In this document: positions 1 to 35,737 of the stretch, one piece after another
Layout of the letters: every line of letters starts with the position of its first letter
Numbering within the stretch: position 1 is the stretch's first letter
Virus record (IMG/VR): IMGVR_UViG_2700989400_000002
Length of the DNA stretch: 35,737 nucleotides
From: a virus
Lineage: Duplodnaviria > Heunggongvirae > Uroviricota > Caudoviricetes
Direction: 5' to 3' (one strand)
The notes under the pieces: model-generated
Databases searched by the model: none
The model's input: the letters and a program-made list of their open reading frames with translations, nothing else
What the model was told of the DNA's origin: nothing
Program-made: the position numbers and the translations under genes

Positions 1-318
1 ATGAAAAAGATAGTTGCTATATCATTAATTAGTATTTTTATTGTGTCTGGTTGTGCTGTGCATAATGATGAGACAAGTATCGGTAAATTTGGTCTTGCAT
101 ATAAAAGTAATATTCAGCGTAAACTCGATAACCAATACTACACCGAAGCCGAAGCTTCTTTAGCCAGGGGCAGAATATCTGGTGCAGAAAATATAGTAAA
201 AAATGATGCAGCCCATTTCTGTGTTACTCAGGGCAAAAAAATGCAGATAGTTGACCTGAAGACAGAAGGTGCAGGATTACATGGCGTCGCTCGTCTGACA
301 TTCAAATGTGGAGAGTGA
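1..318 (+). CDS. yegR: host small lipoprotein, 105 aa (YegR-like)
   Basis: Complete ORF outside the att repeat; N-terminal signal peptide with lipobox (IVSGC); size and position beside the yegQ locus fit E. coli yegR from memory, not searched. Confidence 0.5.
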   Translation: MKKIVAISLISIFIVSGCAVHNDETSIGKFGLAYKSNIQRKLDNQYYTEAEASLARGRISGAENIVKNDAAHFCVTQGKKMQIVDLKTEGAGLHGVARLTFKCGE

Positions 319-380
319 GAATATTTTTTGGTAAGCGTCAAACATGCGCGTTCTGGTTGTGCTTAGCCGGAACCTGTGCG

Positions 381-413
381 AGCACGATGCCGTTACGTGA
401 AAGGCATCGTGCT
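381..413. other. inverted repeat hairpin (11-bp stem agcacgatgcc / ggcatcgtgct, 11-nt loop) in host-side flank
   Basis: Perfect inverted repeat read directly; no following T-run, so not a clear intrinsic terminator. Confidence 0.35.
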
Positions 414-476
414 ATGAAGGGAGATTCTATCGATGTGGTCAATGGAAGACGGTGACCAGGGATAGGGCTTATGCAT

Positions 477-503
477 AAAAAATAAGCCCGTGTAAGGGAG
501 ATT
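477..503. repeat. attL core (27-bp P2-type att core), left copy of the direct repeat
   Basis: Exact 27-bp sequence AAAAAATAAGCCCGTGTAAGGGAGATT, repeated identically at 34205..34231; integrase gene lies immediately inside. Confidence 0.85.
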
Positions 504-582
504 TAGGGTGTCACCAGTAGGGGCTTTCAACGGTACAATGCGGGTTTGAGCGGCATAAATTACCACTGAAAGCCCTTAAACG

Positions 583-1596
583 TTACTCTACTGTGGACAC
601 TGTGTGGACACTCTCGGCTTCAGTACCACCTCTTAGCGGATTAAGAGAAATGGCGTCCTGAAGGTACTCTGGCGCAAAATGAGCGTAAACCATAGTTTGC
701 TCAATCCGCGTGTGACCTAGTATCCGTTGTAGCGTGATAATACTTCCTCCATTAATCATGAAATGAGTGGCAAAGCTGTGCCTTAGTGCATGTGTGGCTT
801 GCCCCGTTGGCAAATCCGGTTTTATTGCTTTCATTGTTCGTCTGAAGCGAGGGTAATCAGCATCAGGGAATAAAAAACCTCGTTTGTTATCCGCGATCAT
901 TTTGGCAACAGCCTCTGAGATCGGGACGGTGCGTGGTTTGTTTGTTTTCGTTTTAACAAACGTGACGCGGTTATGGATGATATTTTCTGCTTTCAAACGA
1001 GCTGCTTCTCCCCAACGTGCTCCTGTACTCAGGCAAAGAATCGCAATCTTTTTATTGTCGCCGTCAAGTGCTGCAAGCAGTAAGGCAATTTCTTCCTGTG
1101 TGAGATAGCCTGTTTCTGGTTTTTCCTCCTTAAGCCTCTTTGTCCCTCTGATAGGGTGCTCACCAAAGAATAACTCCGCTTCAATCAGGGCTGTAAACAT
1201 GCCGCTAATACATGTTAAATCACGATTGATACTCGAAGGTTTAATACCCTGACTTCTTCGGGTGGCGCAGTACTGGCTGATAAGGGATTTCGTGATTTGA
1301 AATGCGCATGGGTCATTCGTTATTTTTGTGAAGATTTCAATTTTTCCAAGATTAGATTTCCCATGCTCTTCGTGTTTACCCTTTAAATCCCACCAGATCT
1401 GTGTCAGTTCCGACAGACGTCGTTTGTCTGTTGGTTTTGATAGCCATTCTTTATTGTGGTGGTTGTACAACGTGTATTTTTCGAAAGCGACAGCTTCGCT
1501 TTTCTTATCAAACTTCCTACGGATGCGTTTTCCGTTACGTCCAGTAGGGCGGATGTCCACTTCATATCGACCATCATCGAGTTTTTTGATTGCCAT
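583..1596 (-). CDS. int: tyrosine integrase, P2 Int-like (337 aa)
   Basis: 337 aa as in P2 Int; C-terminal HxxR...Y catalytic motifs (HALRHSFATH, MVYAHF); adjacent to att core. Confidence 0.9.
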   Translation of the reverse strand: MAIKKLDDGRYEVDIRPTGRNGKRIRRKFDKKSEAVAFEKYTLYNHHNKEWLSKPTDKRRLSELTQIWWDLKGKHEEHGKSNLGKIEIFTKITNDPCAFQITKSLISQYCATRRSQGIKPSSINRDLTCISGMFTALIEAELFFGEHPIRGTKRLKEEKPETGYLTQEEIALLLAALDGDNKKIAILCLSTGARWGEAARLKAENIIHNRVTFVKTKTNKPRTVPISEAVAKMIADNKRGFLFPDADYPRFRRTMKAIKPDLPTGQATHALRHSFATHFMINGGSIITLQRILGHTRIEQTMVYAHFAPEYLQDAISLNPLRGGTEAESVHTVSTVE

Positions 1597-1711
1597 CAGA
1601 AAACCCTCCGAGTGGTACTTTTTTTTGCTACTACTAATCGCTTTTTTCGTGGTGGCTGAAATTTAGCCACCAATAGTAGGCACTTGTGATGAATATATTC
1701 ACGATAAATTG

Positions 1712-2011
1712 TTAACCAGTCTTTTGACCGGAGTGGGGCGACGTTGTTTCGTTTTGCCCAAAGTGTGCGAGAGCGGGCGCAATTTGCCCGGCTTCTGGAG
1801 CTACCTGATCAGTCATGAACCACAAAGTATATTTAGTAAATCTGGGATGTTGTAAGACCTTCATTATGGCTTCAACTCCAGCGTTTTTTGACCGGCTCTC
1901 ATAGCTCGAAAGTGAGCTGTAGGCTACACCAGTTAATTCACTGAATTCTTTACGGTTTAACCTTTCAGATTCACGGATTAGCTTCAACTTCTCCGAAACG
2001 TCTATTGACAT
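1712..2011 (-). CDS. C: immunity repressor C (99 aa)
   Basis: Internal ATG at 2011 gives the 99-aa length of P2 C; small HTH-like protein divergent from cox. The 123-aa ORF-track start is probably an upstream extension. Confidence 0.75.
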   Translation of the reverse strand: MSIDVSEKLKLIRESERLNRKEFSELTGVAYSSLSSYESRSKNAGVEAIMKVLQHPRFTKYTLWFMTDQVAPEAGQIAPALAHFGQNETTSPHSGQKTG

Positions 2012-2132
2012 AATTACTCCGATTGCGTAATTTCTTGCTGATAGTGTGAAATGTTGTGCTTCTGGAGTTATCCTTTTAGGCAATAATTAGCCATTAGGAG
2101 CCATTAGAAGCACTAAGGGAGAATCGTAGCAG
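2012..2132. promoter_or_regulatory. C/cox immunity switch region (divergent promoters, operator-like direct repeats)
   Basis: Intergenic between divergent C and cox; tandem agccattag repeats at 2089..2097 and 2099..2107 with related attag/actaag motifs at about 10-bp phasing. Promoter hexamers not confidently placed. Confidence 0.45.
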
Positions 2133-2408
2133 ATGAATAGACAGCTTGTAAGCGTGACTGATGCCGTGCCTTATCAGGAGTTTGCAAAACTCATTGGTAA
2201 AACTCCAAGAGCTGTAAGGGGCATGATTGAGAAAGGGAAATTACCAGTTATTGAGATTACTGACCCTCAGTCAGTATCGGGGCGTGCTGGTGAATATTGG
2301 GTATACCTTCCGGCATGGAATAACGGACTAAAACTGGCTTATGAAAGCCGTCCTAAAGAGATTCGTGACGGCTGGTTGATGTGGTTAGGTCTCGGTGAAC
2401 CACGTTAA
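2133..2408 (+). CDS. cox: Cox excisionase/repressor of lysogenic promoter (91 aa)
   Basis: 91 aa as in P2 Cox; first gene of the early rightward operon; RBS aagggaga upstream. Confidence 0.8.
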   Translation: MNRQLVSVTDAVPYQEFAKLIGKTPRAVRGMIEKGKLPVIEITDPQSVSGRAGEYWVYLPAWNNGLKLAYESRPKEIRDGWLMWLGLGEPR

Positions 2409-2418
2409 GGAGAACCGT

Positions 2419-2589
2419 ATGAATGAGCCTCGTTGTATTGCTCAGTTATTGCGTAACGAAAGCCCCAGGGCGATTGACTTCACCATCACCCACGGGAAGG
2501 GACGCAAGGGAATCATTATCCGCACCAAAAAACAGAGTCCGTTAAAAAAGGCTCTGACCTTTCTGAAAAGCCGGAGGGTATGGAAATGA
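2419..2589 (+). CDS. small early protein (56 aa, P2 orf78 position)
   Basis: ATG at 2419 preceded by RBS aaggag that overlaps the cox stop; basic small protein. Confidence 0.5.
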   Translation: MNEPRCIAQLLRNESPRAIDFTITHGKGRKGIIIRTKKQSPLKKALTFLKSRRVWK

Positions 2590-3086
2590 CAGTGATGACG
2601 CTCAATCTCGTTGAAAAACAGCCAGCAACTATGCGTCGGATAATTGGTAAGCATCTTGCCGTTCCTCGCTGGCAGGATACATGTGATTATTATAATCAGA
2701 TGATGGAGCGCGAACGGCTAACAGTTTGCTTTCATGCGCAGTTAAAACAACGTCACGCAACGATGCGTTTTGAAGAAATGAACGACGTCGAACGTGAACG
2801 GCTGGTTTGTGCAATTGATGAATTGCGTGGGGCATTCTCAAAACGCCGTCAGGTTGGCGCAAGTGAGTATGCATATATTAGTTTTTTAACAGTCAGTCAG
2901 CGTCGTACTTTATTTATGCATGCCGGATTGACTGAAAAAGAATTCAACCAGCCATACTGGCGAATTAATGAAGAATCATGTTACTGGCGTGATGCTTTAT
3001 TCCGTGCATTACGTGAATTATTCAGCCTGTTTGAGTATGCACCGACAATTCTGACGTCGGTAAAACCAGAGCAATATCTGCATTAA
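2586..3086 (+). CDS. B: replication protein B (166 aa)
   Basis: Start at the second ATG (2586) with well-spaced GGAGGG RBS gives 166 aa, the P2 B length; position after cox. Confidence 0.7.
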   Translation: MTVMTLNLVEKQPATMRRIIGKHLAVPRWQDTCDYYNQMMERERLTVCFHAQLKQRHATMRFEEMNDVERERLVCAIDELRGAFSKRRQVGASEYAYISFLTVSQRRTLFMHAGLTEKEFNQPYWRINEESCYWRDALFRALRELFSLFEYAPTILTSVKPEQYLH

Positions 3087-3149
3087 ATAATTAACCAGAG
3101 TTTTTAACGCACTTAATCGTGCGGGGCTTCTTTTTGCCTGGAGAAAGTC

Positions 3150-3374
3150 ATGCATACAGTTTCTGAAAATCAGTGCGGTAAATACGCATTACTGCTGCAA
3201 CAGGCCAGAACCGAAGCACAGGCCGACGCGGCGACGCGCTTTTCTTCTCATCTTGACGCCATGATTCGCCACATCACAAAGGCGGAGTTATCCCGCGTGG
3301 AGATAGTCGAGCTGCTCAGTCAGGAGTCGGAAAAATTTCACAATATCGGATTGTCTCGCGGGGAGGTACTTTGA
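3150..3374 (+). CDS. hypothetical early protein (74 aa, P2 orf80 position)
   Basis: ORF with RBS, in the conserved early operon. Confidence 0.55.
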
Positions 3375-3673
3375 TGTCCTGTTCTCATTCAGTTGTATTA
3401 CTGAATAACGCCTTAAAAATCGCCGTTATGAAAAATGGCGATTTGTCTCTTATTCAACTTTGTCTTGATAAAGAAAAACGCGACATCACTGAATCTGTTA
3501 TCGCGATTTATCAGAATGAATTAAACCTCCTGTCTGATGTGGTCAATTTACTTGTTAAACGCGCTGTATTCCACAAGCAAATTTCCTCAGTGGATGAACT
3601 GACAAAATTAACGACAGTACTTGCCAGTTATTGCGCTGATGTATCCAGGAAACTTAACGATAAAAGGAGCTGA
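3371..3673 (+). CDS. hypothetical early protein (100 aa, P2 orf81 position)
   Basis: Start overlaps the upstream stop (coupled); AT-richer than neighbours. Confidence 0.55.
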
Positions 3674-3675
3674 TA

Positions 3676-3900
3676 ATGCCGGACAACATAGATTTTATTC
3701 AGGAACAACAGGCTGAATTACTGGAGCGCCAGATTAACGCGGCAAGGGTAAAACATTGCGGTGTTTCTGCGCTGGTTTGCGAAGAGTGTGACGCGCCAAT
3801 ACCTGCTGCCCGTCGTGCAGCTTATCCGTCAGCCACGCGTTGTGTTTCCTGCCAGTCAGTCTTTGAAGCAAAAAACAAGCATTACCGGAGAATGGCATGA
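3676..3900 (+). CDS. TraR/DksA-type C4 zinc-finger protein (74 aa, P2 orf82 position)
   Basis: CEEC...CVSC, a Cys-x2-Cys ... Cys-x2-Cys motif. Confidence 0.65.
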   Translation: MPDNIDFIQEQQAELLERQINAARVKHCGVSALVCEECDAPIPAARRAAYPSATRCVSCQSVFEAKNKHYRRMA

Positions 3901-4172
3901 GTATTCGTATCGAAATTGGCGAACGTTATGTCGTTAGCAGTGACAGCTTTCAGTTTATTCTCCATGAGAAAAAGAGAGCGGAAAGCGGTAAAAACGCCGG
4001 TCAGGAATGGCTGGCGGTGGTTGGTTATTACCCGAAATTAAGCCAGCTCGTTTCCTGCCTGATGCATCACGATATTCTGACCGGAAGCGCAAAGTCTTTT
4101 GCTGATTTAAACGCGCAGGTTGAGCAACTCAGCAGGCGTTGTTCAGAGGCTTTTGGCTCATATGGCCGTTAA
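3897..4172 (+). CDS. hypothetical early protein (91 aa, P2 orf83 position)
   Basis: ATGA overlap with the upstream gene; ends 11 bp inside the A start. Confidence 0.55.
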   Translation: MSIRIEIGERYVVSSDSFQFILHEKKRAESGKNAGQEWLAVVGYYPKLSQLVSCLMHHDILTGSAKSFADLNAQVEQLSRRCSEAFGSYGR

Positions 4173-6447
4173 AGCCTCCGGGCGTTTTGTCCCTCCTTCA
4201 GCATTTGCTGCAGGCACCGGTAAGGCGTTTACCGGTGCTTATGCATGGAACGCGCCACGCGAGGCCGTCGGGCGCGAAAGACCCCTTACACGTGACGAGA
4301 TGCGTCAGGTGCAAGGTGTTTTATCCACGATTAACCGCCTGCCTTACTTTTTGCGCTCGCTGTTTACTTCACGCTATGACTACATCCGGCGCAATAAAAG
4401 CCCGGTGCACGGGTTTTATTTCCTCACATCCACTTTTCAGCGCCGTTTATGGCCGCGTATTGAGCGCGTGAATCAGCGCCATGAAATGAACACCGACGCG
4501 TCGTTACTGTTTCTGGCAGAGCGTGACCACTATGCGCGCCTGCCGGGAATGAATGACAAGGAGCTGAAAAAGTTTGCTGCCCGTATCTCATCGCAGCTTT
4601 TCATGATGTATGAGGAACTCAGCGATGCCTGGGTGGATGCGCATGGCGAAAAAGAATCGCTGTTTACGGATGAGGCGCAGGCTCACCTCTATGGTCATGT
4701 TGCTGGCGCTGCACGTGCTTTCAATATTTCCCCTCTCTACTGGAACAAATACCGTAAAGGGCAGATGACCACGAGGCAGGCATATTCTGCCATTGCCCGT
4801 CTGTTTAACGATGAGTGGTGGACTCATCAGCTTAAAGGCCAGCGTATGCGCTGGCATGAGGCGTTACTGATAGCTGTCGGGGAAGTCAATAAAGACCGTT
4901 CTCCTTATGCCAGTAAACATGCCATTCGTGATGTGCGTGCACGCCGCCAGGCAAATCTGGAATTTCTTAAATCGTGTGACCTTGAAAACAGGGAAACCGG
5001 CGAGCGCATCGACCTTATCAGTAAGGTGATGGGCAGTATTTCTAATCCTGAAATTCGCCGGATGGAGCTGATGAACACCATTGCCGGTATTGAGCGTTAC
5101 GCCGCTGCAGAGGGTGATGTGGGGATGTTTATCACGCTGACCGCGCCGTCAAAGTATCACCCGACACGTCAGGTCGGAAAAGGCGAAAGTAAAACCGTGC
5201 AGCTTAATCACGGCTGGAACGATGAGGCATTTAATCCAAAGGATGCGCAGCGTTATCTCTGCCGTATCTGGAGCCTGATGCGCACGGCATTCAAGGATAA
5301 TGATTTACAGGTCTACGGTTTGCGAGTCGTCGAGCCACACCATGACGGAACGCCGCACTGGCATATGATGCTTTTTTGTAATCCACGCCAGCGTAACCAG
5401 ATTATCGAAATCATGCGTCGCTATGCGCTCAAAGAGGATGGTGACGAAAGAGGAGCCGCGCGAAACCGTTTTCAGGCAAAACACCTTAACCGGGGCGGTG
5501 CTGCGGGATATATCGCGAAATACATTTCAAAAAACATCGACGGCTATGCACTGGATGGTCAGCTCGATAACGACACCGGCAGGCCGCTGAAAGACACTGC
5601 AGCGGCTGTTACCGCATGGGCGTCAACGTGGCGCATCCCGCAATTTAAAACGGTTGGCCTGCCGACAATGGGGGCTTACCGTGAACTACGCAAATTGCCG
5701 CGCGGCGTCAGCATTGCTGATGAGTTTGACGAGCGCGTCGAGGCTGCACGCGCCGCCGCAGACAGTGGTGATTTTGCGTTGTATATCAGCGCGCAGGGTG
5801 GGGCAAATGTCCCGCGCGATTGTCAGACTGTCAGAATCGCCCGTAGCCCGTCGGATGAAGTTAACGAGTACGAGGAAGAAGTCGAGAGAGTGGTCGGCAT
5901 TTACGCGCCGCATCTCGGCGCGCGTCATATTCATATCACCAGAACGACGGACTGGCGCATTGTGCCGAAAGTTCCGGTCGTTGAGCCTTTGACTTTAAAA
6001 AGCGGCATCGCCGCGCCTCGGAGTCCTGTCAATAACTGTGGAAAGCTCAACGGTGGTGACACTTCGTTACCGGCTCCCACACCTTCTGAGCACGCCGCAG
6101 CAGTGCTTAATCTGGTTGATGACGGTGTTATCGAATGGAATGACCCGGAGGTTGTGAGGGCGCTCAGAAGCGCATTAAAACACGGCCTGAGAAGACCAAA
6201 CCGTCAGCAAAGAAACGGAAGCCCGTTAAAACCACATGAAATTGCACCATCGGCCAGACTGACCCGGTCGGAAAGAATGCAAATCACCCGTATCCGCGTT
6301 GACCTTGCTCAGAACGGTATCAGGCCGCAGCGATGGGAGCTTGAGGCGCTGGTGCGTGGCGCGACCGTAAATTATGACGGGAAAAAATTCACGTATCCGG
6401 TCGCTGATGAGTGGCCGGGATTCTCAACAGTAATGGAGTGGACATGA
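4162..6447 (+). CDS. A: rolling-circle replication initiator A (HUH endonuclease, 761 aa)
   Basis: ATG at 4162 gives 761 aa as in P2 A; HUH motif (TPHWHMM) and tyrosine pair (GYIAKYISK) present. Confidence 0.9.
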   Translation: MAVKASGRFVPPSAFAAGTGKAFTGAYAWNAPREAVGRERPLTRDEMRQVQGVLSTINRLPYFLRSLFTSRYDYIRRNKSPVHGFYFLTSTFQRRLWPRIERVNQRHEMNTDASLLFLAERDHYARLPGMNDKELKKFAARISSQLFMMYEELSDAWVDAHGEKESLFTDEAQAHLYGHVAGAARAFNISPLYWNKYRKGQMTTRQAYSAIARLFNDEWWTHQLKGQRMRWHEALLIAVGEVNKDRSPYASKHAIRDVRARRQANLEFLKSCDLENRETGERIDLISKVMGSISNPEIRRMELMNTIAGIERYAAAEGDVGMFITLTAPSKYHPTRQVGKGESKTVQLNHGWNDEAFNPKDAQRYLCRIWSLMRTAFKDNDLQVYGLRVVEPHHDGTPHWHMMLFCNPRQRNQIIEIMRRYALKEDGDERGAARNRFQAKHLNRGGAAGYIAKYISKNIDGYALDGQLDNDTGRPLKDTAAAVTAWASTWRIPQFKTVGLPTMGAYRELRKLPRGVSIADEFDERVEAARAAADSGDFALYISAQGGANVPRDCQTVRIARSPSDEVNEYEEEVERVVGIYAPHLGARHIHITRTTDWRIVPKVPVVEPLTLKSGIAAPRSPVNNCGKLNGGDTSLPAPTPSEHAAAVLNLVDDGVIEWNDPEVVRALRSALKHGLRRPNRQQRNGSPLKPHEIAPSARLTRSERMQITRIRVDLAQNGIRPQRWELEALVRGATVNYDGKKFTYPVADEWPGFSTVMEWT

Positions 6448-6899
6448 TGGCAAAAATTCACGAGGTAAAGCTGCACGCAAAATATTTTGACCTTGTGCTG
6501 GAAGGACATAAACGTGCAGAGTTTCGGAAAAATGATCGTAATTATGAGCGCGGGGACACGTTGATTTTGCGTGAATGGGTGCAGGGTGTGTATACGGGGC
6601 GAAAGGTTGAAGCCCGGATAACAGATGTTACTGACCTGTCAGACTGGCTGGAAGATTATGTCTTGCTAAGTATTGAGCTGCTTAATACAGGTGCATATGA
6701 GATTGTGAACTGGAAAGAACTTAGTGAGCGTGGCCTGATATTCAGAATTAATCATGAAATTATGCATCAGCTCGGCCTTGCTGTTATGTATGAACCAGAG
6801 ACGGGGATGTCTGGCGGGGCAATGGTTGCCACGGATGGAGCATGGAACTATTCAGATGAACAGGTGGAGCGTGCACAGCAAAACGGGCGGCTTGGATAA
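6444..6899 (+). CDS. ASCH/DUF3850-like small protein (151 aa), translationally coupled to A
   Basis: ATG at 6444 overlaps the A stop (ATGATG); N-terminal KIHEVKLHAKYFDLVLEGHKRAEFRKNDR...GDTLILRE resembles the DUF3850/ASCH signature from memory. Confidence 0.55.
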   Translation: MMAKIHEVKLHAKYFDLVLEGHKRAEFRKNDRNYERGDTLILREWVQGVYTGRKVEARITDVTDLSDWLEDYVLLSIELLNTGAYEIVNWKELSERGLIFRINHEIMHQLGLAVMYEPETGMSGGAMVATDGAWNYSDEQVERAQQNGRLG

Positions 6900-7105
6900 T
6901 GCACAGAATTCTAGGCGAGATACCGCAGCATAACTCCAAAAGCGCCAAGCTGATGGCCATTGTTCAGCGTCTACAGCAGATTATGGTCAACGAAAATCTG
7001 ACGCCCGATGAGCTGGTCGGGTGTGCCGAAATAGTCCGGGATAATTACGGGCGGTTTAGCTATATCAGTCAGTCCAGAGTTATGCCAGCACCACGCAGAC
7101 GATAG
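6899..7105 (+). CDS. hypothetical small protein (68 aa)
   Basis: TAATG stop-start overlap with the upstream gene; followed by a hairpin. Confidence 0.45.
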   Translation: MHRILGEIPQHNSKSAKLMAIVQRLQQIMVNENLTPDELVGCAEIVRDNYGRFSYISQSRVMPAPRRR

Positions 7106-7109
7106 AGAA

Positions 7110-7148
7110 CCCCGCCAGTCGTGAAACTTGTTTTCAGGGCTGGCGGGG
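7110..7148 (+). terminator. hairpin at end of early operon (stem ccccgccag / ctggcgggg)
   Basis: 9-bp GC-rich stem read directly; long loop and no clean T-run, so a weak terminator call. Confidence 0.35.
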
Positions 7149-7211
7149 TTGAACCACGAGCGCAGTTTGGTGTTAGGAAAATTATTGAAAGAAATATTAT
7201 CAGGGGGTTAA

Positions 7212-7736
7212 ATGCTGTTTCTGTGTAAACCGTTTCAGGAGATTAAAGTGATTACTTTTCAGACTATAAGAGATAAGTATATTGAAATCGTTCGGTTACA
7301 GAGAGAGGAAAAAGAGCGTTTACAAAATATTGTTGGGCTGATTGCGAAAAACTTTGAGGGGTCGCTTGAGCTTGAGCAAACTTGCTGGGGTTATCCAGGG
7401 CAAAATCCCACTGAAAATTATGTTTTTGTCGCTGCAATTAAAGATGGTGAAAAATCTAAAGTTCAGTTACACGATCTGTTGCCTGATGCAGATGGGGTTT
7501 TGTCATTTTTTATTGGTCTTACGGTGGATAAGTCACCGGTTGCTCATCCTAAGTTAAACGTGATTATTCCTTTGAAACTGCTACGTGAAGGGAATTGCTT
7601 TACGCTGGTAATAGGAAGCGGGGAATTCGAAATGAACTTAAGTGAAAAGCCAGCATTGCAAGAGCTTGAGGCTGTATCTGAAGCACTGAAACAAGCTGTA
7701 ATCAGAGACCTTGAATCTTACATTCCGGTGCGCTGA
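7212..7736 (+). CDS. hypothetical cargo protein (174 aa), no recognisable motif
   Basis: ORF with RBS (aggggg); moderately AT-rich; lies between the early-operon hairpin and cos, the slot occupied by tin/old in P2. An alternative GTG start at 7248 is possible. Confidence 0.55.
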   Translation: MLFLCKPFQEIKVITFQTIRDKYIEIVRLQREEKERLQNIVGLIAKNFEGSLELEQTCWGYPGQNPTENYVFVAAIKDGEKSKVQLHDLLPDADGVLSFFIGLTVDKSPVAHPKLNVIIPLKLLREGNCFTLVIGSGEFEMNLSEKPALQELEAVSEALKQAVIRDLESYIPVR

Positions 7737-7899
7737 TAATGTTTGTGGGGGAAAGCGATTTTCCCCGTTTTTGTGTGCGTGCATCAGGTGCATTGTTTTG
7801 CATGTGCCAAAGGCTGTTTTTATGGTCACTTGTTGCCTGTACCGGTGTGGTTTTGACGCCTTCATGCAACTGCATTAAATGTGACCCGCGAAGCGGGCG

Positions 7900-7918
7900 G
7901 GCGAGGCGGGGAAAGCAC
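7900..7918. other. cos cohesive-end site (19-nt P2-type sequence GGCGAGGCGGGGAAAGCAC)
   Basis: Exact match to the 19-nt P2/P4 cohesive end as I recall it; single occurrence in the window. Confidence 0.7.
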
Positions 7919-7991
7919 TGCGCGCAGAGCATAATTGGGTGTTTTGATAATGAAAATGCTTAACACAGTAATTTTCTAAGAGGTGATGATA

Positions 7992-9929
7992 ATGATTGCT
8001 GGAGTTTTTATAAGGAACTTTAAAACATACCAGGGGATAAATTACGTTCCTGTAAGTGATTCATCAAACTTGAGTGGTTTTCTTGGAAATAATGGCATTG
8101 GCAAAAGTTCTGTTTTAGAAGCATTGGATTGTGTATTTAATGATAGTTCATGGAACTTAAATATTGTTGTTAAGAAAAGTGGGTTAGAAAAAACAGAACC
8201 ATATATTGTCCCATTTTTTATCCTTGAACATGACTTTTTTGATAGTCTTCATCTACCATATGCACAAACATTAGATAAAATAGCTAGGACTATAACTGTT
8301 GATGACTCAACAAATCCTGCAACCAAATCGATAATAAGTGATTTTATTCATCATCGAGATAGGATTATTTCCAGAGGGGATGTGGATGGGAAGTTTTTAA
8401 TTCCTATAGGCCAAAACCATGAAGGAAAGATTTCCCTTTCTGTATTTAAGTCGAAGGTTATATCTTTCATGGATGAAAATGAGTTTGGAATCGAGTTTGA
8501 TAATTTGATTGAGTCTGAAGAGTATGTATCTTTATTTCAATCCTTATATATATACATATGTAATGCCTTGGAGTATCTTTATATACCGAAGGAGATTGAT
8601 AGCGAGTCTTTCACAAAGTTAGAAAGTATGGGGACTCAGGTACTCATGGGAGAATCCTTACATAAAATTTTGGATAGGATTGTTGGTGATAGCACTGTTT
8701 CCCAGATTAATAAAGAGTTAAATGGGTTTCTTGAAGATATATCTGGAAAGTTAATTAGTTATTCATATCGCACACCTACAGACAGACAAAAAAGGATTCA
8801 AAAGCGAGAGGTTTATAATCTTATTATAGAAGCCTTCTTCAATGTAAGAAAACTTCATAAAAATCAAGGCTCTGATTATTATCTGGAGATTAATTCTTTA
8901 AGTTCAGGTGAAAAGCAAAAAGCAATTATTGATGTTGCGCATGCTTTATTAACAAAACACCGCCAAGATGGAGGGCGTTTAATTATTGCAATTGATGAGC
9001 CTGAGTCATCACTGCATATGTCTGCGTGCTTTGAGCAATTTAATGCTCTTGCTGAATTGAGCCATAATTGCAGGCAGTTATTGTTCTCATCACATTGGTA
9101 TGGATTCTTACCTACTTTAGATTGCGGTTGCGTAACAATAATAACAAAGAAGGATTCAGAGCATAAGTTTGACTTAATTAATCTTGCTTCTTATCGCGAA
9201 GAGGTCAGGCAGTTAATAAGCTCAACTAATGGGAAAATGCCATTTGATATAAGGATAAAGAGTATCAATGATTTTATTCAGTCTATTGTAACCAGTGCTA
9301 CAGGAGATAATCCATATAACTGGATTATATGTGAGGGTACGTCTGAAAAAGTTTACTTGTCAGATTATTTCAAAGACCTTATGTGCGAAAGGAATCTTAG
9401 GATAATTCCGGTTGGTGGTGCAAAAGAGGTTAAAAGGATTTATGAGCAATTGGCTGCTTGTCATAAAGATATATCTGCGGAGTTGACTGGTGTTATTTAT
9501 TTATTATCAGATACCGATGTACAGCAAGTAAAATATCCAGTTGAGAAGTTGAAGAATATTTACTGTAAAAGAATTGTTTTCGATAAATCTGTGGGGAAAA
9601 CCGTTTTAGTAGATATAAATGGTAATCCTTCGTCACCTGCGACTGCCATAGAAGATTGTCTTAATGGGCAGGTGTTTCATCGAACTTTAATGACATATGT
9701 TTCTACTTATCCTCAGATTAGCTTTATCGCTACAGCACCAGTTAATGATTGTGATAATGAATCATTTAATTATTATGATCTTAGAACTTCTGAAAAGGAT
9801 GCTATCTTGGGTTTTTTTGCTGAGAATAATATGAAGTATGAATTTGCGCTGAAGTATAACTCTGAAAAATGCGATAGTGACTCAGTACCAGATTGGATTC
9901 AGAATGTAAAGGAAACGTTTCTGAAGTAA
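7992..9929 (+). CDS. OLD-family-like nuclease candidate: ABC-type ATPase plus C-terminal Toprim (646 aa)
   Basis: Walker A GNNGIGKS (8085..8108), signature-like LSSGEK, Walker B/D-loop LIIAIDEPESSLH (about 8980..9010), Toprim-like ICEGTSEK (E-G at 9333..9338) and LLSDTD (9510..9518); AT-rich. Start taken at ATG 7992 (RBS aagagg); the ORF track begins at GTG 7983. Confidence 0.65.
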   Translation: MIAGVFIRNFKTYQGINYVPVSDSSNLSGFLGNNGIGKSSVLEALDCVFNDSSWNLNIVVKKSGLEKTEPYIVPFFILEHDFFDSLHLPYAQTLDKIARTITVDDSTNPATKSIISDFIHHRDRIISRGDVDGKFLIPIGQNHEGKISLSVFKSKVISFMDENEFGIEFDNLIESEEYVSLFQSLYIYICNALEYLYIPKEIDSESFTKLESMGTQVLMGESLHKILDRIVGDSTVSQINKELNGFLEDISGKLISYSYRTPTDRQKRIQKREVYNLIIEAFFNVRKLHKNQGSDYYLEINSLSSGEKQKAIIDVAHALLTKHRQDGGRLIIAIDEPESSLHMSACFEQFNALAELSHNCRQLLFSSHWYGFLPTLDCGCVTIITKKDSEHKFDLINLASYREEVRQLISSTNGKMPFDIRIKSINDFIQSIVTSATGDNPYNWIICEGTSEKVYLSDYFKDLMCERNLRIIPVGGAKEVKRIYEQLAACHKDISAELTGVIYLLSDTDVQQVKYPVEKLKNIYCKRIVFDKSVGKTVLVDINGNPSSPATAIEDCLNGQVFHRTLMTYVSTYPQISFIATAPVNDCDNESFNYYDLRTSEKDAILGFFAENNMKYEFALKYNSEKCDSDSVPDWIQNVKETFLK

Positions 9930-9934
9930 GAATG

Positions 9935-9959
9935 ATAGAGGCATTATACATGCCTCTAT
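9935..9959. terminator. bidirectional hairpin between convergent cargo gene and Q (stem atagaggcat / atgcctctat)
   Basis: 10-bp perfect inverted repeat with 5-nt loop, flanked by A/T-rich sequence on both sides. Confidence 0.5.
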
Positions 9960-9967
9960 TATATATA

Positions 9968-10987
9968 CTAGAAATTATAATCTTTAAATGCCACAATATC
10001 CTGACCGAGCCAGCCGTTTATTTCCCGAATCCTGTCCTGTAGCGGGATAAGCTCATTGCGGACAAAGACCTTTGCCACTTTCTCAATATCACCCAGCGAC
10101 CCGACGTTCTCCGGCTTGCCGCCCATCAACTGAAAGGGGATGCGGTGCGCGTCCAGCAGGTCAGCGGCGCTGGCTTTTTTGATATTAAAAAAATCGTCCT
10201 TCGTTGCCACTTCACTGAGCGGGATAATTTTAATACCGTCGGCTTTCCCCTGCGGGGCATAGAGAAACAGATTTTTAAAGTTATTGCGGCCTTTCGACTT
10301 AACCATGTTTTCGCGAAGCATTTCGATATCGTTGCGATCCTGCACGGCATCGGTGACGTACATGATGTATCCGGCATGTGCGCCATTTTCGTAATACTTG
10401 CGGCGGAACAGCGTGGCCGACTCATTCAGCCAGGCAGAGTTAAGGGCGCTGAGATATTCCGGCAGGCCGTACAGCTCCTGATTAATATCAGGCTCCAGCA
10501 GGTGAAACACGGAGCCGGGCGCGAAGGCTGTCGGCTCGTTGAAGGACGGCACCCACCAGTAAACATCCTCCTCCACGCCACGGCGGGTATATTTTGCCGG
10601 TGAGGTTTCCAGTCTGATGACCTTACCGGTGGTGCTGTAACGCTTTTCCAGAAACGCATTACCGAACACCAGAAAATCCAGCACAAAGCGGCTGAAATCC
10701 TGTTGCGAAAGCCACGGATGCGGGATAAATGTCGAGGCCAGAATATTGCGTTTAACGTAAATCGGTGAGCTGTGATGCACGGCAGCACGCAGGCTTTTCG
10801 CCAGACCGGTAAAGCTGACCGGTGGCTCATACCATCTGCCGTTACTGATGCACTCGACGTAATCCAGAATGTCACGGCGGTCGAGTACCGGCACCGGCTC
10901 GCCAAAGGTGAATGCTTCCATTTTCGGGGAGCTGGCGGTCATTTTTTTTGCCGCAGGTTGCGGTGTTTTCCCTTTTTTCTTGCTCAT
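9968..10987 (-). CDS. Q: portal protein (339 aa)
   Basis: P2 gpQ-like size and position; start overlaps the P stop by 1 nt. Confidence 0.85.
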   Translation of the reverse strand: MSKKKGKTPQPAAKKMTASSPKMEAFTFGEPVPVLDRRDILDYVECISNGRWYEPPVSFTGLAKSLRAAVHHSSPIYVKRNILASTFIPHPWLSQQDFSRFVLDFLVFGNAFLEKRYSTTGKVIRLETSPAKYTRRGVEEDVYWWVPSFNEPTAFAPGSVFHLLEPDINQELYGLPEYLSALNSAWLNESATLFRRKYYENGAHAGYIMYVTDAVQDRNDIEMLRENMVKSKGRNNFKNLFLYAPQGKADGIKIIPLSEVATKDDFFNIKKASAADLLDAHRIPFQLMGGKPENVGSLGDIEKVAKVFVRNELIPLQDRIREINGWLGQDIVAFKDYNF

Positions 10988-12759
10988 CAGTAAAACTCCA
11001 GAATGGTGGATGTCAGCGGGGTGCTGATACCGGCGGTGAGTGGCTCATTTAACAGGGCGTGCATGGTCGCCCAGGCGAGGTCGGCGTGGCTGGCTTCCTC
11101 GCTGCGGCTGGCCTCATAGGTGGCGCTGCGTCCGCTGCTGGTCATGGTCTTGCGGATAGCCATAAACGAGCTGGTGATGTCGGTGGCGCTGACGTCATAT
11201 TCCAGACAGCCACGGCGGATAACGTCTTTTGCCTTGAGCACCATTGCGGTTTTCATTTCCGGTGTGTAGCGGATATCGCGCGCGGCGGGATAGAACGAGC
11301 GCACGAGCTGGAACACGCCGACACCGAGGCCGGTGGCATCAATACCGATATATTCGACGTTGTATTTTTCGGTGAGTTTGCGGATGGATTCCGCCTGAGT
11401 GGCAAAGTCCATGCCTTTCCACTGGTGACGCTCAAGTATTCTGAATTTGCCACCGGCCACCACCGGCGGTGCCAGTACCACGCATCCGGCACTGTCGCCA
11501 CGGTGTGACGGGTCGTAACCAATCCATACCGGGCGGGAGCCGAACGGATTCGCGGCAAACGGCGCATAGTCTTCCCATTCTTCCAGCGTGTCGACCATGC
11601 AGCGTTGCAGCTCCTCGAACGGGAACACCGACGCCTTGTCGTCAACAAATTCACACATGAACAGGTTTTTAAAATCGTCGGCGCTGTTTTCGCGTTTAAG
11701 CTGCTCAATGTCGAACAATGTGCAGCCGCCTTTCAGGGCGTCCTCAATGGTGACAATCTGCCGCCACTGGCCGTCCGCACAGAGAAGCCCACCGGCAAGG
11801 GCGTTATGACTGACGTCGATTTCCACGCGTTCGGCGGCGCTGGCGCGTCCCCGGTTAAACAGTTCACCGGACCAGAACGGGTAGGCGTCGTGCGCCAGCG
11901 TGGACGGGGTGGAGAAATAGGTTGAGCGCAGGTGACTCTGTGAGGCCATACCTGATGCCACCTTACGCAGCACCTGAAAATTCGGGATCCAGAAAATCTC
12001 GTCGACGTACAGGTCGCCGTTATGGCTCTGTGCGGTGTTGGAGTTGGTGCCGAGAAAAATCAGTTTTGCGCCGTTATTGCCCAGGACAATCGGGTCACCG
12101 GTCAGGTCAACGTCAACCAGCCGGGCAAAGGCGATAATGTATTCGCGGAACACATACGCCTGCGTTTTACTGGCCGACAGAAAAATCTGGTTATGACCGG
12201 TTTTCAGGGCGCGCAGCAGCGCCTCGCGGGAAAAATAAAACGTCGCGCCAATCTGGCGGGATTTCAGGATATCGCGGATGCGGTGCTCAAGCCCGGCGCG
12301 ATACCAGTGCAACTGATATTCGAAAGACTGCTCAAAGAAAATCTGCTCCAGCTTTTCGATGGCCTCGTCACTGAAAAAATTCTTTTTCGGTTTGCGACGC
12401 CCGCCTTTGTTGCGGTTAGCGACGTTCGGATTAAGGTCTGCCTCGTTGCCGGTCTGACTGTAACGGTTGACCCGTGCCAGTCGTTCAATCTGGCGTCCGA
12501 GCAGGTCAATTTCCTTGAAGTCACCGCCGGTTTTCTGCGGTTTGATGATGAGCTGGGTCAGCCGCGCTTCCAGACTCATTTCGACACGGCTGATGGGGGC
12601 AACGCTGTCCCAGCCGTCGCGCTGTTTCCAGCTCTGCACCGTCGGGCGTTTCATCTGCAACATGGCGGCAATCTGCGGCACGGAAAATCCCTGCCAGTAC
12701 AGCAGCGCCGCCTGACGACGCGGGTCGTGTAAAAGAGTGGTGTCTGTGGTGATGGTCAT
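10987..12759 (-). CDS. P: terminase large (ATPase) subunit (590 aa)
   Basis: ATG at 12759 (MTITTDTTLLHDPRRQAALLYWQGF) gives 590 aa as in P2 gpP; divergent from O. Confidence 0.85.
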   Translation of the reverse strand: MTITTDTTLLHDPRRQAALLYWQGFSVPQIAAMLQMKRPTVQSWKQRDGWDSVAPISRVEMSLEARLTQLIIKPQKTGGDFKEIDLLGRQIERLARVNRYSQTGNEADLNPNVANRNKGGRRKPKKNFFSDEAIEKLEQIFFEQSFEYQLHWYRAGLEHRIRDILKSRQIGATFYFSREALLRALKTGHNQIFLSASKTQAYVFREYIIAFARLVDVDLTGDPIVLGNNGAKLIFLGTNSNTAQSHNGDLYVDEIFWIPNFQVLRKVASGMASQSHLRSTYFSTPSTLAHDAYPFWSGELFNRGRASAAERVEIDVSHNALAGGLLCADGQWRQIVTIEDALKGGCTLFDIEQLKRENSADDFKNLFMCEFVDDKASVFPFEELQRCMVDTLEEWEDYAPFAANPFGSRPVWIGYDPSHRGDSAGCVVLAPPVVAGGKFRILERHQWKGMDFATQAESIRKLTEKYNVEYIGIDATGLGVGVFQLVRSFYPAARDIRYTPEMKTAMVLKAKDVIRRGCLEYDVSATDITSSFMAIRKTMTSSGRSATYEASRSEEASHADLAWATMHALLNEPLTAGISTPLTSTILEFY

Positions 12760-12932
12760 GAATACCTCGCCGTGATGAATACACGGCAAGGCTACTGAGT
12801 CGCGCCCCGCGATTCGCTAAGGTGCTGTTGTGTCAGTGATAAGCCATCCGGGACTGATGGCGGAGGATGCGCATCGTCGGGAAACTGATGCCGACATGTG
12901 ACTCCTCTAATCACTATTCAGGACTCCTGACA

Positions 12933-13787
12933 ATGGCAAAAAAAGTCTCAAAATTCTTTCGTATCGGCGTTGAGGGTGACACCTGTGACGGGCGTGTCAT
13001 CAGTGCGCAGGATATTCAGGAAATGGCCGAAACCTTTGACCCGCGAGTCTATGGTTGCCGCATTAACCTGGAACATCTGCGCGGCATCCTGCCTGACGGT
13101 ATTTTTAAGCGTTATGGCGATGTGGCCGAACTGAAGGCCGAAAAGATTGACGATGATTCGGCGCTGAAAGGCAAATGGGCGCTGTTTGCGAAAATCACCC
13201 CGACCGATGACCTTATCGCGATGAACAAGGCCGCGCAGAAGGTCTATACCTCAATGGAAATTCAGCCGAACTTTGCCAATACCGGCAAATGTTATCTGGT
13301 GGGTCTGGCCGTCACCGATGACCCGGCAAGCCTCGGCACGGAATACCTGGAATTCTGCCGCACGGCAAAACACAACCCTCTGAACCGCTTCAAATTAAGC
13401 CCTGAAAACCTGATTTCAGTGGCAACGCCTGTTGAGCTGGAATTTGAAGACCTGCCTGAAACCGTGTTCACAGCCCTGACCGAAAAGGTGAAATCCATTT
13501 TTGGCCGCAAACAGGCCAGCGATGACGCCCGTCTGAATGACGTGCATGAAGCGGTGACCGCTGTCGCTGAGCATGTGCAGGAAAAACTGAGCGCCACTGA
13601 GCAGCGCCTTGCTGAGATGGAAACCGCCTTTTCCGCACTTAAGCAGGATGTGACTGACAGGGCGGATGAAACCAGTCAGGCATTCACCCGCCTGAAAAAC
13701 AGTCTCGACCACACCGAAAGTCTGACCCAGCAGCGCCGCAGCAAAGCCACCGGCGGTGGCGGTGACGCCCTGATGACGAACTGCTGA
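12933..13787 (+). CDS. O: capsid scaffolding protein (284 aa)
   Basis: ATG at 12933 with RBS agga gives 284 aa as in P2 gpO. Confidence 0.85.
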   Translation: MAKKVSKFFRIGVEGDTCDGRVISAQDIQEMAETFDPRVYGCRINLEHLRGILPDGIFKRYGDVAELKAEKIDDDSALKGKWALFAKITPTDDLIAMNKAAQKVYTSMEIQPNFANTGKCYLVGLAVTDDPASLGTEYLEFCRTAKHNPLNRFKLSPENLISVATPVELEFEDLPETVFTALTEKVKSIFGRKQASDDARLNDVHEAVTAVAEHVQEKLSATEQRLAEMETAFSALKQDVTDRADETSQAFTRLKNSLDHTESLTQQRRSKATGGGGDALMTNC

Positions 13788-13845
13788 CCGGCGTCAGTCA
13801 GTCCGGGAAAACCTTCACGATTAACCCTTAATTTCAGGAAAAACT

Positions 13846-14919
13846 ATGCGCCAGGAAACCCGCTTTAAATTTAATGCCTACCTGTCCCGTGTTGCCGAAC
13901 TGAACGGCATCGACGCCGGTGATGTGTCGAAAAAATTCACCGTTGAACCGTCGGTCACCCAGACCCTGATGAACACCATGCAGGAGTCCTCTGACTTTCT
14001 GACCCGCATCAACATTGTGCCGGTCAGCGAAATGAAAGGGGAAAAAATTGGTATTGGTGTCACCGGCTCCATCGCCAGCACCACCGACACCGCCGGTGGC
14101 ACCGAGCGTCAGCCGAAGGACTTCTCGAAGCTGGCGTCAAACAAGTACGAATGCGACCAGATTAACTTCGATTTTTATATCCGCTACAAAACGCTGGACC
14201 TGTGGGCGCGTTATCAGGATTTCCAGCTCCGTATCCGTAACGCCATTATCAAACGCCAGTCCCTTGATTTCATCATGGCCGGTTTTAACGGCGTGAAGCG
14301 TGCCGAAACCTCTGACCGCAGCAGTAATCCGATGCTACAGGATGTGGCGGTCGGCTGGCTGCAGAAATACCGCAATGAAGCCCCGGCGCGCGTGATGAGC
14401 AAGGTCACTGACGAGGAAGGGCACACCACCTCTGAGGTTATCCGCGTGGGTAAGGGCGGTGATTATGCCAGCCTTGATGCACTGGTGATGGATGCGACCA
14501 ACAACCTGATTGAGCCGTGGTATCAGGAAGACCCTGACCTTGTGGTGATTGTGGGGCGTCAGCTACTGGCGGACAAGTATTTCCCCATCGTTAACAAAGA
14601 GCAGGACAACAGCGAAATGCTGGCCGCTGACGTCATCATCAGCCAGAAACGCATCGGTAACCTGCCGGCGGTACGCGTCCCGTACTTCCCGGCGGATGCG
14701 ATGCTCATCACGAAGCTGGAAAACCTGTCCATCTACTACATGGATGACAGCCATCGCCGCGTGATTGAGGAAAACCCGAAACTCGACCGCGTGGAGAACT
14801 ACGAGTCAATGAACATTGATTACGTGGTGGAAGACTACGCCGCCGGTTGCCTGGTGGAAAAAATTAAGGTCGGTGATTTCTCCACACCGGCCAGGGCGAC
14901 CGCAGAGCCGGGAGCGTAA
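13846..14919 (+). CDS. N: major capsid protein (357 aa)
   Basis: Length and position as P2 gpN. Confidence 0.9.
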   Translation: MRQETRFKFNAYLSRVAELNGIDAGDVSKKFTVEPSVTQTLMNTMQESSDFLTRINIVPVSEMKGEKIGIGVTGSIASTTDTAGGTERQPKDFSKLASNKYECDQINFDFYIRYKTLDLWARYQDFQLRIRNAIIKRQSLDFIMAGFNGVKRAETSDRSSNPMLQDVAVGWLQKYRNEAPARVMSKVTDEEGHTTSEVIRVGKGGDYASLDALVMDATNNLIEPWYQEDPDLVVIVGRQLLADKYFPIVNKEQDNSEMLAADVIISQKRIGNLPAVRVPYFPADAMLITKLENLSIYYMDDSHRRVIEENPKLDRVENYESMNIDYVVEDYAAGCLVEKIKVGDFSTPARATAEPGA

Positions 14920-14922
14920 CCG

Positions 14923-15666
14923 ATGACGAGTCCCGCACAGCGCCACATGATGCGGGTCTCGGCAGCGATGACCGCGCAGCGGGAAGCCGCCCCGCTGCGA
15001 CATGCAACTGTCTATGAGCAGATGCTGGTTAAGCTCGCCGCAGACCAGCGCACACTGAAAGCGATTTATTCAAAAGAGCTTAAGGCCGCGAAAAAGCGCG
15101 AACTGCTGCCGTTCTGGTTGCCGTGGGTGAACGGCGTGCTGGAGCAGGGCAAAGGTGCACAGGATGACATTCTGATGACGGTCATGCTGTGGCGTCTGGA
15201 TACCGGCGATATTGCCGGTGCGCTGGAGATTGCCCGTTATGCCCTGAAGTACGGTCTGACCATGCCGGGTAAACACCGCCGCACCCCGCCGTACATGTTC
15301 ACCGAGGAGGTGGCGCTCGCGGCCATGCGCGCTCACGCTGCCGGTGAGTCTGTGGATACCCGCCTGCTGACGGAGACCCTTGAACTGACCGCCACGGCTG
15401 ACATGCCTGATGAAGTGCGCGCAAAGCTGCACAAAATCACCGGTCTGTTTCTGCGTGACGGTGGTGATGCCGCCGGTGCGCTGGCACACCTGCAACGTGC
15501 GACACAGCTCGACTGTCAGGCAGGCGTCAAAAAAGAGATTGAACGACTGGAGCGGGAGCTGAAACCGAAGCCGGAGCCGCAGCCAAAAGCGGCCACCCGC
15601 GCCCCGCGTAAGACCCGGAGCGTGACACCGGCAAAACGTGGACGCCCGAAAAAGAAAGCCAGTTAA
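14923..15666 (+). CDS. M: terminase small (endonuclease) subunit (247 aa)
   Basis: Length and position as P2 gpM; basic C-terminus. Confidence 0.85.
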   Translation: MTSPAQRHMMRVSAAMTAQREAAPLRHATVYEQMLVKLAADQRTLKAIYSKELKAAKKRELLPFWLPWVNGVLEQGKGAQDDILMTVMLWRLDTGDIAGALEIARYALKYGLTMPGKHRRTPPYMFTEEVALAAMRAHAAGESVDTRLLTETLELTATADMPDEVRAKLHKITGLFLRDGGDAAGALAHLQRATQLDCQAGVKKEIERLERELKPKPEPQPKAATRAPRKTRSVTPAKRGRPKKKAS

Positions 15667-15765
15667 CAACCGAATGCGCCCCGCGCCAGGGCGGCACGCC
15701 GGTCAGTGAGGGTGAATCACCTGACACTGCACCGGCGTCCACCGCCCGACTTTTCAGAGGTAGTC

Positions 15766-16275
15766 ATGATGACGCTGATTATTCCGCGAAAGGAGGCTCC
15801 CGTGTCCGGTGAGGGTACGGTGGTCATCCCGCAACCGGCAGGCGACGAGCCGGTGATTAAAAACACGTTCTTTTTTCCCGATATCGACCCGAAGCGCGTC
15901 CGGGAACGTATGCGCCTTGAGCAGACCGTCGCCCCCGCCCGTCTGCGTGAGGCCATCAAGTCAGGCATGGCTGAAACAAATGCGGAGCTGTACGAGTACC
16001 GCGAACAGAAAATTGCCGCCGGTTTTACGCGTCTGGCGGACGTTCCGGCGGACGACATCGACGGTGAAAGCATCAAAGTTTTTTACTACGAGCGCGCTGT
16101 GTGTGCGATGGCGACCGCGTCGCTTTATGAGCGTTACCGCGGCGTGGATGCCAGTGCCAAGGGCGACAAGAAGGCCGACAGCATTGACAGCACCATTGAT
16201 GAGCTGTGGCGGGATATGCGCTGGGCGGTGGCGCGCATCCAGGACAAGCCGCGCTGCATCGTGAGTCAAATCTGA
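15766..16275 (+). CDS. L: head completion/stabilisation protein (169 aa)
   Basis: ATG at 15766 with RBS gagg gives 169 aa as in P2 gpL. Confidence 0.8.
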   Translation: MMTLIIPRKEAPVSGEGTVVIPQPAGDEPVIKNTFFFPDIDPKRVRERMRLEQTVAPARLREAIKSGMAETNAELYEYREQKIAAGFTRLADVPADDIDGESIKVFYYERAVCAMATASLYERYRGVDASAKGDKKADSIDSTIDELWRDMRWAVARIQDKPRCIVSQI

Positions 16276-16478
16276 TGAAGACCTTTGCGCTACAGGGCGA
16301 CACGCTCGACGCCATTTGTGTCCGGTATTACGGGCGCACTGAGGGCGTGGTTGAGACCGTGCTCGCCGCAAATCCGGGACTGGCTGAACTGGGTGCGGTG
16401 CTGCCACACGGCACCGCCGTCGAACTGCCCGACGTTCAGACCGCGCCCGTGGCTGAAACTGTCAATCTGTGGGAGTAA
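16275..16478 (+). CDS. X: tail protein X (67 aa, LysM-like)
   Basis: ATGA overlap with L; 67 aa as in P2 gpX. Confidence 0.8.
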   Translation: MKTFALQGDTLDAICVRYYGRTEGVVETVLAANPGLAELGAVLPHGTAVELPDVQTAPVAETVNLWE

Positions 16479-16481
16479 CGC

Positions 16482-16763
16482 ATGACAGCAGAAGAAAAAA
16501 GCGTCCTGTCGCTTTTCATGATTGGGGTGCTGATTGTTGTCGGCAAGGTGCTTGCCGGTGGTGAACCCATCACCCCGCGTCTGTTTATCGGGCGCATGTT
16601 GCTTGGTGGTTTTGTCTCGATGGTTGCCGGTGTTGTTCTGGTGCAGTTTCCTGACCTGTCACTGCCTGCGGTGTGCGGCATTGGCTCCATGCTGGGTATC
16701 GCCGGTTATCAGGTGATTGAGATTGCCATTCAGCGCCGCTTTAAGGGCAGGGGGAAACCGTAA
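16482..16763 (+). CDS. Y: holin (93 aa)
   Basis: Hydrophobic membrane segments; 93 aa as in P2 gpY. Confidence 0.8.
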   Translation: MTAEEKSVLSLFMIGVLIVVGKVLAGGEPITPRLFIGRMLLGGFVSMVAGVVLVQFPDLSLPAVCGIGSMLGIAGYQVIEIAIQRRFKGRGKP

Positions 16764-17260
16764 TGCCGGTAATTAACACACATCAGAATATCGCCGCCTT
16801 TCTCGACATGCTGGCCGTGTCCGAAGGGACGGCGAATCATCCGCTGACGAAAAACCGGGGCTATGACGTGATAGTCACCGGACTGGACGGGAAGCCGGAA
16901 ATTTTCACCGACTACAGTGACCACCCGTTCGCGTATGGCCGACCGGCGAAGGTGTTTAACCGTCGCGGTGAAAAATCCACGGCCTCCGGTCGCTATCAGC
17001 AGCTTTACCTGTTCTGGCCGCATTACCGCAAACAGCTTGCCCTGCCGGATTTCAGTCCGTTGTCACAGGACAGACTCGCCATTCAGTTGATCCGCGAACG
17101 CGGTGCACTGGATGACATCCGGGAGGGACGCATTGAGCGCGCCATTTCACGCTGTCGCAATATCTGGGCGTCCCTGCCGGGTGCCGGTTACGGTCAGCGT
17201 GAGCATTCACTGGAAAAACTGGTCACCGTCTGGCGTACCGCTGGCGGCGTACCGGCTTAA
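16763..17260 (+). CDS. K: endolysin (165 aa)
   Basis: 165 aa as in P2 gpK; follows the holin with stop-start overlap. Confidence 0.85.
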   Translation: MPVINTHQNIAAFLDMLAVSEGTANHPLTKNRGYDVIVTGLDGKPEIFTDYSDHPFAYGRPAKVFNRRGEKSTASGRYQQLYLFWPHYRKQLALPDFSPLSQDRLAIQLIRERGALDDIREGRIERAISRCRNIWASLPGAGYGQREHSLEKLVTVWRTAGGVPA

Positions 17261-17274
17261 ACGGAGTAAACACC

Positions 17275-17700
17275 ATGAAGAAATTATCCCTTTCACTGAT
17301 GCTGAACGTGTCGCTGGCGCTGATGCTGGCACTGTCCCTGATTTACCCGCAGAGCGTGGCCGTCAGTTTTGTCGCTGCCTGGGCGATTCTGGTGACGGTT
17401 ATCTGTGTGGTTGCCGGTGGTGTCGGCGTGTATGCCACTGAGTATGTGCTGGAACGCTACGGGCGGGAGCTGCCGCCGGAATCGCTGGCCGTGAAGATTG
17501 TCACGTCGCTGTTTTTGCAGCCGGTGCCGTGGCGCAGACGGGCGGCGGCTCTGGTAGTGGTGGTGGCGACGTTTATCTCGCTGGTCGCTGCCGGGTGGAT
17601 TTTTACCGCGCTGATTTATCTTGTGGTGTCGCTGTTTTTCCGGCTGATACGTAAAGCCTGTCGTCAGCGTCTTGAGGGGCGGGAACTATGTCAAAGCTGA
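17275..17700 (+). CDS. lysA: LysA, membrane lysis-timing protein (141 aa)
   Basis: Multi-TM hydrophobic protein; 141 aa as in P2 LysA. Confidence 0.75.
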   Translation: MKKLSLSLMLNVSLALMLALSLIYPQSVAVSFVAAWAILVTVICVVAGGVGVYATEYVLERYGRELPPESLAVKIVTSLFLQPVPWRRRAAALVVVVATFISLVAAGWIFTALIYLVVSLFFRLIRKACRQRLEGRELCQS

Positions 17701-18113
17701 TGATTGTGCTGGTCGTGTTGCTATCGCTGGCGGTGGCCGGTCTGTTTCTGGCGAAGCATGAAAACGCCAGGCTGCGCGTCTCGCTGGACAGGGCGAACAA
17801 TGTCGCCAGCGGGCAGCAGACGACCATCACCATGCTGAAAAATCAGCTTCATGTTGCGCTCACCAGGGCAGACAAAAACGAGCTGGCGCAGGTGGCACTG
17901 CGTCAGGAACTGGAGAACGCCGCGAAGCGTGAAGCACAGCGCGAGAAAACCATCACGAGGTTACTTAATGAAAACGAAGATTTTCGCCGCTGGTACGGCG
18001 CTGACCTGCCTGATGCTGTGCGCCGGTTGCACCAGCGCCCGGCCTGCACCGACGCCAGTGATTGTCGCCAACGCCTGCCCGAAAGTGAGCCTTTGCCCGA
18101 TGCCGGGCAGTGA
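17688..18113 (+). CDS. lysB: LysB, Rz-like inner-membrane spanin (141 aa)
   Basis: N-terminal TM segment plus charged coiled-coil region; 141 aa as in P2 LysB. Confidence 0.75.
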   Translation: MSKLMIVLVVLLSLAVAGLFLAKHENARLRVSLDRANNVASGQQTTITMLKNQLHVALTRADKNELAQVALRQELENAAKREAQREKTITRLLNENEDFRRWYGADLPDAVRRLHQRPACTDASDCRQRLPESEPLPDAGQ

Positions 18114-18258
18114 CCCGCAGACGAACGGCGATTTAAGTGCCGATATCCGGCAGCTTGAGAACGCGCTGGCACGCTGTGCCAGCCAGGTAAAAATGATTAA
18201 ACACTGTCAGGACGAAAACGATGCTCAAACCCGACAGCCTGCGCAGGGCGCTGACTGA
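17968..18258 (+). CDS. lysC: LysC, Rz1-like outer-membrane lipoprotein spanin (96 aa), nested out of frame in lysB
   Basis: Internal ATG at 17968; lipoprotein signal with lipobox (LCAGC); Pro-rich; 96 aa as in P2 LysC. Confidence 0.7.
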   Translation: MKTKIFAAGTALTCLMLCAGCTSARPAPTPVIVANACPKVSLCPMPGSDPQTNGDLSADIRQLENALARCASQVKMIKHCQDENDAQTRQPAQGAD

Positions 18259-18688
18259 TGCCGTCACGGTGCTGAAAACCAGCCCCGAGATGCTGCGGAT
18301 ATTCGTGGATAACGGGAGTATTGCCTCCACACTGGCGACGTCGCTGTCATTTGAAAAGCGTTACACGCTCAATGTCATTGTGACCGACTTTACCGGTGAT
18401 TTTGACCTGCTCATCGTGCCGGTGCTGGCGTGGCTGCGGGAAAATCAGCCCGACATCATGACCACCGACGAAGGCCAGAAAAAGGGCTTCACGTTTTATG
18501 CGGACATCAACAATGACAGCAGCTTTGATATCAGTATCAGCCTGATGCTGACCGAGCGCACGCTGGTCAGTGAGGTTGACGGCGCGCTGCATGTGAAGAA
18601 TATCCCGGAACCCACGCCGCCGGAGCCCGTCACCCGCCCGATGGAGCTTTATATCAATGGCGAACTGGTGAGCAAGTGGGATGAATGA
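18221..18688 (+). CDS. R: tail completion protein R (155 aa)
   Basis: Length and position as P2 gpR. Confidence 0.8.
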   Translation: MLKPDSLRRALTDAVTVLKTSPEMLRIFVDNGSIASTLATSLSFEKRYTLNVIVTDFTGDFDLLIVPVLAWLRENQPDIMTTDEGQKKGFTFYADINNDSSFDISISLMLTERTLVSEVDGALHVKNIPEPTPPEPVTRPMELYINGELVSKWDE

Positions 18689-19133
18689 GTTTAAGCGTTT
18701 TGAAGACCGGCTGACCGGACTTATTGAATCGCTGTCACCGTCAGGGCGTCGGCGACTGAGTGCCGAACTGGCGAAACGTCTGCGGCAGAGTCAGCAGCGT
18801 CGGGTGATGGCACAGAAAGCCCCGGACGGCACCCCCTACGTGCCACGCCAGCAGCAGAGCGCCAGAAAAAAGCCCGGTCGTGTTAAGCGAAAAATGTTTG
18901 CGAAACTTATCACCAGTCGTTTTTTGCATATCCGCGCCAGCCCGGAACAGGCATCAATGGAGTTTTACGGCGGGAAGTCACCGAAAATCGCCAGTGTGCA
19001 TCAGTTTGGTCTGTCGGAAGAAAACCGGAAAGACGGTAAGAAAATTGATTATCCGGCGCGCCCTCTGCTCGGCTTTACCGGTGAGGATGTGCAGATGATT
19101 GAAGAGATTATCCTGGCTCACCTTGAGCGTTAG
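18681..19133 (+). CDS. S: tail completion protein S (150 aa)
   Basis: Length and position as P2 gpS. Confidence 0.8.
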   Translation: MNEFKRFEDRLTGLIESLSPSGRRRLSAELAKRLRQSQQRRVMAQKAPDGTPYVPRQQQSARKKPGRVKRKMFAKLITSRFLHIRASPEQASMEFYGGKSPKIASVHQFGLSEENRKDGKKIDYPARPLLGFTGEDVQMIEEIILAHLER

Positions 19134-19162
19134 TTTTATCCAGGCAGAGGCTGATGCGCAAT

Positions 19163-19199
19163 TAAACATTGAGCGGCCATGCTGGTCGCTCAATGTTTA
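19163..19199. terminator. hairpin between convergent S and the antisense cargo gene (13-bp stem taaacattgagcg / cgctcaatgttta)
   Basis: Perfect 13-bp inverted repeat with 11-nt loop between the two convergent stops. Confidence 0.45.
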
Positions 19200-19204
19200 G
19201 AGGT

Positions 19205-19990
19205 TTATGAGTGATTTTTATTTGATGCTTTGTATTCTAAAACCTTCTTATTGGCGTAAAAGAATTTTGTATATGACAGGAATATAACCAGACCTGAAGT
19301 GAAATAGACGAGGGATAGTATTAATAATGCTTTTTTGTGACTGTTATTATCTTTAATCTCCTGGCTTAACCATTCGGAGTCCTCCTCGTTTAGCTGTAAG
19401 AGCTTATTGCAGGCGATTTCAGGAAGTGTGTCTTTTATAAATACGTTTTGCAGTCTCTTGCAATCGGCAAGGCTATAAGTTTTATTAAATTCAACTGCTT
19501 TATTTTTGAAGGATAAAAGAACTTTGTCACTATAAACATAGTACATCATGTTTTTATATGGTATGCCTATGGCATCCCTTACTATAACGGATTGTTCGTT
19601 GTGTATGTAACATGCGAGGAGAATGTAAAAAATACTGGCCAGAATTACAATTATTGTTTTAATTATGTGTGGTGGTTTTGTTATGTCACCCCAGATGCGA
19701 GTAAGGAAAAAATACGATGTTTTTAGTTTTCCATCAATCAGTCCCTGCTGTATCATTCTCACATTTTCAATGCCTGATACATTGATTCCGTTAATTATTT
19801 TAAATAGTTGAATGTCGCGCCACTCGCGGTCAAGTCTTTTTAATTTTTTGTCTGAATATCCAAAATTGAAATAATGTGCAATAAGCCTCATAAGGTTACT
19901 TTTACCAAAGCTAAAAAATGCTAATACTGCAAAGCTACAAAGGAAAAAAACGATTAGCCCCCACACATTAGTCACATTATAGCTGACCAT
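19205..19990 (-). CDS. AT-rich integral membrane protein (261 aa, about 3 TM helices), P2 orf30 slot
   Basis: Antisense to the late operons; hydrophobic segments near residues 9-28, 108-128 and 222-241; strongly AT-rich. Confidence 0.6.
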   Translation of the reverse strand: MVSYNVTNVWGLIVFFLCSFAVLAFFSFGKSNLMRLIAHYFNFGYSDKKLKRLDREWRDIQLFKIINGINVSGIENVRMIQQGLIDGKLKTSYFFLTRIWGDITKPPHIIKTIIVILASIFYILLACYIHNEQSVIVRDAIGIPYKNMMYYVYSDKVLLSFKNKAVEFNKTYSLADCKRLQNVFIKDTLPEIACNKLLQLNEEDSEWLSQEIKDNNSHKKALLILSLVYFTSGLVIFLSYTKFFYANKKVLEYKASNKNHS

Positions 19991-20073
19991 TACGCTCTCC
20001 TTGGATGTTGTCTGGTAGTTCTACAAATGAATCCAGATAGCATAACTTTTATATATTGTGCAATCTCACATGC

Positions 20074-20709
20074 ATGAACACTCTCGCAAATATTCAGGAA
20101 CTCGCGCGCGCACTGCGCAACATGATTCGCACCGGCATTATCGTCGAAACCGACCTTAACGCCGGTCGCTGCCGCGTGCAGACCGGCGGCATGTGCACCG
20201 ACTGGCTTCAGTGGCTGACCCATCGCGCAGGACGTTCGCGCACATGGTGGGCACCTTCCGTGGGGGAACAGGTGCTGATTCTGGCCGTGGGTGGTGAACT
20301 CGACACGGCGTTCGTTCTGCCGGGGATTTATTCCGGCGATAACCCCTCGCCGTCTGTGTCGGCGGATGCCCTGCATATCCGTTTCCCTGACGGGGCGGTG
20401 ATTGAATATGAACCCGAAACCAGTGCACTCACGGTAAGCGGAATTAAAACGGCCAGCGTGACGGCTTCTGATTCTGTTACTGCCACGGTGCCGGTGGTCA
20501 TGGTGAAAGCATCAACCCGCGTCACCCTGGACACCCCGGAGGTGGTCTGCACCAACAGGCTGATTACCGGCACGCTGGAAGTGCAGAAGGGCGGGACGAT
20601 GCGCGGCAACATTGAACACACCGGCGGTGAACTCTCATCAAACGGTAAGGTACTGCATACCCATAAACACCCCGGCGACAGCGGCGGCACAACCGGGAGT
20701 CCTTTATGA
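20074..20709 (+). CDS. V: baseplate spike/assembly protein V (211 aa)
   Basis: ATG at 20074 gives 211 aa as in P2 gpV; the ORF-track start is a TTG extension. Confidence 0.85.
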   Translation: MNTLANIQELARALRNMIRTGIIVETDLNAGRCRVQTGGMCTDWLQWLTHRAGRSRTWWAPSVGEQVLILAVGGELDTAFVLPGIYSGDNPSPSVSADALHIRFPDGAVIEYEPETSALTVSGIKTASVTASDSVTATVPVVMVKASTRVTLDTPEVVCTNRLITGTLEVQKGGTMRGNIEHTGGELSSNGKVLHTHKHPGDSGGTTGSPL

Positions 20710-21053
20710 CAGCGCGTTATCTCGGAATGAATCGCAGTGATGGCCTGACTGTCACTGACCTTGAGCATATCAGCCAGAGTATCGGCGATATCCTGCGCAC
20801 ACCGGTCGGCTCACGGGTGATGCGTCGTGATTACGGCTCGTTGCTGGCATCAATGATTGACCAGCCGCAGACCCCGACGCTTGAGTTGCAGATTAAGGTC
20901 GCCTGTTACATGGCGGTGCTGAAATGGGAACCCCGCGTCACCCTGTCATCCGTCACCACTGAGCGCAGTTTTGACGGGCGAATGACGGTCACGTTAACCG
21001 GCCAGCACAACGACACCGGCCAGCCACTTTCATTAACCATCCCTGTGAGTTGA
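20706..21053 (+). CDS. W: baseplate protein W (115 aa)
   Basis: Length and position as P2 gpW. Confidence 0.85.
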   Translation: MTARYLGMNRSDGLTVTDLEHISQSIGDILRTPVGSRVMRRDYGSLLASMIDQPQTPTLELQIKVACYMAVLKWEPRVTLSSVTTERSFDGRMTVTLTGQHNDTGQPLSLTIPVS

Positions 21054-21057
21054 AACC

Positions 21058-21966
21058 ATGCCGATTATCGACCTGAACCAGCTACCCGCACCGGATGTGG
21101 TCGAGGAGCTGGACTTTGAAAGCATTCTCGCTGAACGCAAGGCGACACTGATTTCCCTTTACCCGGAAGATCAGCAGGAGGCGGTCGCCCGTACCCTGAC
21201 ACTGGAATCTGAGCCTCTCGTCAAACTGCTGGAAGAAAATGCTTATCGTGAGCTTATCTGGCGTCAGCGTGTGAATGAGGCCGCACGGGCGGTGATGCTG
21301 GCCTGTGCCGCCGGTAATGACCTTGATGTGATTGGTGCCAATTACAACACCACGCGCCTGACTATCACCCCGGCAGATGATTCGACCATTCCGCCGACAC
21401 CGGCAGTGATGGAATCTGACACAGATTATCGTCTGCGTATTCAGCAGGCTTTTGAGGGCTTAAGCGTCGCCGGGTCAGTGGGAGCCTATCAGTATCATGG
21501 TCGCAGTGCTGACGGGCGTGTCGCGGATATTTCTGTCACCAGTCCGTCTCCTGCCTGTGTCACCATCTCTGTGCTGTCACGTGAAAATAACGGCGTCGCA
21601 TCCGAAGACCTGCTGGCTGTGGTGCGTAACGCCCTTAATGGCGAGGACGTCAGGCCGGTGGCCGACCGCGTGACCGTGCAGTCTGCCGCCATCGTTGAAT
21701 ACCAGATAAACGCCACGCTTTACCTTTACCCTGGTCCCGAAAGCGAACCCATCCGCGCTGCCGCTGTGAAAAAGCTGGAAGCGTATATCACGGCACAGCA
21801 CCGGCTGGGGCGCGACATCCGTCTGTCTGCCATTTATGCCGCTTTGCATGTGGAAGGTGTGCAGCGTGTCGAACTGGCTGCACCACTGGCCGACATCGTG
21901 CTCAACAGTACGCAGGCGTCTTTCTGTACCGAATACCGCGTCGTGACCGGAGGCTCGGATGAGTGA
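21058..21966 (+). CDS. J: baseplate protein J (302 aa)
   Basis: Length and position as P2 gpJ. Confidence 0.85.
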   Translation: MPIIDLNQLPAPDVVEELDFESILAERKATLISLYPEDQQEAVARTLTLESEPLVKLLEENAYRELIWRQRVNEAARAVMLACAAGNDLDVIGANYNTTRLTITPADDSTIPPTPAVMESDTDYRLRIQQAFEGLSVAGSVGAYQYHGRSADGRVADISVTSPSPACVTISVLSRENNGVASEDLLAVVRNALNGEDVRPVADRVTVQSAAIVEYQINATLYLYPGPESEPIRAAAVKKLEAYITAQHRLGRDIRLSAIYAALHVEGVQRVELAAPLADIVLNSTQASFCTEYRVVTGGSDE

Positions 21967-22489
21967 TTCGCGACTGCTGCCGACCGGCTCATCACCGCTT
22001 GAGGTCGCCGCCGCAAAAGCCTGTGCGGAAATTGAAAAAACGCCGGTCAGTATTCGTGAGCTGTGGAACCCGGACACCTGTCCGGCAAATCTGCTGCCGT
22101 GGCTGGCGTGGGCGTTTTCGGTCGACAGGTGGGATGAAAAGTGGCCGGAAGCGACAAAACGCGCCGTTATCCGCGATGCGTATTTCATCCACTGTCATAA
22201 AGGCACAATAGGTGCAATCCGGCGTGTGGTGGAGCCGCTCGGCTATCTCATCAACGTGACGGAGTGGTGGGAAAACAGTGACCCGCCCGGCACCTTCCGG
22301 CTTGATATTGGTGTACTGGAAAGCGGCATCACAGAGGCAATGTATCAGGAAATGGAACGGCTGATTGCTGATGCCAAACCTGCAAGCCGCCACCTTATTG
22401 GCCTGAACATTACCCGGGACATTCCCGGCTACCTGTTCGCCGGTGGTGTGGCTTACGACGGCGATGTAATTACGGTTTACCCCGGATAA
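21959..22489 (+). CDS. I: baseplate protein I (176 aa)
   Basis: Length and position as P2 gpI. Confidence 0.85.
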   Translation: MSDSRLLPTGSSPLEVAAAKACAEIEKTPVSIRELWNPDTCPANLLPWLAWAFSVDRWDEKWPEATKRAVIRDAYFIHCHKGTIGAIRRVVEPLGYLINVTEWWENSDPPGTFRLDIGVLESGITEAMYQEMERLIADAKPASRHLIGLNITRDIPGYLFAGGVAYDGDVITVYPG

Positions 22490-22499
22490 GTGAGGAATA

Positions 22500-24818
22500 A
22501 TGAGCACAAAATTCAGAACCGTTATCACCACTGCCGGTGCAGCAAAGCTGGCAGCGGCAACCGCACCGGGAGGGCGGAAGGTCAACATTACCACGATGGC
22601 CGTCGGGGATGGCGGTGGTAAATTGCCTGTCCCGGATGCCGGACAGACCGGGCTTATCCATGAAGTCTGGCGACATGCGCTGAACAAAATCACCCTGGAC
22701 AAACGAAACAGTAATTATATTATCGCAGAGCTGGTTATTCCGCCGGAGGTGGGCGGTTTCTGGATGCGTGAGCTTGGCCTGTACGATGATGCGGGAACGC
22801 TAATTGCCGTGGCGAACATGGCTGAAAGTTATAAACCCGCTCTTGCCGAAGGCTCAGGGCGTTCGCAGACCTGCCGCATGGTCATCATCGTCAGCAGTGT
22901 GGCCTCAGTGGAGCTGACCATTGACACCACAACGGTGATGGCAACGCAGGATTACGTTGATGACAAAATTGCAGAGCATGAACAGTCACGACGTCACCCG
23001 GACGCCTCGCTGACCGCAAAAGGTTTTACTCAGTTAAGCAGTGCAACCAACAGCGCGTCTGAAACACTGGCCGCAACGCCGAAAGCGGTAAAGGCCGCCT
23101 ATGACCTTGCTAACGGGAAATATACCGCACAGGACGCTACCACAGCGCGAAAAGGTCTTGTCCAGCTCAGTAGTGCCACCAACAGCACGTCTGAAACGCT
23201 CGCCGCAACACCAAAAGCGGTTAAGGCAGCGTATGACCTTGCTAACGGTAAATATACTGCACAGGACGCCACCACAGTGCGAAAAGGTCTTATCCAGCTC
23301 AGTAGCGTCACCAACAGCGATTCTGAAACGCTTGCGGCAACGCCAAAGGCGGTAAAGGCAGCGTATGACCTTGCTAACGGGAAATACACTGCACAGGATG
23401 CCACCACGGCGCGGAAAGGGCTTGTCCAGCTCAGTAGCGCCACCAACAGTGATTCTGAAACGCTGGCCGCAACACCAAAAGCGGTGAAGTCTGCCTATGA
23501 CAATGCTGAAAAACGTCTTCAGAAAGATCAGAACGGTGCGGATATTCCGGGAAAGGATACCTTCACGAAAAATATCGGTGCCTGTCGTGCTTATAGCGGC
23601 GCTTTGAGCACTGAAGCCGGAAACTGGACAACCGCTCAGTTTATTGAATGGCTGGATTCCCGTGGTGCATTTAATCATCCGTACTGGATGTGCAAAGGCT
23701 CCTGGTCATATGCAAATAACAAAATCATTACGGATACCGGATGTGGTGATATCCACCTGGCTGGTTGTGTCGTCGAGGTCATGGGAACTAAATCTGCAAT
23801 CACTATCCGAGTGACCACGCCGACAACATCAAGCGGTGGCGGTACAACCAGCGCACAATTCACTTACATTAATCATGGGGACGGCTACTCCCCCGGCTGG
23901 CGTCGTGACTGGAATCGTCAGGGCGACGCAATGACCGGAACGATTAATCAGGACGGTGGAAGCCAGAATGCCTATATGTCTACGGCCTTATGTTCAGGCA
24001 CAAGAGGCGGCAAAAAATATCTCAGAAAGTTTCGTGGTGGAGAAGGAGACACTATCTGGCATGAAACAGTACAGGGCGGGGTAGTTCGTTGGGCGACTGG
24101 TAATACTGATGCTCAGGAAGAATTATCACTCAGCTCCGCTTATGGTCTCCGTTCAAGAGGTGAGATTACATCACTCAGTGCTAATGGTCTGCGCATTGCT
24201 TATGGCAATTATGGATTCTTTATCAGGAATGATGGCGGCAGCACATATTTAATGCTGACGGCCTCTGGCGATAAATTTGGGACATGGAACGGCTTAAGAC
24301 CGCTGACTATCAATAACGCCAATGGCGGAGTGTCAATGGGGCATGGCCTGAGTGTTACAGGTGATATTGTCTCAAGTACCAAAGTACGTGCCGGTAGCGG
24401 GAAAAAGTTCACGGTCAGCAGCAGCAATACATCCACGAAGGAAGCCGCATTCAATTTGTGGGGAAACTCAAGTCGTCCTGTGGTGGCTGAATTAGGTGAT
24501 GATGCAGGCTGGCATTTTTACAGTCAGAGAAATACAGATAACAGCATCACTTTTGCTGTTAACGGGCAGGTATCACCATCTAACTATGGCAACTTTGATT
24601 CACGCTATGTCCGGGATATCCGGCTTGGTGGTGCTGCCACATACAAACCTGCGAACAATGGTATGACATGGACACATCAGGCACCGTCCGGGTGTGTATA
24701 TTCCGGCATTATTGTTCAGGATACCGGCTCAAACTCTGCCGATAACATTGGTGGCGTATATTACAGACCGGTGCAGAAATACATTAACGGGACTTGGTAT
24801 AACGTGGCGCAGGTATAA
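22500..24818 (+). CDS. H: tail fiber protein H (772 aa) with internal tandem repeats
   Basis: Conserved N-terminus; longer than P2 gpH (669 aa from memory); contains 132-bp in-frame tandem repeats; C-terminal half is lower in GC. Confidence 0.85.
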   Translation: MSTKFRTVITTAGAAKLAAATAPGGRKVNITTMAVGDGGGKLPVPDAGQTGLIHEVWRHALNKITLDKRNSNYIIAELVIPPEVGGFWMRELGLYDDAGTLIAVANMAESYKPALAEGSGRSQTCRMVIIVSSVASVELTIDTTTVMATQDYVDDKIAEHEQSRRHPDASLTAKGFTQLSSATNSASETLAATPKAVKAAYDLANGKYTAQDATTARKGLVQLSSATNSTSETLAATPKAVKAAYDLANGKYTAQDATTVRKGLIQLSSVTNSDSETLAATPKAVKAAYDLANGKYTAQDATTARKGLVQLSSATNSDSETLAATPKAVKSAYDNAEKRLQKDQNGADIPGKDTFTKNIGACRAYSGALSTEAGNWTTAQFIEWLDSRGAFNHPYWMCKGSWSYANNKIITDTGCGDIHLAGCVVEVMGTKSAITIRVTTPTTSSGGGTTSAQFTYINHGDGYSPGWRRDWNRQGDAMTGTINQDGGSQNAYMSTALCSGTRGGKKYLRKFRGGEGDTIWHETVQGGVVRWATGNTDAQEELSLSSAYGLRSRGEITSLSANGLRIAYGNYGFFIRNDGGSTYLMLTASGDKFGTWNGLRPLTINNANGGVSMGHGLSVTGDIVSSTKVRAGSGKKFTVSSSNTSTKEAAFNLWGNSSRPVVAELGDDAGWHFYSQRNTDNSITFAVNGQVSPSNYGNFDSRYVRDIRLGGAATYKPANNGMTWTHQAPSGCVYSGIIVQDTGSNSADNIGGVYYRPVQKYINGTWYNVAQV
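23013..23501 (+). repeat. in-frame tandem repeat inside H: about 3.6 copies of a 132-bp (44-aa) unit
   Basis: Units begin at 23031, 23163, 23295 and 23427 (partial), with a leading partial copy from 23013; they differ at a few positions. Confidence 0.85.
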
Positions 24819-24821
24819 TTT

Positions 24822-25349
24822 ATGCAGCATTTGATAAATATAACGGCAGGTAATCCAAAAACGGTTGAACAATATCAATTGACAAAAGACTTTGATGTTG
24901 TCTGGTTTTTTTCAGAAGATGGTAAGAACTGGTACGAAGAACAAAAGTATTTTGCTGATGACACGCTAAAAATAGCGTACGACAAAGATAATATCATCCG
25001 CTATGTGGAAAAGGATGTGACAGCTATCAGACCGGATGGATTAAGTGTTGTTGAAGTGGCGGATATTACTGCTAACCGACGGGCGGACATTTCAGGGAAC
25101 TGGATGTTTAAGGACGGCAAAGTGATTAAACGCATTTATACGGCAGAGGAATTGCAGCAGCAGGCAGAAAACCGGAAAGCCAGACTTCTTGCAGATGCTG
25201 AATCCGTGATTTTGCCGCTGGAGCGTGCTGTCAGACTGAACATGGCAACAGATGAGGAGCGTAGCCGACTGGAAGCATGGGAACGCTACAGCGTTCTGGT
25301 CAGTCGTGTGGATCCTGCAAATCCTGAATGGCCGGAAATGCCGCAATAA
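24822..25349 (+). CDS. G: tail fiber assembly chaperone G (175 aa)
   Basis: Length and position as P2 gpG; AT-rich. Confidence 0.8.
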
Positions 25350-25384
25350 GTTGTATGATCTCTGGAGTGAGCAAACGTATCTAT

Positions 25385-25424
25385 GGCACAGAGTTAAGCC
25401 TAATCTGACAGTACGCTCTGTGCC
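25385..25424. other. hairpin downstream of G (9-bp stem ggcacagag / ctctgtgcc, 22-nt loop)
   Basis: Inverted repeat read directly; no T-run. Confidence 0.3.
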
Positions 25425-25611
25425 AGGAGCGGATACTTTAATGTTCTATCACTATTGGATATGATTATCATGAAACTACCTTAAATTAACATCTTGCTAA
25501 AGATGCAACCAAAAGTTACCTTCAGGGAATTGTGAGCTGATAAGAAGAATAGTTGTATCTAATAAGATGTTGAGTTTTAATTAAACTCCATGCGAACAAG
25601 GAGGGCAAAAA

Positions 25612-27225
25612 ATGAGCAATTCATTTTCAATTACACTACCTACAAAAGAAAAAGACCTAGCGGAAATAGAGACTAATCAGAGCGTGCTTATTATCGGTGC
25701 GAATGGCTCTGGAAAGTCTCGCCTTGGGACATGGATGGATCTAAAATCTCCTCAAAGAAATATTGTTCATCGTATTTCCGCTCAGCGGGCTTTAGCGATG
25801 CCTGACCATACAACACCAACTTCGCTTCAACAAGCACAGAATAATTTACTCTATGGAATTGAAAATTTGGAAGGGTCGGAACTACTTTGGTATAAAGAGA
25901 ATTATCGCTGGGGAAGTAAACCTGCCATATCATCATTAAATGATTATGGTAAATTAATGGTGTATCTCTTTTCAGACAAAATTGAAGAAAACTCGAAATA
26001 TATTGAATTAGTTAAATCTTCAGAAAAAAGAATTGAACCAACGACGACTAAATTAGATAAAATTAAATATATTTGGGAAAAAACATTACCTCACCGAGAG
26101 CTTGTTTTAGGCGGTTTGACAATTCAAACACGAGCAAAAGGAAATAACGAGGCTGTCTATAACCCCTCGGAAATGAGCGACGGTGAGCGAGTTATTTTCT
26201 ATCTGATTGGGCAATGTCTTGCAGCACCCGAAAATGGAATTATTGTCATAGACGAGCCAGAAATTCATCTTCACAAATCTGTACAAGTTCCATTATGGAA
26301 GGATATAGAAAAACTCCGACCTGATTGCCTGTTTGTATATATGACTCATGATACTGATTTTGCTGCAGCACTGCATGATGCAAAGAAAATCTGGTTAAAA
26401 AGTTATGATGGTTCCAGTTGGGATTGGGAAGATGTTCCCGATGTCGAAGGCCTACCAGAAAGTTTATTAATTGAAATATTGGGTAGTAGAAAACCAATTG
26501 TTTTTGTTGAGGGGGAAAATGGAAGCTATGATGTATCCCTTTATCGTGCTGTGTTAAATAGTTATCTAGTGATACCATCTGGTTCTTGTAGTCAAGTAAT
26601 ACAAAATGTTAAAGCTCTAAGAGCCAGTGAAAAACTCCATTATATGGAAGTTTTTGGTATTATTGATAGGGATAGACGTGTTGAAAATGAAATTCAATCG
26701 CTTCTGGAATACGGTATTTATACTCTAAGCGTGGCTGAAGTCGAAAATCTCTTTTGCGTTCCGGAAGTTATAACTTTAGTTAGCGAACGATTAGTCAGGA
26801 ATCCAGATAAAGATCTACAATCAGTTAAAGATTTTGTGTTCCGTAAAATATCCTCAGAGCTGGATACTCAGATTTCACTGCGTGTGGCTGGCGAAATTAA
26901 ATTCATGCTTAATTGTTTTGATGAAAAAGCAAAAGGGGTCGATGCTCTTAGTAGAGCTCTTGAGTTGTTGACGTCACAAATTAATGTTAAAGAGCTTTAT
27001 GATGAAAGTTTATCTCTGTTTAATAATGCAGTTGAGAAACGTGATTATCTTCTTGCATTAAAACTTTATAACAGGAAAAGCCTTTCATCCCAAGTAAGTA
27101 AGCATCTGGGGCTGGCTAATGGACAGCTTGCTGAATTAGTGGTCAGGATGGCTAATAATGAAAGTGGAGAGTCAATGAGAAATGCTCTCAGACCATATTT
27201 TGGTGAGTTTTCGAGTAAAATATAG
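25612..27225 (+). CDS. ABC-type ATPase fused to Toprim/DUF4435-like domain (537 aa), Z/fun-slot cargo
   Basis: Walker A GANGSGKS (25696..25719), SDGER signature-like, Walker B/D-loop IIVIDEPEIHLH (D-E-P-E at 26251..26262), Toprim-like VFVEGENGSYD (26509..26517) and IIDRD (26665..26673); strong RBS aaggaggg; AT-rich. Confidence 0.65.
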   Translation: MSNSFSITLPTKEKDLAEIETNQSVLIIGANGSGKSRLGTWMDLKSPQRNIVHRISAQRALAMPDHTTPTSLQQAQNNLLYGIENLEGSELLWYKENYRWGSKPAISSLNDYGKLMVYLFSDKIEENSKYIELVKSSEKRIEPTTTKLDKIKYIWEKTLPHRELVLGGLTIQTRAKGNNEAVYNPSEMSDGERVIFYLIGQCLAAPENGIIVIDEPEIHLHKSVQVPLWKDIEKLRPDCLFVYMTHDTDFAAALHDAKKIWLKSYDGSSWDWEDVPDVEGLPESLLIEILGSRKPIVFVEGENGSYDVSLYRAVLNSYLVIPSGSCSQVIQNVKALRASEKLHYMEVFGIIDRDRRVENEIQSLLEYGIYTLSVAEVENLFCVPEVITLVSERLVRNPDKDLQSVKDFVFRKISSELDTQISLRVAGEIKFMLNCFDEKAKGVDALSRALELLTSQINVKELYDESLSLFNNAVEKRDYLLALKLYNRKSLSSQVSKHLGLANGQLAELVVRMANNESGESMRNALRPYFGEFSSKI

Positions 27226-27376
27226 TTATACAGAGTGCATAATACTTATCGTGACTGTGGTTGGATGATGTGTGTGGTTCATGTGTCTGCTCCTCGCTCA
27301 CAGCAGGCTGTCAGATTTGATAGCGTTTGGGCTATGTAAATTGTCAGTTGGAAAATGAGTGAGTGCAAGTCAGGAC

Positions 27377-27400
27377 AGGCGGGCGAATTGCCCGCCTTTT
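27377..27400 (+). terminator. intrinsic terminator after the Z/fun-slot cargo gene
   Basis: GC stem aggcgggc / gcccgcct followed by ttttctttatc. Confidence 0.7.
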
Positions 27401-27500
27401 CTTTATCTGTTGTTTCATCCACTGACCAGACAGGTCAAATAGCGTCTCAGGCACTGCCCAATAGAAAATAGTTGCACCCATTAACCACGGAGTTAAACGG

Positions 27501-28691
27501 ATGAGTGACTATCATCACGGCGTGCAGGTGCTGGAGATTAACGACGGCACCCGCGTCATTTCCACCGTATCCACCGCCATTGTCGGCATGGTCTGCACGG
27601 CCAGCGATGCGGATGCGGAAATCTTCCCCCTCAATAAACCGGTGCTGATTACCAATGTGCAGAGCGCAATTGCAAAGGCCGGTAAAAAAGGCACGCTGGC
27701 GGCATCGTTGCAGGCCATCGCCGACCAGTCAAAACCGGTCACCGTTGTCGTGCGTGTGGAAGACGGCACCGGCGAAGACGAAGAAACGAAACTCGCGCAG
27801 ACTGTTTCCAATATCATCGGAACCACCGACGAAAACGGTCAGTACACCGGACTGAAAGCCCTGCTGGCGGCGGAGTCGGTAACCGGTGTTAAACCGCGTA
27901 TTCTTGGTGTGCCGGGGCTGGATACCAAAGAGGTGGCTGTTGCACTGGCATCAGTCTGTCAGAAGCTGCGCGCTTTCGGGTATATCAGCGCATGGGGCTG
28001 TAAAACCATTTCTGAGGTGAAAGCCTACCGCCAGAATTTCAGCCAGCGTGAGCTGATGGTCATCTGGCCGGATTTCCTCGCATGGGATACGGTCACCAGT
28101 ACCACCGCCACCGCGTATGCCACCGCACGTGCGCTGGGTCTGCGTGCCAAAATCGACCAGGAGCAGGGCTGGCATAAAACGCTGTCCAACGTCGGGGTGA
28201 ACGGTGTTACCGGCATCAGCGCATCTGTATTTTGGGATTTGCAGGAGTCCGGCACCGATGCTGACCTGCTTAACGAGTCAGGCGTCACAACACTGATTCG
28301 CCGTGACGGTTTCCGCTTCTGGGGTAACCGTACCTGCTCTGATGACCCGCTGTTCTTCTTTGAAAACTACACCCGCACCGCGCAGGTGCTGGCCGACACG
28401 ATGGCTGAGGCGCACATGTGGGCGGTGGACAAGCCCATCACCGCAACGCTGATTCGCGACATCGTTGACGGCATCAATGCCAAATTCCGTGAGCTGAAAA
28501 CAAACGGCTATATCGTGGATGCGACCTGCTGGTTCAGCGAAGAATCCAACGATGCGGAAACCCTCAAGGCCGGAAAACTGTATATCGACTACGACTATAC
28601 CCCGGTGCCTCCTCTTGAAAACCTGACCCTGCGCCAGCGTATCACCGATAAATATCTGGCAAATCTGGTCACCTCGGTTAACAGCAATTAA
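27501..28691 (+). CDS. FI: tail sheath protein (396 aa)
   Basis: Length and position as P2 gpFI. Confidence 0.9.
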   Translation: MSDYHHGVQVLEINDGTRVISTVSTAIVGMVCTASDADAEIFPLNKPVLITNVQSAIAKAGKKGTLAASLQAIADQSKPVTVVVRVEDGTGEDEETKLAQTVSNIIGTTDENGQYTGLKALLAAESVTGVKPRILGVPGLDTKEVAVALASVCQKLRAFGYISAWGCKTISEVKAYRQNFSQRELMVIWPDFLAWDTVTSTTATAYATARALGLRAKIDQEQGWHKTLSNVGVNGVTGISASVFWDLQESGTDADLLNESGVTTLIRRDGFRFWGNRTCSDDPLFFFENYTRTAQVLADTMAEAHMWAVDKPITATLIRDIVDGINAKFRELKTNGYIVDATCWFSEESNDAETLKAGKLYIDYDYTPVPPLENLTLRQRITDKYLANLVTSVNSN

Positions 28692-28703
28692 GGAGCCTGA
28701 CCG

Positions 28704-29222
28704 ATGGCAATGCCGCGCAAACTCAAGTTAATGAACGTCTTTCTGAACGGCTACAGCTATCAGGGCGTTGCAAAGTCCGTCACGCTGCCAAAACTGACCC
28801 GTAAGCTCGAAAACTATCGCGGTGCGGGGATGAACGGCAGCGCACCGGTAGACCTCGGCCTTGATGACGATGCCCTGTCAATGGAGTGGTCGCTCGGTGG
28901 TTTCCCGGATTCGGTTATCTGGGAGCTTTACGCAGCAACCGGTGTGGATGTCGTGCCGATTCGTTTTGCAGGCTCTTACCAGCGCGACGATACCGGCGAA
29001 ACGGTGGCCGTCGAGGTGGTCATGCGTGGACGTCAGAAAGAAATCGACACCGGCGAGGGTAAACAGGGAGAAGACACCGAGTCGAAAATCTCTGTGGTCT
29101 GCACCTATTTCCGGCTGACGATGGACGGTAAGGAGCTGGTCGAAATCGACACCATCAACATGATTGAGAAGGTGAACGGCGTCGACCGGCTGGAGCAACA
29201 CCGCCGAAATATCGGCCTGTGA
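28704..29222 (+). CDS. FII: tail tube protein (172 aa)
   Basis: Length and position as P2 gpFII. Confidence 0.9.
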   Translation: MAMPRKLKLMNVFLNGYSYQGVAKSVTLPKLTRKLENYRGAGMNGSAPVDLGLDDDALSMEWSLGGFPDSVIWELYAATGVDVVPIRFAGSYQRDDTGETVAVEVVMRGRQKEIDTGEGKQGEDTESKISVVCTYFRLTMDGKELVEIDTINMIEKVNGVDRLEQHRRNIGL

Positions 29223-29278
29223 TTTTCATCCGGTCAGCCTGGCTGACCGGTTAACCCTGATTCAGAAGTGAGAAAACC

Positions 29279-29554
29279 ATGAACAAAGAAAATGTGATTA
29301 CCCTGGACAATCCGGTCAAGCGTGGTGAGCAGGTTATCGAACAGGTCACGCTGATGAAACCCAATGCCGGGACGCTGCGCGGTGTCAGTCTGGCTGCGGT
29401 CGCAAACTCCGAAGTCGATGCACTGATTAAGGTGCTGCCGCGCATGACGGCACCGATGCTGACCGAGCAGGAAGTCGCCGCGCTGGAACTGCCTGACCTT
29501 GTGGCGCTGGCCGGTAAGGTGGTCGGTTTTTTGTCGCCGAACTCGGTGCAGTAA
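29279..29554 (+). CDS. E: tail assembly chaperone E (91 aa)
   Basis: Length and position as P2 gpE; contains the slippery heptamer near its 3' end. Confidence 0.8.
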   Translation: MNKENVITLDNPVKRGEQVIEQVTLMKPNAGTLRGVSLAAVANSEVDALIKVLPRMTAPMLTEQEVAALELPDLVALAGKVVGFLSPNSVQ

Positions 29555-29706
29555 CGTTCCCGAAAAATCTGTCGGTCGATGACCTGATGGCGGATGTGGC
29601 AGTGATATTTCACTGGCCGCCATCAGAACTATATCCCATGAGCCTGACCGAACTCATCACATGGCGCGAAAAGGCGCTCCGGCGAAGCGGAAACACGAAT
29701 GAGTAA
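29279..29706 (+). CDS. tail assembly chaperone E+E' (about 142 aa) made by programmed -1 frameshift
   Basis: Slippery T-TTT-TTG at 29527..29533; the -1 frame stays open to TAA at 29704..29706, overlapping the T start; predicted 142 aa matches P2 E+E'. Confidence 0.65.
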
Positions 29707-32146
29707 CAATGTAAAATTACAGGTATTGCTCAGGGCTGTTGACCAGGCATCCCGCCCGTTTAAATCCATCCGCACAGCGAGCAAGTCGCTGTCGGGGGAT
29801 ATCCGGGAAACACAAAAATCACTGCGCGAGCTGAATGGTCACGCATCCCGTATTGAGGGATTTCGCAAGACCAGCGCACAGCTCGCCGTGACTGGTCATG
29901 CACTTGAAAAGGCACGGCAGGAGGCCGAAGCCCTTGCCACACAGTTTAAAAACACTGAACGTCCGACCCGTGCTCAGGCGAAAGTGCTGGAATCCGCAAA
30001 GCGTGCGGCGGAGGACTTACAGGCGAAATATAACCGCCTGATAGATTCCGTTAAACGCCAGCAGCGGGAACTGGCCGCTGTGGGAATTAATACCCGCAAT
30101 CTTGCACATGATGAGCAGGGACTGAAAAACCGTATCAGTGAAACCACCGCACAGCTTAACCGTCAGCGTGATGCGCTGGCGCGTGTCAGTGCGCAACAGG
30201 CAAAACTTAACGCAGTAAAACAGCGTTATCAGGCCGGAAAGGAACTGGCCGGAAATATGGCCTCAGTGGGCGCTGCCGGTGTGGGGATTGCGGCGGCGGG
30301 AACGATGGCCGGAGTTAAGTTGCTGATGCCCGGTTATGAGTTTGCGCAGAAAAACTCAGAATTGCAGGCCGTGCTCGGAGTGGCAAAAGACTCCGCCGAA
30401 ATGACCGCACTACGCAAACAGGCGCGCCAGCTCGGCGACAATACCGCCGCCTCGGCGGATGATGCGGCCGGTGCACAGATAATCATCGCGAAAGCGGGTG
30501 GGGATGTTGATGCCATTCAGGCGGCAACGCCGGTCACGCTGAATATGGCGCTGGCGAACCGCCGCACGATGGAAGAAAACGCCGCCCTGCTGATGGGGAT
30601 GAAATCCGCCTTTCAGCTTTCAAACGATAAGGTCGCTCATATCGGGGATGTTCTCTCCATGACGATGAACAAAACCGCCGCCGATTTTGACGGCATGAGC
30701 GATGCGCTGACCTATGCCGCACCTGTGGCAAAAAATGCCGGTGTCAGCATTGAAGAAACCGCCGCAATGGTCGGGGCGCTGCATGATGCAAAAATCACAG
30801 GCTCAATGGCGGGGACGGGAAGCCGTGCCGTGTTAAGCCGCCTGCAGGTACCGACGGGAAAAGCATGGGATGCTCTCAAAGAGCTTGGAGTGAAAACCTC
30901 AGACAGCAAAGGAAACTCCCGGTCAATATTTACCATTCTGAAAGAAATGCAGGCCAGTTTTGAGAAAAACCGGCTCGGTACTGCCCAGCAGGCTGAATAC
31001 ATGAAAACTATTTTCGGGGAGGAGGCCAGCTCAGCCGCCGCCGTGCTGATGACTGCCGCCTCAACCGGAAAGCTGGACAAACTGACCGCTGCGTTTAAAG
31101 CCTCAGACGGGAAGACCGCCGAGCTGGTAAATATCATGCAGGACAACCTAGGCGGTGACTTTAAAGAGTTTCAGTCCGCTTATGAGGCGGTGGGGACTGA
31201 CCTGTTTGACCAGCAGGAAGGCGCGCTGCGTAAGCTCACGCAGACGGCCACAAAGTATGTGTTAAAACTCGACGGCTGGATACAGAAAAACAAATCACTG
31301 GCGTCAACCATCGGCATCATTGTCGGTGGTGCACTGGCGCTGACTGGTGTCATCAGTGCCATTGGCCTCGTAGCCTGGCCGGTTATCACCGGCATTAATG
31401 CCATCATCGCGGCAGCAGGCGCAATGGGTGCAATCTTCACGACGGTTGGCAGTGCCGTTATGACGGCCATCGGGGCGATTAGCTGGCCGGTTGTGGCTGT
31501 GGTGGCCGCCATTGTCGCCGGGGCGTTGCTTATCCGTAAATACTGGGAGCCTGTCAGCGCATTCTTTGGCGGTGTGGTGGAAGGGCTGAAAGCGGCATTT
31601 GCGCCGGTGAGGGAGCTGTTCACGCCACTGAAACCGGTGTTTGACTGGCTGGGCGAAAAGTTACAGGCCGCGTGGCAGTGGTTTAAAAATCTGATTGCCC
31701 CGGTTAAAGCCACACAGGACACCCTGAACCGTTGCCGTGACACGGGGGTCATGTTCGGGCAGGCACTGGCTGACGCGCTGATGCTGCCGCTTAATGCGTT
31801 CAACAAACTGCGCAGCGGTATTGACTGGGTACTGGAAAAACTCGGGGTTATCAACAAAGAGTCAGACACACTTGACCAGACCGCCGCCAGAACTCATGCC
31901 GCCACGTATGGCACCGGTGGTTATATTCCGGCGACCAGCTCTTATGCATGTTATCAGGCTTATCAGCCGGTTACGGCACCGGCTGGCCGCTCTTATGTGG
32001 ACCAGAGTAAAAACGAATATCACATCAGCCTGACGGGTGGTACTGCGCCGGGGACACAGCTTGACCGCCAGTTACAGGATGCGCTCGAAAAATACGAGCG
32101 GGATAAACGTGCGCGCGCCCGTGCCAGCATGATGCATGACGGTTAA
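29699..32146 (+). CDS. T: tail tape measure protein (815 aa)
   Basis: Length and position as P2 gpT; coiled-coil N-terminus and hydrophobic Gly/Ala-rich middle. Confidence 0.9.
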   Translation: MSNNVKLQVLLRAVDQASRPFKSIRTASKSLSGDIRETQKSLRELNGHASRIEGFRKTSAQLAVTGHALEKARQEAEALATQFKNTERPTRAQAKVLESAKRAAEDLQAKYNRLIDSVKRQQRELAAVGINTRNLAHDEQGLKNRISETTAQLNRQRDALARVSAQQAKLNAVKQRYQAGKELAGNMASVGAAGVGIAAAGTMAGVKLLMPGYEFAQKNSELQAVLGVAKDSAEMTALRKQARQLGDNTAASADDAAGAQIIIAKAGGDVDAIQAATPVTLNMALANRRTMEENAALLMGMKSAFQLSNDKVAHIGDVLSMTMNKTAADFDGMSDALTYAAPVAKNAGVSIEETAAMVGALHDAKITGSMAGTGSRAVLSRLQVPTGKAWDALKELGVKTSDSKGNSRSIFTILKEMQASFEKNRLGTAQQAEYMKTIFGEEASSAAAVLMTAASTGKLDKLTAAFKASDGKTAELVNIMQDNLGGDFKEFQSAYEAVGTDLFDQQEGALRKLTQTATKYVLKLDGWIQKNKSLASTIGIIVGGALALTGVISAIGLVAWPVITGINAIIAAAGAMGAIFTTVGSAVMTAIGAISWPVVAVVAAIVAGALLIRKYWEPVSAFFGGVVEGLKAAFAPVRELFTPLKPVFDWLGEKLQAAWQWFKNLIAPVKATQDTLNRCRDTGVMFGQALADALMLPLNAFNKLRSGIDWVLEKLGVINKESDTLDQTAARTHAATYGTGGYIPATSSYACYQAYQPVTAPAGRSYVDQSKNEYHISLTGGTAPGTQLDRQLQDALEKYERDKRARARASMMHDG

Positions 32147-32160
32147 GGAGGTGACGAAAA

Positions 32161-32640
32161 ATGATGCTCGCGTTAGGTATGTTTGTTTTTATGCGCCAGA
32201 CGCTGCCACACCAGACCATGCAGCGTGAATCAGATTATCGCTGGCCGTCAAATTCCCGTATCGGCAAACGGGATGCCTTTCAATTTCTCGGTGTGGGTGA
32301 GGAAAACATCACGCTTGCCGGTGTGCTTTATCCCGAACTGACCGGCGGAAAGCTGACGATGACCACGCTCAGGCTGATGGCTGAGGAAGGCCGGGCGTGG
32401 CCGTTGCTGGATGGCACTGGCATGATTTACGGCATGTATGTCATCAGCAAGGTGAGTGAAACAGGGAGTATTTTCTTTGCAGACGGCACACCCCGAAAAA
32501 TTGATTTTACGCTGTCGCTCACCCGCGTTGATGAATCACTGGCCGCGCTGTATGGCGATATCGGTAAACAGGCGGAATCGCTCATCGGTAAGGCTGGCAG
32601 TATGGCGACCAGATTCACGGGGATGACGGGGGCGGGATAA
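32161..32640 (+). CDS. U: tail protein U (159 aa)
   Basis: Length and position as P2 gpU. Confidence 0.85.
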   Translation: MMLALGMFVFMRQTLPHQTMQRESDYRWPSNSRIGKRDAFQFLGVGEENITLAGVLYPELTGGKLTMTTLRLMAEEGRAWPLLDGTGMIYGMYVISKVSETGSIFFADGTPRKIDFTLSLTRVDESLAALYGDIGKQAESLIGKAGSMATRFTGMTGAG

Positions 32641-33803
32641 TGTTGGATGCGCTGACATTTGATGCAGGCAGTACGCTGACGCCGGATTACATGCTGATGC
32701 TCGACAGCAGGGATATTACCGGCAATATCAGCGACCGTCTGATGAGCATGACCCTGACGGATAACCGGGGCTTTGAGGCTGACCAGCTTGATATTGAACT
32801 GAACGATGCCGACGGGCAGGTCGGGCTGCCGGTTCGTGGCGCTGTCCTGACGGTGTATATCGGCTGGAAAGGTTTTGCCCTGGTATGCAAAGGGAAATTT
32901 ACCGTTGATGAGGTTGAACACCGGGGCGCGCCGGATGTGGTCACCATCCGCGCCCGGAGTGCAGATTTTCGCGGGACGCTCAATTCCCGCCGGGAAGGCT
33001 CCTGGCATGACACCACACTCGGTGCGATTGTTGAGGCGATAGCCTCCCGTAACAAGCTGGAGGCCAGTGTCGCTCCGTCACTGGCCGGAATTAAAATCCC
33101 GCACATCGACCAGTCGCAGGAGTCTGATGCGAAATTCCTGACCCGTCTTGCAGAACGCAACGGCGGTGAGGTGTCGGTAAAAATGGGAAAACTGTTGTTT
33201 CTCAAAGCGGGGCAGGGGGTGACGGCCAGCGGTAAAAAAATCCCGCAGGTCACCATCACCCGCAGCGACGGCGACCGTCATCATTTTGCGATTGCTGACC
33301 GTGGAGCCTATACCGGCGTTACGGCAAAGTGGTTACACACCAAAGACCCGAAGCCGCAAAAGCAGAAGGTAAAACTGAAACGCAAAAAGAAAGAGAAACA
33401 CCTGCGCGCACTGGAGCACCCGAAAGCGAAACCGGTCACGCAGAAGAAAGAGCCAAAAGTACCGGAAGCGCGCGAAGGTGAATACATGGCCGGTGAGGCT
33501 GACAACGTTTTTGCCCTGACCACGGTATATGCCACGAAAGCACAGGCCATGCGCGCCGCTCAGGCGAAGTGGGATAAACTGCAACGGGGTGTTGCGGAGT
33601 TCTCCATCAGCCTGGCTACTGGTCGGGCAGATATTTACACGGAAACACCGGTTAAAGTGTCAGGCTTTAAGCGCGTCATAGACGAGCAGGACTGGACCAT
33701 CACTAAGGTGACACATTGTCTCAATAATAGCGGCTTCACGACGTCCTTGGAGCTTGAGGTAAGGCTTTCTGATGTGGAGTACGAAACAGAAGATGATGAG
33801 TGA
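32640..33803 (+). CDS. D: tail protein D (387 aa)
   Basis: Length and position as P2 gpD; ATGA overlap with U. Confidence 0.85.
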   Translation: MLDALTFDAGSTLTPDYMLMLDSRDITGNISDRLMSMTLTDNRGFEADQLDIELNDADGQVGLPVRGAVLTVYIGWKGFALVCKGKFTVDEVEHRGAPDVVTIRARSADFRGTLNSRREGSWHDTTLGAIVEAIASRNKLEASVAPSLAGIKIPHIDQSQESDAKFLTRLAERNGGEVSVKMGKLLFLKAGQGVTASGKKIPQVTITRSDGDRHHFAIADRGAYTGVTAKWLHTKDPKPQKQKVKLKRKKKEKHLRALEHPKAKPVTQKKEPKVPEAREGEYMAGEADNVFALTTVYATKAQAMRAAQAKWDKLQRGVAEFSISLATGRADIYTETPVKVSGFKRVIDEQDWTITKVTHCLNNSGFTTSLELEVRLSDVEYETEDDE

Positions 33804-33884
33804 TGCGGTTTATTTATCTGTTTGTTTTATAAGGGTAAATTAACTAAAATGGCACCATCAACAAAACCGGAAGAGGTGCTCGCG

Positions 33885-34103
33885 ATGTTTCATTGTCCTT
33901 TATGCCAGCATGCCGCACATGCGCGTACAAGTCGCTATATCACTGACACGACAAAAGAGCGTTATCACCAGTGCCAGAACGTGAATTGCAGCGCCACGTT
34001 CATCACTTATGAGTCGGTACAGCGATACATCGTAAAGCCGGGAGAAGTCCACGCCGTAAGGCCGCACCCGTTACCGTCAGGGCAGCAAATTATGTGGATG
34101 TAA
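33885..34103 (+). CDS. ogr: late-gene transcription activator Ogr (72 aa, C4 zinc finger)
   Basis: ATG at 33885 gives 72 aa; CPLC...CQNVNC zinc-binding motif; last phage gene before attR. Confidence 0.85.
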   Translation: MFHCPLCQHAAHARTSRYITDTTKERYHQCQNVNCSATFITYESVQRYIVKPGEVHAVRPHPLPSGQQIMWM

Positions 34104-34115
34104 TTACAAACAGAA

Positions 34116-34141
34116 AGCCCCTCAGTCGAGGGGCTTTTTTG
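34116..34141 (+). terminator. intrinsic terminator after ogr
   Basis: Stem agcccctc / gaggggct with 4-nt loop followed by tttttt. Confidence 0.75.
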
Positions 34142-34204
34142 TCGATGTGGTCAATGTGTGGACGTGACCAGAAATAAATCCTTTTATTTCATTGAATTAC
34201 GCGT

Positions 34205-34231
34205 AAAAAATAAGCCCGTGTAAGGGAGATT
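34205..34231. repeat. attR core (27-bp P2-type att core), right copy of the direct repeat
   Basis: Identical to 477..503. Confidence 0.85.
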
Positions 34232-34375
34232 ACACAGGCTAAGGAGGTGGTTCCTGGTACAGCTAGCATTTTATGGGTTATGTTTTTCAGCGAAACGGAT
34301 GATAACCTTAATAAATGCAGCTGTATGTGATCGGTTTCTAAGAATTTTCCATCCGGGAAAAATAATCGAAATTAA

Positions 34376-35737
34376 TCACTTACCGTGGGGATTACGCGTG
34401 GTTTCCCCGGAGAAATTACGCATCAGCAGCGCGTAATTGAGCTCAAGATCCTGCGGGACCGGGAGCCACACAGTATAACCATCGCCTGGTGCTATCGGCA
34501 TAGCTTCGCCTTTGGCGTTTTCCATGTGCTCAAGGGTAAAATTAATGTTGCCTTGCGGCGTCATCAGCTCAAGGCTGTCGCCAACGGAGAATTTATTTTT
34601 CACCGCTACCGCCGCGAGGTCCCCCTTGCGCTCACCGGTAAACTCACCAACAAACTGCTGGCGGTCAGAAACTGAATAACCGTATTCGTAGTTCTGATAA
34701 TCGTCGTGAGTATGACGACGCAGGAAACCTTCGGTATAGCCACGATGCGCTAGACCTTCCAGAGTTTCCAGCAGGCTGGTATCGAACGGTTTTCCCGCAG
34801 CGGCGTCATCGATAGCTTTGCGGTAAACCTGTGCGGTGCGTGCACAATAGTAGAAAGATTTGGTACGACCTTCGATTTTCAGCGAATGCACGCCCATTTT
34901 GGTCAGGCGTTCTACATGGGCGATGGCGCGCAGATCTTTCGAGTTCATGATGTAAGTGCCGTGCTCATCTTCAAACGCGGTCATATACTCGCCCGGACGC
35001 TGGGCCTCTTCGATCATAAACACTTTGTCGGTTGGTGCGCCGATACCCAGCGTCGGCTCAACATTTTGCACCGGAATCGGCTCGTACTTGTGTACGATGT
35101 TGCCAACATCATCTTCTTTCCCTTCCTGGACGTTGTACTCCCAGCGGCAGGCGTTGGTGCAGGTGCCCTGGTTCGGGTCGCGCTTGTTGATATAGCCAGA
35201 GAGCAGGCAGCGACCGGAGTAGGCCATGCACAGCGCGCCGTGAACGAAGATCTCGATCTCCATATCCGGCACCTGATTGCGGATCTCTTCAATCTCTTCC
35301 AGCGACAGCTCGCGAGAGAGGATCACGCGGGTCAGGCCCATTTGCTGCCAGAATTTCACCGTCGCCCAGTTCACGGCGTTAGCCTGCACCGAAAGGTGGA
35401 TCGGCATTTCAGGGAAGTGCTCACGCACCAGCATAATCAGCCCTGGATCGGACATAATCAGCGCATCCGGCCCCATTTCCACCACCGGTTTCAGGTCACG
35501 GATAAAGGTTTTCAGCTTGGCGTTGTGCGGTGCAATGTTGACCACGACATAAAACTTTTTCCCCAGCGCGTGGGCTTCATTGATGCCGAGCTGAAGATTT
35601 TCGTGGTTGAATTCGTTGTTGCGCACACGCAGGGAATAACGCGGCTGGCCCGCATAAACAGCATCTGCGCCATAAGCGAAAGCGTAACGCATATTTTTCA
35701 GCGTTCCCGCCGGGGAAAGGAGTTCCGGTTTAAACAT
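34376..35737 (-). CDS. yegQ: host peptidase U32-family protein YegQ/TrhP-like (453 aa)
   Basis: Complete 453-aa ORF whose start codon ends exactly at the window edge; U32-type Cys-containing core; recognised from memory as E. coli YegQ, not searched. Confidence 0.75.
   Translation of the reverse strand: MFKPELLSPAGTLKNMRYAFAYGADAVYAGQPRYSLRVRNNEFNHENLQLGINEAHALGKKFYVVVNIAPHNAKLKTFIRDLKPVVEMGPDALIMSDPGLIMLVREHFPEMPIHLSVQANAVNWATVKFWQQMGLTRVILSRELSLEEIEEIRNQVPDMEIEIFVHGALCMAYSGRCLLSGYINKRDPNQGTCTNACRWEYNVQEGKEDDVGNIVHKYEPIPVQNVEPTLGIGAPTDKVFMIEEAQRPGEYMTAFEDEHGTYIMNSKDLRAIAHVERLTKMGVHSLKIEGRTKSFYYCARTAQVYRKAIDDAAAGKPFDTSLLETLEGLAHRGYTEGFLRRHTHDDYQNYEYGYSVSDRQQFVGEFTGERKGDLAAVAVKNKFSVGDSLELMTPQGNINFTLEHMENAKGEAMPIAPGDGYTVWLPVPQDLELNYALLMRNFSGETTRNPHGK

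Follow-up and report, generated by a model that had tools for sequence, protein, structure and literature searches.

The window (the whole stretch of DNA analysed, 35,737 nucleotides, IMG/VR record IMGVR_UViG_2700989400_000002) holds a P2-type prophage integrated at the 3' end of the small RNA gene cyaR, between the host genes yegR and yegQ. The features referred to in the text are listed here with their coordinates, strand and basis of assignment.

1–318, plus strand: yegR (annotation in matching E. coli records).
319–476: spacer of 158 bp between yegR and attL.
381–413, no strand assigned: hairpin with an 11-bp stem and an 11-nt loop (fold −21.1 kcal/mol, z −3.8).
414–429, plus strand: atgaagggagattcta, including a 10-mer identical to the final 10 nt of the core (in-register alignment; strain polymorphism).
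430–476, plus strand: probable decayed P arm of a P2-type attP (alignment and shuffles, P2 annotation, multi-genus P-arm alignment, longer alleles).
477–503, plus strand: 27-bp core AAAAAATAAGCCCGTGTAAGGGAGATT as found in attL (identical copies start at 477 and 34205).
504–610, plus strand: P' arm of the resident prophage, with the Cox-box region and two Int arm-type repeats (from the sequence, placed by the Cox, Int P' arm and int features annotated in P2).
592–599 and 603–610, plus strand: Int arm-type repeats TGTGGACA on the P' arm.
583–1596, minus strand: int, its 3' end overlapping the P' arm (mapped onto the P2 annotation).
33885–34103, plus strand: ogr, late-gene activator and last prophage gene (sequence; P2 annotation).
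34116–34141, plus strand: Rho-independent terminator of ogr and the F operon (P2 annotation; fold −20.2 kcal/mol).
34142–34204, plus strand: functional P arm of the resident prophage, 63 nt (P2 RefSeq protein_bind features mapped by offset).
34146–34153 (TGTGGTCA) and 34157–34164 (TGTGGACG), plus strand: Int arm-type repeats of the phage P arm.
About 34173–34206: IHF site of the phage P arm (P2 RefSeq annotation).
34205–34231, plus strand: attR copy of the core, which is the 3' half of the CyaR terminator.
34208–34293, minus strand: cyaR (ryeE) small RNA gene (Rfam RF00112, 100.7 bits, E 3e-19).
34376–35737, minus strand: yegQ (trhP), the host gene across the site (annotation in matching E. 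coli records).

The core is identical to the one annotated in the P2 record, and because its attR copy overlaps the CyaR 3' end, the P2 core is the descending half of the CyaR terminator. With yegR on one side and yegQ on the other, the site is an attB at the cyaR 3' end whose core equals the attP core, and we take it to be the classical preferred P2 site, named locI. The E. coli W genome paper counts cyaR among the integration sites of P2-type elements (PMC3032704). The resident P arm is 95–99% identical to those of P2 and of Peduovirus P22H4/P22H1. Elsewhere in the prophage, the tail-fibre gene (772 aa, 22500–24818) contains three to four tandem 132-bp (44-aa) repeats at 23018–23507 with the motif SSATNSxSETLAATPKAVKAAYDLANGKYTAQDATTxRKGL.

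An earlier note on this DNA, made from the sequence alone, had proposed that positions 430–459, on the host side of attL, match 34142–34171, at the start of the phage P arm, in about 26 of 30 positions. The match was borne out: 430–460 and 34142–34171 agree in 27 of 31 alignment columns, made up of an exact block of 15/15, a gapped patch of 6 nt and a second exact block of 8/8. Its local alignment score of 38 compares with 14.7 ± 2.2 for shuffled sequences, and none of 1000 shuffles equalled it. Similarity resumes further on and continues up to and through the core, with 94% identity over 35 nt between 469–503 and 34197–34231 (TTATGCAT vs TTACGCGT); TTATGCAT adjoins the core in the host copy. 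A global collinear alignment from TCGATG to the core scored better than 5000 of 5000 shuffles. The host segment is thus collinear with a P2-type P arm and lies on the same side of the core in the same orientation, as looked for in a homologue surviving as a relic. The alternative offered in the note, that attB and attP share homology beyond the core, is correct as a description.

In the P2 RefSeq record, tcgatgtggtcaatgtgtggacgtgacc is annotated as the "Int, P arm" binding site and is followed by the IHF site and then the core. The Int site consists of two TGTGGxCx repeats (TGTGGTCA-atg-TGTGGACG), and the P' arm repeats at 592–610 are of the same type; the consensus of arm-type sites in this family is tgTGGaCa (PMC3448106). 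We defined a functional P arm as two direct arm-type repeats with a spacing of 11 bp plus the IHF box AAATAAATCCTTTTATTTCA before the core. The host copy shares with the P2 attP its side, orientation, collinearity from the terminator-proximal boundary to the core and an identical repeat 1, which is intact at 434–441, 47 bp from the core. It differs in that repeat 2 has decayed at 445–452 (GAAGACGG vs phage TGTGGACG), so that the pair reads TGTGGTCA atg GAAGACGG, whereas the phage keeps both repeats at 34146–34164. The IHF box has also been lost from the allele in the window, which has GGATAGGGC in its place and a gap of approximately 16 nt. The relic is not part of a mobile element now and would probably not support productive Int binding; the loss of repeat 2 and the IHF box is probably also the reason that the site still serves as an attB. 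In our view, the segment from 416 or 430 to 476 is probably what remains, without function, of a P2-type attP P arm, a fossil left by an ancient integration at the same site.

The two features immediately to the left are less readily placed. The earlier note had paired the hairpin at 381–413 with the ogr terminator; both do fold (−21 and −20 kcal/mol, respectively), but homology between them is not demonstrable. We rejected the hairpin as a diverged ogr terminator on the grounds that it has no T tract and no sequence similarity, and a terminator scan of 381–413 returned no terminator-like site, so it is not an intrinsic terminator. Its stem is conserved among E. coli, and its loop is variable. 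The partial core proposed at 414–423 (aagggagatt) found no support. The letters do equal the last 10 nt of the core, an agreement with an estimated post hoc chance of ~0.002–0.004, but half of a terminator or chance fits better: the remaining 17 core positions show no excess similarity (5/17, manual count), and the 3' half of the ogr terminator, GAGGGGCTTTTTTG, matches GAAGGGAGATTCTA in register at 9/14 positions. The 10-mer region is also polymorphic among strains (AAGGGAGATT; AAGGAGGATT in K-12; AAGGGGAATT in APEC E19025). Together, the polymorphism and the in-register terminator alignment make the meaning of 414–423 ambiguous; we favor reading 414–429 as the putative decayed 3' half and T tract of an old ogr-type terminator, or as chance, rather than as a second core.

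The distribution of the segment was surveyed in 5426 complete E. coli genomes. Positions 381–503 were found in 5374 of them (99%), and the reconstructed empty site (1–503 joined to 34232–34731) was contiguous in 4565 at 95–100% identity. Presence in nearly all E. coli, empty sites included, means that the relic is the normal flank of attB and not a feature of one strain. A search of the phage collection with 381–503 found the host version in no phage; the long matches were solely to ON470606 and AY639599, which are host-flank or K-12-type-remnant records (ON470606 is a "partial genome" that includes gatR-yegS-yegR, and AY639599 is "phage TP"). The proposal that the DNA left of attL is a relic of the ogr-proximal end of an earlier P2-like element therefore stands with regard to the P-arm origin and the reuse of the surviving core, but not with regard to a recent or private predecessor, because the segment beside the present prophage is the canonical E. 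coli attB flank. The note had also held that the presence of the segment in empty-site strains with no P2 history would speak against a relic. Taken literally that is what was found, but the distinction is ill-posed because the P2 history is common to the species.

At least three lengths of the relic, 47, 59, and 66 nt, occur in E. coli. The 47-nt allele is the common one, is present in this window, and is 16 nt shorter than the phage arm. The 59-nt allele (FDAARGOS_1371) matches the phage arm in 43 of 64 columns; the 66-nt allele (APEC E19025) reads TCGATATGGTCAATGGAAGGAGGTAACCCGGTATGAATCCTTCCTTCTGTTTCATTGAATTACGCAT and has a prophage integrated beside it. Both longer alleles are collinear with the whole 63-nt phage arm and partly keep the IHF box. 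All three carry the derived CAATGGAAG, which points to a single ancestral relic that has since undergone deletions and, possibly, recombination with later phage arms.

Two further differences among strains were seen close by. An AT-rich indel of ~170 bp follows the yegR stop codon, between window positions 323 and 324 (L002 624–793; L006 2497–2666); the segment is present in AR_0086, ON470606, and APEC E19025, diverged in the Escherichia locus L089, and absent from the window and from K-12. E. coli 07-4299, which has an empty site identical to the flanks in the window, carries a parDE-type toxin-antitoxin pair between yegQ and yegP (L121 4612–5206), beyond the right end of the window.

The main alternative to a non-functional fossil is that the segment belongs to a functional, extended attB, with the arm-type site TGTGGTCA kept for Int capture or synapsis or renewed by recombination with resident prophages. 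Repeat 1 with its TCGA flank is identical to modern phages at 15/15 positions and invariant in six aligned E. coli alleles. The 66-nt allele is a mosaic, nearly phage-identical in its core-proximal 18 nt (TTTCATTGAATTACGCAT) and more diverged in its distal part, which is the pattern expected from a crossover with a phage P arm. In 99% of genomes, however, neither repeat 2 nor the IHF box survives; Shigella (TCCATGTGG) and APEC E19025 (TATGGTCA) have mutations in repeat 1 as well, and the variability of the 123-bp region exceeds what is typical of core DNA, with ~30% of genomes ≤95% identical. P2-type elements also enter cyaR in genera whose flank is without the motif, and, to our knowledge, the attB sites of lambda-type integrases need no arm sites, which counts against such a role. 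We therefore think a functional attB unlikely and retain the non-functional fossil, although, instead of simply surviving, the exact 15/15 block could have been restored later by gene conversion from resident prophages or kept by weak selection.

Comparison with other genera bears on the direction of transfer. The scan took one genome per species by a cyaR pattern, which gave 114 loci; it ran without the empty sites of E. fergusonii, E. marmotae, E. whittamii, and E. ruysiae and without Salmonella. At 53 of the 114 loci, yegR is missing and the start of yegS is no more than ~140 bp away from the cyaR pattern, across a conserved spacer; in these 53 other Enterobacteriaceae species, yegS lies ~75 bp from the cyaR terminator. 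One of them, Escherichia sp. E1V33, is the same as E. coli base for base through gatgaaagtcg and then continues into the core and cyaR. The other 61 loci, which have no yegS within ~140 bp, comprise 19 with P-arm-like sequence at the core and 42 with other DNA or with yegS out of reach. The terminator, TCGATGTGGTCAATGTGTGGAC, AAATAAATCCTTTTATTTCA, and the core adjoin cyaR in Citrobacter, Enterobacter, Huaxiibacter, E. ruysiae, and E. albertii; some of these architectures are full prophages, and others are remnants, such as that of Enterobacter sp. Bisph1 (an int fragment and a P arm). Phages Wphi and L-413C, whose core is a different one, nevertheless retain both TCGATGTGGACgctATGTGGACA and the A/T box on the downstream side of the ogr terminator. 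Because the P-arm motif is common to P2-type phages with other cores, transfer went from phage to host.

The reverse would require that the phage took its P arm from the E. coli flank by aberrant excision, the host copy being the original. Identity does peak next to the core (the 94% stretch of 35 nt), and phages that target the 3' ends of RNA genes carry host-derived sequence that rebuilds the gene. Against this, P2-type phages that differ in core and in host have the module of arm site and IHF box in common, and it fits the Int arm-site consensus, which recurs on the P' arm at 592–610 (PMC3448106); the degenerate copy is the host's, and the segment is absent from the locus in the 53 outgroup species. 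We consider transfer from host to phage very improbable.

A second, younger remnant is known at the same core. In K-12, the host segment lies to the left of a truncated attL (aaaaaaataagcccgtgta followed by gcagag), which is followed by D', ogrK, the terminator, an intact P arm, and the core; the GenBank "phage TP" record AY639599 has this same D'-ogrK remnant structure. A P2-like remnant of the K-12 type (ogrK plus the D' pseudogene yegZ) appears as "ogr-D'" in the E. coli W genome paper (PMC3032704). Like the relic, the K-12 remnant is the right end of a P2-type element at the cyaR terminator core, with the left deleted and attR preserved. Unlike it, the K-12 remnant is young, ~95–98% identical to P2 proteins, with its terminator, both repeats, IHF box, and genes recognizable, whereas the relic is far older, lacks phage-derived genes, has become fixed throughout the species and, in K-12, is found to the left of the truncated attL. 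With the old relic to the left of the young remnant, K-12 contains two successive layers. Strain S3 shows a further arrangement (L127, NZ_CP010228, 1540–1560): its host flank ends in gggagattctatc, joined to a fragment of the P2 major capsid gene and then to scrambled tail-gene fragments, with the deletion breakpoint at the left boundary of the relic (window 431/432).

Remnants such as the K-12 D'-ogr-P arm and that of S3 establish that short pieces of P2 do arise here, as a recent, lineage-specific predecessor lost shortly before the present prophage arrived would need. The segment is nevertheless present in 5374 of 5426 genomes, 4565 of them without a prophage at the site, and lies to the left of the K-12 remnant as well, so we give a recent predecessor hardly any credence. 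Chance similarity of short motifs, for which only the short length of the match speaks, can be dismissed given that 0/1000 and 0/5000 shuffles reached the scores, that the two copies are collinear, point the same way and flank the core on the same side, and that the longer alleles extend the match.

The segment is one end of a larger insertion. In E. coli, ~0.9 kb of DNA containing yegR is inserted between the ancestral yegS-cyaR spacer and the cyaR terminator, and this insert is absent from the otherwise conserved site in the 53 species, as looked for in an integrated remnant. The core is directly repeated at its two ends, exactly at the right and in decayed form at the left. In register after the ancestral spacer, the left end reads AAAAAGTCAGTTCAAGTATGGAGGATT in E. 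coli (18/27 of the core, binomial p ~6e-6) and AAACCGTCAGTCTGCATAAGAGAGATT in the divergent Escherichia locus L089 (20/27, p ~1e-7), where yegR is ~90% identical. The next 30–40 nt in E. coli resemble the P2 P' arm and not cyaR (CAGTG-GTTACCACCAGGAGCTTGCAATGG vs TAGGGTGTCACCAGTAGGGGCTTTCAACGG). This match is short (21/30 columns), with the anchored alignment equalled by 1/5000 and 6/5000 shuffles in E. coli and not significant in L089; an unconstrained local alignment of the left junction with core plus P' was not significant (112/1000 shuffles), so that significance is confined to the register-anchored tests. With a decayed core and P'-like sequence at the left and the P-arm relic and live core at the right, the ~0.9-kb insert is bracketed by attL-like and attR-like junctions. 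L089 differs strongly from E. coli in the last 100–170 bp before the core and keeps the IHF-box part of the arm (GCGTAACCAGAAACAAATCTTTTAATTCAATTGGTTACGTAT; score 40 vs 16.8 ± 2.3, 0/1000 shuffles). Like the shortness of the P' match and its lack of significance in L089, this difference weighs against the ancient-integration reading, which must then allow for repeated rounds of insertion and decay or for recombination with later phages.

The interior of the island cannot be tied to a phage, which likewise counts against this reading: tblastn with all prophage ORFs and blastn-short found only noise where P2 coding remnants were sought, and the only phage records with yegR were two that take in host flank or a prophage remnant. 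YegR is an orphan lipoprotein family (PF27694), found at this locus essentially in E. coli and Shigella only. Homologs of 66–82% identity occur at other loci, beside ivy and a nitroreductase gene, and one of 51% lies in an IS-flanked Enterobacter island. A further candidate for a "divergent" yegR locus, L132, proved to be an E. coli assembly rich in errors and was rejected. Between ogr and the P arm, the P2-type prophages that occupy cyaR in Citrobacter and Enterobacter (L111, L040, L052) carry 0.5–2.3 kb of cargo; in L111, for example, there are two genes on the minus strand, of 230 and 306 aa. A search for ogr and att sites in the P2 defence-hotspot paper gave no mention of this cargo slot (PMC13586616). 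Because extant P2-type prophages carry cargo at this position, yegR may plausibly have been cargo of the old element. The fuller proposal, that the yegR island is the shell of an ancient P2-type element with yegR as its ogr-att cargo, and that rounds of integration are layered at the cyaR terminator, is put forward tentatively, and we hold it to be rather less probable than its negation.

An ancient history of integration and deletion would link the homology, the identity of the Int site, the presence throughout the species, the absence from outgroups, the decayed left core with its P'-like sequence, and the allelic series. In an ancestor of E. coli, only ~75 bp would have separated yegS from the cyaR terminator. 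The 27-bp core that forms this terminator would then have received an element with a P2-type integrase, and later deletions would have taken nearly the whole element. The P arm beside attR would have survived because loss of the right end would destroy the cyaR terminator. At the other end, the attL copy of the core and the first ~30–40 nt of the P' arm would have persisted next to yegS and decayed, with ~0.9 kb left between the two ends, including the orphan yegR, either as element cargo or as a later insertion. The relic would then have become fixed in E. coli, where it is now represented by the 47-, 59-, and 66-nt alleles, and the resident prophage would have used the surviving core, so that the "bacterial" arm of its attL would be old phage DNA. 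Since integration rebuilds the CyaR terminator from phage DNA, deletions not made by Int would spare the core and tend to spare the P arm, and fossils would accumulate on the yegR side. Integrative elements and att relics pile up in tandem at the 3' ends of tRNA, tmRNA, and sRNA genes. The cyaR site resembles such tandem accretion in that the 3' end of an sRNA gene is reused, old junctions are pushed away and decay, and the gene-proximal core stays intact; it differs in that the gene-proximal relic consists of a recombination arm only, of ~50–65 nt, which is now the standard attB flank.

Classically, P2 is said to avoid this site in K-12, where the core has an intact P arm. An intact P arm was present at cyaR in 1219 of the genomes surveyed, and a prophage in approximately 860 (by subtraction from the empty-site count). 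Among the 5426 genomes, none had a chromosomal junction resembling attP (ogr 3' end, P arm, core, P' and int) at ≥80% coverage. These data are consistent with the idea that a core beside an intact P arm cannot be used again, and that attB competence returns once repeat 2 and the IHF box have decayed; as an argument, the absence of attP-like junctions is weakened by the clonality of laboratory K-12 strains.

The relic would explain the imperfect homology of attB and attP beyond the core of a classical phage, with the "bacterial" flank being old phage DNA, and would account for where the orphan yegR and the unusual yegS-cyaR spacing of E. coli came from. It would also illustrate a general rule: where a phage rebuilds the 3' end of an RNA gene, purging deletions spare the gene-proximal arm and arm fossils pile up. 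Prophage-boundary callers that deduce att sites from the length of repeats should take such homology into account. If the reading of the yegR island as a shell is true, a core with an intact P arm, as in K-12, would not be reused, and a decayed attR would regain attB competence. The known mechanism of P2 integration is unchanged by any of this, which concerns natural history and involves no new mechanism.

Other uses of the cyaR site were seen in related genera. E. albertii NBRC 107761 (L049, 0–400 bp left of the core) has a different relic in which repeat 2, the IHF box, and TTACGCGT are kept, and which seems, on our reading of the sequence, to be cut on the left by an apparent fragment of an IS3-family transposase. 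In many Enterobacter loci (L010, L041, L064, and related ones), a different insert of ~550 bp lies between yegS and the core and finishes with a small ORF reaching as far as the core. The hotspot has been put to a further use in these loci. The loci from Citrobacter sp. Awk 4 (L014) and bacterium BS0013 (L021) are remnant islands with intact-looking P arms and no P2 late genes, and they share an adjacent pair of genes, of ~200–237 aa and 142–149 aa, located 0.3–2.4 kb to the left of the core.

Follow-up and report, generated by a model that had tools for sequence, protein, structure and literature searches.

The open reading frame at positions 7212–7736 (plus strand) of the window, as the 35,737-nt stretch of DNA analysed here is called, is a real and selectively maintained gene. 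Judged from the comparison of loci, which shows this directly, it is an accessory gene of the moron type, located in the pre-cos half of the gpA–gpQ hotspot. Its product is tentatively proposed to be a prophage-expressed, non-enzymatic, protein-binding exclusion or defence factor, a proposal to which we give somewhat less than an even chance.

Evidence for a maintained gene

Comparison with alleles from other E. coli prophages gave dN/dS values of 0.15–0.22 with dS up to 0.44, and a search of 1.84 billion representative proteins recovered 11 genuine full-length relatives of 157–186 aa. Homologues were full-length down to approximately 20% identity and were present in several genera. The dN/dS values and the full-length relatives, together with a confident AlphaFold model, identify the region as a real gene. 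A chance open reading frame or a decaying remnant in AT-rich filler DNA would agree with the absence of an annotated domain, the rarity of the gene and the inconsistent start assigned by PGAP, but this explanation was ruled out by the relatives, the fold model and the dN/dS values, and is hardly credible. The top matches P0004 (2487 aa) and P0013 (394 aa) were rejected as tandem-repeat artefacts, their scores being sums of many weak stretches.

Layout of the locus

The window contains a P2-like (Peduovirus-type) E. coli prophage with gene A at 4120–6447. Gene A is followed by a DUF3850/ASCH gene (6411–6899, plus strand) and then by a 68-aa open reading frame (6899–7105). In the former the DUF3850/ASCH domain is fused to DUF7415, and the last 37 nt of gene A overlap with this gene; P2 has orf91, of unrelated length, at this position. 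At the other side of gene A, the integrase reading frame (583–1596, minus strand) is intact and encodes 337 aa, while the prophage of NZ_CM129880, otherwise identical to the window, has its integrase split by an IS3 element. Positions 1–318 hold a 105-aa open reading frame of the same length as the host gene yegR.

The A operon ends with a stable hairpin (7108–7150, plus strand; -33.6 kcal/mol, z = -5.97), which none of 200 shuffled sequences equalled in stability and which lacks a T-run. It belongs to the conserved left flank of a variable slot, and this flank is 91–96% conserved in other P2-like phages without the 7212–7736 gene. The cassette begins with an upstream part (7176–7211, plus strand) that includes a promoter-like element and a GGGGG Shine-Dalgarno sequence (7203–7207) four bases ahead of the ATG. 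The gene itself encodes 174 aa, or 162 aa if translated from GTG 7248, and is closed by an intrinsic-terminator-like hairpin with a T-run (7745–7768, within a terminator part taken as 7745–7778, plus strand) starting 9 nt past the stop codon. This closing hairpin, absent from the description in the initial annotation, is common to the UTAK-5 allele, and the homologues in loci L023 and L026 also have a hairpin with a T-run at the gene end.

Between the terminator and cos, TGCAT/TGCA repeats occupy positions 7780–7876. The 163 bp of 7737–7899 include four TGCAT copies, or 24 per kb against 0.98 per kb window-wide, and the repeats align with those that P2 has in matching positions at its right end. 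Probably they belong to the packaging signal rather than to the 7212–7736 gene. The 19-nt P2-type cos (GGCGAGGCGGGGAAAGCAC, 7900–7918, plus strand) is identical to the annotated cosR of P2 (AF063097), and this sequence was found in every E. coli locus carrying the gene. Past cos lies a 648-aa OLD-like ATPase-TOPRIM gene (7983–9929, plus strand), beyond which the portal and terminase genes are on the minus strand.

The GC content of the reading frame is 40.4% (GC3 36%), while that of gene A is 53.6% and that of the whole window 50.7%. The description given in the initial annotation, a 174-aa reading frame with a ribosome-binding site and lower GC than the backbone, placed between the hairpin of the A operon and approximately 160 bp of TGCAT-rich sequence immediately upstream of cos, thus agrees with these measurements. 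Also its assignment of the position to the tin/old slot was borne out, as in P2 the interval from the A operon to cos contains tin and old, though on the opposite strand.

Distribution and mobility of the cassette

The gene was present in seven of 5426 complete E. coli genomes, and the flanks of the slot were found in approximately 2100 E. coli records. In other P2-like prophages (L012–L014) the slot is empty or contains unrelated small genes. A 139-aa protein occupying the same slot elsewhere (WP_000212183) was examined as a possible relative and found to be unrelated to the family profile. This presence and absence between collinear phages, the terminator of its own and the deviant GC content correspond to the features by which morons are recognised. 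The claim that the slot holds an independent accessory gene with its own translation and termination signals was upheld, and an identity as a structural or housekeeping gene is contradicted by the same distribution.

The same gene, with 96–100% DNA identity, was detected ahead of post-cos cargos of three kinds. One is the 648-aa OLD-like gene, another a PD-T4-4 A+B pair (PADLOC model, E = 1.6e-111), and the third combines a HEC-02-like ATPase and a second gene of unknown type. Homology between these loci stops a few bases past cos. An allele with 86% identity is located in a different P2-like backbone with an 824-aa gpA, and its neighbour is a RosmerTA-like pair (RmrA) without an ATPase. In the locus of this allele, homology to the window starts approximately 35 nt before the ATG and stops at the stop codon, which delimits the mobile unit as a single gene with a short upstream region. 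As far as can be read from the compared sequences, the loci show that the cassette moves as one gene between accessory slots of unrelated temperate phages.

Relatives in other phages

The window protein matched the family phrog_5091 (E = 3.5e-14, 53.9 bits), residues 13–169 aligning with profile positions 2–157 of 164. Each of the 16 aligned relatives matched this family exclusively, the lowest E being 3.6e-33. The match is full-length. Temperate phages of Pseudomonas and P88-like phages of E. coli are among the sources of family members. The family itself lacks a name and a Pfam model, and no function is assigned to any member; neither the protein accessions nor phrog_5091 turned up in full-text literature searches. 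In comparison to the rest of the family, the window protein represents a rare enterobacterial branch with a 12-residue N-terminal extension. A tblastn search with the window protein against 50,697 phage records produced no match, and the homologues in phage records were recovered only when distant family members were used as queries. The profile search of genome contigs with the narrow alignment yielded no confirmed locus.

The relatives are situated in accessory positions of several phage types. P0006 (42% identity) is encoded ahead of the sheath gene FI in another P2-like prophage, and a P0005-like protein (47%) in a Mu-like phage behind Mor and its terminator. P0008 (29%) is placed in an HK97-like prophage in the interval from the lysis region to HNH/terminase, and has its own terminator. 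In a Limnobaculum lambdoid prophage, P0014 (24%) lies past Q and tRNA-Asn, between HicAB and Phd/Fic pairs, and in 12 Pseudomonas temperate phages the vB_Pae_* proteins (21%) are encoded past NinG and a tRNA and before the holin. The Halopseudomonas relatives P0011 and P0016 (23% and 21%) are at a prophage edge.

Both the Limnobaculum and the vB_Pae homologues are located between Q/NinG and the lysis genes, directly 3' of a phage tRNA gene (positions 7821–7895 of the Limnobaculum locus L006 and 6333–6436 of the Pseudomonas locus L032). The tRNA upstream is Asn in Limnobaculum and a Gly pseudo-tRNA in Pseudomonas vB_Pae. In Stx phages the region past Q and the tRNA is the slot of stx. In the P2-like prophage of GCA_009821085 (L026, 1–8700), the FI–U tail block and the genes D and ogr are on opposite strands, which differs from P2, and the phrog_5091 homologue is at the FI/D junction.

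A more distant paralogue, WP_000236495, was identified with hhalign against the family profile (probability 98.9%, E = 1.8e-17, 19% identity). It was present in 397 of 5426 E. coli genomes (7%), and in P88-like prophages a gap of 15 bp separates its gene (5001–5525 in both L031 and L033) from the end of the portal gene. Its usual company is a DUF4760 gene and a ParM/StbA and Plasmid_stab_B partition module. The two proteins have the same length (174 aa) and occupy the same gpA–gpQ hotspot, the paralogue next to gpQ. In contrast to the window gene, that of the paralogue is common, lies against the portal gene and accompanies a partition module; its product, too, is named 'hypothetical'. Both proteins are listed in Table S5A of PMC9122126 under that label alone, WP_000236495 at least 167 times, and there is no sign in that paper of an assay on either of them.

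Protein features and predicted fold

The AlphaFold model of the window protein, based on the 16-sequence alignment, reached a pLDDT of 91.9 and a pTM of 0.85, and a second run a pLDDT of 89.0. The predicted fold has an N-terminal helix of approximately 36 residues, a six-stranded antiparallel sheet and a C-terminal helix of approximately 20 residues. The pI of the protein is approximately 5.1, and the whole family is mildly acidic (pI 4.5–5.8).

Searches of Pfam, NCBIfam and PADLOC gave nothing meaningful for the window protein or its 16 relatives. The initial annotation had reported no recognisable ATPase, nuclease, zinc-finger or membrane motif, and this was reproduced: Walker A, CxxC and H..H motifs are all lacking in the window protein, and so are secretion signals and membrane segments. 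The highest 19-residue Kyte-Doolittle mean is 1.26, on account of which a membrane segment is not expected. The invariant or near-invariant residues of the family are L52, Y70, V71, F99, P113 and K114, and the LTVDKSP...PK loop is also among the best-conserved positions. These positions do not look catalytic.

In a profile search of the PDB sequences the top match was at noise level (E = 0.27), and Foldseek found no match at E ≤ 1e-3 in PDB and BFVD. The nearest folds were the FP domains of PI31 and Fbxo7, capping protein and type III secretion chaperones. The structural comparison scores were 6.8 for capping protein, 6.6 for the Fbxo7 FP domain, 5.7 for P1 DarA, approximately 4.9 for type III secretion chaperones, 4.7 for AcrIIA11 and 4.4 for PsiB. 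All the proteins near in shape are small alpha/beta protein-binding modules with 6–13% identity to the window protein. With neither sequence homology nor strong structural similarity to the FP domain (PF11566-type, PI31/Fbxo7), the window protein does not qualify as a member of that group, and the likeness of the model to FP, capping and chaperone modules is read as a common shape rather than homology. The protein looks soluble, mildly acidic and non-enzymatic, an alpha/beta protein without a close structural relative. The remote-homology and structure checks proposed in the initial annotation connected it to phrog_5091 only, and to no structural or housekeeping phage protein.

Upstream region and start codon

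A candidate promoter is formed by TTGAAA (7185–7190), a 17-nt spacer and TTAAAT (7208–7213). It overlaps the Shine-Dalgarno sequence and the ATG, its -10 hexamer is without the conserved A at position 2, and a consensus promoter scan upstream of 7212 made no call, this element included. A TTGnnA-17/18-TTAAAT element overlapping the first ATG is nevertheless kept in five of six divergent loci, and together with a purine-rich Shine-Dalgarno sequence it recurs ahead of homologues with 29–47% protein identity. The conserved element looks like a promoter, and is treated here as a candidate.

A protein of 162 aa would result from another in-frame start, GTG 7248, which has AGGAG as its Shine-Dalgarno sequence, and PGAP chooses either the ATG or the GTG in different genomes. 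The starts were compared using window positions 7185–7250 and the upstream regions of L016, L022, L023, L024 and L006. A Shine-Dalgarno-like run before the ATG (GGGGG, GGAGG, GGTGA or AGGTGG) is kept in six divergent loci, and in six loci with 24–86% protein identity to the window protein the two in-frame starts are exactly 12 codons apart. These two conserved features favour ATG 7212 and the 174-aa product. The 12-residue extension is, on the other hand, predicted to be disordered and is missing in the most distant family members, which together with the switching of PGAP cuts against the 174-aa reading; also the candidate promoter, if used, would favour GTG 7248. The pattern of conservation suggests constraint on the upstream and 5' region by overlapping regulatory and coding functions. 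Between the window and L016, two sites differ in the first 36 nt and 66 in the remaining 486 nt.

Relation to the downstream OLD-like gene

The OLD-like gene (33.9% GC) matches AAA_15/AAA_21, and its OLD-like TOPRIM domain scored 22.5 bits, just below the Pfam cut-off of 23.2. Its PADLOC matches are scattered over AriA, AbiLi and Old without a clear assignment. The gene has the look of a divergent OLD-class ATPase-nuclease of the single-gene kind, with its insertion point between cos and the portal gene.

The initial annotation had suggested that the 7212–7736 product might be a partner or regulator of this gene, to be recognised by co-occurrence of the two. A partner, sensor or regulator in a two-gene system spanning cos would fit with the adjacency, common strand and low GC of the genes, and with the presence of an AAA_15/21-type ATPase in the post-cos cargo of all seven complete E. 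coli genomes that carry the gene. Those ATPase cargos, however, belong to three different systems (OLD-like, PD-T4-4 A+B and HEC-02-like), all behind the same 96–100% identical gene. The 86%-identity allele is followed by the RosmerTA-like pair without an ATPase, and no ATPase adjoins the relatives in five other phage types. Furthermore, between the two genes lie a terminator and cos, and the homology between loci breaks just past cos. The co-occurrence is thus not conserved, and the suggested partnership did not stand; as judged from these loci it is essentially excluded, and a two-gene system of this kind is very improbable.

Function of the gene product

The proposed exclusion or defence factor would be expressed from the prophage, either from its own weak promoter, by read-through or by both. 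It would most likely act by binding a protein rather than by catalysis, and its most likely target would be a component of a superinfecting phage. Protein binding is proposed because catalytic features are absent and the nearest shapes are binding modules. The role would be that of a single-protein exclusion or defence factor following the logic of P2 Tin, not its ancestry. The gene is not needed for phage development, since most members of every phage lineage lack it.

The neighbours of the gene and its relatives include several of defence type: PD-T4-4, the RosmerTA-like RmrA, HEC-02-like and OLD-like ATPases, HicAB and Phd/Fic. The gpA–gpQ locus is an experimentally supported anti-phage defence hotspot, in which approximately one third of the cloned candidates were active; further cargos there are partition systems and cytolethal distending toxin (PMC9122126). 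That fraction, and the partition and toxin cargos, make the argument from association a weak one. Speaking against an exclusion role, PADLOC contains no homologous known defence protein (no match to PADLOC-DB v2 at E up to 1 for the window protein, and one chance-level match, E = 0.01, for the 16 relatives), and the late-operon position in lambdoid and Pseudomonas phages would suit a lytic-cycle function too.

This position is part of what recommends a counter-defence protein, one that would inhibit an immune system of the host or a competitor, or a host repair protein, and so aid infection or induction. The product is small, acidic and non-enzymatic, the Pseudomonas, Limnobaculum and HK97-like copies are in or beside lytically transcribed late or lysis regions, and fast divergence, patchy distribution and the absence of a partner gene would fit an arms race. 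The copies in P2-like prophages, however, lie behind the early-operon hairpin with their own terminator, as the lysogen-expressed tin and old do, and known anti-defence genes are rare in P2 elements (28 of 1511; PMC13586616). On the strength of this rarity an exclusion or defence role is preferred, and counter-defence is considered unlikely.

The gene might also serve outside phage–phage conflict, as a lysogenic-conversion or host modulator or as a dispensable fitness factor such as an adaptor, chaperone or regulator. The slot past Q and the tRNA that two of the relatives occupy, being that of stx in Stx phages, is in keeping with this, and a chaperone- or FP-domain-like fold, if the model is right, would suit an adaptor. 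The paralogue WP_000236495 accompanies a ParM/StbA partition module in the 397 E. coli genomes, and the hotspot at large holds partition systems and a toxin (PMC9122126). The lack of a secretion signal and a membrane segment argues against a surface or virulence factor, there is no conserved partner for a chaperone to serve, and the gene is missing in most members of every phage lineage. We regard such a role as rather unlikely, if less so than counter-defence, and retain the exclusion or defence factor as the working proposal.

Taken more broadly, phrog_5091 could be a new single-protein, non-enzymatic phage-competition family, acting in defence or counter-defence, with a fold unrepresented in solved structures, borne on a one-gene promoter–gene–terminator cassette in at least five temperate-phage lineages of Gammaproteobacteria and having one branch in approximately 7% of E. 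coli genomes; this is possible, though we would not expect all of it to hold. Many cargos of the gpA–gpQ hotspot are still listed as 'hypothetical', and one such entry is now a defined and testable family, characterised by a confident model, clear cassette boundaries, a single gene independent of its neighbours and a common E. coli paralogue. It recurs in the accessory slots of P2-like, Mu-like, HK97-like, lambdoid and Pseudomonas phages. Should an anti-phage or anti-defence activity prove true, the product would be a small effector of non-enzymatic type, and escape mutants could lead to its target; should it be inactive in both respects, it would mark a class of hotspot cargo with another role.

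Comparison with known systems

In P2, tin and old are lysogenic-conversion exclusion genes expressed in the lysogen, and Tin blocks T-even phages from the prophage via the phage single-stranded-DNA-binding protein. Like the window gene, tin is a single, dispensable gene that has signals of its own and lies in the slot from the end of the A operon to cos. The two differ in length (253 aa in Tin, 174 aa in the window protein) and strand, and they have no sequence relationship: comparison of Tin (AAD03308) with the family profile by hhalign gave a probability of 0.2% and E = 0.34, indicating that they are unrelated. The proposed logic, a prophage protein that would poison a component of another phage, would be alike in both; the observed resemblance is one of position only.

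In architecture, there is a parallel with the morons of lambdoid phages such as HK97 and HK022. The term 'moron' describes a genetic architecture and carries no functional meaning. The window cassette shares with them a single extra gene inserted between genes that are adjacent in relatives, an atypical base composition, a terminator of its own and a candidate promoter.

Follow-up and report, generated by a model that had tools for sequence, protein, structure and literature searches.

The gene that lies between the cohesive-end site (cos) and the portal gene Q in a P2-type E. coli prophage likely encodes a stand-alone, class-1-like nuclease of the OLD superfamily that serves in defence and is carried by a swappable, low-GC cassette. 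The gene (hereafter, the cos-Q gene) was analyzed within a 35,737-nucleotide stretch of DNA (hereafter, the window); its product combines an ABC-type ATPase with a Toprim domain in a single polypeptide, and it is probably an anti-phage defence gene, as judged from its relatives and genomic contexts. The prophage in the window, of which the gene is lysogenic-conversion cargo, is 33.7 kb long, i.e. of P2 size, with an intact integrase and att repeats, and is apparently intact. In strain MB07081, the integrase gene is split by an IS3 element; an interpretation of the host element as a defective prophage was nevertheless rejected, given that the window and strain MEI4B-1023 both lack IS3 and retain the integrase.

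The cohesive end was located by the 19-nt sequence GGCGAGGCGGGGAAAGCAC at positions 7900–7918 (+), an exact and unique match to P2 cosL with a chance expectation of 0.01. This sequence is embedded in a conserved core at 7871–7928 that is shared with P2 (P2 33546 to 29; 52 of 58 positions identical by BLASTN). No other cos-like site was detected in the window at up to 3 mismatches, which speaks against a cos located elsewhere, and, with the 58-bp core kept, this cos is putatively functional. In alignments with 186-type loci and with a locus carrying PD-T4-4, homology around cos stops about 8 nt beyond the cohesive end. There begins a replacement cassette of approximately 2.07 kb (7927–9998), delimited by P2 homology, GC content and junctions, that stands in place of about 200 bp of P2 DNA with tQ, a terminator, as well as the final Q codons. 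Its left junction (~7927) is defined against a comparison locus (L121) and its right junction falls inside the Q tail, with P2 homology picking up again at 9999 (P2 position 233); the GC content is 32–37% in the cassette segment vs. 52–59% in the phage backbone. The distance from cos to Q is 2049 bp in the window compared to 167 bp in P2, where this interval contains tQ and the old gene is on the opposite side of cos, in line with the view of a sequence-only reading of this DNA that the interval is nearly empty in P2.

From 9999 onward, the portal gene (9968–10987, −; stop at 9968) shares 97% identity with P2 Q, whereas its last ~10 codons (9968–9998, −) are borne by the cassette and read DIVAFKDYNF vs. 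EVIRFKNYSLDTDND in P2; this tail varies among loci with different cassettes. Between the two convergent genes, there is a strong hairpin at 9932–9962 (−19.9 kcal/mol, z = −5.8; 0 of 200 shuffled sequences fold as well), slightly longer than the 9935–9959 originally assigned to it, that is terminator-like on the Q strand and is the probable replacement of P2 tQ as the terminator of the P-Q operon; possibly, it also terminates the cassette gene. The low-GC cargo thus lies between the replication gene A (4120–6447) and Q, that is, in the gpA-gpQ hotspot, and specifically between the cohesive end and the portal-operon terminator, next to a cos core that is intact, on its Q side, and convergent with the portal gene. 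With this geometry, the cos-Q gene would be the left-terminal gene of the packaged DNA.

The open reading frame of the cos-Q gene spans positions 7992–9929 (+) and encodes 645 amino acids, one fewer than initially counted for the same coordinates; RefSeq (WP_000560120.1) annotates the same start, and a ribosome-binding site, GGTGA, is present at 7982–7986. No sigma-70-like promoter was found between 7768 and the ATG at the scan threshold; by eye, TTGATA (7944–7949) followed, after a 17-nt spacer, by AGTAAT is a weak candidate promoter at most. With no promoter passing the scan, expression of the gene in the lysogen is presumed.

The N-terminal part of the protein is an ABC/SMC-type ATPase domain (aa 1–368; 7992–9095, +) with a helical insertion, in which we identified the Walker A motif GNNGIGKS (aa 32–39; 8085–8108, +), the signature LSSGEK (aa 303–308; 8898–8915, +), the Walker B motif LIIAIDEPESSLH (aa 330–342; 8979–9017, +) and the H-loop residue His368. 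It is followed by a Toprim domain (aa ~440–530; 9309–9581, +), delineated by motifs, Pfam, hhalign and Foldseek, that is a putative nuclease with the motifs CEGxSE (ICEGTSEK, aa 446–453; 9330–9347, +), PVGG (9408–9419, +) and DTD (aa 507–509, in LLSDTD, aa 504–509; 9510–9518, +), and by a mostly helical C-terminal domain (aa ~531–645; 9582–9926, +) inferred from the secondary structure of an AlphaFold2 model (pLDDT ~85–95). The reading frame, the ATPase and Toprim motifs, cos and the stop codon of Q were all found where the sequence-only reading had placed them. In an alignment of 40 homologues with a mean column identity of 64%, the Walker A, signature, Walker B and H-loop residues are invariant in 40/40 sequences; in the Toprim domain, E448, E452 and D509 are invariant and D507, the first Asp of DxD, is at least 90% conserved, and K615, Y622, P633 and W635 are conserved in the C-terminal helical domain.

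Database and structure comparisons support the assignment of the cos-Q protein to the OLD superfamily as an ABC-ATPase–Toprim fusion. The Pfam models AAA_15 (61 bits) and AAA_21 (48 bits) both exceed their cut-offs; with OLD-like_TOPRIM (PF20469), the window allele reaches 22.5 bits, just under the gathering cut-off of 23.2, and many close homologues carry this annotation. The matching PADLOC models are AriA, Old, retron I-B ATPase-Toprim and GajA. With the full-length structure, the best Foldseek matches were the retron Eco8 OLD nuclease and Gabija GajA (E ~ 1e-12). The ATPase domain most closely resembles the heads of SMC and Rad50 and matches OLD ATPases as well, whereas a model of the C-terminal domain (pLDDT 85), built with database homologues of the protein, matched best retron Eco2, AriB, the C-terminal region of BpOLD and topoisomerase II, with individually weak values (E from 1e-3 to 0.1). 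A caveat is that the Toprim assignment depends on motifs together with a sub-threshold Pfam score for this allele and weak Foldseek matches. An NCBIfam search yielded just ABC-transporter matches, all sub-threshold, and in phmmer and profile searches of PDB sequences, the only matches, SMC1 and a retron ATPase, were confined to the N-terminal P-loop region.

The window also holds a genuine fused PARIS gene (AriAB; 25612–27225), which likewise combines an ATPase and a Toprim domain in a single chain as cargo of a P2 hotspot. The cos-Q protein might itself be a single-polypeptide PARIS, i.e. a fusion of AriA and AriB that would sense anti-restriction proteins, such as Ocr, and then release or activate a DUF4435-type Toprim domain cleaving tRNA. 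AriA is indeed its best PADLOC match (62.7 bits), AriB (8ux9_A) ranks second among the Foldseek matches of the C-terminal model, hhalign pairs the Toprim E, GG and DxD residues with those of the window AriAB (E = 2e-4), and a homologue, system 164 discussed below, is tagged DUF4435 in Rousset et al. 2022, a caveat in favour of this assignment. Nevertheless, we consider it unlikely. A PADLOC AriAB model scores the window AriAB at 622 bits, and Pfam DUF4435 scores it at 74 bits, whereas the cos-Q protein scores a weak 34.8 bits on a related AriAB model, with the best stretch confined to the N-terminal P-loop region, and shows no Pfam DUF4435 match at E ≤ 0.1 but does match OLD-like_TOPRIM. By hhalign, the match to P2 Old is the more probable one (76%, vs. 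44% for AriAB), although, overall, the protein is about equally distant from the two.

It is similarly improbable that the family represents a distinct, fifth ATPase-Toprim immunity lineage, separate from Old, GajA, retron-OLD and PARIS, with a trigger and a substrate of its own, with unusually high conservation (~45–50% identity from Enterobacteria to Bacteroidota and Cyanobacteria) and with a recurrent placement just inside the left cohesive end of P2- and 186-type phages that is functional rather than merely permissive. Were this the case, the left-end site could, for instance, secure expression as soon as the DNA end enters the cell, or cos could act as a recombination handle mobilising the cassette between helper phages.

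A stand-alone nuclease of the OLD superfamily, the reading that we prefer, is consistent with the distribution of the family. We identified 789 homologues of the cos-Q protein and, in a separate count, 241 clusters at 50% identity (E ≤ 1e-30) in several phyla. The protein belongs to a separate family of stand-alone proteins of ~640 aa for which no specific model exists in PADLOC, NCBIfam or PHROG. A full-text literature search found no paper mentioning four RefSeq accessions of family members. Identity between phyla stays at ~45–50%, which implies purifying selection. Among 32 loci from Proteobacteria, Bacteroidota and Cyanobacteria, no conserved neighbour of the gene was detected. The contexts are diverse: a solitary, 67%-identical chromosomal copy is flanked by housekeeping genes (an ABC transporter gene and, adjoining moaE, a Bax1-I-family gene); a type I restriction-modification operon encloses the gene in two Pseudomonas genomes (hsdM-hsdS-X-hsdR); in E. 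coli SF-468, it occupies the S-V site, a recognised defence hotspot of P2-like prophages; and in 186-type prophages of Salmonella, Enterobacter and E. coli, homologues with ~61–62% identity are found in the same position between cos and the portal gene, the Salmonella homologue being indexed in 264 blocks of the collection.

The same data bear on the possibility that the gene is a selfish or decaying passenger, either a toxin-like nuclease that causes addiction or a remnant that has lost its activity and hitch-hikes in a permissive slot. The allele is present in 3 of the 5426 complete E. coli genomes, all environmental isolates, several homologues elsewhere are split by frameshifts or insertions (loci L004, L029, L030, L032, L033 and L034), and the promoter scan upstream of the ATG was negative. 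Against this, the reading frame in the window is intact with nearly all catalytic motif residues invariant in the homologue alignment, the three E. coli copies are 99.8–100% identical, and the family evolves under the selection indicated by its conservation across phyla; hence a passenger status seems quite improbable.

As an insertion site, the cos-Q interval is a minority location that had already been described as accepting foreign genes, and the present finding is real but ordinary. The gpA-gpQ region, which includes this interval, is a published defence hotspot of P2 (Rousset 2022; Vassallo 2022), and the cos-Q interval itself was proposed as a hotspot for foreign genes in 1996–1999, from retrons Ec67 and Ec86 in a 186-like prophage and ctx in phiCTX; in particular, Dodd and Egan 1996, as cited in later papers, reported that these retrons replace DNA between cos and a terminator. 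By our estimate, ~5% (at most 8%) of P2-type elements carry cargo here. Other P2-type elements contain, in the same slot, PD-T4-4, a GmrSD/NsnA-like gene or a PDC-S02-like gene, and in an E. coli prophage that otherwise matches the window, the slot is occupied by PD-T4-4. The sequence-only reading was to be refuted if the arrangement proved to be the common one, already on record, for P2 Old homologues, and this applies in part: the interval is on record as an insertion hotspot, and the arrangement is not peculiar to this prophage, with the same position in 186-type prophages, but within P2-type elements, it is confined to the minority. The layout is identical in phiCTX, with cosL at 1–21, ctx (+) at 362–1222, terminators and the convergent portal gene from 1417, and also in the 186-related prophages with retrons Ec67 and Ec86 inserted between cos and the portal gene; the cargo is a cytotoxin in phiCTX and retrons in the latter, and instead an ATPase-Toprim gene in the window. 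In 186, cos (1–19) is followed by the terminator tW (164–187) and the portal stop (196). Given this interchange of unrelated defence cassettes in the slot, the ~95% of P2-type elements with no gene there, the short interval in sequenced P2-like virions and the homologues that are solitary in the chromosome, in type I operons or at the S-V site far from cos, it is highly improbable that the cos-Q protein serves the phage itself by SMC/RecF/SbcC-like handling of DNA near cos, whether for packaging, for the protection of ends or for replication, despite the fact that, in four or more prophage lineages, it adjoins cos and the packaging genes and despite the likeness of its ATPase domain to SMC and Rad50 heads.

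On the A side of cos, the window carries another cargo gene (7248–7736, +; WP_140430775.1), for which RefSeq gives 162 aa compared to the 174 aa from 7212 of the earlier call; it shows no Pfam or PADLOC match and falls in phrog_5091, a family of unknown function. The gene is closed, before cos, by an intrinsic-terminator-like hairpin at 7745–7768 (+) with a 10-pair stem and a T-run tail, TTTTGTGTGC, and in strain DETEC-S565, it is accompanied by a PD-T4-4 cassette on the Q side. Because it has its own terminator and a different Q-side cassette in that strain, it is an independent unit; accordingly, a two-gene system split by cos was rejected. In the interval 7737–9968, there is no convincing second gene either: the other reading frames of at least 50 aa are four of 55–76 aa, which overlap cos or gene ends.

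The association of the cos-Q gene with defence stems from the nesting of family members in type I restriction-modification operons, their location in the gpA-gpQ and S-V hotspots and the defence cassettes found in the same slot. The cassette might have been exchanged between P2-type and 186-type phages via recombination, conceivably with one crossover about 8 nt beyond the cohesive end and the other inside the final ~10 portal-gene codons. By analogy with relatives, the prophage would express the protein in the lysogen, where the ATPase would restrain the Toprim nuclease until an infection cue, and ATP binding or hydrolysis would license Mg-dependent cleavage of nucleic acid. The target could be tRNA, as in the case of P2 Old and AriB, or phage DNA that would be nicked, as by Vc OLD and GajA; cleavage would then abort the growth of the competing phage. 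The analysis shows that what is published as a single gpA-gpQ hotspot in P2 consists of two slots with cos between them, the one on the Q side being minor (~5% of elements filled); Q-side cassettes, such as the cos-Q gene and PD-T4-4, would be swapped between a point ~8 nt from the cohesive end and the final codons of Q. A widespread single-gene ATPase-Toprim family that lacks a model of its own is a candidate for defence screens and would be useful for asking whether its Toprim domain cuts tRNA or DNA, although the practical value is modest, and neither the two-slot view nor this candidate overturns established knowledge.

Among the known systems, class 1 OLD proteins are defined by the lack of an adjacent UvrD/PcrA-type helicase, reverse transcriptase or GajB partner, and the cos-Q gene corresponds to this definition: its neighbours in the window are cos and Q, and no partner recurs in the 32 loci. 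Judged by reading frames and neighbours, it thus differs from GajA (class 4) and from retron-OLD (retron Eco8 OLD, class 3), each of which has a partner, and resembles, in this respect, the class 1 proteins, such as the OLD of Thermus scotoductus (6p74) and that of V. cholerae (Vc OLD; HAS2513945.1), the latter a DNA nickase that blocks ICP1 replication; sequence identity to the other OLD-class nucleases is 12–16%.

P2 Old (NP_046798.1), the founding member of class 1, which, once ATP hydrolysis has activated it, cleaves tRNA-Thr(UGU) in the anticodon stem, shares with the cos-Q protein the ABC ATPase and Toprim domains in one polypeptide as well as the status of prophage cargo adjoining cos in the A-Q hotspot. 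The relationship is remote: hhalign gives a probability of 76% with 23% identity over 218 columns (586 vs. 645 aa), with motifs collinear from the signature to the Toprim Glu and GG and the CEG of the cos-Q protein opposite the VEG of P2 Old, and the PADLOC Old model scores 41.7 bits, its best stretch covering only aa 315–487. In addition, tblastn of 50,697 sequenced phage records, P2 included, returned no match to the cos-Q protein. The OLD-like ATPase-Toprim identity originally proposed is borne out by Pfam, PADLOC, motifs and Foldseek, and comparison with P2 Old indicates a remote kinship but not orthology, so that the acquisition or relocation of a P2-type old gene on the Q side of cos is not upheld. 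The settings also differ, on opposite strands: P2 old is on the A/orf91 side of cos, is transcribed leftward and forms an operon with tin, whereas the cos-Q gene is on the Q side, is transcribed towards Q and is not accompanied by tin.

The closest catalogued relative is system 164 ('AAA_15/AAA_21/DUF4435'; 11 gpA-gpQ loci) in Table S5B of Rousset et al. 2022 (Cell Host Microbe), which belongs to the family of the cos-Q protein; that work catalogues the system, and we found there no test of it and no discussion of the side of cos. The listed sequence shares 100% identity over 399 aa with the gene in E. coli XJW9B263 (locus L123), compared to 68% with the window protein. As in the window, the gene is located between cos and the portal gene, in this case as a different allele on a 186-type backbone with another cos variant, GGCGTGGCGGGGATACGAG.

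The gene between cos and the portal gene Q is an open reading frame on the plus strand (7992-9929) with coordinates identical to those of RefSeq WP_000560120.1 ('AAA family ATPase') and a ribosome-binding site, GGTGA, 5 nt 5' of its ATG; the sequence-only reading placed it correctly and gave its product as 646 aa, where the length is 645 aa. The cos-Q protein carries Walker A GNNGIGKS (aa 32-39), the signature LSSGEK (aa 303-308), Walker B LIIAIDEPESSLH (aa 330-342), ICEGTSEK (aa 446-453) and LLSDTD (aa 504-509). Across 40 aligned homologues, the invariant residues are G32, G35, G37, K38, S39, S304-Q309, D335, E336, H342 and H368 on the ATPase side and, farther along, C447-E448-G449, E452, G475-G476, T508 and D509; D507 is kept in at least 90%. 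The cos 19-mer GGCGAGGCGGGGAAAGCAC (7900-7918) equals the annotated cosL of P2 and has a single match in the window even at three mismatches (chance expectation 0.01). Q, on the minus strand, has its stop at 9968, and between the convergent stops of the two genes lies a hairpin (9932-9962; 13-bp stem, dG −19.9 kcal/mol, z −5.8) that resembles a terminator on the Q strand. The GC content of the segment is 32-37% vs. 52-59% in the adjoining phage genes, and no promoter passed in a scan of the sequence 5' of the gene (7769-7991). Thus, with the ORF, its motifs, a unique cos, the Q stop, the hairpin and the low GC content all found in the sequence, the observation of an ATPase-Toprim gene between cos and Q is confirmed.

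In the P2 reference, cos occupies positions 1-19, the terminator tQ 160-181 and the Q stop 187, and old (31620-33380, minus strand) lies on the far side of cos, beside tin. Comparison of the circularised P2 junction with the window by BLASTN returned three blocks: window 6422-6667 to P2 30294-30539, at the A/orf91 boundary; window 7871-7928 to P2 33546..29, the cos core (52/58 identical); and window 9999-11000 to P2 233-1234, in Q (97% identical). Hence, about 2.07 kb in the window replaces about 200 bp of P2, namely, tQ and the last Q codons. The prophage adjoins yegR, and the positions of its 28-bp att repeats (TAAAAAATAAGCCCGTGTAAGGGAGATT; 476-503 and 34204-34231) yield an element of 33.7 kb (P2, 33.6 kb). 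The integrase ORF is intact, and, judged by its sequence, the prophage looks complete; an IS3 in the integrase gene of the near-identical copy in MB07081 (L120, 13308-14565) is absent from both the window and MEI4B-1023.

The cos-Q protein matches Pfam AAA_15 (61 bits, aa 1-368), AAA_21 and, slightly below the 23.2 cut-off, OLD-like_TOPRIM (22.5 bits, aa 444-491), and PF20469 is recorded for many of its close homologues. The PADLOC matches are moderate and generic only (AriA 62.7, AbiLi 45, AriAB 34.8, GajA about 25), with Old at 41.7 (best stretch aa 315-487) and the retron type I-B ATPase-Toprim at 36.8 (aa 22-527); no specific model matched in NCBIfam or PHROGs. A Foldseek comparison with the PDB, starting from an AlphaFold model that drew on 40 homologues (mean pLDDT 76.6), ranked the retron Eco8 OLD nuclease and Gabija GajA highest over the full length (E about 1e-12), ahead of SMC and Rad50 heads. 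When the C-terminal 251 residues (aa 395-645) were modelled separately (pLDDT 85), the best match was the retron Eco2 (Ec67) protein (E 1e-3), and AriB of PARIS, topoisomerase II and the C-terminal region of Burkholderia OLD were also among the best; these matches to a predicted structure, individually weak, agree in pointing to a Toprim fold. Profile comparison with P2 Old gave 76% probability (E 2e-5), with a collinear alignment from the signature motif through Walker B and CEG/VEG to PVGG/AVDG. Membership in the PARIS AriAB models was rejected, given the 34.8-bit AriAB score and a 44% probability (E 2e-4) in the profile comparison with the fused PARIS protein of the window itself, and orthology with P2 Old was likewise rejected, the identity being 23% over 218 columns. 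Family searches, structure and profile comparisons thus identify the protein as an OLD-superfamily ATPase-Toprim fusion that is no orthologue of P2 Old and falls outside the PARIS AriAB models. As described, the gene is OLD-like, codes for an ATPase-Toprim protein and lies on the Q side of cos; the suggestion that such cargo had moved there does not hold for P2 old itself. As a separate observation, retron Eco2 (Ec67), whose protein matches the Toprim domain best in structure, reportedly fills the equivalent slot of a 186-like prophage, between cos and a DNA packaging gene; the conjunction of structural match and shared slot is probably a coincidence.

A family search returned 789 matches, and the homologues listed are about 640-660 aa long, collinear and at least 48% identical; HMMER, run exhaustively over 1.84 billion representatives, found 241 clusters (50% identity) at E ≤ 1e-30. 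At 32 loci from species-representative genomes (43-61% identity; Gamma- and Betaproteobacteria, Bacteroidota and Cyanobacteria), the flanking ORFs were compared all against all, and no neighbour was conserved. The gene is therefore stand-alone, as class 1 OLD is by its operational definition (without helicase, without reverse transcriptase). Pseudomonas abyssi and P. fluorescens (L011, 4313-13030, and L012) show the order hsdM-hsdS-family gene-hsdR, i.e. a type I restriction-modification operon, confirmed by Pfam in L011. A 67%-identical copy stands alone among chromosomal housekeeping genes, with an ABC transporter on one side and a Bax1-I-family gene next to moa on the other. At six loci (L004, L029, L030, L032, L033 and L034), all in other genomes, the homologue appears split in two ORFs or interrupted, suggestive of either frequent gene inactivation or assembly errors in metagenome-assembled genomes.

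No encoded homologue was found at E ≤ 1e-5 in 50,697 sequenced phage records, yet in the protein collection 264 blocks are indexed for a Salmonella prophage version (L035). This homologue (62% identical) belongs to a 186/Fels-2-type prophage; its stop lies 25 bp from the portal stop, and a cos-like GCGGGCAGGCGTGGCGGGGATACGAG is located roughly 80 nt 5' of its start. The same cos-gene-portal order is found in the 186-type prophages of E. coli XJW9B263 and PSS-12 and, beside a portal remnant, in Enterobacter ludwigii. Family members are present in 27 of 5426 complete E. coli genomes: three carry the window allele, all environmental (seawater, soil, fresh water); 10 carry one of two allele groups with about 67% nucleotide identity (2 inspected, both at the cos-portal site); and a third group, found in 14, is more divergent (protein identity 46%; 1 inspected, SF-468). 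The SF-468 member (46% identical; L125, 3501-5459) occupies the S-V cargo site of P2 type, away from the cos-portal interval. This site, where P2 carries orf30, is equivalent to the position of a 261-aa ORF of the window (19205-19990, minus strand) that is flanked by S (virion morphogenesis) and V (baseplate), lies on the opposite strand and had no match in a Pfam search.

The cos-Q slot holds other cargo as well. DETEC-S565 and the window are 97.6% identical on the left side, a stretch that takes in cos and the 174-aa gene on its A side; past cos, DETEC-S565 has a 478-aa ATPase and a 190-aa gene, followed by the portal gene. Going by PADLOC on the equivalent IMG/VR locus (L088), these two genes correspond to PD-T4-4 A and B. 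Among the 80 IMG/VR loci nearest to the window Q gene, cos was detectable downstream of Q in 79, with a short P2-like interval (<200 bp) in 75/79 and cargo of 1.4-2.3 kb (33-37% GC, transcribed towards Q) in 4/79 (5%), namely, PD-T4-4, a GmrSD-N/NsnA-like gene with a nucleotidyltransferase-like gene, a PDC-S02-like gene with a 229-aa partner, and an unknown 333-aa gene. These other cos-Q cargoes of P2-type elements (L088 2395-4393; L121 4017-6018; L081 7174-8851; L060 6610-8402; L064 7228-8229) are all AT-rich and convergent with Q. A Q 3' end of the window type occurs in 1623 complete E. coli genomes, and in 1496 of these (92%) cos lies about 200 bp from the Q end in one copy or more, so that a long interval is possible in at most about 8%; among sequenced P2-like virions, in records that apparently begin with cos, the distance from the left end to the end of Q is roughly 90-330 bp. 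The junctions are sharp: the window and the PD-T4-4 locus cease to be homologous about 8 nt past the cohesive end. On the other flank, the last ~10 Q codons (9968-9998, minus strand) lie inside the low-GC cassette, and the residues they encode vary among several compared loci (DIVAFKDYNF in the window, EVIRFKNYSLDTDND in P2), with the pattern xVIxFKxY kept. Because this tail differs among several loci with different cos-Q cargo, the swapped DNA appears to include part of an essential structural gene besides the cargo, and the junction sequences fit recombination exchange between diverged P2-like phages. The A-Q hotspot thus has a clean structure of two slots.

On the A side, the orf91 homologue (6411-6899, plus strand) is a 162-aa ORF (about 150 aa in RefSeq; 109 aa in P2) with DUF3850/ASCH and C-terminal DUF7415 domains, followed by a 68-aa gene (6899-7105, phrog_11386) and the 174-aa gene (7212/7248-7736, plus strand; 162-174 aa; phrog_5091, function unknown), which had no match in Pfam, PADLOC or defence databases. 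The 174-aa gene was rejected as a partner of the cos-Q gene, given the strong intrinsic terminator between them (7745-7768, 3' of the 174-aa gene and before cos) and its recurrence in DETEC-S565 with PD-T4-4, not the cos-Q gene, on the Q side. The gene for the fused PARIS protein (537 aa, WP_000071451.1; 25612-27225, plus strand) is flanked by those for tail-fibre assembly and the tail sheath, in the Z/fun hotspot. The protein reaches 622 bits against a PADLOC AriAB model and 74 bits against Pfam DUF4435; the prophage thus has two different ATPase-Toprim genes.

What was observed directly is the architecture of the protein, the conservation of its motifs, its stand-alone status, the position of its gene and the junctions of the cassette; function is approached by analogy. 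ATP hydrolysis activates P2 Old, which amputates the anticodon stem of tRNA-Thr(UGU); AriB is reported to cleave tRNA; and Vc OLD nicks DNA and blocks the replication of ICP1. By analogy with these activities, we propose an ATPase-gated defence nuclease, a role that the cos-Q protein quite probably has. The prophage would express this Toprim nuclease, which would respond to a superinfecting phage by cleaving tRNA or DNA, with neither substrate preferred, and cleavage would lead to abortive infection or exclusion.

As a cargo slot, the cos-Q position is minor and known, and earlier work on the P2 hotspot had already listed the family. Rousset et al. (2022) described the gpA-gpQ hotspot as 'adjacent to the cos site' and pooled all genes between Q and A, i.e. 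both sides of cos without distinction; their system 164 has 100% identity with the XJW9B263 gene (399 aa compared) and 68% with the window protein. The same hotspot was described by Vassallo et al. (2022) and in a 2026 NAR study, and the cos-portal interval was proposed long ago as a site at which P2-like phages acquire foreign genes. Given the precedents of Rousset et al. (2022), phiCTX and retrons Ec67 and Ec86, the arrangement is in part an already described configuration, as the sequence-only reading had allowed it might be: the slot was known before, but in P2-type elements it is filled in a minority. The remaining interest is in a widespread, well-conserved, uncharacterised family and in the two-slot A-Q hotspot. 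In 186, the cos-portal interval contains the terminator tW only; in a 186-related prophage, retrons Ec67 and Ec86 reportedly replace the DNA from cos to a terminator (Dodd and Egan, 1996); and in phiCTX, cosL (1-21) is followed by ctx (362-1222, plus strand), with its own promoter and terminators, and by the convergent portal gene from 1417.

Follow-up and report, generated by a model that had tools for sequence, protein, structure and literature searches.

Two ATPase-Toprim genes, probably acquired separately, in the cargo slots of a P2-like Escherichia coli prophage

A single prophage that bears two genes of the same ATPase-Toprim architecture raises the question of whether one gene is a copy of the other or whether each arrived on its own. 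We analyzed the whole 35,737-nucleotide stretch of the IMG/VR record IMGVR_UViG_2700989400_000002 (hereafter the window), in which gene 1 lies beside the cos site and gene 2 lies between the tail genes G and FI (Table 1). The reading that we favor, at a probability of about 0.8, is a P2-like prophage with a merged PARIS gene in the fun(Z) slot and an OLD-superfamily gene in the tin/old slot, the two having been acquired separately. Judged from their sequences, gene 2 is a known PARIS system in fused form and gene 1 is a divergent relative of the P2 Old nuclease.

Backbone and cargo slots of the prophage

The window was identified as a P2-like E. coli prophage, whose backbone was 94–98% identical to phage P2 in blastn. 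Window positions 476–6667 corresponded to P2 24355–30539 and positions 9999–23225 to P2 233–13459, whereas positions 6668–9998 had no match; the homology stopped again at 25433 (P2 15357) and restarted at 27286 (P2 17433). The two att cores were located by aligning each end of the prophage with P2 attP, the right one overlapping the 3′ end of the CyaR sRNA gene (34208–34293, minus strand), which was the sole Rfam match within the window. GC content was 33–37% in the islands against 52–60% in the backbone. The P2 cargo hotspots A-Q and Z/fun have already been described (PMC9122126, PMC13586616), and by this sequence comparison both classical slots are refilled in the present prophage. Such a two-slot arrangement is ordinary for P2-type phages.

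In island 1, cos has gene 1 on its right, which puts this gene at the left end of the packaged DNA; in P2, old is on the left side of cos. The palindrome between the convergent genes 1 and Q is probably a bidirectional terminator. The 174-aa ORF on the other side of cos gave no Pfam or PADLOC match, and no homologue of it stood beside relatives of gene 1 in four other contexts; the ORF does not accompany gene 1 as a conserved partner. The initial annotation had placed the ends of both cargo ORFs correctly and had given gene 2 its right length (537 aa), whereas its 646 aa for gene 1 had included the stop codon, the actual length being 645 aa. The start of gene 1 was the ATG at 7992 (MI.G...) in RefSeq and in all homologues, with a ribosome-binding site AAGAGG 8 nt upstream, and gene 2 was preceded by AAGGAGG. 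The sequences upstream of the two genes contained no convincing sigma-70 promoter, and expression in the lysogen is assumed.

Table 1. Positions of the prophage, island and gene features in the window
Feature	Position	Strand	Details
attL core TAAAAAATAAGCCCGTGTAAGGGAGATT	476..503		Same letters as P2 attP core (both prophage ends aligned to P2 attP); P2 homology begins at 476
Cargo island 1	6668..9998		A-Q hotspot; no P2 homology (blastn); in place of P2 tin/old, cos and tQ; GC 33–35% at 8001–10000
174-aa ORF	7212..7736	+	Island 1, left of cos; terminator-like hairpin next at 7745–7768
P2-type cos site GGCGAGGCGGGGAAAGCAC	7900..7918	+	Exact 19-mer found; P2 cosL/cosR annotation
Gene 1, 645-aa stand-alone ABC-ATPase and OLD-like Toprim protein	7992..9929	+	RefSeq WP_000560120, annotated 'AAA family ATPase'
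Gene 1 Walker A	8085..8111	+	G32-NNGIGKS-S40, K38; translation; invariant in family alignment
Gene 1 Walker B	8982..9005	+	I331–E338, D335-E336-P-E338; aligns with Walker B of gene 2 and P2 Old
Gene 1 Toprim core, residues 443–555	9318..9656	+	E448, E452, G475/G476, D507, D509, T551, E554, all family-invariant
Perfect palindrome, 10-bp stem	9935..9959		Between gene 1 and Q
Q (portal)	9968..10987	-	Right backbone flank of island 1; RefSeq annotation; 98% identical to P2
G (tail fibre assembly)	24822..25349	+	Left backbone flank of island 2; RefSeq annotation and P2 blastn
Cargo island 2	25434..27285		G-FI hotspot; no P2 homology (blastn); replaces P2 fun(Z); GC 37–42%
Gene 2, 537-aa merged PARIS protein (AriA-AriB fusion), by sequence	25612..27225	+	RefSeq WP_000071451, annotated 'DUF4435 domain-containing protein'
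Gene 2 Walker A	25696..25719	+	G29-ANGSGKS, G29–S36, K35; translation and family alignment
Gene 2 Walker B	26239..26262	+	I210–E217, D214-E215-P-E217; translation, BLASTP, family alignment
Gene 2 DUF4435/Toprim domain, residues 293–426	26488..26889	+	E300, D307, G324, D352, D354, E376, E378, all family-invariant
Terminator-like hairpin	27377..27397		Upstream of FI, in P2-homologous spacer
FI (tail sheath)	27501..28691	+	Right backbone flank of island 2; RefSeq annotation and P2 blastn
attR core	34204..34231		Overlaps CyaR sRNA gene; alignment with P2 attP

Gene 2 as a predicted single-chain PARIS protein

For each gene, invariance of the motifs was judged in a 30-sequence alignment of its family. 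The translation of gene 2 contained, besides its Walker motifs, the signature M188-SDGER, the H-loop H246 and the Toprim motifs E300-G301, P322-S-G-S325 and D352-R-D354, and K35, S189–G191, D214/E215 and H246 were invariant in the family. Pfam matched AAA_21 (40.8 bits, cut-off 27) and, at residues 293–426, DUF4435 (PF14491; 74.1 bits, cut-off 27). The PADLOC AriAB model (PDLC02982) matched almost end to end (622 bits, E = 1.9e-187, residues 3–534 of 537 on model positions 25–568 of 570), the AriB model matched at E = 9.2e-18, and both halves resembled the solved AriA and AriB structures in fold. The acidic residues E300, D307, D352, D354 and E376/E378 occurred in the same order as E26, D30, D88, E90 and E122 of AriB with other spacing, the residues being paired by order and not by superposition. 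The gene-2 family profile did not reach the AriB of E. coli B185 by sequence, the two being too diverged. By its sequence, gene 2 is classified as a single-polypeptide PARIS, merged AriA-AriB, of OLD class 4.

Merged ariAB clades have been described, and in two-gene PARIS the ABC-ATPase part recognises a phage anti-restriction protein such as Ocr, while the Toprim/DUF4435 part cuts host tRNA-Lys, so that translation stops and the infection is aborted (PMC11464382). Like gene 2, PARIS is often borne on mobile elements, and gene 2 stands alone as a single gene. [quoted passage not shown] Because the two parts are covalently joined, activation of gene 2 would proceed by a conformational or oligomeric switch and not by release of a free nuclease. 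Since the published AriB-release model cannot literally fit one chain, this compact merged AriAB would test how PARIS is activated in single-chain form. In the literature searched, we found no test of merged AriAB or of the gene-1 family.

Gene 1 and its relatives in the OLD superfamily

In the translation of gene 1, the Walker motifs were accompanied by the signature L303-SSGEKQ, the H-loop H368 and the Toprim motifs E448-G-T-S-E452, P473-V-G-G476 and D507-T-D509; K38, S304–G306, D335/E336, H368 and K615 were all family-invariant. Pfam gave AAA_15 (61 bits, cut-off 32.1) and AAA_21 (48 bits), and the N-terminus also matched SMC_N and RecF, with fold matches to Rad50 and SMC heads. OLD-like_TOPRIM (PF20469) scored 22.5 bits on residues 444–491, just under its cut-off of 23.2, and matched 28 of the 30 family members at E ≤ 0.001. 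The AlphaFold model displayed a beta-alpha pattern in the Toprim core (pLDDT 80–92), with low confidence at residues 254–300. Gene 1 encodes an ABC ATPase that retains all its catalytic motifs and contains a long insertion of helices, then a Toprim of the OLD type whose acidic set would bind two metals, and finally a helical domain at the C-terminus.

Members of the gene-1 family, a family of about 640 aa, run from about 625 to 670 aa and form about 300 clusters at 50% identity in Proteobacteria, Bacteroidota, Cyanobacteria and spirochaetes. Since the family profile found only 785 proteins among 1.84 billion representatives, the family stays separate from canonical OLD and from GajA; gene 1 is a member of a discrete, widespread, stand-alone clade of the OLD superfamily, far from P2 Old. 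None of the models in PADLOC, NCBIfam or Pfam gives the family a name. The best Foldseek matches were full-length OLD proteins (retron-Eco8 9lpa_B, 9.4e-13; GajA 8u7i_A, 2.4e-12; 586–711 columns), with TM-scores of only 0.27–0.35 because domain orientations differ. In hhalign, gene 1 aligned with P2 Old from the signature motif to the E-G and Gly motifs (72% probability, E = 3.4e-5, 218 columns), while the PADLOC Old model gave it 41.7 bits against 712 for P2 Old. By spacing, not superposition, E448/E452, D507/D509, T551/E554 and K615 resembled E400/E404, D455/D457, T506/E508 and K562 of BpOLD, in which E404 and T506/E508 belong to the second metal site and K562 is the catalytic Lys.

Gene 1 resembles P2 Old and other Class 1 OLD proteins (T. 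scotoductus OLD, V. cholerae OLD) in being one gene that lacks a helicase or reverse-transcriptase partner, and in combining an N-terminal ABC ATPase bearing a helical insert with a C-terminal Toprim that has E-x3-E, Gly and DxD motifs; it also occupies the A-Q cargo region of a P2-type phage, as P2 Old does. It differs from P2 old in lying right of cos on the opposite strand, and from Class 1 OLD in the type I restriction-modification (R-M) neighbours of some homologues and in its length (645 aa, outside the 500–600 aa range used for that class; PMC12392090); a family-level Old sequence match was likewise lacking. GajA (Class 2) and the retron-Eco8 effector (Class 3) have the same ATPase-Toprim order. 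However, no GajB-type helicase adjoined gene 1 in the window or its homologues at 71 species loci, no reverse transcriptase or retron ncRNA was found beside gene 1 (window ORFs, Rfam) or its homologues, and the PADLOC GajA models gave at most 25 bits. Weak matches linked the N-terminal half to AbiLi (E = 1.7e-12) and PDC-M38A and the C-terminal half to PDC-M38B and AbiLii (E = 1e-2 to 1e-5 for the Toprim half), and one family member weakly matched Pfam RloB. AbiL (AbiLi/AbiLii), RloA/RloB and the PADLOC candidate PDC-M38 are two-gene ATPase and Toprim modules, whereas gene 1 encodes one polypeptide.

Origin of the two genes and neighbourhoods of gene 1

The initial annotation had assigned both proteins an ABC-type ATPase at the N-terminus and a Toprim-type segment after it, which was borne out by the translated, family-invariant motifs. 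Its E-G-x-x-[ED] pattern held for gene 1 (EGTSE) and failed for gene 2, whose E-G-E-N-G has acidic residues at +2 and +7 (D307) and not at +4; its distances of about 300 and about 200 residues between the Walker motifs were near the values that we counted from Walker A Lys to Walker B Asp (297 in gene 1 and 179 in gene 2). That the two proteins are clearly different was also confirmed, with pairwise BLASTP aligning nothing beyond the Walker B block (12/30 identities, E = 0.005). In a profile-profile alignment, the signature, Walker B, H-loop, E-G, P.G and D.D motifs were colinear (188 columns, E = 4.3e-4, probability 34%). The ATPase C-lobe alone scored 41.2 against 16.8 for a reversed-sequence control, whereas the Toprim halves did no better than their control (17.6 against 16.6). 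Across BLASTP, profile alignment and domain tests, similarity was detectable only in the ATPase motifs, in the block of signature, Walker B and H-loop. The shared architecture is real; it is established through the separate links of each protein to known families and not through a direct likeness between the two Toprim segments. These links lead to different branches of the superfamily, gene 2 to merged PARIS and gene 1 to a separate, stand-alone, OLD-like ABC-ATPase/Toprim clade.

That the genes are paralogues, duplicated within the phage lineage with one since diverged or degraded, can be regarded as effectively refuted. The common domain order, the D-E-P-E Walker B in both and the colinear motifs speak for such a duplication, but the likeness is confined to generic ABC motifs, and each gene has hundreds of full-length relatives across phyla (35–70% identity) that are far nearer to it than the other gene is. 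Neither gene is degraded: both are full length for their families (645 aa against about 640–646; 537 aa against about 538) and retain every family-invariant catalytic residue. They also assort independently in E. coli prophages; strain TB06052 carries gene 1 with a different 479-aa gene in its G-FI slot, and strain 09-00049 carries gene 2 with a PDC-S06/AAA_13 gene in its A-Q slot. Close relatives of each gene occur in Salmonella and Serratia P2-like prophages, chromosomal islands, type I R-M operons and a CP4-like island. Since only the ATPase block is shared, neither gene is degraded and the two assort independently, the earlier proposal of independent acquisition is supported, as it is by the low-GC islands that replace P2 cargo. 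Separate acquisition would have proceeded by cassette exchange at two independent hotspots, any common ancestry being ancient, and the co-residence would be a clean natural example of this already described phenomenon.

Could the two genes instead be a selected, cooperating pair, linked by synergy, cross-regulation or mixed oligomers? They occur together in two of the three complete E. coli genomes having gene 1, ATPases of this superfamily oligomerise, and restriction or anti-restriction contexts are linked to both families. However, both co-occurrences are 100% matches to the window over the two queried regions at the same chromosomal site and therefore count as one event, related prophages at that site carry either gene alone, hetero-oligomers are hardly plausible between ATPase domains that differ this much, and 10% of defence-carrying P2 phages hold systems in more than one hotspot anyway; such a pairing is improbable. 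It is very unlikely that gene 1 is an SMC/RecF-like ATPase serving the phage's own DNA metabolism or packaging, as its N-terminal and fold matches and its location beside cos, Q and P, with cos on one side and the portal/terminase genes on the other, might suggest. The gene is missing from P2 and nearly all P2-like prophages (present in 3 of 2153 E. coli genomes with any match to a query spanning its flanks), its island is low in GC, its homologues occur in non-phage chromosomal islands and type I R-M operons, and its Toprim acidic set is invariant. By analogy with P2 Old in the same slot, gene 1 would be an ATP-regulated nuclease, expressed from the prophage, that excludes other phages.

The fresh lead lies in the type I R-M genes found beside gene-1 homologues at 5–7 of the 71 species loci (HsdM in 7, HsdS in 7, HsdR in 5), which were the only recurrent neighbours in this census and in seven inspected contexts. 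In Pseudomonas and Bacteroidales, homologues stood within hsdM-hsdS-X-hsdR operons; R-M neighbours of this kind suggest that the protein may serve as a back-up to restriction. We put forward only tentatively, as a rather unlikely reading, that gene 1 represents an unrecognised OLD-like single-chain ATPase-Toprim defence lineage whose natural role is to back up type I R-M, firing when a phage disables restriction; if so, the prophage would hold two mechanistically different traps for anti-restriction phages, gene 1 and the merged PARIS. The family, conserved, unnamed, stand-alone and about 640 aa long, fills the slot of P2 old in several genera of enterobacteria and is found repeatedly in type I R-M operons; it may merit an entry in defence-system catalogues. 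Other contexts of gene-1 homologues were also of the defence type: in Serratia and Salmonella P2-like prophages the homologue sat in the same slot, adjoining the portal gene, and other homologues adjoined AbiTii and PLD-family genes or toxin-antitoxin pairs.

Two cargo slots with an ATPase-Toprim gene each

By blastn against phage P2 (NC_001895), the prophage was divided into three backbone blocks and two stretches without P2 counterpart, and the GC content of both of these stretches was 33-42% compared to 52-60% in the backbone. The two stretches are P2's two published cargo hotspots, A-Q and Z/fun (PMC9122126, PMC13586616), and they carry gene 1 (A-Q slot) and gene 2 (G-FI slot), respectively. 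Chromosomal prophages of environmental Escherichia coli isolates matched the window at 100% over two queried regions.

Coordinates of prophage features in the window
Feature	Position	Strand	Remarks
P2-like block	476-6667		P2 24355-30539, 94.5% identity
P2 att core, 28 nt	476-503 and 34204-34231		both prophage ends
Integrase gene	583-1596		intact
Non-P2 stretch	6668-9998		place of P2 tin, old, cos, tQ
174-aa ORF and hairpin after it	7212-7768		cargo island 1, to the left of cos, the place of old/tin in P2
P2 cos	7900-7918		exact 19-mer
Gene 1	7992-9929	+	RefSeq WP_000560120
Palindrome	9935-9959		between stop codons of convergent gene 1 and Q
P2-like block	9999-23225		P2 233-13459, 98.2% identity
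orf30 gene	19205-19990	-	37% GC, between S and V
Tail-fibre gene H	22500-24818		772 aa
Tandem repeat in H	23046-23501		132-nt (44-aa) unit, 3.5 copies, 87% identity
Non-P2 stretch	25434-27285		place of P2 fun(Z)
Gene 2	25612-27225	+	537 aa, RefSeq WP_000071451
P2-like block	27286-34231		P2 17433-24382, 96.5% identity
attR core and CyaR/RyeE sRNA gene	34204-34293	- (sRNA)	Rfam, 100.7 bits

The open reading frame of gene 1 was as described in the initial annotation, but its product is 645 and not 646 residues long, the stop codon having been counted; RefSeq's start call, the N-terminus MI.G conserved in all homologues and a ribosome-binding site together fix the start. Position and length of gene 2 were reproduced as claimed. 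Both proteins indeed have Walker A and a D-E-P-E Walker B in an N-terminal ABC ATPase, followed by P-x-G-[GS] and D-x-D, and they also bear an ABC signature, an H-loop His and an E-G preceding the latter two motifs; the sole slip among the claimed motifs was E-G-x-x-[ED], which reads E-G-E-N-G in gene 2. The motif residues of both genes were invariant in 30-sequence family alignments. The ATPase region of gene 1 is the longer one, as had been noted (Walker A-Walker B spacing of 297 residues vs 179 in gene 2).

The clear difference in sequence ascribed to the two proteins was also seen in BLASTP, where 30 residues around Walker B and nothing else were aligned. In profile-profile comparison, their motifs were colinear over 188 columns (E 4.3e-4, 34% probability). 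When the profiles of the two families were split by domain and compared with reversed sequences as control, the ATPase C-lobes scored significantly (41.2 vs 16.8 for the reversed control), whereas the Toprim halves did not (17.6 vs 16.6), so we claim no direct evidence of homology between the two Toprim segments, and the architecture that they have in common must be established from each protein's own relatives. Single-sequence and profile searches of the PDB with both proteins gave ATPase-motif matches alone and missed OLD, GajA and AriB, which made a fold comparison necessary. NCBIfam gave no family-level match for either gene.

Relatives and genomic context of the two proteins

Judging from its sequence, gene 2 encodes PARIS in merged form, with AriA and AriB in one chain. 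Its full-length match was to the PADLOC fusion model AriAB (E 1.9e-187, 622 bits); it also matched the PADLOC AriB model (E 9e-18), and DUF4435 (74 bits) and AAA_21 (40.8 bits) of Pfam, these two exceeding the cut-offs. Single-gene AriA/AriB fusions have been described in two clades (PMC11464382; PMC9122126). In two-gene PARIS, AriA senses Ocr-like triggers and frees AriB, which dimerises and cuts tRNA-Lys (PMC11464382), whereas in a fused chain this release step cannot be literal; the question of activation thus posed is not peculiar to this window, and no experimental test of a merged AriAB was found in the literature. Close relatives, 88-91% identical to gene 2, were located on the chromosomes of Proteus and Enterobacter and, in E. 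coli, within a CP4-like island, and GenBank phage records held only an AriAB-like gene, 28% identical, in an Oenococcus phage.

Gene 1 is a stand-alone gene and belongs, as a divergent member distant from the named subfamilies, to the OLD superfamily. AAA_15 and AAA_21 of Pfam exceeded the cut-off, OLD-like_TOPRIM reached 22.5 bits (cut-off 23.2), and the latter model was matched by 28 of 30 family members at E<=0.001. With the AlphaFold model of gene 1 (pLDDT 77.9, weak at residues 254-300), the top Foldseek matches were full-length OLD proteins (retron-Eco8 effector, 9.4e-13; GajA, 2.4e-12), ranking ahead of PtuA, Rad50 and SMC heads. Aligned to P2 Old by hhalign, gene 1 gave 72% probability and E 3.4e-5 over 218 columns, which span the signature motif through the Toprim Gly motif. 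Residues invariant in the family alignment (E448/E452, G475/476, D507/D509, T551/E554 and K615) follow an order and spacing like those of the two-metal set plus Lys in Burkholderia pseudomallei OLD, to which they may correspond when mapped by spacing alone. In contrast to P2 Old, which scored 712 bits on the PADLOC Old model and 75-108 bits on the GajA models, gene 1 scored 41.7 and <=25 bits, respectively, and its length falls outside the 500-600 aa range of Class 1 OLD proteins. Among 1.84 billion representatives, the family profile reached only 785 proteins at E<=0.001 and 295 at E<=1e-30, nearly all of them 625-670 aa or fragments, and the family is therefore discrete. Gene 1 was absent from GenBank phage records, and neither RefSeq accession was mentioned in any paper found.

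Serratia and Salmonella have P2-like prophages in which a homologue of gene 1 (54-62% identity) fills the corresponding position and is likewise convergent to the portal gene; the Salmonella form is present on >200 contigs. Other homologues lie in chromosomal islands and adjoin toxin-antitoxin pairs, AbiTii or PLD-family genes, and in Pseudomonas fluorescens a homologue X is found inside hsdM-hsdS-X-hsdR, overlapping hsdR. In a neighbour census of 71 species-representative loci (Proteobacteria, Bacteroidota, Cyanobacteria and Treponema), type I R-M subunits were the only neighbours in >2 loci (HsdM 7/71, HsdS 7/71, HsdR 5/71), and the loci concerned include both Pseudomonas and Bacteroidales. 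This embedding suggests that the gene-1 family may back up restriction. No fixed partner (helicase, reverse transcriptase or other) was observed in the homologue loci, including the census, and Rfam gave no retron RNA in the window; the context-based OLD classification makes gene 1 a single-gene protein of Class 1 type. The 174-aa upstream ORF was considered as a partner and rejected, as it is not conserved in other gene-1 loci. Individual loci in which a gene-1 homologue lies inside or beside type I R-M genes were L012 (1242-10030) and L021/L022, and also L064, L067, L070, L077 and L079; Bacteroidales homologues adjoin the R-M genes and Pseudomonas ones are embedded in hsdM-hsdS-X-hsdR.

Probable separate acquisition of gene 1 and gene 2

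Of the 5426 complete E. coli genomes, 3 carry gene 1, 6 carry gene 2 and 2 carry both; these 2 genomes matched the window at 100% (two queried regions), with the prophage at one and the same site in the chromosome, and therefore count as one event. E. coli TB06052 has gene 1 (99.7%) and a different 479-aa gene at G-FI, and E. coli 09-00049 has gene 2 (99.7%) and a PDC-S06/AAA_13 gene at A-Q. One of the two proteins might instead have been a degraded pseudocopy of the other; we looked at this, and neither protein is truncated or short of conserved residues. Independent acquisition, as proposed in the initial annotation, is thus supported over duplication, because the slots assort separately, relatives of the genes reside in other elements and neither protein is degraded: on this reading, gene 1 and gene 2 are deeply related, distinct and separately acquired.

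The pairing of two ATPase-Toprim genes in one prophage is not very unusual. P2 itself has such a gene (old) in one of the two slots, few defence architectures are commoner than that of ABC-ATPase/Toprim systems (PMC11464382), and ~10% of the P2 phages with defence systems have them in >1 hotspot (PMC9122126 / PMC13586616). No sign of functional coupling of gene 1 and gene 2 was seen, and a promoter scan upstream of both gave nothing above background and none convincing.

The A-Q gene of 09-00049 (L007, 2802-5018), whose prophage is a sister of the one in the window and is integrated at the same site of the chromosome, encodes a 738-aa AAA_13 protein that matches PADLOC candidate PDC-S06 (E 1e-254) and has weaker similarity to PrrC. 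The TB06052 prophage has lost most of its head and lysis region, a terminase fragment running straight to S (L006, 23288-24327), and its sheath gene is frameshifted; gene 1 is intact. In E. coli MB07081, whose prophage is a 100% match to the window over two queried regions, the integrase is split by an IS3 insertion (L001, 11622-13897).

Other features of the prophage

The 174-aa ORF, followed by a strong terminator-like hairpin, had no Pfam or PADLOC match and may be an additional unknown cargo gene. The palindrome behind gene 1, ATAGAGGCAT-GTATA-ATGCCTCTAT, has a perfect 10-bp stem and lies in non-P2 DNA at the position of P2's tQ terminator. A third cargo at low-GC 19205-20376 was rejected, this being P2's own orf30 inside the 98%-identical block; the orf30 stretch had no Pfam or PADLOC match, and its gene no recognisable domain. 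At attR, the core and the 3' end of the CyaR/RyeE gene overlap, so the attachment site is the end of this sRNA gene. Every copy of the tandem repeat in H aligns to one stretch of P2 H (13252-13459), and the repeat makes up most of the extra length of the window's H over P2 H.

Follow-up and report, generated by a model that had tools for sequence, protein, structure and literature searches.

Bacteriophage P2 is a founding model of temperate-phage biology, and to our knowledge old, tin and fun(Z) account for all classical exclusion phenotypes of its lysogens. This assignment is echoed in a recent preprint (10.1101/2024.10.15.618418). Beside the TO and Z slots, which hold highly diverse, unrelated defence systems (PMC9122126), P2-like phages have a third variable locus, that of orf30, and the function of this gene in P2 is given as unknown (PMC3091744). 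Its product is recorded as a "putative 30.4 kDa protein" (AAD03281.1) annotated only as "nonessential," and orf30 is one of the last P2 genes without an assigned role.

We analyzed a window of 35,737 nucleotides (the whole stretch of DNA under study), in which S occupies 18681-19133 and V 20074-20709, both on the plus strand. Positions 19134-20073 are exactly the S-V intergenic region, with the following features:

19134..20073, no strand: AT-rich S-V intergenic island, 940 bp, GC 0.35 versus ~0.58 in the flanks
19162..19200, no strand: hairpin flanked by the stop codons of S and orf30, two convergent genes
19205..19990, minus strand: orf30, matching P2 Orf30 (99.6% aa), a member of phrog_2407
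19997..20002, minus strand: AAGGAG, the Shine-Dalgarno sequence of orf30 as read directly from the letters, 6 nt before the ATG
20005..20032, plus strand: Ogr activator binding site of late promoter pV, transferred from the P2 annotation

The coding sequence starts with ATG, encodes 261 amino acids plus a stop, and is oriented opposite to both S and V. Its GC content is 0.338 (0.352 for the region 19134-20073), versus 0.55-0.61 in the flanking 300-nt windows and 0.507 in the whole window. The AT-rich minus-strand ORF of 261 amino acids that a sequence-only reading of this DNA had described as antisense to the late operons is thereby confirmed (19205-19990, GC 0.34 versus ~0.58). That reading had also assigned the ORF to the "orf30 slot." This was right for the position; however, the gene is not an analog occupying the slot but almost certainly P2 orf30 itself, in a prophage of an E. 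coli chromosome. Indeed, the comparison with P2 orf30 that had been proposed as a check gave near-identity: 99.6% at the amino acid level and 98.8% at the nucleotide level, with one amino acid difference, equal length and the same neighbors. As in P2, the gene lies in this orientation between S and V, together with the terminator hairpin and the pV/Ogr site. The product also matches phrog_2407 over its full length (E = 5.5e-149, residues 1-261 of 261). The reading had named as evidence against itself a close match to P2 orf30 that went without a phenotype; given the amino acid identity of 99.6%, the identity half of this is what we find. As an object, orf30 is an already known gene with an uncharacterized function, and as it stands such a gene has been re-identified. 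The integrase gene of the prophage in the window is split by IS3.

The hairpin said to separate orf30 from S was found at ~19162-19200 as a perfect 13-bp stem (TAAACATTGAGCG / CGCTCAATGTTTA), extending to ~18 pairs in RNA. On the plus strand its folding energy is -30.2 kcal/mol (z = -4.35), with 0/200 shuffles equally stable; minus-strand folding gives z = -3.6. It coincides with the feature annotated in P2 as "putative rho-independent terminator for O operon" (9397-9433, equivalent to 19163-19199 of the window). A canonical U-tract is present at the hairpin on neither strand, and terminator activity, including that for the leftward transcript, is therefore something that we infer; the hairpin is probably a bidirectional terminator. 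On the other side of the gene, the Ogr site of pV (P2 misc_feature 10239-10266, transferred at an offset of +9766, there being no indels) falls inside the S-V island, 15 nt from the orf30 ATG, and pV with its Ogr site takes up most of the 83-bp spacer upstream of the gene. A standard scan of the region upstream of orf30 gave no sigma-70 promoter reaching threshold, and the best candidate of a relaxed scan (8/12 matches with a 19-nt spacer) is not convincing. At diverged loci, promoter-like matches were no more common than in shuffled sequences, and aligning the loci with one another revealed no convincing promoter for orf30. We rejected the idea that a leftward promoter uses the Ogr site of pV, since its transcription start would fall inside the ORF.

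The distance of 15 nt between the orf30 start and the pV Ogr site and the lack of an evident independent sigma-70 promoter upstream count in favor of one rival explanation, by which Orf30 would be a non-essential accessory of the lytic cycle made during infection, acting in lysis timing, protection against secondary adsorption or injection, or genome entry or exit. The confinement of the family to P2-like phages, always adjoining the lysis and tail genes, and the tendency of orf30 alleles to follow the phage backbone in part (Mantel r = 0.40; 0/2000 permutations) count likewise. However, orf30 runs against every late operon, the position of the single Ogr site suits pV rather than a leftward promoter, and intact copies remain where every structural gene has decayed. 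We regard this explanation as distinctly unlikely, also in light of the protein itself, for which we delineated these segments:

19910..19966, minus strand: TM1, residues ~9-27 (Kyte-Doolittle 2.41; AF2 helix 6-28; family charge bias)
19667..19909, minus strand: loop 1, residues ~28-108, predicted cytoplasmic helical domain of ~80 aa
19610..19666, minus strand: TM2, residues ~109-127 (Kyte-Doolittle 2.59; AF2 helix 109-133)
19331..19609, minus strand: loop 2, residues ~128-220, predicted periplasmic beta/alpha domain of ~90 aa
19274..19330, minus strand: TM3, residues ~221-239 (Kyte-Doolittle 2.25; AF2 helix 202-260)
19208-19273, minus strand: predicted Lys-rich cytoplasmic tail, residues 240-261 (net charge of the C-tail +2.1)

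A membrane protein with three helices and charged loops had been claimed, and three lines of evidence agree with it. Kyte-Doolittle hydropathy in 19-residue windows peaks at residues 9-27 (2.41), 109-127 (2.59), and 221-239 (2.25); the three hydrophobic segments recur in the hydropathy averaged over 33 homologs; and the AlphaFold (AF2) model has long helices at 6-28, 109-133, and 202-260 (pLDDT 85, pTM 0.76). With 25 Lys, 11 Asp, and 10 Glu in the protein, the loops are indeed charged. Topology prediction, another check that had been suggested, thus yields three membrane helices by hydropathy, charge bias and the AF2 model, and we consider both the identity and the three-helix architecture of the orf30 product nearly certain. 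The conserved hydrophobic helices, the positive-inside bias and the model place the protein, by prediction, in the inner membrane. The charge bias seen across the family and the conservation of two Cys predict an N-out/C-in orientation, with a short, uncharged and presumably periplasmic N-terminus. Loop 1 (AF2 helices 30-40, 48-67, and 74-86) has a family net charge of +2.4 after TM1 and +1.6 before TM2. In the family alignments it bears the best-conserved motif, D-x-Q-L-F-[RK]-x3-G-[IV]-N-V-x4-D-A-x2-I-x7-G-x-L, and G29, Q61, G68, D76, and G87 are invariant or nearly so. Loop 2 has a net charge of ~0 in the family and is modeled with four beta strands (141-145, 148-152, 156-160, and 170-173) plus two helices. 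It contains exactly two Cys in 32/33 members, with C194 invariant; the conserved pair C177/C194 is exclusive to this loop and probably forms a disulfide. A cleavable signal peptide or a lipoprotein was considered and rejected, the N-terminal region having no positive charge and no conserved lipobox.

Class I holins have an N-out/C-in layout of three helices that is formally the one predicted for Orf30, a likeness that speaks for a role in the lytic cycle. Nonetheless, holins and antiholins are far smaller than Orf30, whose AF2 model shows two folded loop domains, and P2 is already equipped with Y, LysA, LysB, and LysC. We rejected a holin on the basis of the 261 residues, the two loop domains of 80-90 residues, and the lack of a match to any holin family in Pfam or PHROG. 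The lysis cassette of the prophage in the window already includes a holin.

We observed a substantial difference in the rate of protein evolution between orf30 and its neighbors. Over 50 distinct E. coli alleles, dN/dS is 0.45 for orf30, versus 0.08-0.15 for R, S, V, and W, and thus 3-6 times higher; dS is 0.11 for orf30 versus 0.07-0.11 for the flanking genes. The loops are under purifying selection, with dN/dS of 0.32 for loop 1 and, as the lowest value of the protein, 0.19 for loop 2. Values above 1 are found only in TM1 and TM3, which may reflect merely relaxed constraint on membrane anchors rather than an arms race. The coding sequence is full-length, gap-free, and stop-free in 67 IMG/VR loci. 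These dN/dS values, together with an architecture kept in homologs down to 16% identity, indicate that orf30 is a genuine coding gene under selection. An AT-rich spacer with a spurious or decaying ORF would fit with no function, phenotype, or promoter being known for it, but the 67 intact loci, the loop dN/dS of 0.19-0.32, the motifs and Cys pair conserved over 33 members, the confident AF2 model, and the strong Shine-Dalgarno sequence refute this explanation, to which we give next to no probability.

The Orf30 family is small: We found 44 representatives among 1.84 billion proteins. The remote-homology search that had been proposed recovered phrog_2407, which is matched by all 33 aligned members, and no other PHROG is common to the whole family. 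IMG/VR yielded 78 loci, 76 of them with flanking sequence, and in 76/76 of these the gene adjoins V, S or both in antisense orientation, lying between the two where both are present. In each context recovered it stands as a single gene. The same slot is occupied by relatives with 34-40% identity (L081-L084), with 23-24% identity (L007 and L091 in Serratia, L092 in Sodalis, and L093), and with 16% identity (L095). Contexts were retrieved from Escherichia, Serratia, Sodalis, and metagenomes, down to 16-24% identity, and are either antisense between V and S in a P2-like prophage or a decayed remnant. The architecture, the motifs, and the Cys pair are kept over the 33 members down to 16% identity, and the V and R proteins of phages whose homologs have 16-40% identity are only 58-86% identical. 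The Orf30 family is therefore a long-standing resident of the V/S gap in P2-like (Peduoviridae) phages of Enterobacterales. What is new is this picture of phrog_2407 as a small, single-slot, AT-rich and fast-evolving family spread across several genera. A tblastn search with the distant member P0006 against 50,697 phage records returned just the same 21 P2-type records, the same search with another distant member, P0040, returned nothing, and a scan of genome contigs gave no relative.

The island stands in place of the 66-bp S-V spacer of "empty-slot" P2-like phages: In the alignment with one such locus (L003), similarity stops right after the S stop codon and resumes ~13 nt before the V ATG. 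The slot is filled in 458/1587 E. coli genomes with an S-V region, ~70% being without orf30, and 458/5426 complete E. coli genomes (~8%) have the gene. With P2 orf30 recorded as "nonessential," ~70% of slots empty and that of Wphi empty too, orf30 is dispensable for the phage. The contents of the slot are of low diversity, namely none, an Orf30 family member, or a sense-strand ORF of the R18C type. We excluded R18C ORF16, the two ORFs of L004 and the additional genes at L081, L007, and L091 from the family, since hmmsearch with the family profile was negative for them; none of these slot neighbors matched Pfam or PADLOC.

By deviant base composition and by dispensability ("nonessential," with empty slots viable), orf30 has the marks of a moron, and the hairpin at 19162-19200, annotated in P2, supplies its own terminator, with a presumed leftward activity. 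The sequence-only reading had implied a freshly imported AT-rich moron, and a recent, P2-specific import of foreign origin could account for the GC of 0.34 versus 0.58 and for most P2-like phages being without the gene; moreover, the locus is listed among three horizontally acquired gene loci of P2-like phages (PMC3091744). Yet homologs with 16-40% identity share slot and orientation in diverged P2-like phages, dS (0.11) equals that of the flanks (0.07-0.11), and all members are equally AT-rich, with GC of 0.30-0.36 versus 0.47-0.59 in the flanks, third codon positions included. From the shared slot in diverged phages and the uniform composition it follows that AT-richness is a trait which the family maintains, rather than the sign of a recent arrival. 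Recent import is thus largely refuted, and we consider it very improbable.

Searches for a functional match gave no lead for Orf30. PADLOC-DB v2.0.0 returned 0 families at E ≤ 1, with the AriAB and OLD-like genes of the window detected as positive controls; NCBIfam and Pfam scans returned no functionally named family, Foldseek no match at E ≤ 0.001 (PDB with the first model, BFVD with the better one), and a sequence-profile search of PDB nothing. Annotated PHROGs were matched by 0/33 members. The Pfam scan of Orf30 had no match even at E ≤ 1, below the DUF6216 threshold of 27.3 bits. One family member, P0030 from Sodalis, which is also antisense between V and S, passes the gathering score of DUF6216 (PF19723) over its full length (28.9 versus 27.3 bits) and aligns with the Orf30 profile with an hhalign probability of 98%. 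DUF6216 is matched by 9/25 members, all except P0030 below threshold. The profile comparisons thus suggest a link of Orf30 to DUF6216 that is distant and indirect, being transitive via P0030. The length of DUF6216 proteins (~250-270 aa) and their layout match those of Orf30. As DUF6216 has no known function, the link gives the family a name and not an explanation.

We propose that P2-type orf30 encodes a three-helix inner-membrane protein that interferes with infection by other phages, the mechanism being our best guess and the whole tentative, at somewhat less than even confidence. Orf30 would work for the lysogen and not for virion production, and orf30 would be transcribed independently of the late operons, ending at the shared hairpin as a candidate terminator. 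At the inner membrane, it could block genome entry (superinfection exclusion), its periplasmic domain meeting the incoming ejection machinery, or it could sense infection and compromise the membrane (abortive infection). Through its constant AT-richness, the gene for a membrane protein that may be toxic could be held under H-NS-type silencing. An exclusion or abortive-infection protein that is expressed from the prophage and acts at the inner membrane is plausible. Against this speak the assignment of the classical P2 exclusion phenotypes to other genes, the lack of a match to any characterized family or fold in the searches above, the lack of a convincing sigma-70 promoter for expression in the lysogen, and the size of Orf30, which is much larger than the superinfection-exclusion proteins known from comparable locations. 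The two other variable slots of the prophage in the window hold a fused PARIS AriAB (E = 1.9e-187) and an OLD-like ATPase, and we count these defence genes as supporting company for the defence reading. A bolder version, in which Orf30/DUF6216 would be an unrecognized single-gene anti-phage system of the inner membrane, occupying an old third slot of low diversity, silenced by H-NS and retained by hosts, seems to us rather doubtful. A 2026 preprint on H-NS-silenced immunity (bioRxiv 10.64898/2026.09.05.749240) mentions DUF6216 once, and thus part of this anti-phage reading of DUF6216 may already be reported.

At one chromosomal site in Serratia, intact copies of 249-255 amino acids are found in decayed P2-like remnants or alone beside the ecotin gene, and dN/dS between two of the remnant copies is 0.24. 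Because intact copies outlast decayed prophages at this dN/dS, the reading as a lysogenic-conversion gene gains support, if indirectly. The retention of a phage-dispensable gene in decayed prophages would equally suit a membrane protein of lysogenic conversion that benefits the host in a way unrelated to phage defence, such as immunity to a membrane-targeting toxin (a pore-forming colicin or a T6SS effector), tolerance of envelope stress, or colonization. The predicted inner-membrane topology with a periplasmic domain points the same way, as do remnant L090, which also has an Hcp gene and a DUF4225 gene, and the immunity proteins against pore-forming colicins, which are small and span the inner membrane several times. 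Against this, the intact prophages show no toxin gene linked to the family, Pfam and NCBIfam scans show no similarity to known immunity families, and a phage-related function would more easily explain why the family is strictly tied to one phage lineage and one slot. We therefore judge a host benefit of this kind unlikely, and retain interference with other phages as the preferred reading.

If orf30 does serve in defence or exclusion, ~8% of complete E. coli genomes would carry an unannotated immunity gene acting at the membrane, DUF6216 would gain a function, and orf30 would be the fourth lysogenic-conversion defence gene of P2, after old, tin, and fun. In any case its evolutionary pattern is unusual, combining one slot, one orientation, and constant AT-richness with fast protein change and survival in dead prophages. 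Among known systems, SieA of P22, Imm of T4, and gp15 of HK97 would be analogs of Orf30 in function only. Proteins of this type are single, small-to-medium phage proteins of the inner membrane that are dispensable and, in temperate phages, expressed from the prophage. Orf30 has no sequence or fold similarity to them, is larger, with two folded loop domains, and has no exclusion phenotype mapped to it. Class I holins, which are small (~70-110 residues), short-looped and encoded in the lysis cassette, differ from Orf30 in each of these respects. Within P2, old, tin, and fun(Z) at the TO and Z hotspots are, like orf30, non-essential, variable, and AT-rich cargo. At those hotspots unrelated cargo is swapped, whereas the S/V slot is of low diversity and holds an Orf30 family that is homologous across genera.

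The gene between tail genes S and V of this P2-type prophage is orf30 of bacteriophage P2. Over 2.1 kb the S-V region is 98.8% identical to P2 (AF063097 8834-10934) and 100% identical to that of E. coli MB07081, and the encoded protein is 99.6% identical to P2 Orf30, whose gene the P2 record labels 'nonessential'. The sequence-only reading had placed a membrane protein in the 'orf30 slot'; the position was right, but the gene is more than a slot occupant, being orf30 itself. Comparison with P2 orf30, which that reading had called for, finds close identity and no known phenotype, and by its own criterion the gene is therefore not new. The P2 annotation was carried over with an offset of +9766, without indels, giving the following interval:

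19162-19200, between the convergent stops of S (19133) and orf30 (19205): perfect 13-bp inverted repeat TAAACATTGAGCG...CGCTCAATGTTTA, 'putative rho-independent terminator for O operon' in the P2 annotation
19205..19990, minus strand: orf30 ORF, 261 codons, ATG start
6 nt 5' of the orf30 ATG, minus strand: strong Shine-Dalgarno sequence, AAGGAG
20005-20032: Ogr activator site of the late promoter pV, from P2
20074: start of V, from P2

The features read from the sequence, an AT-rich 261-aa minus-strand ORF with three hydrophobic helices between charged loops and a hairpin with a 13-bp stem, are all confirmed. GC content is 0.338 in the ORF and 0.352 across the S-V interval (19134-20073), versus 0.55-0.61 in flanking 300-nt windows. 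Kyte-Doolittle peaks above 2.2 lie at residues 9-27, 109-127 and 221-239, with Lys/Asp/Glu-rich stretches in between. As RNA, the hairpin folds at -30.2 kcal/mol (z = -4.35; 0/200 shuffles equally stable); the opposite strand folds too, and the element may be able to end both convergent transcripts. The RefSeq annotation of NZ_CM129880, a 100%-identical record, shows the prophage integrase (window ~1-1596; 722-2997 in the compared locus L005) split by an IS3-family element; the prophage can probably no longer leave the chromosome.

The orf30 locus has been described as one of three sites of horizontally acquired genes in P2-like phages, together with the TO and Z regions, and its function was given as unknown (PMC3091744); hotspot studies of these phages treat other loci (PMC9122126; 10.1101/2024.10.15.618418). 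The S-V region is present in 1587 of 5426 complete E. coli genomes, 458 of which match the orf30-filled form, while most of the others show a two-piece match spanning 1227 bp, that is, an empty slot. The slot of phage Wphi is empty as well. In the empty-slot prophage L003 the S-V spacer measures 66 bp; similarity to the window ends directly past the S stop and returns ~13 nt 5' of the V start, and the 940-bp island therefore includes the hairpin of P2, orf30 and the pV/Ogr region. The L003 spacer (735-800) carries a TGT-N10-ACA element and, directly upstream of V, a GC-rich hairpin (GCCGCCGG-TATGA-CCCGGCGGC). It is without the AT-rich pV/Ogr region of P2, and the orf30 island thus appears to bring along a separate form of the promoter region for the V operon. 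Other cargo also occurs here; phage R18C carries an unrelated AT-rich 246-aa ORF on the sense strand (PMC6823313), and some diverged P2-like phages have a second gene between the Orf30-like gene and S:

L096 (R18C) 1081-1821, plus strand: ORF16, alternative S/V cargo, 246 aa, GC 0.36, N-terminal region CxxC...H-rich
L081 6916-7737 and L007 11085-11879, minus strand: second gene family, 273 and 264 aa

ORF16 gave no match in the family search, and in E. coli FDAARGOS_1285 (L004 752-1494) a copy of it is frameshifted into two ORFs. The L081 and L007 proteins are 27.5% identical (E = 1e-27), with a hydrophobic N-terminal region and no match in Pfam or PADLOC; in L091 this position is taken by a different gene, of 356 aa, together with a V fragment.

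What tells most about the family is its synteny. In all 76 IMG/VR loci with flanking sequence, orf30 is antisense and adjoins V and/or S, and it lies between them wherever both flanks are present. The same antisense placement is found in relatives with 34-40% identity (L081-L084, in which R, V and W are 69-86% and S 47-51% identical to the window), in those with 23-24% identity (Serratia liquefaciens L007, L091, Sodalis L092 and the metagenomic L093) and, flanked by S, in a 16% relative (L095). No member turned up in an unrelated setting, apart from an Enterobacter contig-end copy with one side visible. Further members come from P2-like prophages in varied stages of decay that share a single chromosomal site of Serratia and relatives, between an Asp-Al_Ex transporter gene and ecotin (L006, L086, L088, L089, L090). 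The Orf30-like gene adjoins fragments of V, S or R in L090 and L086, remains with an ASCH gene alone in L088 and L089, and lies directly outside a newer 186-like prophage in L006; it is intact (249-255 aa) in all but L090. Between two of these copies 38% of residues differ and dN/dS is 0.24. Across the series the structural genes disappear before the Orf30-like gene and, often, an ASCH-domain gene; genes for Hcp and a DUF4225 protein are also present in L090.

The family is small. When 5.8 billion proteins were searched by word index, no more than four close clusters (80-98% identity) and a single 39% relative came up; among 1.84 billion representatives, exhaustive profile searching with HMMER yielded 44 proteins, ~25 of them full length (250-270 aa) and with the same three hydrophobic segments. 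All 33 aligned members match phrog_2407, and none an annotated PHROG. Orf30 itself has no Pfam match; DUF6216 is matched weakly by 9 of 25 members. The Sodalis member P0030 matches DUF6216 over its full length above the gathering score (28.9 versus 27.3 bits) and the Orf30 profile at an hhalign probability of 98%. On these profile matches, Orf30 is related to DUF6216, a family without known function, though divergent from it. A preprint, 'H-NS silences antiviral immunity through 3D chromatin compaction' (bioRxiv 10.64898/2026.09.05.749240), mentions DUF6216 once and 'prophage' 25 times, and neither orf30 nor phage P2.

An AlphaFold2 model from 33 aligned sequences reached pLDDT 85.2 and pTM 0.76 (a first model, from six sequences, had a pLDDT of only 72), with these predicted elements:

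6-28: helix, TM1
30-40, 48-67, 74-86, 91-94: loop-1 helices
109-133: helix, TM2
141-173 (four strands), 174-179 and 189-198 (helices): loop 2
202-260: long helix containing TM3

Net charge across the family averages -0.8 at the N-terminus, +2.4 after TM1, +1.6 before TM2, +0.4 after TM2, +0.06 before TM3 and +2.1 in the C-tail; exactly two Cys fall within loop 2 in 32 of 33 members, C194 being invariant. Charge and cysteines together predict an N-out, C-in protein with loop 1 cytoplasmic and loop 2 periplasmic, bearing a disulfide; the predicted location is the inner membrane. Conservation is highest in the motif D-x-Q-L-F-[RK]-x3-G-[IV]-N-V-x4-D-A...G-x-L, part of the predicted cytoplasmic domain. 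Among solved and viral predicted structures only generic helical bundles and claudin-like membrane proteins resemble the model, and a PDB sequence search gave no match.

Among 50 distinct alleles from E. coli-type loci, mean dS is 0.110 for orf30 versus 0.074-0.105 for R, S, V and W, dN 0.050 versus 0.006-0.013, and dN/dS 0.45 versus 0.08-0.15. By region, dN/dS is 0.32 in loop 1, 0.19 in loop 2, 0.46 in TM2, 1.26 in TM1 and 1.65 in TM3 (few sites), as pairwise averages that are descriptive only. That orf30 is without function was considered and is refuted, with next to no probability left. Distances between orf30 alleles correlate moderately with those of the backbone (Mantel r = 0.40; 0/2000 permutations). 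Backbone distance differs little within and between allele groups (0.025 and 0.028), and some shuffling of alleles has therefore occurred. L093 and L081-L084 have similar backbones and differ in Orf30 identity (24% versus 34-40%), which also suggests that divergent alleles are exchanged within the slot. GC is 0.30-0.36 and GC3 0.25-0.37 in every member, versus 0.47-0.59 in hosts or flanks. Such a composition might recall a recent foreign moron, but a dS equal to that of the neighbors, the deep synteny and AT-richness in all members largely refute this very improbable reading; together they argue against recent import to P2 and favor a maintained family trait.

Expression from the prophage, as claimed from the antisense orientation, is the weak point. 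The 83-bp gap between the start codons of orf30 and V is mostly occupied by pV and the Ogr site, no sigma-70-like site was found upstream of orf30 at the scan threshold, and the best relaxed candidate (GTGAGA-19-TATGCT) is poor. In diverged loci the conserved spacer elements resemble those of pV, and promoter-like sites show no excess versus shuffles. The orientation does uncouple orf30 from Ogr-dependent late transcription; that Orf30 is a lytic-cycle accessory seems quite improbable.

Orf30 is a real, selected and dispensable protein of predicted inner-membrane location, encoded by a single gene that is tied to P2-like phages and kept in dead prophages, and we infer that it serves the lysogen. 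The sequence-only reading observed accurately, and its interpretation as superinfection exclusion or abortive infection is plausible. Our best guess, a tentative one, is that Orf30 hinders other phages at the inner membrane: either the periplasmic domain would block genome entry, or the cytoplasmic domain would detect infection and the membrane would be compromised by the helices. AT-richness would allow H-NS to silence a protein that may be toxic. Supporting context comes from the other two cargo slots of the prophage, with a fused PARIS AriAB and an OLD-like ATPase:

7248-7736, plus strand: 162-aa ORF preceding the ATPase, no match in the family search
7992-9929, plus strand: OLD-like ATPase, 645 aa, TO (old/tin) slot; Pfam AAA_15, AAA_21
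25612-27225, plus strand: fused PARIS-type protein, 537 aa, Z/fun slot, between tail-fibre assembly gene G and sheath gene FI

The fused protein matches the PADLOC AriAB model PDLC02982 (E = 1.9e-187) and Pfam AAA_21 and DUF4435. The ATPase has a sub-threshold OLD-like TOPRIM match (22.5 bits versus a 23.2 cut-off) and weak PADLOC matches to AriA, AbiLi and Old, and may be an uncharacterised OLD-family variant. Against the anti-phage reading count the absence of a known phenotype, of homology to defence or exclusion families (PADLOC, annotated PHROGs) and of a detected promoter. A conversion function other than defence, for instance immunity to a toxin or a trait of the envelope, is rather unlikely.

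Set against what is known of P2, the finding is a re-identification of a known gene of unknown function. Added here is a picture of its family: linked indirectly to DUF6216, it keeps its slot and orientation in several genera, stays AT-rich, evolves fast in protein sequence while its loops are constrained, outlives the decay of its prophages and has a predicted topology. Together these points make simple decisive experiments on orf30 worthwhile.

What the first reader, a model, noticed from the sequence alone, without database searches (positions are those of the whole stretch)
25350..27400. AT-rich single-gene island in the tail-fiber/sheath (Z/fun) slot encoding an ABC-ATPase fused to a Toprim/DUF4435-like domain
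Seen in sequence: between conserved G and FI sits a visibly AT-rich 537-aa ORF with its own strong RBS, bracketed by a hairpin (25385..25424) and a clean intrinsic terminator (27377..27400). The protein has Walker A GANGSGKS, a signature-like SDGER, Walker B/D-loop IIVIDEPEIHLH, then an E-G-E ... Gly-rich ... D-R-D arrangement typical of Toprim catalytic acidic residues. Established knowledge: the G-FI interval of P2-like phages (Z/fun position) is a recognised variable hotspot for anti-phage cargo, and ATPase+Toprim is the architecture of OLD nucleases, Gabija GajA and PARIS AriA/AriB. Inference: a stand-alone defence nuclease, possibly a fused or compact variant since no helicase or partner gene accompanies it. 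I cannot tell by eye which family it belongs to or whether it is new.
Basis: partly seen in the sequence, partly recalled or inferred. Interest (0 to 1): 0.7.

Follow-up and report, generated by a model that had tools for sequence, protein, structure and literature searches.

The report
Single-gene PARIS defence cassette in prophage
Between the tail-fibre and tail-sheath genes of a P2-like E. coli prophage sits one AT-rich gene that fuses the sensor ATPase and the Toprim nuclease of the known PARIS anti-phage system; it belongs to a catalogued but experimentally untested subtype, so the finding is real but ordinary.

The parts
25379..27323 (+). Discrete cassette unit: left hairpin arm, leader, ariAB, tail, right hairpin arm
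   Evidence: 89-91% identical over exactly this span in an Enterobacter hormaechei lambdoid prophage (L010 4770-6710) and a Proteus chromosome (L012 4763-6711). Homology stops just outside the arms.
25385..25424 (+).
   Evidence: MFE -18.8 kcal/mol, z -2.95. Conserved in P2-like phages that carry other cargo.
25402..25434 (+). Left cassette arm (LE): AATCTGACA + small hairpin, consensus GTCCGCT-N10-AGCGGAC (here GTACGCT-CTGTGCCAGG-AGCGGAT)
   Evidence: Inverted-repeat pair I1. The same LE-type arm lies left of every cargo type examined.
25435..25611 (+). Leader that travels with the gene; it presumably holds its own promoter, which I could not map. RBS AAGGAGG at 25598..25604.
   Evidence: 91% mean column identity across four unrelated contexts. 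The consensus scan found no promoter here at its threshold.
25612..27225 (+). ariAB, fused PARIS gene, 537 aa, 60.9 kDa
   Evidence: identical to RefSeq WP_000071451.1 'DUF4435 domain-containing protein'
25612..26451 (+). AriA-like ABC ATPase domain (aa 1-280): Walker A 25696..25719, signature SDGER 26176..26190, Walker B 26239..26256, H-loop THD aa 245-247; short helical insert aa 59-160
26452..26796 (+). AriB-like Toprim (DUF4435) domain (aa 281-395): E300 at 26509..26511, D352-R-D354 at 26665..26673, AEVEN aa 375-379
26797..27222 (+). C-terminal all-helical domain (aa 396-537), counterpart of the helical half of AriB
   Evidence: AF2 model pLDDT 91.5. Foldseek aligns the full length to AriB 8ux9_A (E 2.1e-3, prob 1.00); no other hit has E below 0.09.
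27286..27317 (-). Right cassette arm (RE): small hairpin TCTGCT-N10-AGCAGG followed by CTGTCAGATT
27377..27397 (+). Intrinsic terminator. It is native P2 backbone and not part of the cassette.
   Evidence: Present directly after the G stop in empty-slot phages P37 and PSP3. Absent from the non-P2 copies of the cassette.

Best explanation
The gene encodes a single-polypeptide PARIS system (AriAB), carried as a lysogenic-conversion cassette in the Z/fun slot of a P2-like prophage. The N-terminal 280 residues are an AriA-type ABC ATPase with all catalytic motifs intact. The C-terminal 257 residues are an AriB-type Toprim (DUF4435) nuclease plus a helical domain. By analogy with the E. coli B185 two-protein system, the ATPase half is the ATP-dependent sensor of a phage-made trigger protein, and the Toprim half is a two-metal RNase. 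Once unlocked and dimerised, that RNase cuts host tRNA anticodon stem-loops, stops translation and aborts the infection, which protects the lysogen population and the prophage. Because the two halves are covalently joined, activation cannot be release of the nuclease from a scaffold. It must be a conformational change within a dimer or oligomer of the fusion. Shown here: domain identity, intact motifs, stand-alone status, location, and the cassette's own leader. Inferred: defence activity, the trigger, tRNA as substrate, the abortive-infection outcome, and the in-cis activation step.
Against: No fused PARIS has been tested in any paper I could find. Sequence similarity to the characterised system is marginal. 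AriA is reached only at E 0.03-0.29 over the signature/Walker B stretch, and AriB is not reached at all, even with a family profile at E<=10. Foldseek TM-scores to AriB are low (0.39/0.34). The distance from Walker A Lys to Walker B Glu is 180 residues here (K35-E215) against 354 in B185 AriA (K39-E393). Most of the IS1/IS2 coiled-coil region, which forms the hexameric propeller and the trigger-binding pores, is therefore absent. The trigger, the oligomeric state and even the substrate may differ. The family is unusually conserved for a trigger sensor: 58-65% identity from Enterobacteria to cyanobacteria.
Confidence: 0.8

Rival explanations
1. It acts like an OLD-family or Gabija-type enzyme: an ATP-regulated Toprim DNA nickase/nuclease that degrades phage or host DNA rather than tRNA.
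For: The ATPase + Toprim architecture is shared. GajA, Ts OLD and PtuA are strong structural hits. PADLOC also gives weak GajA (1.4e-09) and ATPase-Toprim_I-B (3.1e-08) hits. Similarity to the one AriB with a known substrate is remote.
Against: The Toprim domain matches DUF4435/AriB and not OLD-like_TOPRIM PF20469, which does not appear. In contrast, the prophage's other ATPase at 7983..9929 does hit PF20469. The best full-length model by more than 500 bits is AriAB. For the C-terminal half, AriB is the top Foldseek hit and no OLD or GajA chain is among the 50 listed.
Confidence: 0.1
2. It is not an anti-phage system. It would instead be an addiction or stabilisation module, or an ABC-F-like translation factor, carried passively by mobile elements.
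For: There is no experimental evidence for the fused family. Weak NCBIfam ABC-F hits exist (1.8e-07, far below the cut-off). High conservation across phyla is atypical for defence sensors.
Against: ABC-F proteins have two ABC cassettes and no Toprim domain. The gene sits in a slot that validated defence genes occupy, and in variable cargo positions of three other kinds of mobile element. The catalytic nuclease residues are invariant.
Confidence: 0.06
3. It is a decaying remnant with no function.
For: None specific. Truncated homologues of 383 and 427 aa exist in databases (P0013, P0014, P0029).
Against: The reading frame is intact at 537 aa. All catalytic residues are conserved and the RBS is strong. 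The sequence is 99.7-100% identical in six E. coli genomes from different sources. More than 2700 full-length relatives are under evident purifying selection.
Confidence: 0.03

Closest known systems
Merged PARIS / AriAB (PADLOC PDLC02982; 'merged 1/2' clades of Burman et al. 2024; single-gene fusions of Rousset et al. 2022)
   Same: Full-length match at 622 bits. Same AAA_21 + DUF4435 architecture, same length class (about 535-545 aa), stand-alone gene.
   Different: Nothing detectable: this is a member. The subtype itself has no published experiment that I could find.
PARIS AriA + AriB of E. coli B185 (PDB 8UX9, 8V45-8V49)
   Different: One polypeptide instead of two. The insert between Walker A and Walker B is about 174 residues shorter, so the coiled-coil blades and pores of the A6B3 propeller are largely missing. 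Release of AriB is impossible. Sequence similarity is near the noise level. Location is the P2 Z/fun slot rather than the P4 psu-int hotspot.
P2 Old and class 1 OLD nucleases
   Same: Single-chain ABC ATPase + Toprim encoded by a P2-type prophage as an exclusion gene.
   Different: Old carries the OLD-like Toprim (PF20469) and sits in the A-Q slot. Here the Toprim is DUF4435. An OLD-like gene is separately present in this prophage at 7983..9929.
Gabija GajA; Septu and retron PtuA
   Same: Same ABC ATPase clade (AAA_15/AAA_21). These are the top Foldseek hits for the ATPase half.
   Different: They need a partner (GajB helicase, PtuB HNH, retron RT/msDNA) and have long coiled-coil or dimerisation inserts. 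No partner gene is present here.
P2 fun(Z)
   Same: Same slot between G and FI, bounded by the same LE and RE arms.
   Different: An unrelated 299-aa protein. Only the position and the cassette ends are shared.

Membership tests
PARIS, merged subtype (AriAB) | One protein that carries both an AAA_15/AAA_21 ABC ATPase domain and a DUF4435 domain (detection rule of Rousset et al. 2022, PMC9122126) | tested here: met
   AAA_21 40.8 bits (cut-off 27) and DUF4435 74.1 bits (cut-off 27) in one 537-aa ORF
PARIS, merged subtype (AriAB) | Full-length match to the curated fused-protein HMM | tested here: met
   PADLOC PDLC02982 E 1.9e-187, aa 3-534 on profile 25-568 of 570
PARIS, merged subtype (AriAB) | Functions alone ('loner' gene, no obligatory partner) | tested here: met
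   Neighbours differ completely in the seven contexts examined. This is genomic evidence only, not functional.
PARIS (general) | AriA-type ATPase fold with intact Walker A Lys and Walker B Glu, both needed for defence in B185 | tested here: met
PARIS (general) | AriB-type Toprim with conserved acidic metal ligands (E26, D30, D88, E90, E122 in B185) | tested here: inconclusive
   The fold matches, and E300, D307, D352, D354, E376 and E378 are invariant and in the same order. A residue-by-residue alignment to B185 AriB could not be obtained, because sequence profiles do not reach it.
PARIS (general) | AriA hexamer (trimer of dimers) that sequesters AriB; a trigger releases AriB, which then dimerises | not testable with these tools
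   The fusion makes release impossible. The Walker A to Walker B distance of 180 aa against 354 aa suggests the hexamerisation insert is missing. No multimer prediction was available.
PARIS (general) | Anti-phage activity triggered by a phage protein (Ocr, Ptr1/2); tRNA cleavage; abortive infection | not testable with these tools
   Experimental feature. No published test of a merged member was found.
OLD family nucleases | OLD-like Toprim domain (PF20469) C-terminal to the ABC ATPase | tested here: not met
   PF20469 does not appear at E<=1. PADLOC Old is not among the 25 best models shown.
Gabija | GajA with an adjacent GajB UvrD-like helicase | tested here: not met
   No helicase gene lies in the slot; the neighbours are G and FI. 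The GajA model scores only 1.4e-09 over aa 120-230.

The most novel reading that the evidence does not exclude
Two linked readings are not excluded. (1) Fused AriAB works in a way that differs materially from the B185 paradigm. It lacks most of the coiled-coil insert that forms the AriA propeller and its trigger pores, and it cannot release its nuclease. It may therefore act as a compact dimer that is unlocked in cis, may sense a different and conserved cue (which would fit its unusual cross-phylum conservation), and may cut a different substrate. (2) The gene rides on a discrete, transposase-less cassette of about 1.9 kb bounded by small GC-rich hairpins (GTCCGCT-N10-AGCGGAC, flanked by AATCTGACA). 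The same ends bracket every cargo type seen in the P2 Z/fun slot and separate tandem cargo cassettes in CP4-like islands. These ends could be the recombination or mobilisation sites that shuttle defence genes between unrelated mobile elements. A 2026 survey lists that mechanism as unknown (PMC13586616).
Probability: 0.3. Interest if true: 0.6.

Novelty: already known. Interest (0 to 1): 0.25.

Why it matters
As a classification the finding adds little. PADLOC's model matches the protein over its full length, so standard defence annotation should label it PARIS (merged). The protein is already in RefSeq, and the slot is a known hotspot. Its value is as a convenient natural example for two open points. 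The first is how a covalently fused, insert-poor PARIS is kept off and switched on. The second is how defence cargo moves between P2-like phages and unrelated elements; here the cargo carries recognisable hairpin ends and its own leader wherever it goes.

Tried and rejected
1. Sequence searches against solved structures with the protein, the family profile and a C-terminal-domain profile reached AriA only marginally and AriB not at all. Weak hits to ASFV DNA polymerase X (E about 0.03-0.07) were treated as noise.

3. I looked for two-gene relatives with a short AriA, using a representatives search with the C-terminal domain. The roughly 250-aa hits proved to be fragments on contigs of about 1 kb, or mis-called parts of fused genes (the Okeania locus is a 542-aa fusion). 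No two-gene sibling was shown.

4. I first concluded that the hairpin at 25385..25424 was plain P2 backbone. I revised this when the same ends were found with the gene outside P2.

5. The promoter scan found nothing convincing in the leader. Rfam found nothing in 25200..27600.

6. The idea that the arms are true terminal inverted repeats of a transposon is weakened. Each arm is itself a small palindromic hairpin, which alone produces the apparent inverted repeat. In one island (L037) the arms occur as direct repeats. No clear target-site duplication was seen.

7. Nilsson et al. 2004 (Mol Biol Evol 21:1), which may already describe these flanks, is not held. A literature search for the arm sequences found nothing relevant.

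Full report
**Observation**

The window is a P2-like prophage of E. coli. It is 100% identical over the queried stretch to strain MB07081 (NZ_CM129880), where the annotated neighbours run from replication endonuclease A through portal, capsid, lysis, baseplate, tail fibre, sheath and tape measure to ogr. ORF 25612..27225 (+, 537 aa) lies between tail-fibre assembly gene G (24822..25349; PHROG 136) and sheath gene FI (27501..28691; PHROG 23). This is the position held by Z/fun in P2 and orf44 in Wphi.

GC is 0.37 for both the ORF and its leader, against 0.53-0.56 in the flanks. AAGGAGG lies 7 nt before the ATG. The hairpin and the terminator fold significantly better than shuffled sequence.

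**What it is**

PADLOC's model for fused PARIS, AriAB PDLC02982, matches from residue 3 to 534 at E 1.9e-187 (622 bits). The separate AriB model matches residues 293-424 (9.2e-18) and the AriA model residues 118-233 (3.1e-14). Pfam gives DUF4435 and AAA_21 above their gathering scores. PHROG 25246, named 'ABC transporter', matches at 1.9e-269. NCBIfam has no family for it, and RefSeq calls it only 'DUF4435 domain-containing protein'.

**Is it stand-alone?**

Homologues were examined in the following contexts:
- E. coli CP4-like islands
- an Enterobacter hormaechei lambdoid prophage
- Proteus chromosomes
- Marinobacter
- Anabaena
- Okeania

They share no neighbouring gene. The family is large: more than 2750 clusters at 90% identity matched the query. 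For the C-terminal domain alone, 165 clusters at 50% identity match at E<=1e-30. Members are almost always 520-570 aa and are found in bacteria and archaea. Conservation is strikingly high, at 58-65% identity between Enterobacteria, cyanobacteria and Brocadiales. In E. coli this allele is rare. Six of 5426 complete genomes carry it, out of 962 that share the P2-type flanks. Among 50,697 deposited phage genomes only Oenococcus phage phi9805 has a relative, at 27.7% identity.

**What is already known**

- Rousset et al. [quoted passage not shown]
- Burman et al. 2024 resolved 11 PARIS clades, two of them merged (ariAB), and derived these once from two-gene clade 9 (PMC11464382).
- Vassallo et al. 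2022 identified the fun locus as a second defence-enriched locus of P2-like phages (PMC9519451). A 2026 survey cites it as well (PMC13586616).

Both the family and the slot are thus catalogued, so I rate the finding already known. I found no experiment on any fused member.

**How it probably works, and where it must differ**

In B185, six AriA molecules form a propeller that sequesters three AriB. An ATP-dependent encounter with a phage trigger (Ocr, Ptr1/2) releases AriB. Released AriB dimerises and cleaves tRNA-Lys and related tRNAs in the anticodon stem, which stops translation (PMC11464382; PMC12409363).

The fusion keeps every catalytic element. In the ATPase these are Walker A K35, Q58, signature S189-R193, Walker B D214-E215 and H246. 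In the Toprim these are E300, D352-x-D354 and E376/E378. I therefore infer the same logic: an ATPase sensor controlling a Toprim RNase, with an abortive outcome.

Two features cannot be the same. The nuclease cannot be released from its sensor. The stretch between the Walker A lysine and the Walker B glutamate is 180 residues, against 354 in AriA (K39, E393). Most of the IS1/IS2 coiled-coil region, which makes the trimer of dimers and lines the trigger pores, is therefore missing. The insert here is four helices, residues 59-160. Activation is thus likely to be a conformational change in cis within an ABC-type dimer. This step is inference.

Sequence similarity to B185 is near noise. AriA is reached at E 0.03-0.29, and AriB is not reached even with a domain profile at E<=10. 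The trigger and the substrate should therefore not be assumed identical.

**Boundaries of the island**

- **Native terminator.** In Yersinia phage P37 and Salmonella phage PSP3 the G stop codon is followed at once by the intrinsic terminator and then FI. The terminator at 27377..27397 is therefore native backbone, and the inserted material is about 25350..27376.
- **Hairpin arms.** Within that span an imperfect inverted repeat brackets the cargo: 25402..25441 against 27278..27317, 40 nt, 75% complementary. Each arm is a small GC-rich hairpin (consensus GTCCGCT-N10-AGCGGAC) with AATCTGACA on its outer side. The left-type and right-type loops differ and are each conserved.
- **Other cargo in P2-like phages.** The same pair flanks every cargo type seen in this slot, in P2, Wphi, HQ103, P24B2, P22H1, P24E6b, OU784750 and 12474II.
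- **Movement outside P2.** The unit 25379..27323, arms included, is 89-91% identical in an Enterobacter lambdoid prophage and in a Proteus chromosome, and homology ends just outside the arms. Its 180-nt leader is 91% conserved in all four contexts.
- **CP4-like islands.** In E. coli CP4-like islands, arms of this kind sit beside the GTPase gene. They separate successive cargo cassettes: AriAB and then a DUF3800 cassette in L005, and a large reverse transcriptase in L037.
- **Frequency.** The left arm occurs at 2312 places in 1872 of 5426 E. coli genomes. About half of those genomes carry only the 34-nt core, as in the CP4-like contexts I checked.
- **Limits.** No transposase lies inside the cassette, and I saw no clear target duplication. 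In L037 the arms are direct rather than inverted repeats, so a simple transposon model does not fit.

I report this as an unexplained, partly followed observation. Nilsson et al. 2004 may already describe these flanks, but I could not read that paper.

**Verdict**

The object is a member of a catalogued defence subtype. Interest is low (0.25). A moderate residual interest attaches to the untested activation mechanism of fused PARIS and to the cassette ends.

Noticed in passing
window 25402..25434 and 27286..27317; L010 4786-4819 and 6671-6704; L012 4786-4819 and 6674-6707; L005 5802-5822, 7671-7737, 10969-10989; L037 1095-1128, 5920-5940, 8106-8126: Small GC-rich hairpins (GTCCGCT-N10-AGCGGAC, with AATCTGACA on the outer side) bracket the AriAB cargo. 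The same left-type and right-type ends bracket every other cargo seen in the P2 Z/fun slot. They travel with the gene into an Enterobacter lambdoid prophage and a Proteus chromosome, and they separate tandem cargo cassettes next to the GTPase gene of E. coli CP4-like islands. No transposase lies inside. They may be a mobilisation or recombination signal for defence cassettes, or may already be described by Nilsson et al. 2004, which I could not read.
   Followed up: partly
window 7983..9929 (+): A second single-gene ABC-ATPase/Toprim candidate lies in the other P2 hotspot (A-Q, the old/tin slot): 648 aa, GC about 0.33. Pfam gives AAA_15 2e-16, AAA_21 2e-12 and OLD-like_TOPRIM 22.5 bits (cut-off 23.2). 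PADLOC gives AriA 1.9e-17 and Old 7.3e-12. The prophage therefore carries an OLD-like gene and a PARIS-like gene at its two hotspots.
   Followed up: partly
L035 (Yersinia phage P37) 445-640; L036 (Salmonella phage PSP3) 410-610: These are empty-slot relatives. The G stop codon is followed directly by the intrinsic terminator and then FI, which gives the uninterrupted state of the Z/fun slot.
   Followed up: yes
window 19205..19990 (-): An AT-rich (GC about 0.34) reverse-strand ORF of 261 aa lies between the virion morphogenesis gene and baseplate gene V. It matches PHROG 2407 (unknown function, 5.6e-148) and has no Pfam or PADLOC hit. This is a third moron-like position in the prophage.
   Followed up: partly
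window 23046..23501 (inside tail-fibre gene 22500..24818): Tandem repeat of period 132 nt, 3.5 copies, 87% matches. It encodes repeated 44-aa units (…SSATNS-SETLAATPKAVKAAYDLANGKYTAQDATT…) in the tail-fibre protein.
   Followed up: no
homologues P0017, P0054, P0084, P0090; L016 2101..3762 (Methanolapillus); L017 (Halobacillus): The fused AriAB family is unusually conserved for a defence sensor: 58-65% identity across Proteobacteria, cyanobacteria and Brocadiales. More distant full-length members occur in Firmicutes and a methanogenic archaeon. Most database 'stand-alone AriB-like' proteins of about 250 aa are contig-end fragments or mis-called parts of fused genes.
   Followed up: partly
window 6411..6899 and 7212..7736: Further small cargo ORFs lie next to the OLD-like gene: a DUF3850/ASCH + DUF7415 protein (162 aa) and a 174-aa protein of unknown function (PHROG 5091).
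   Followed up: no
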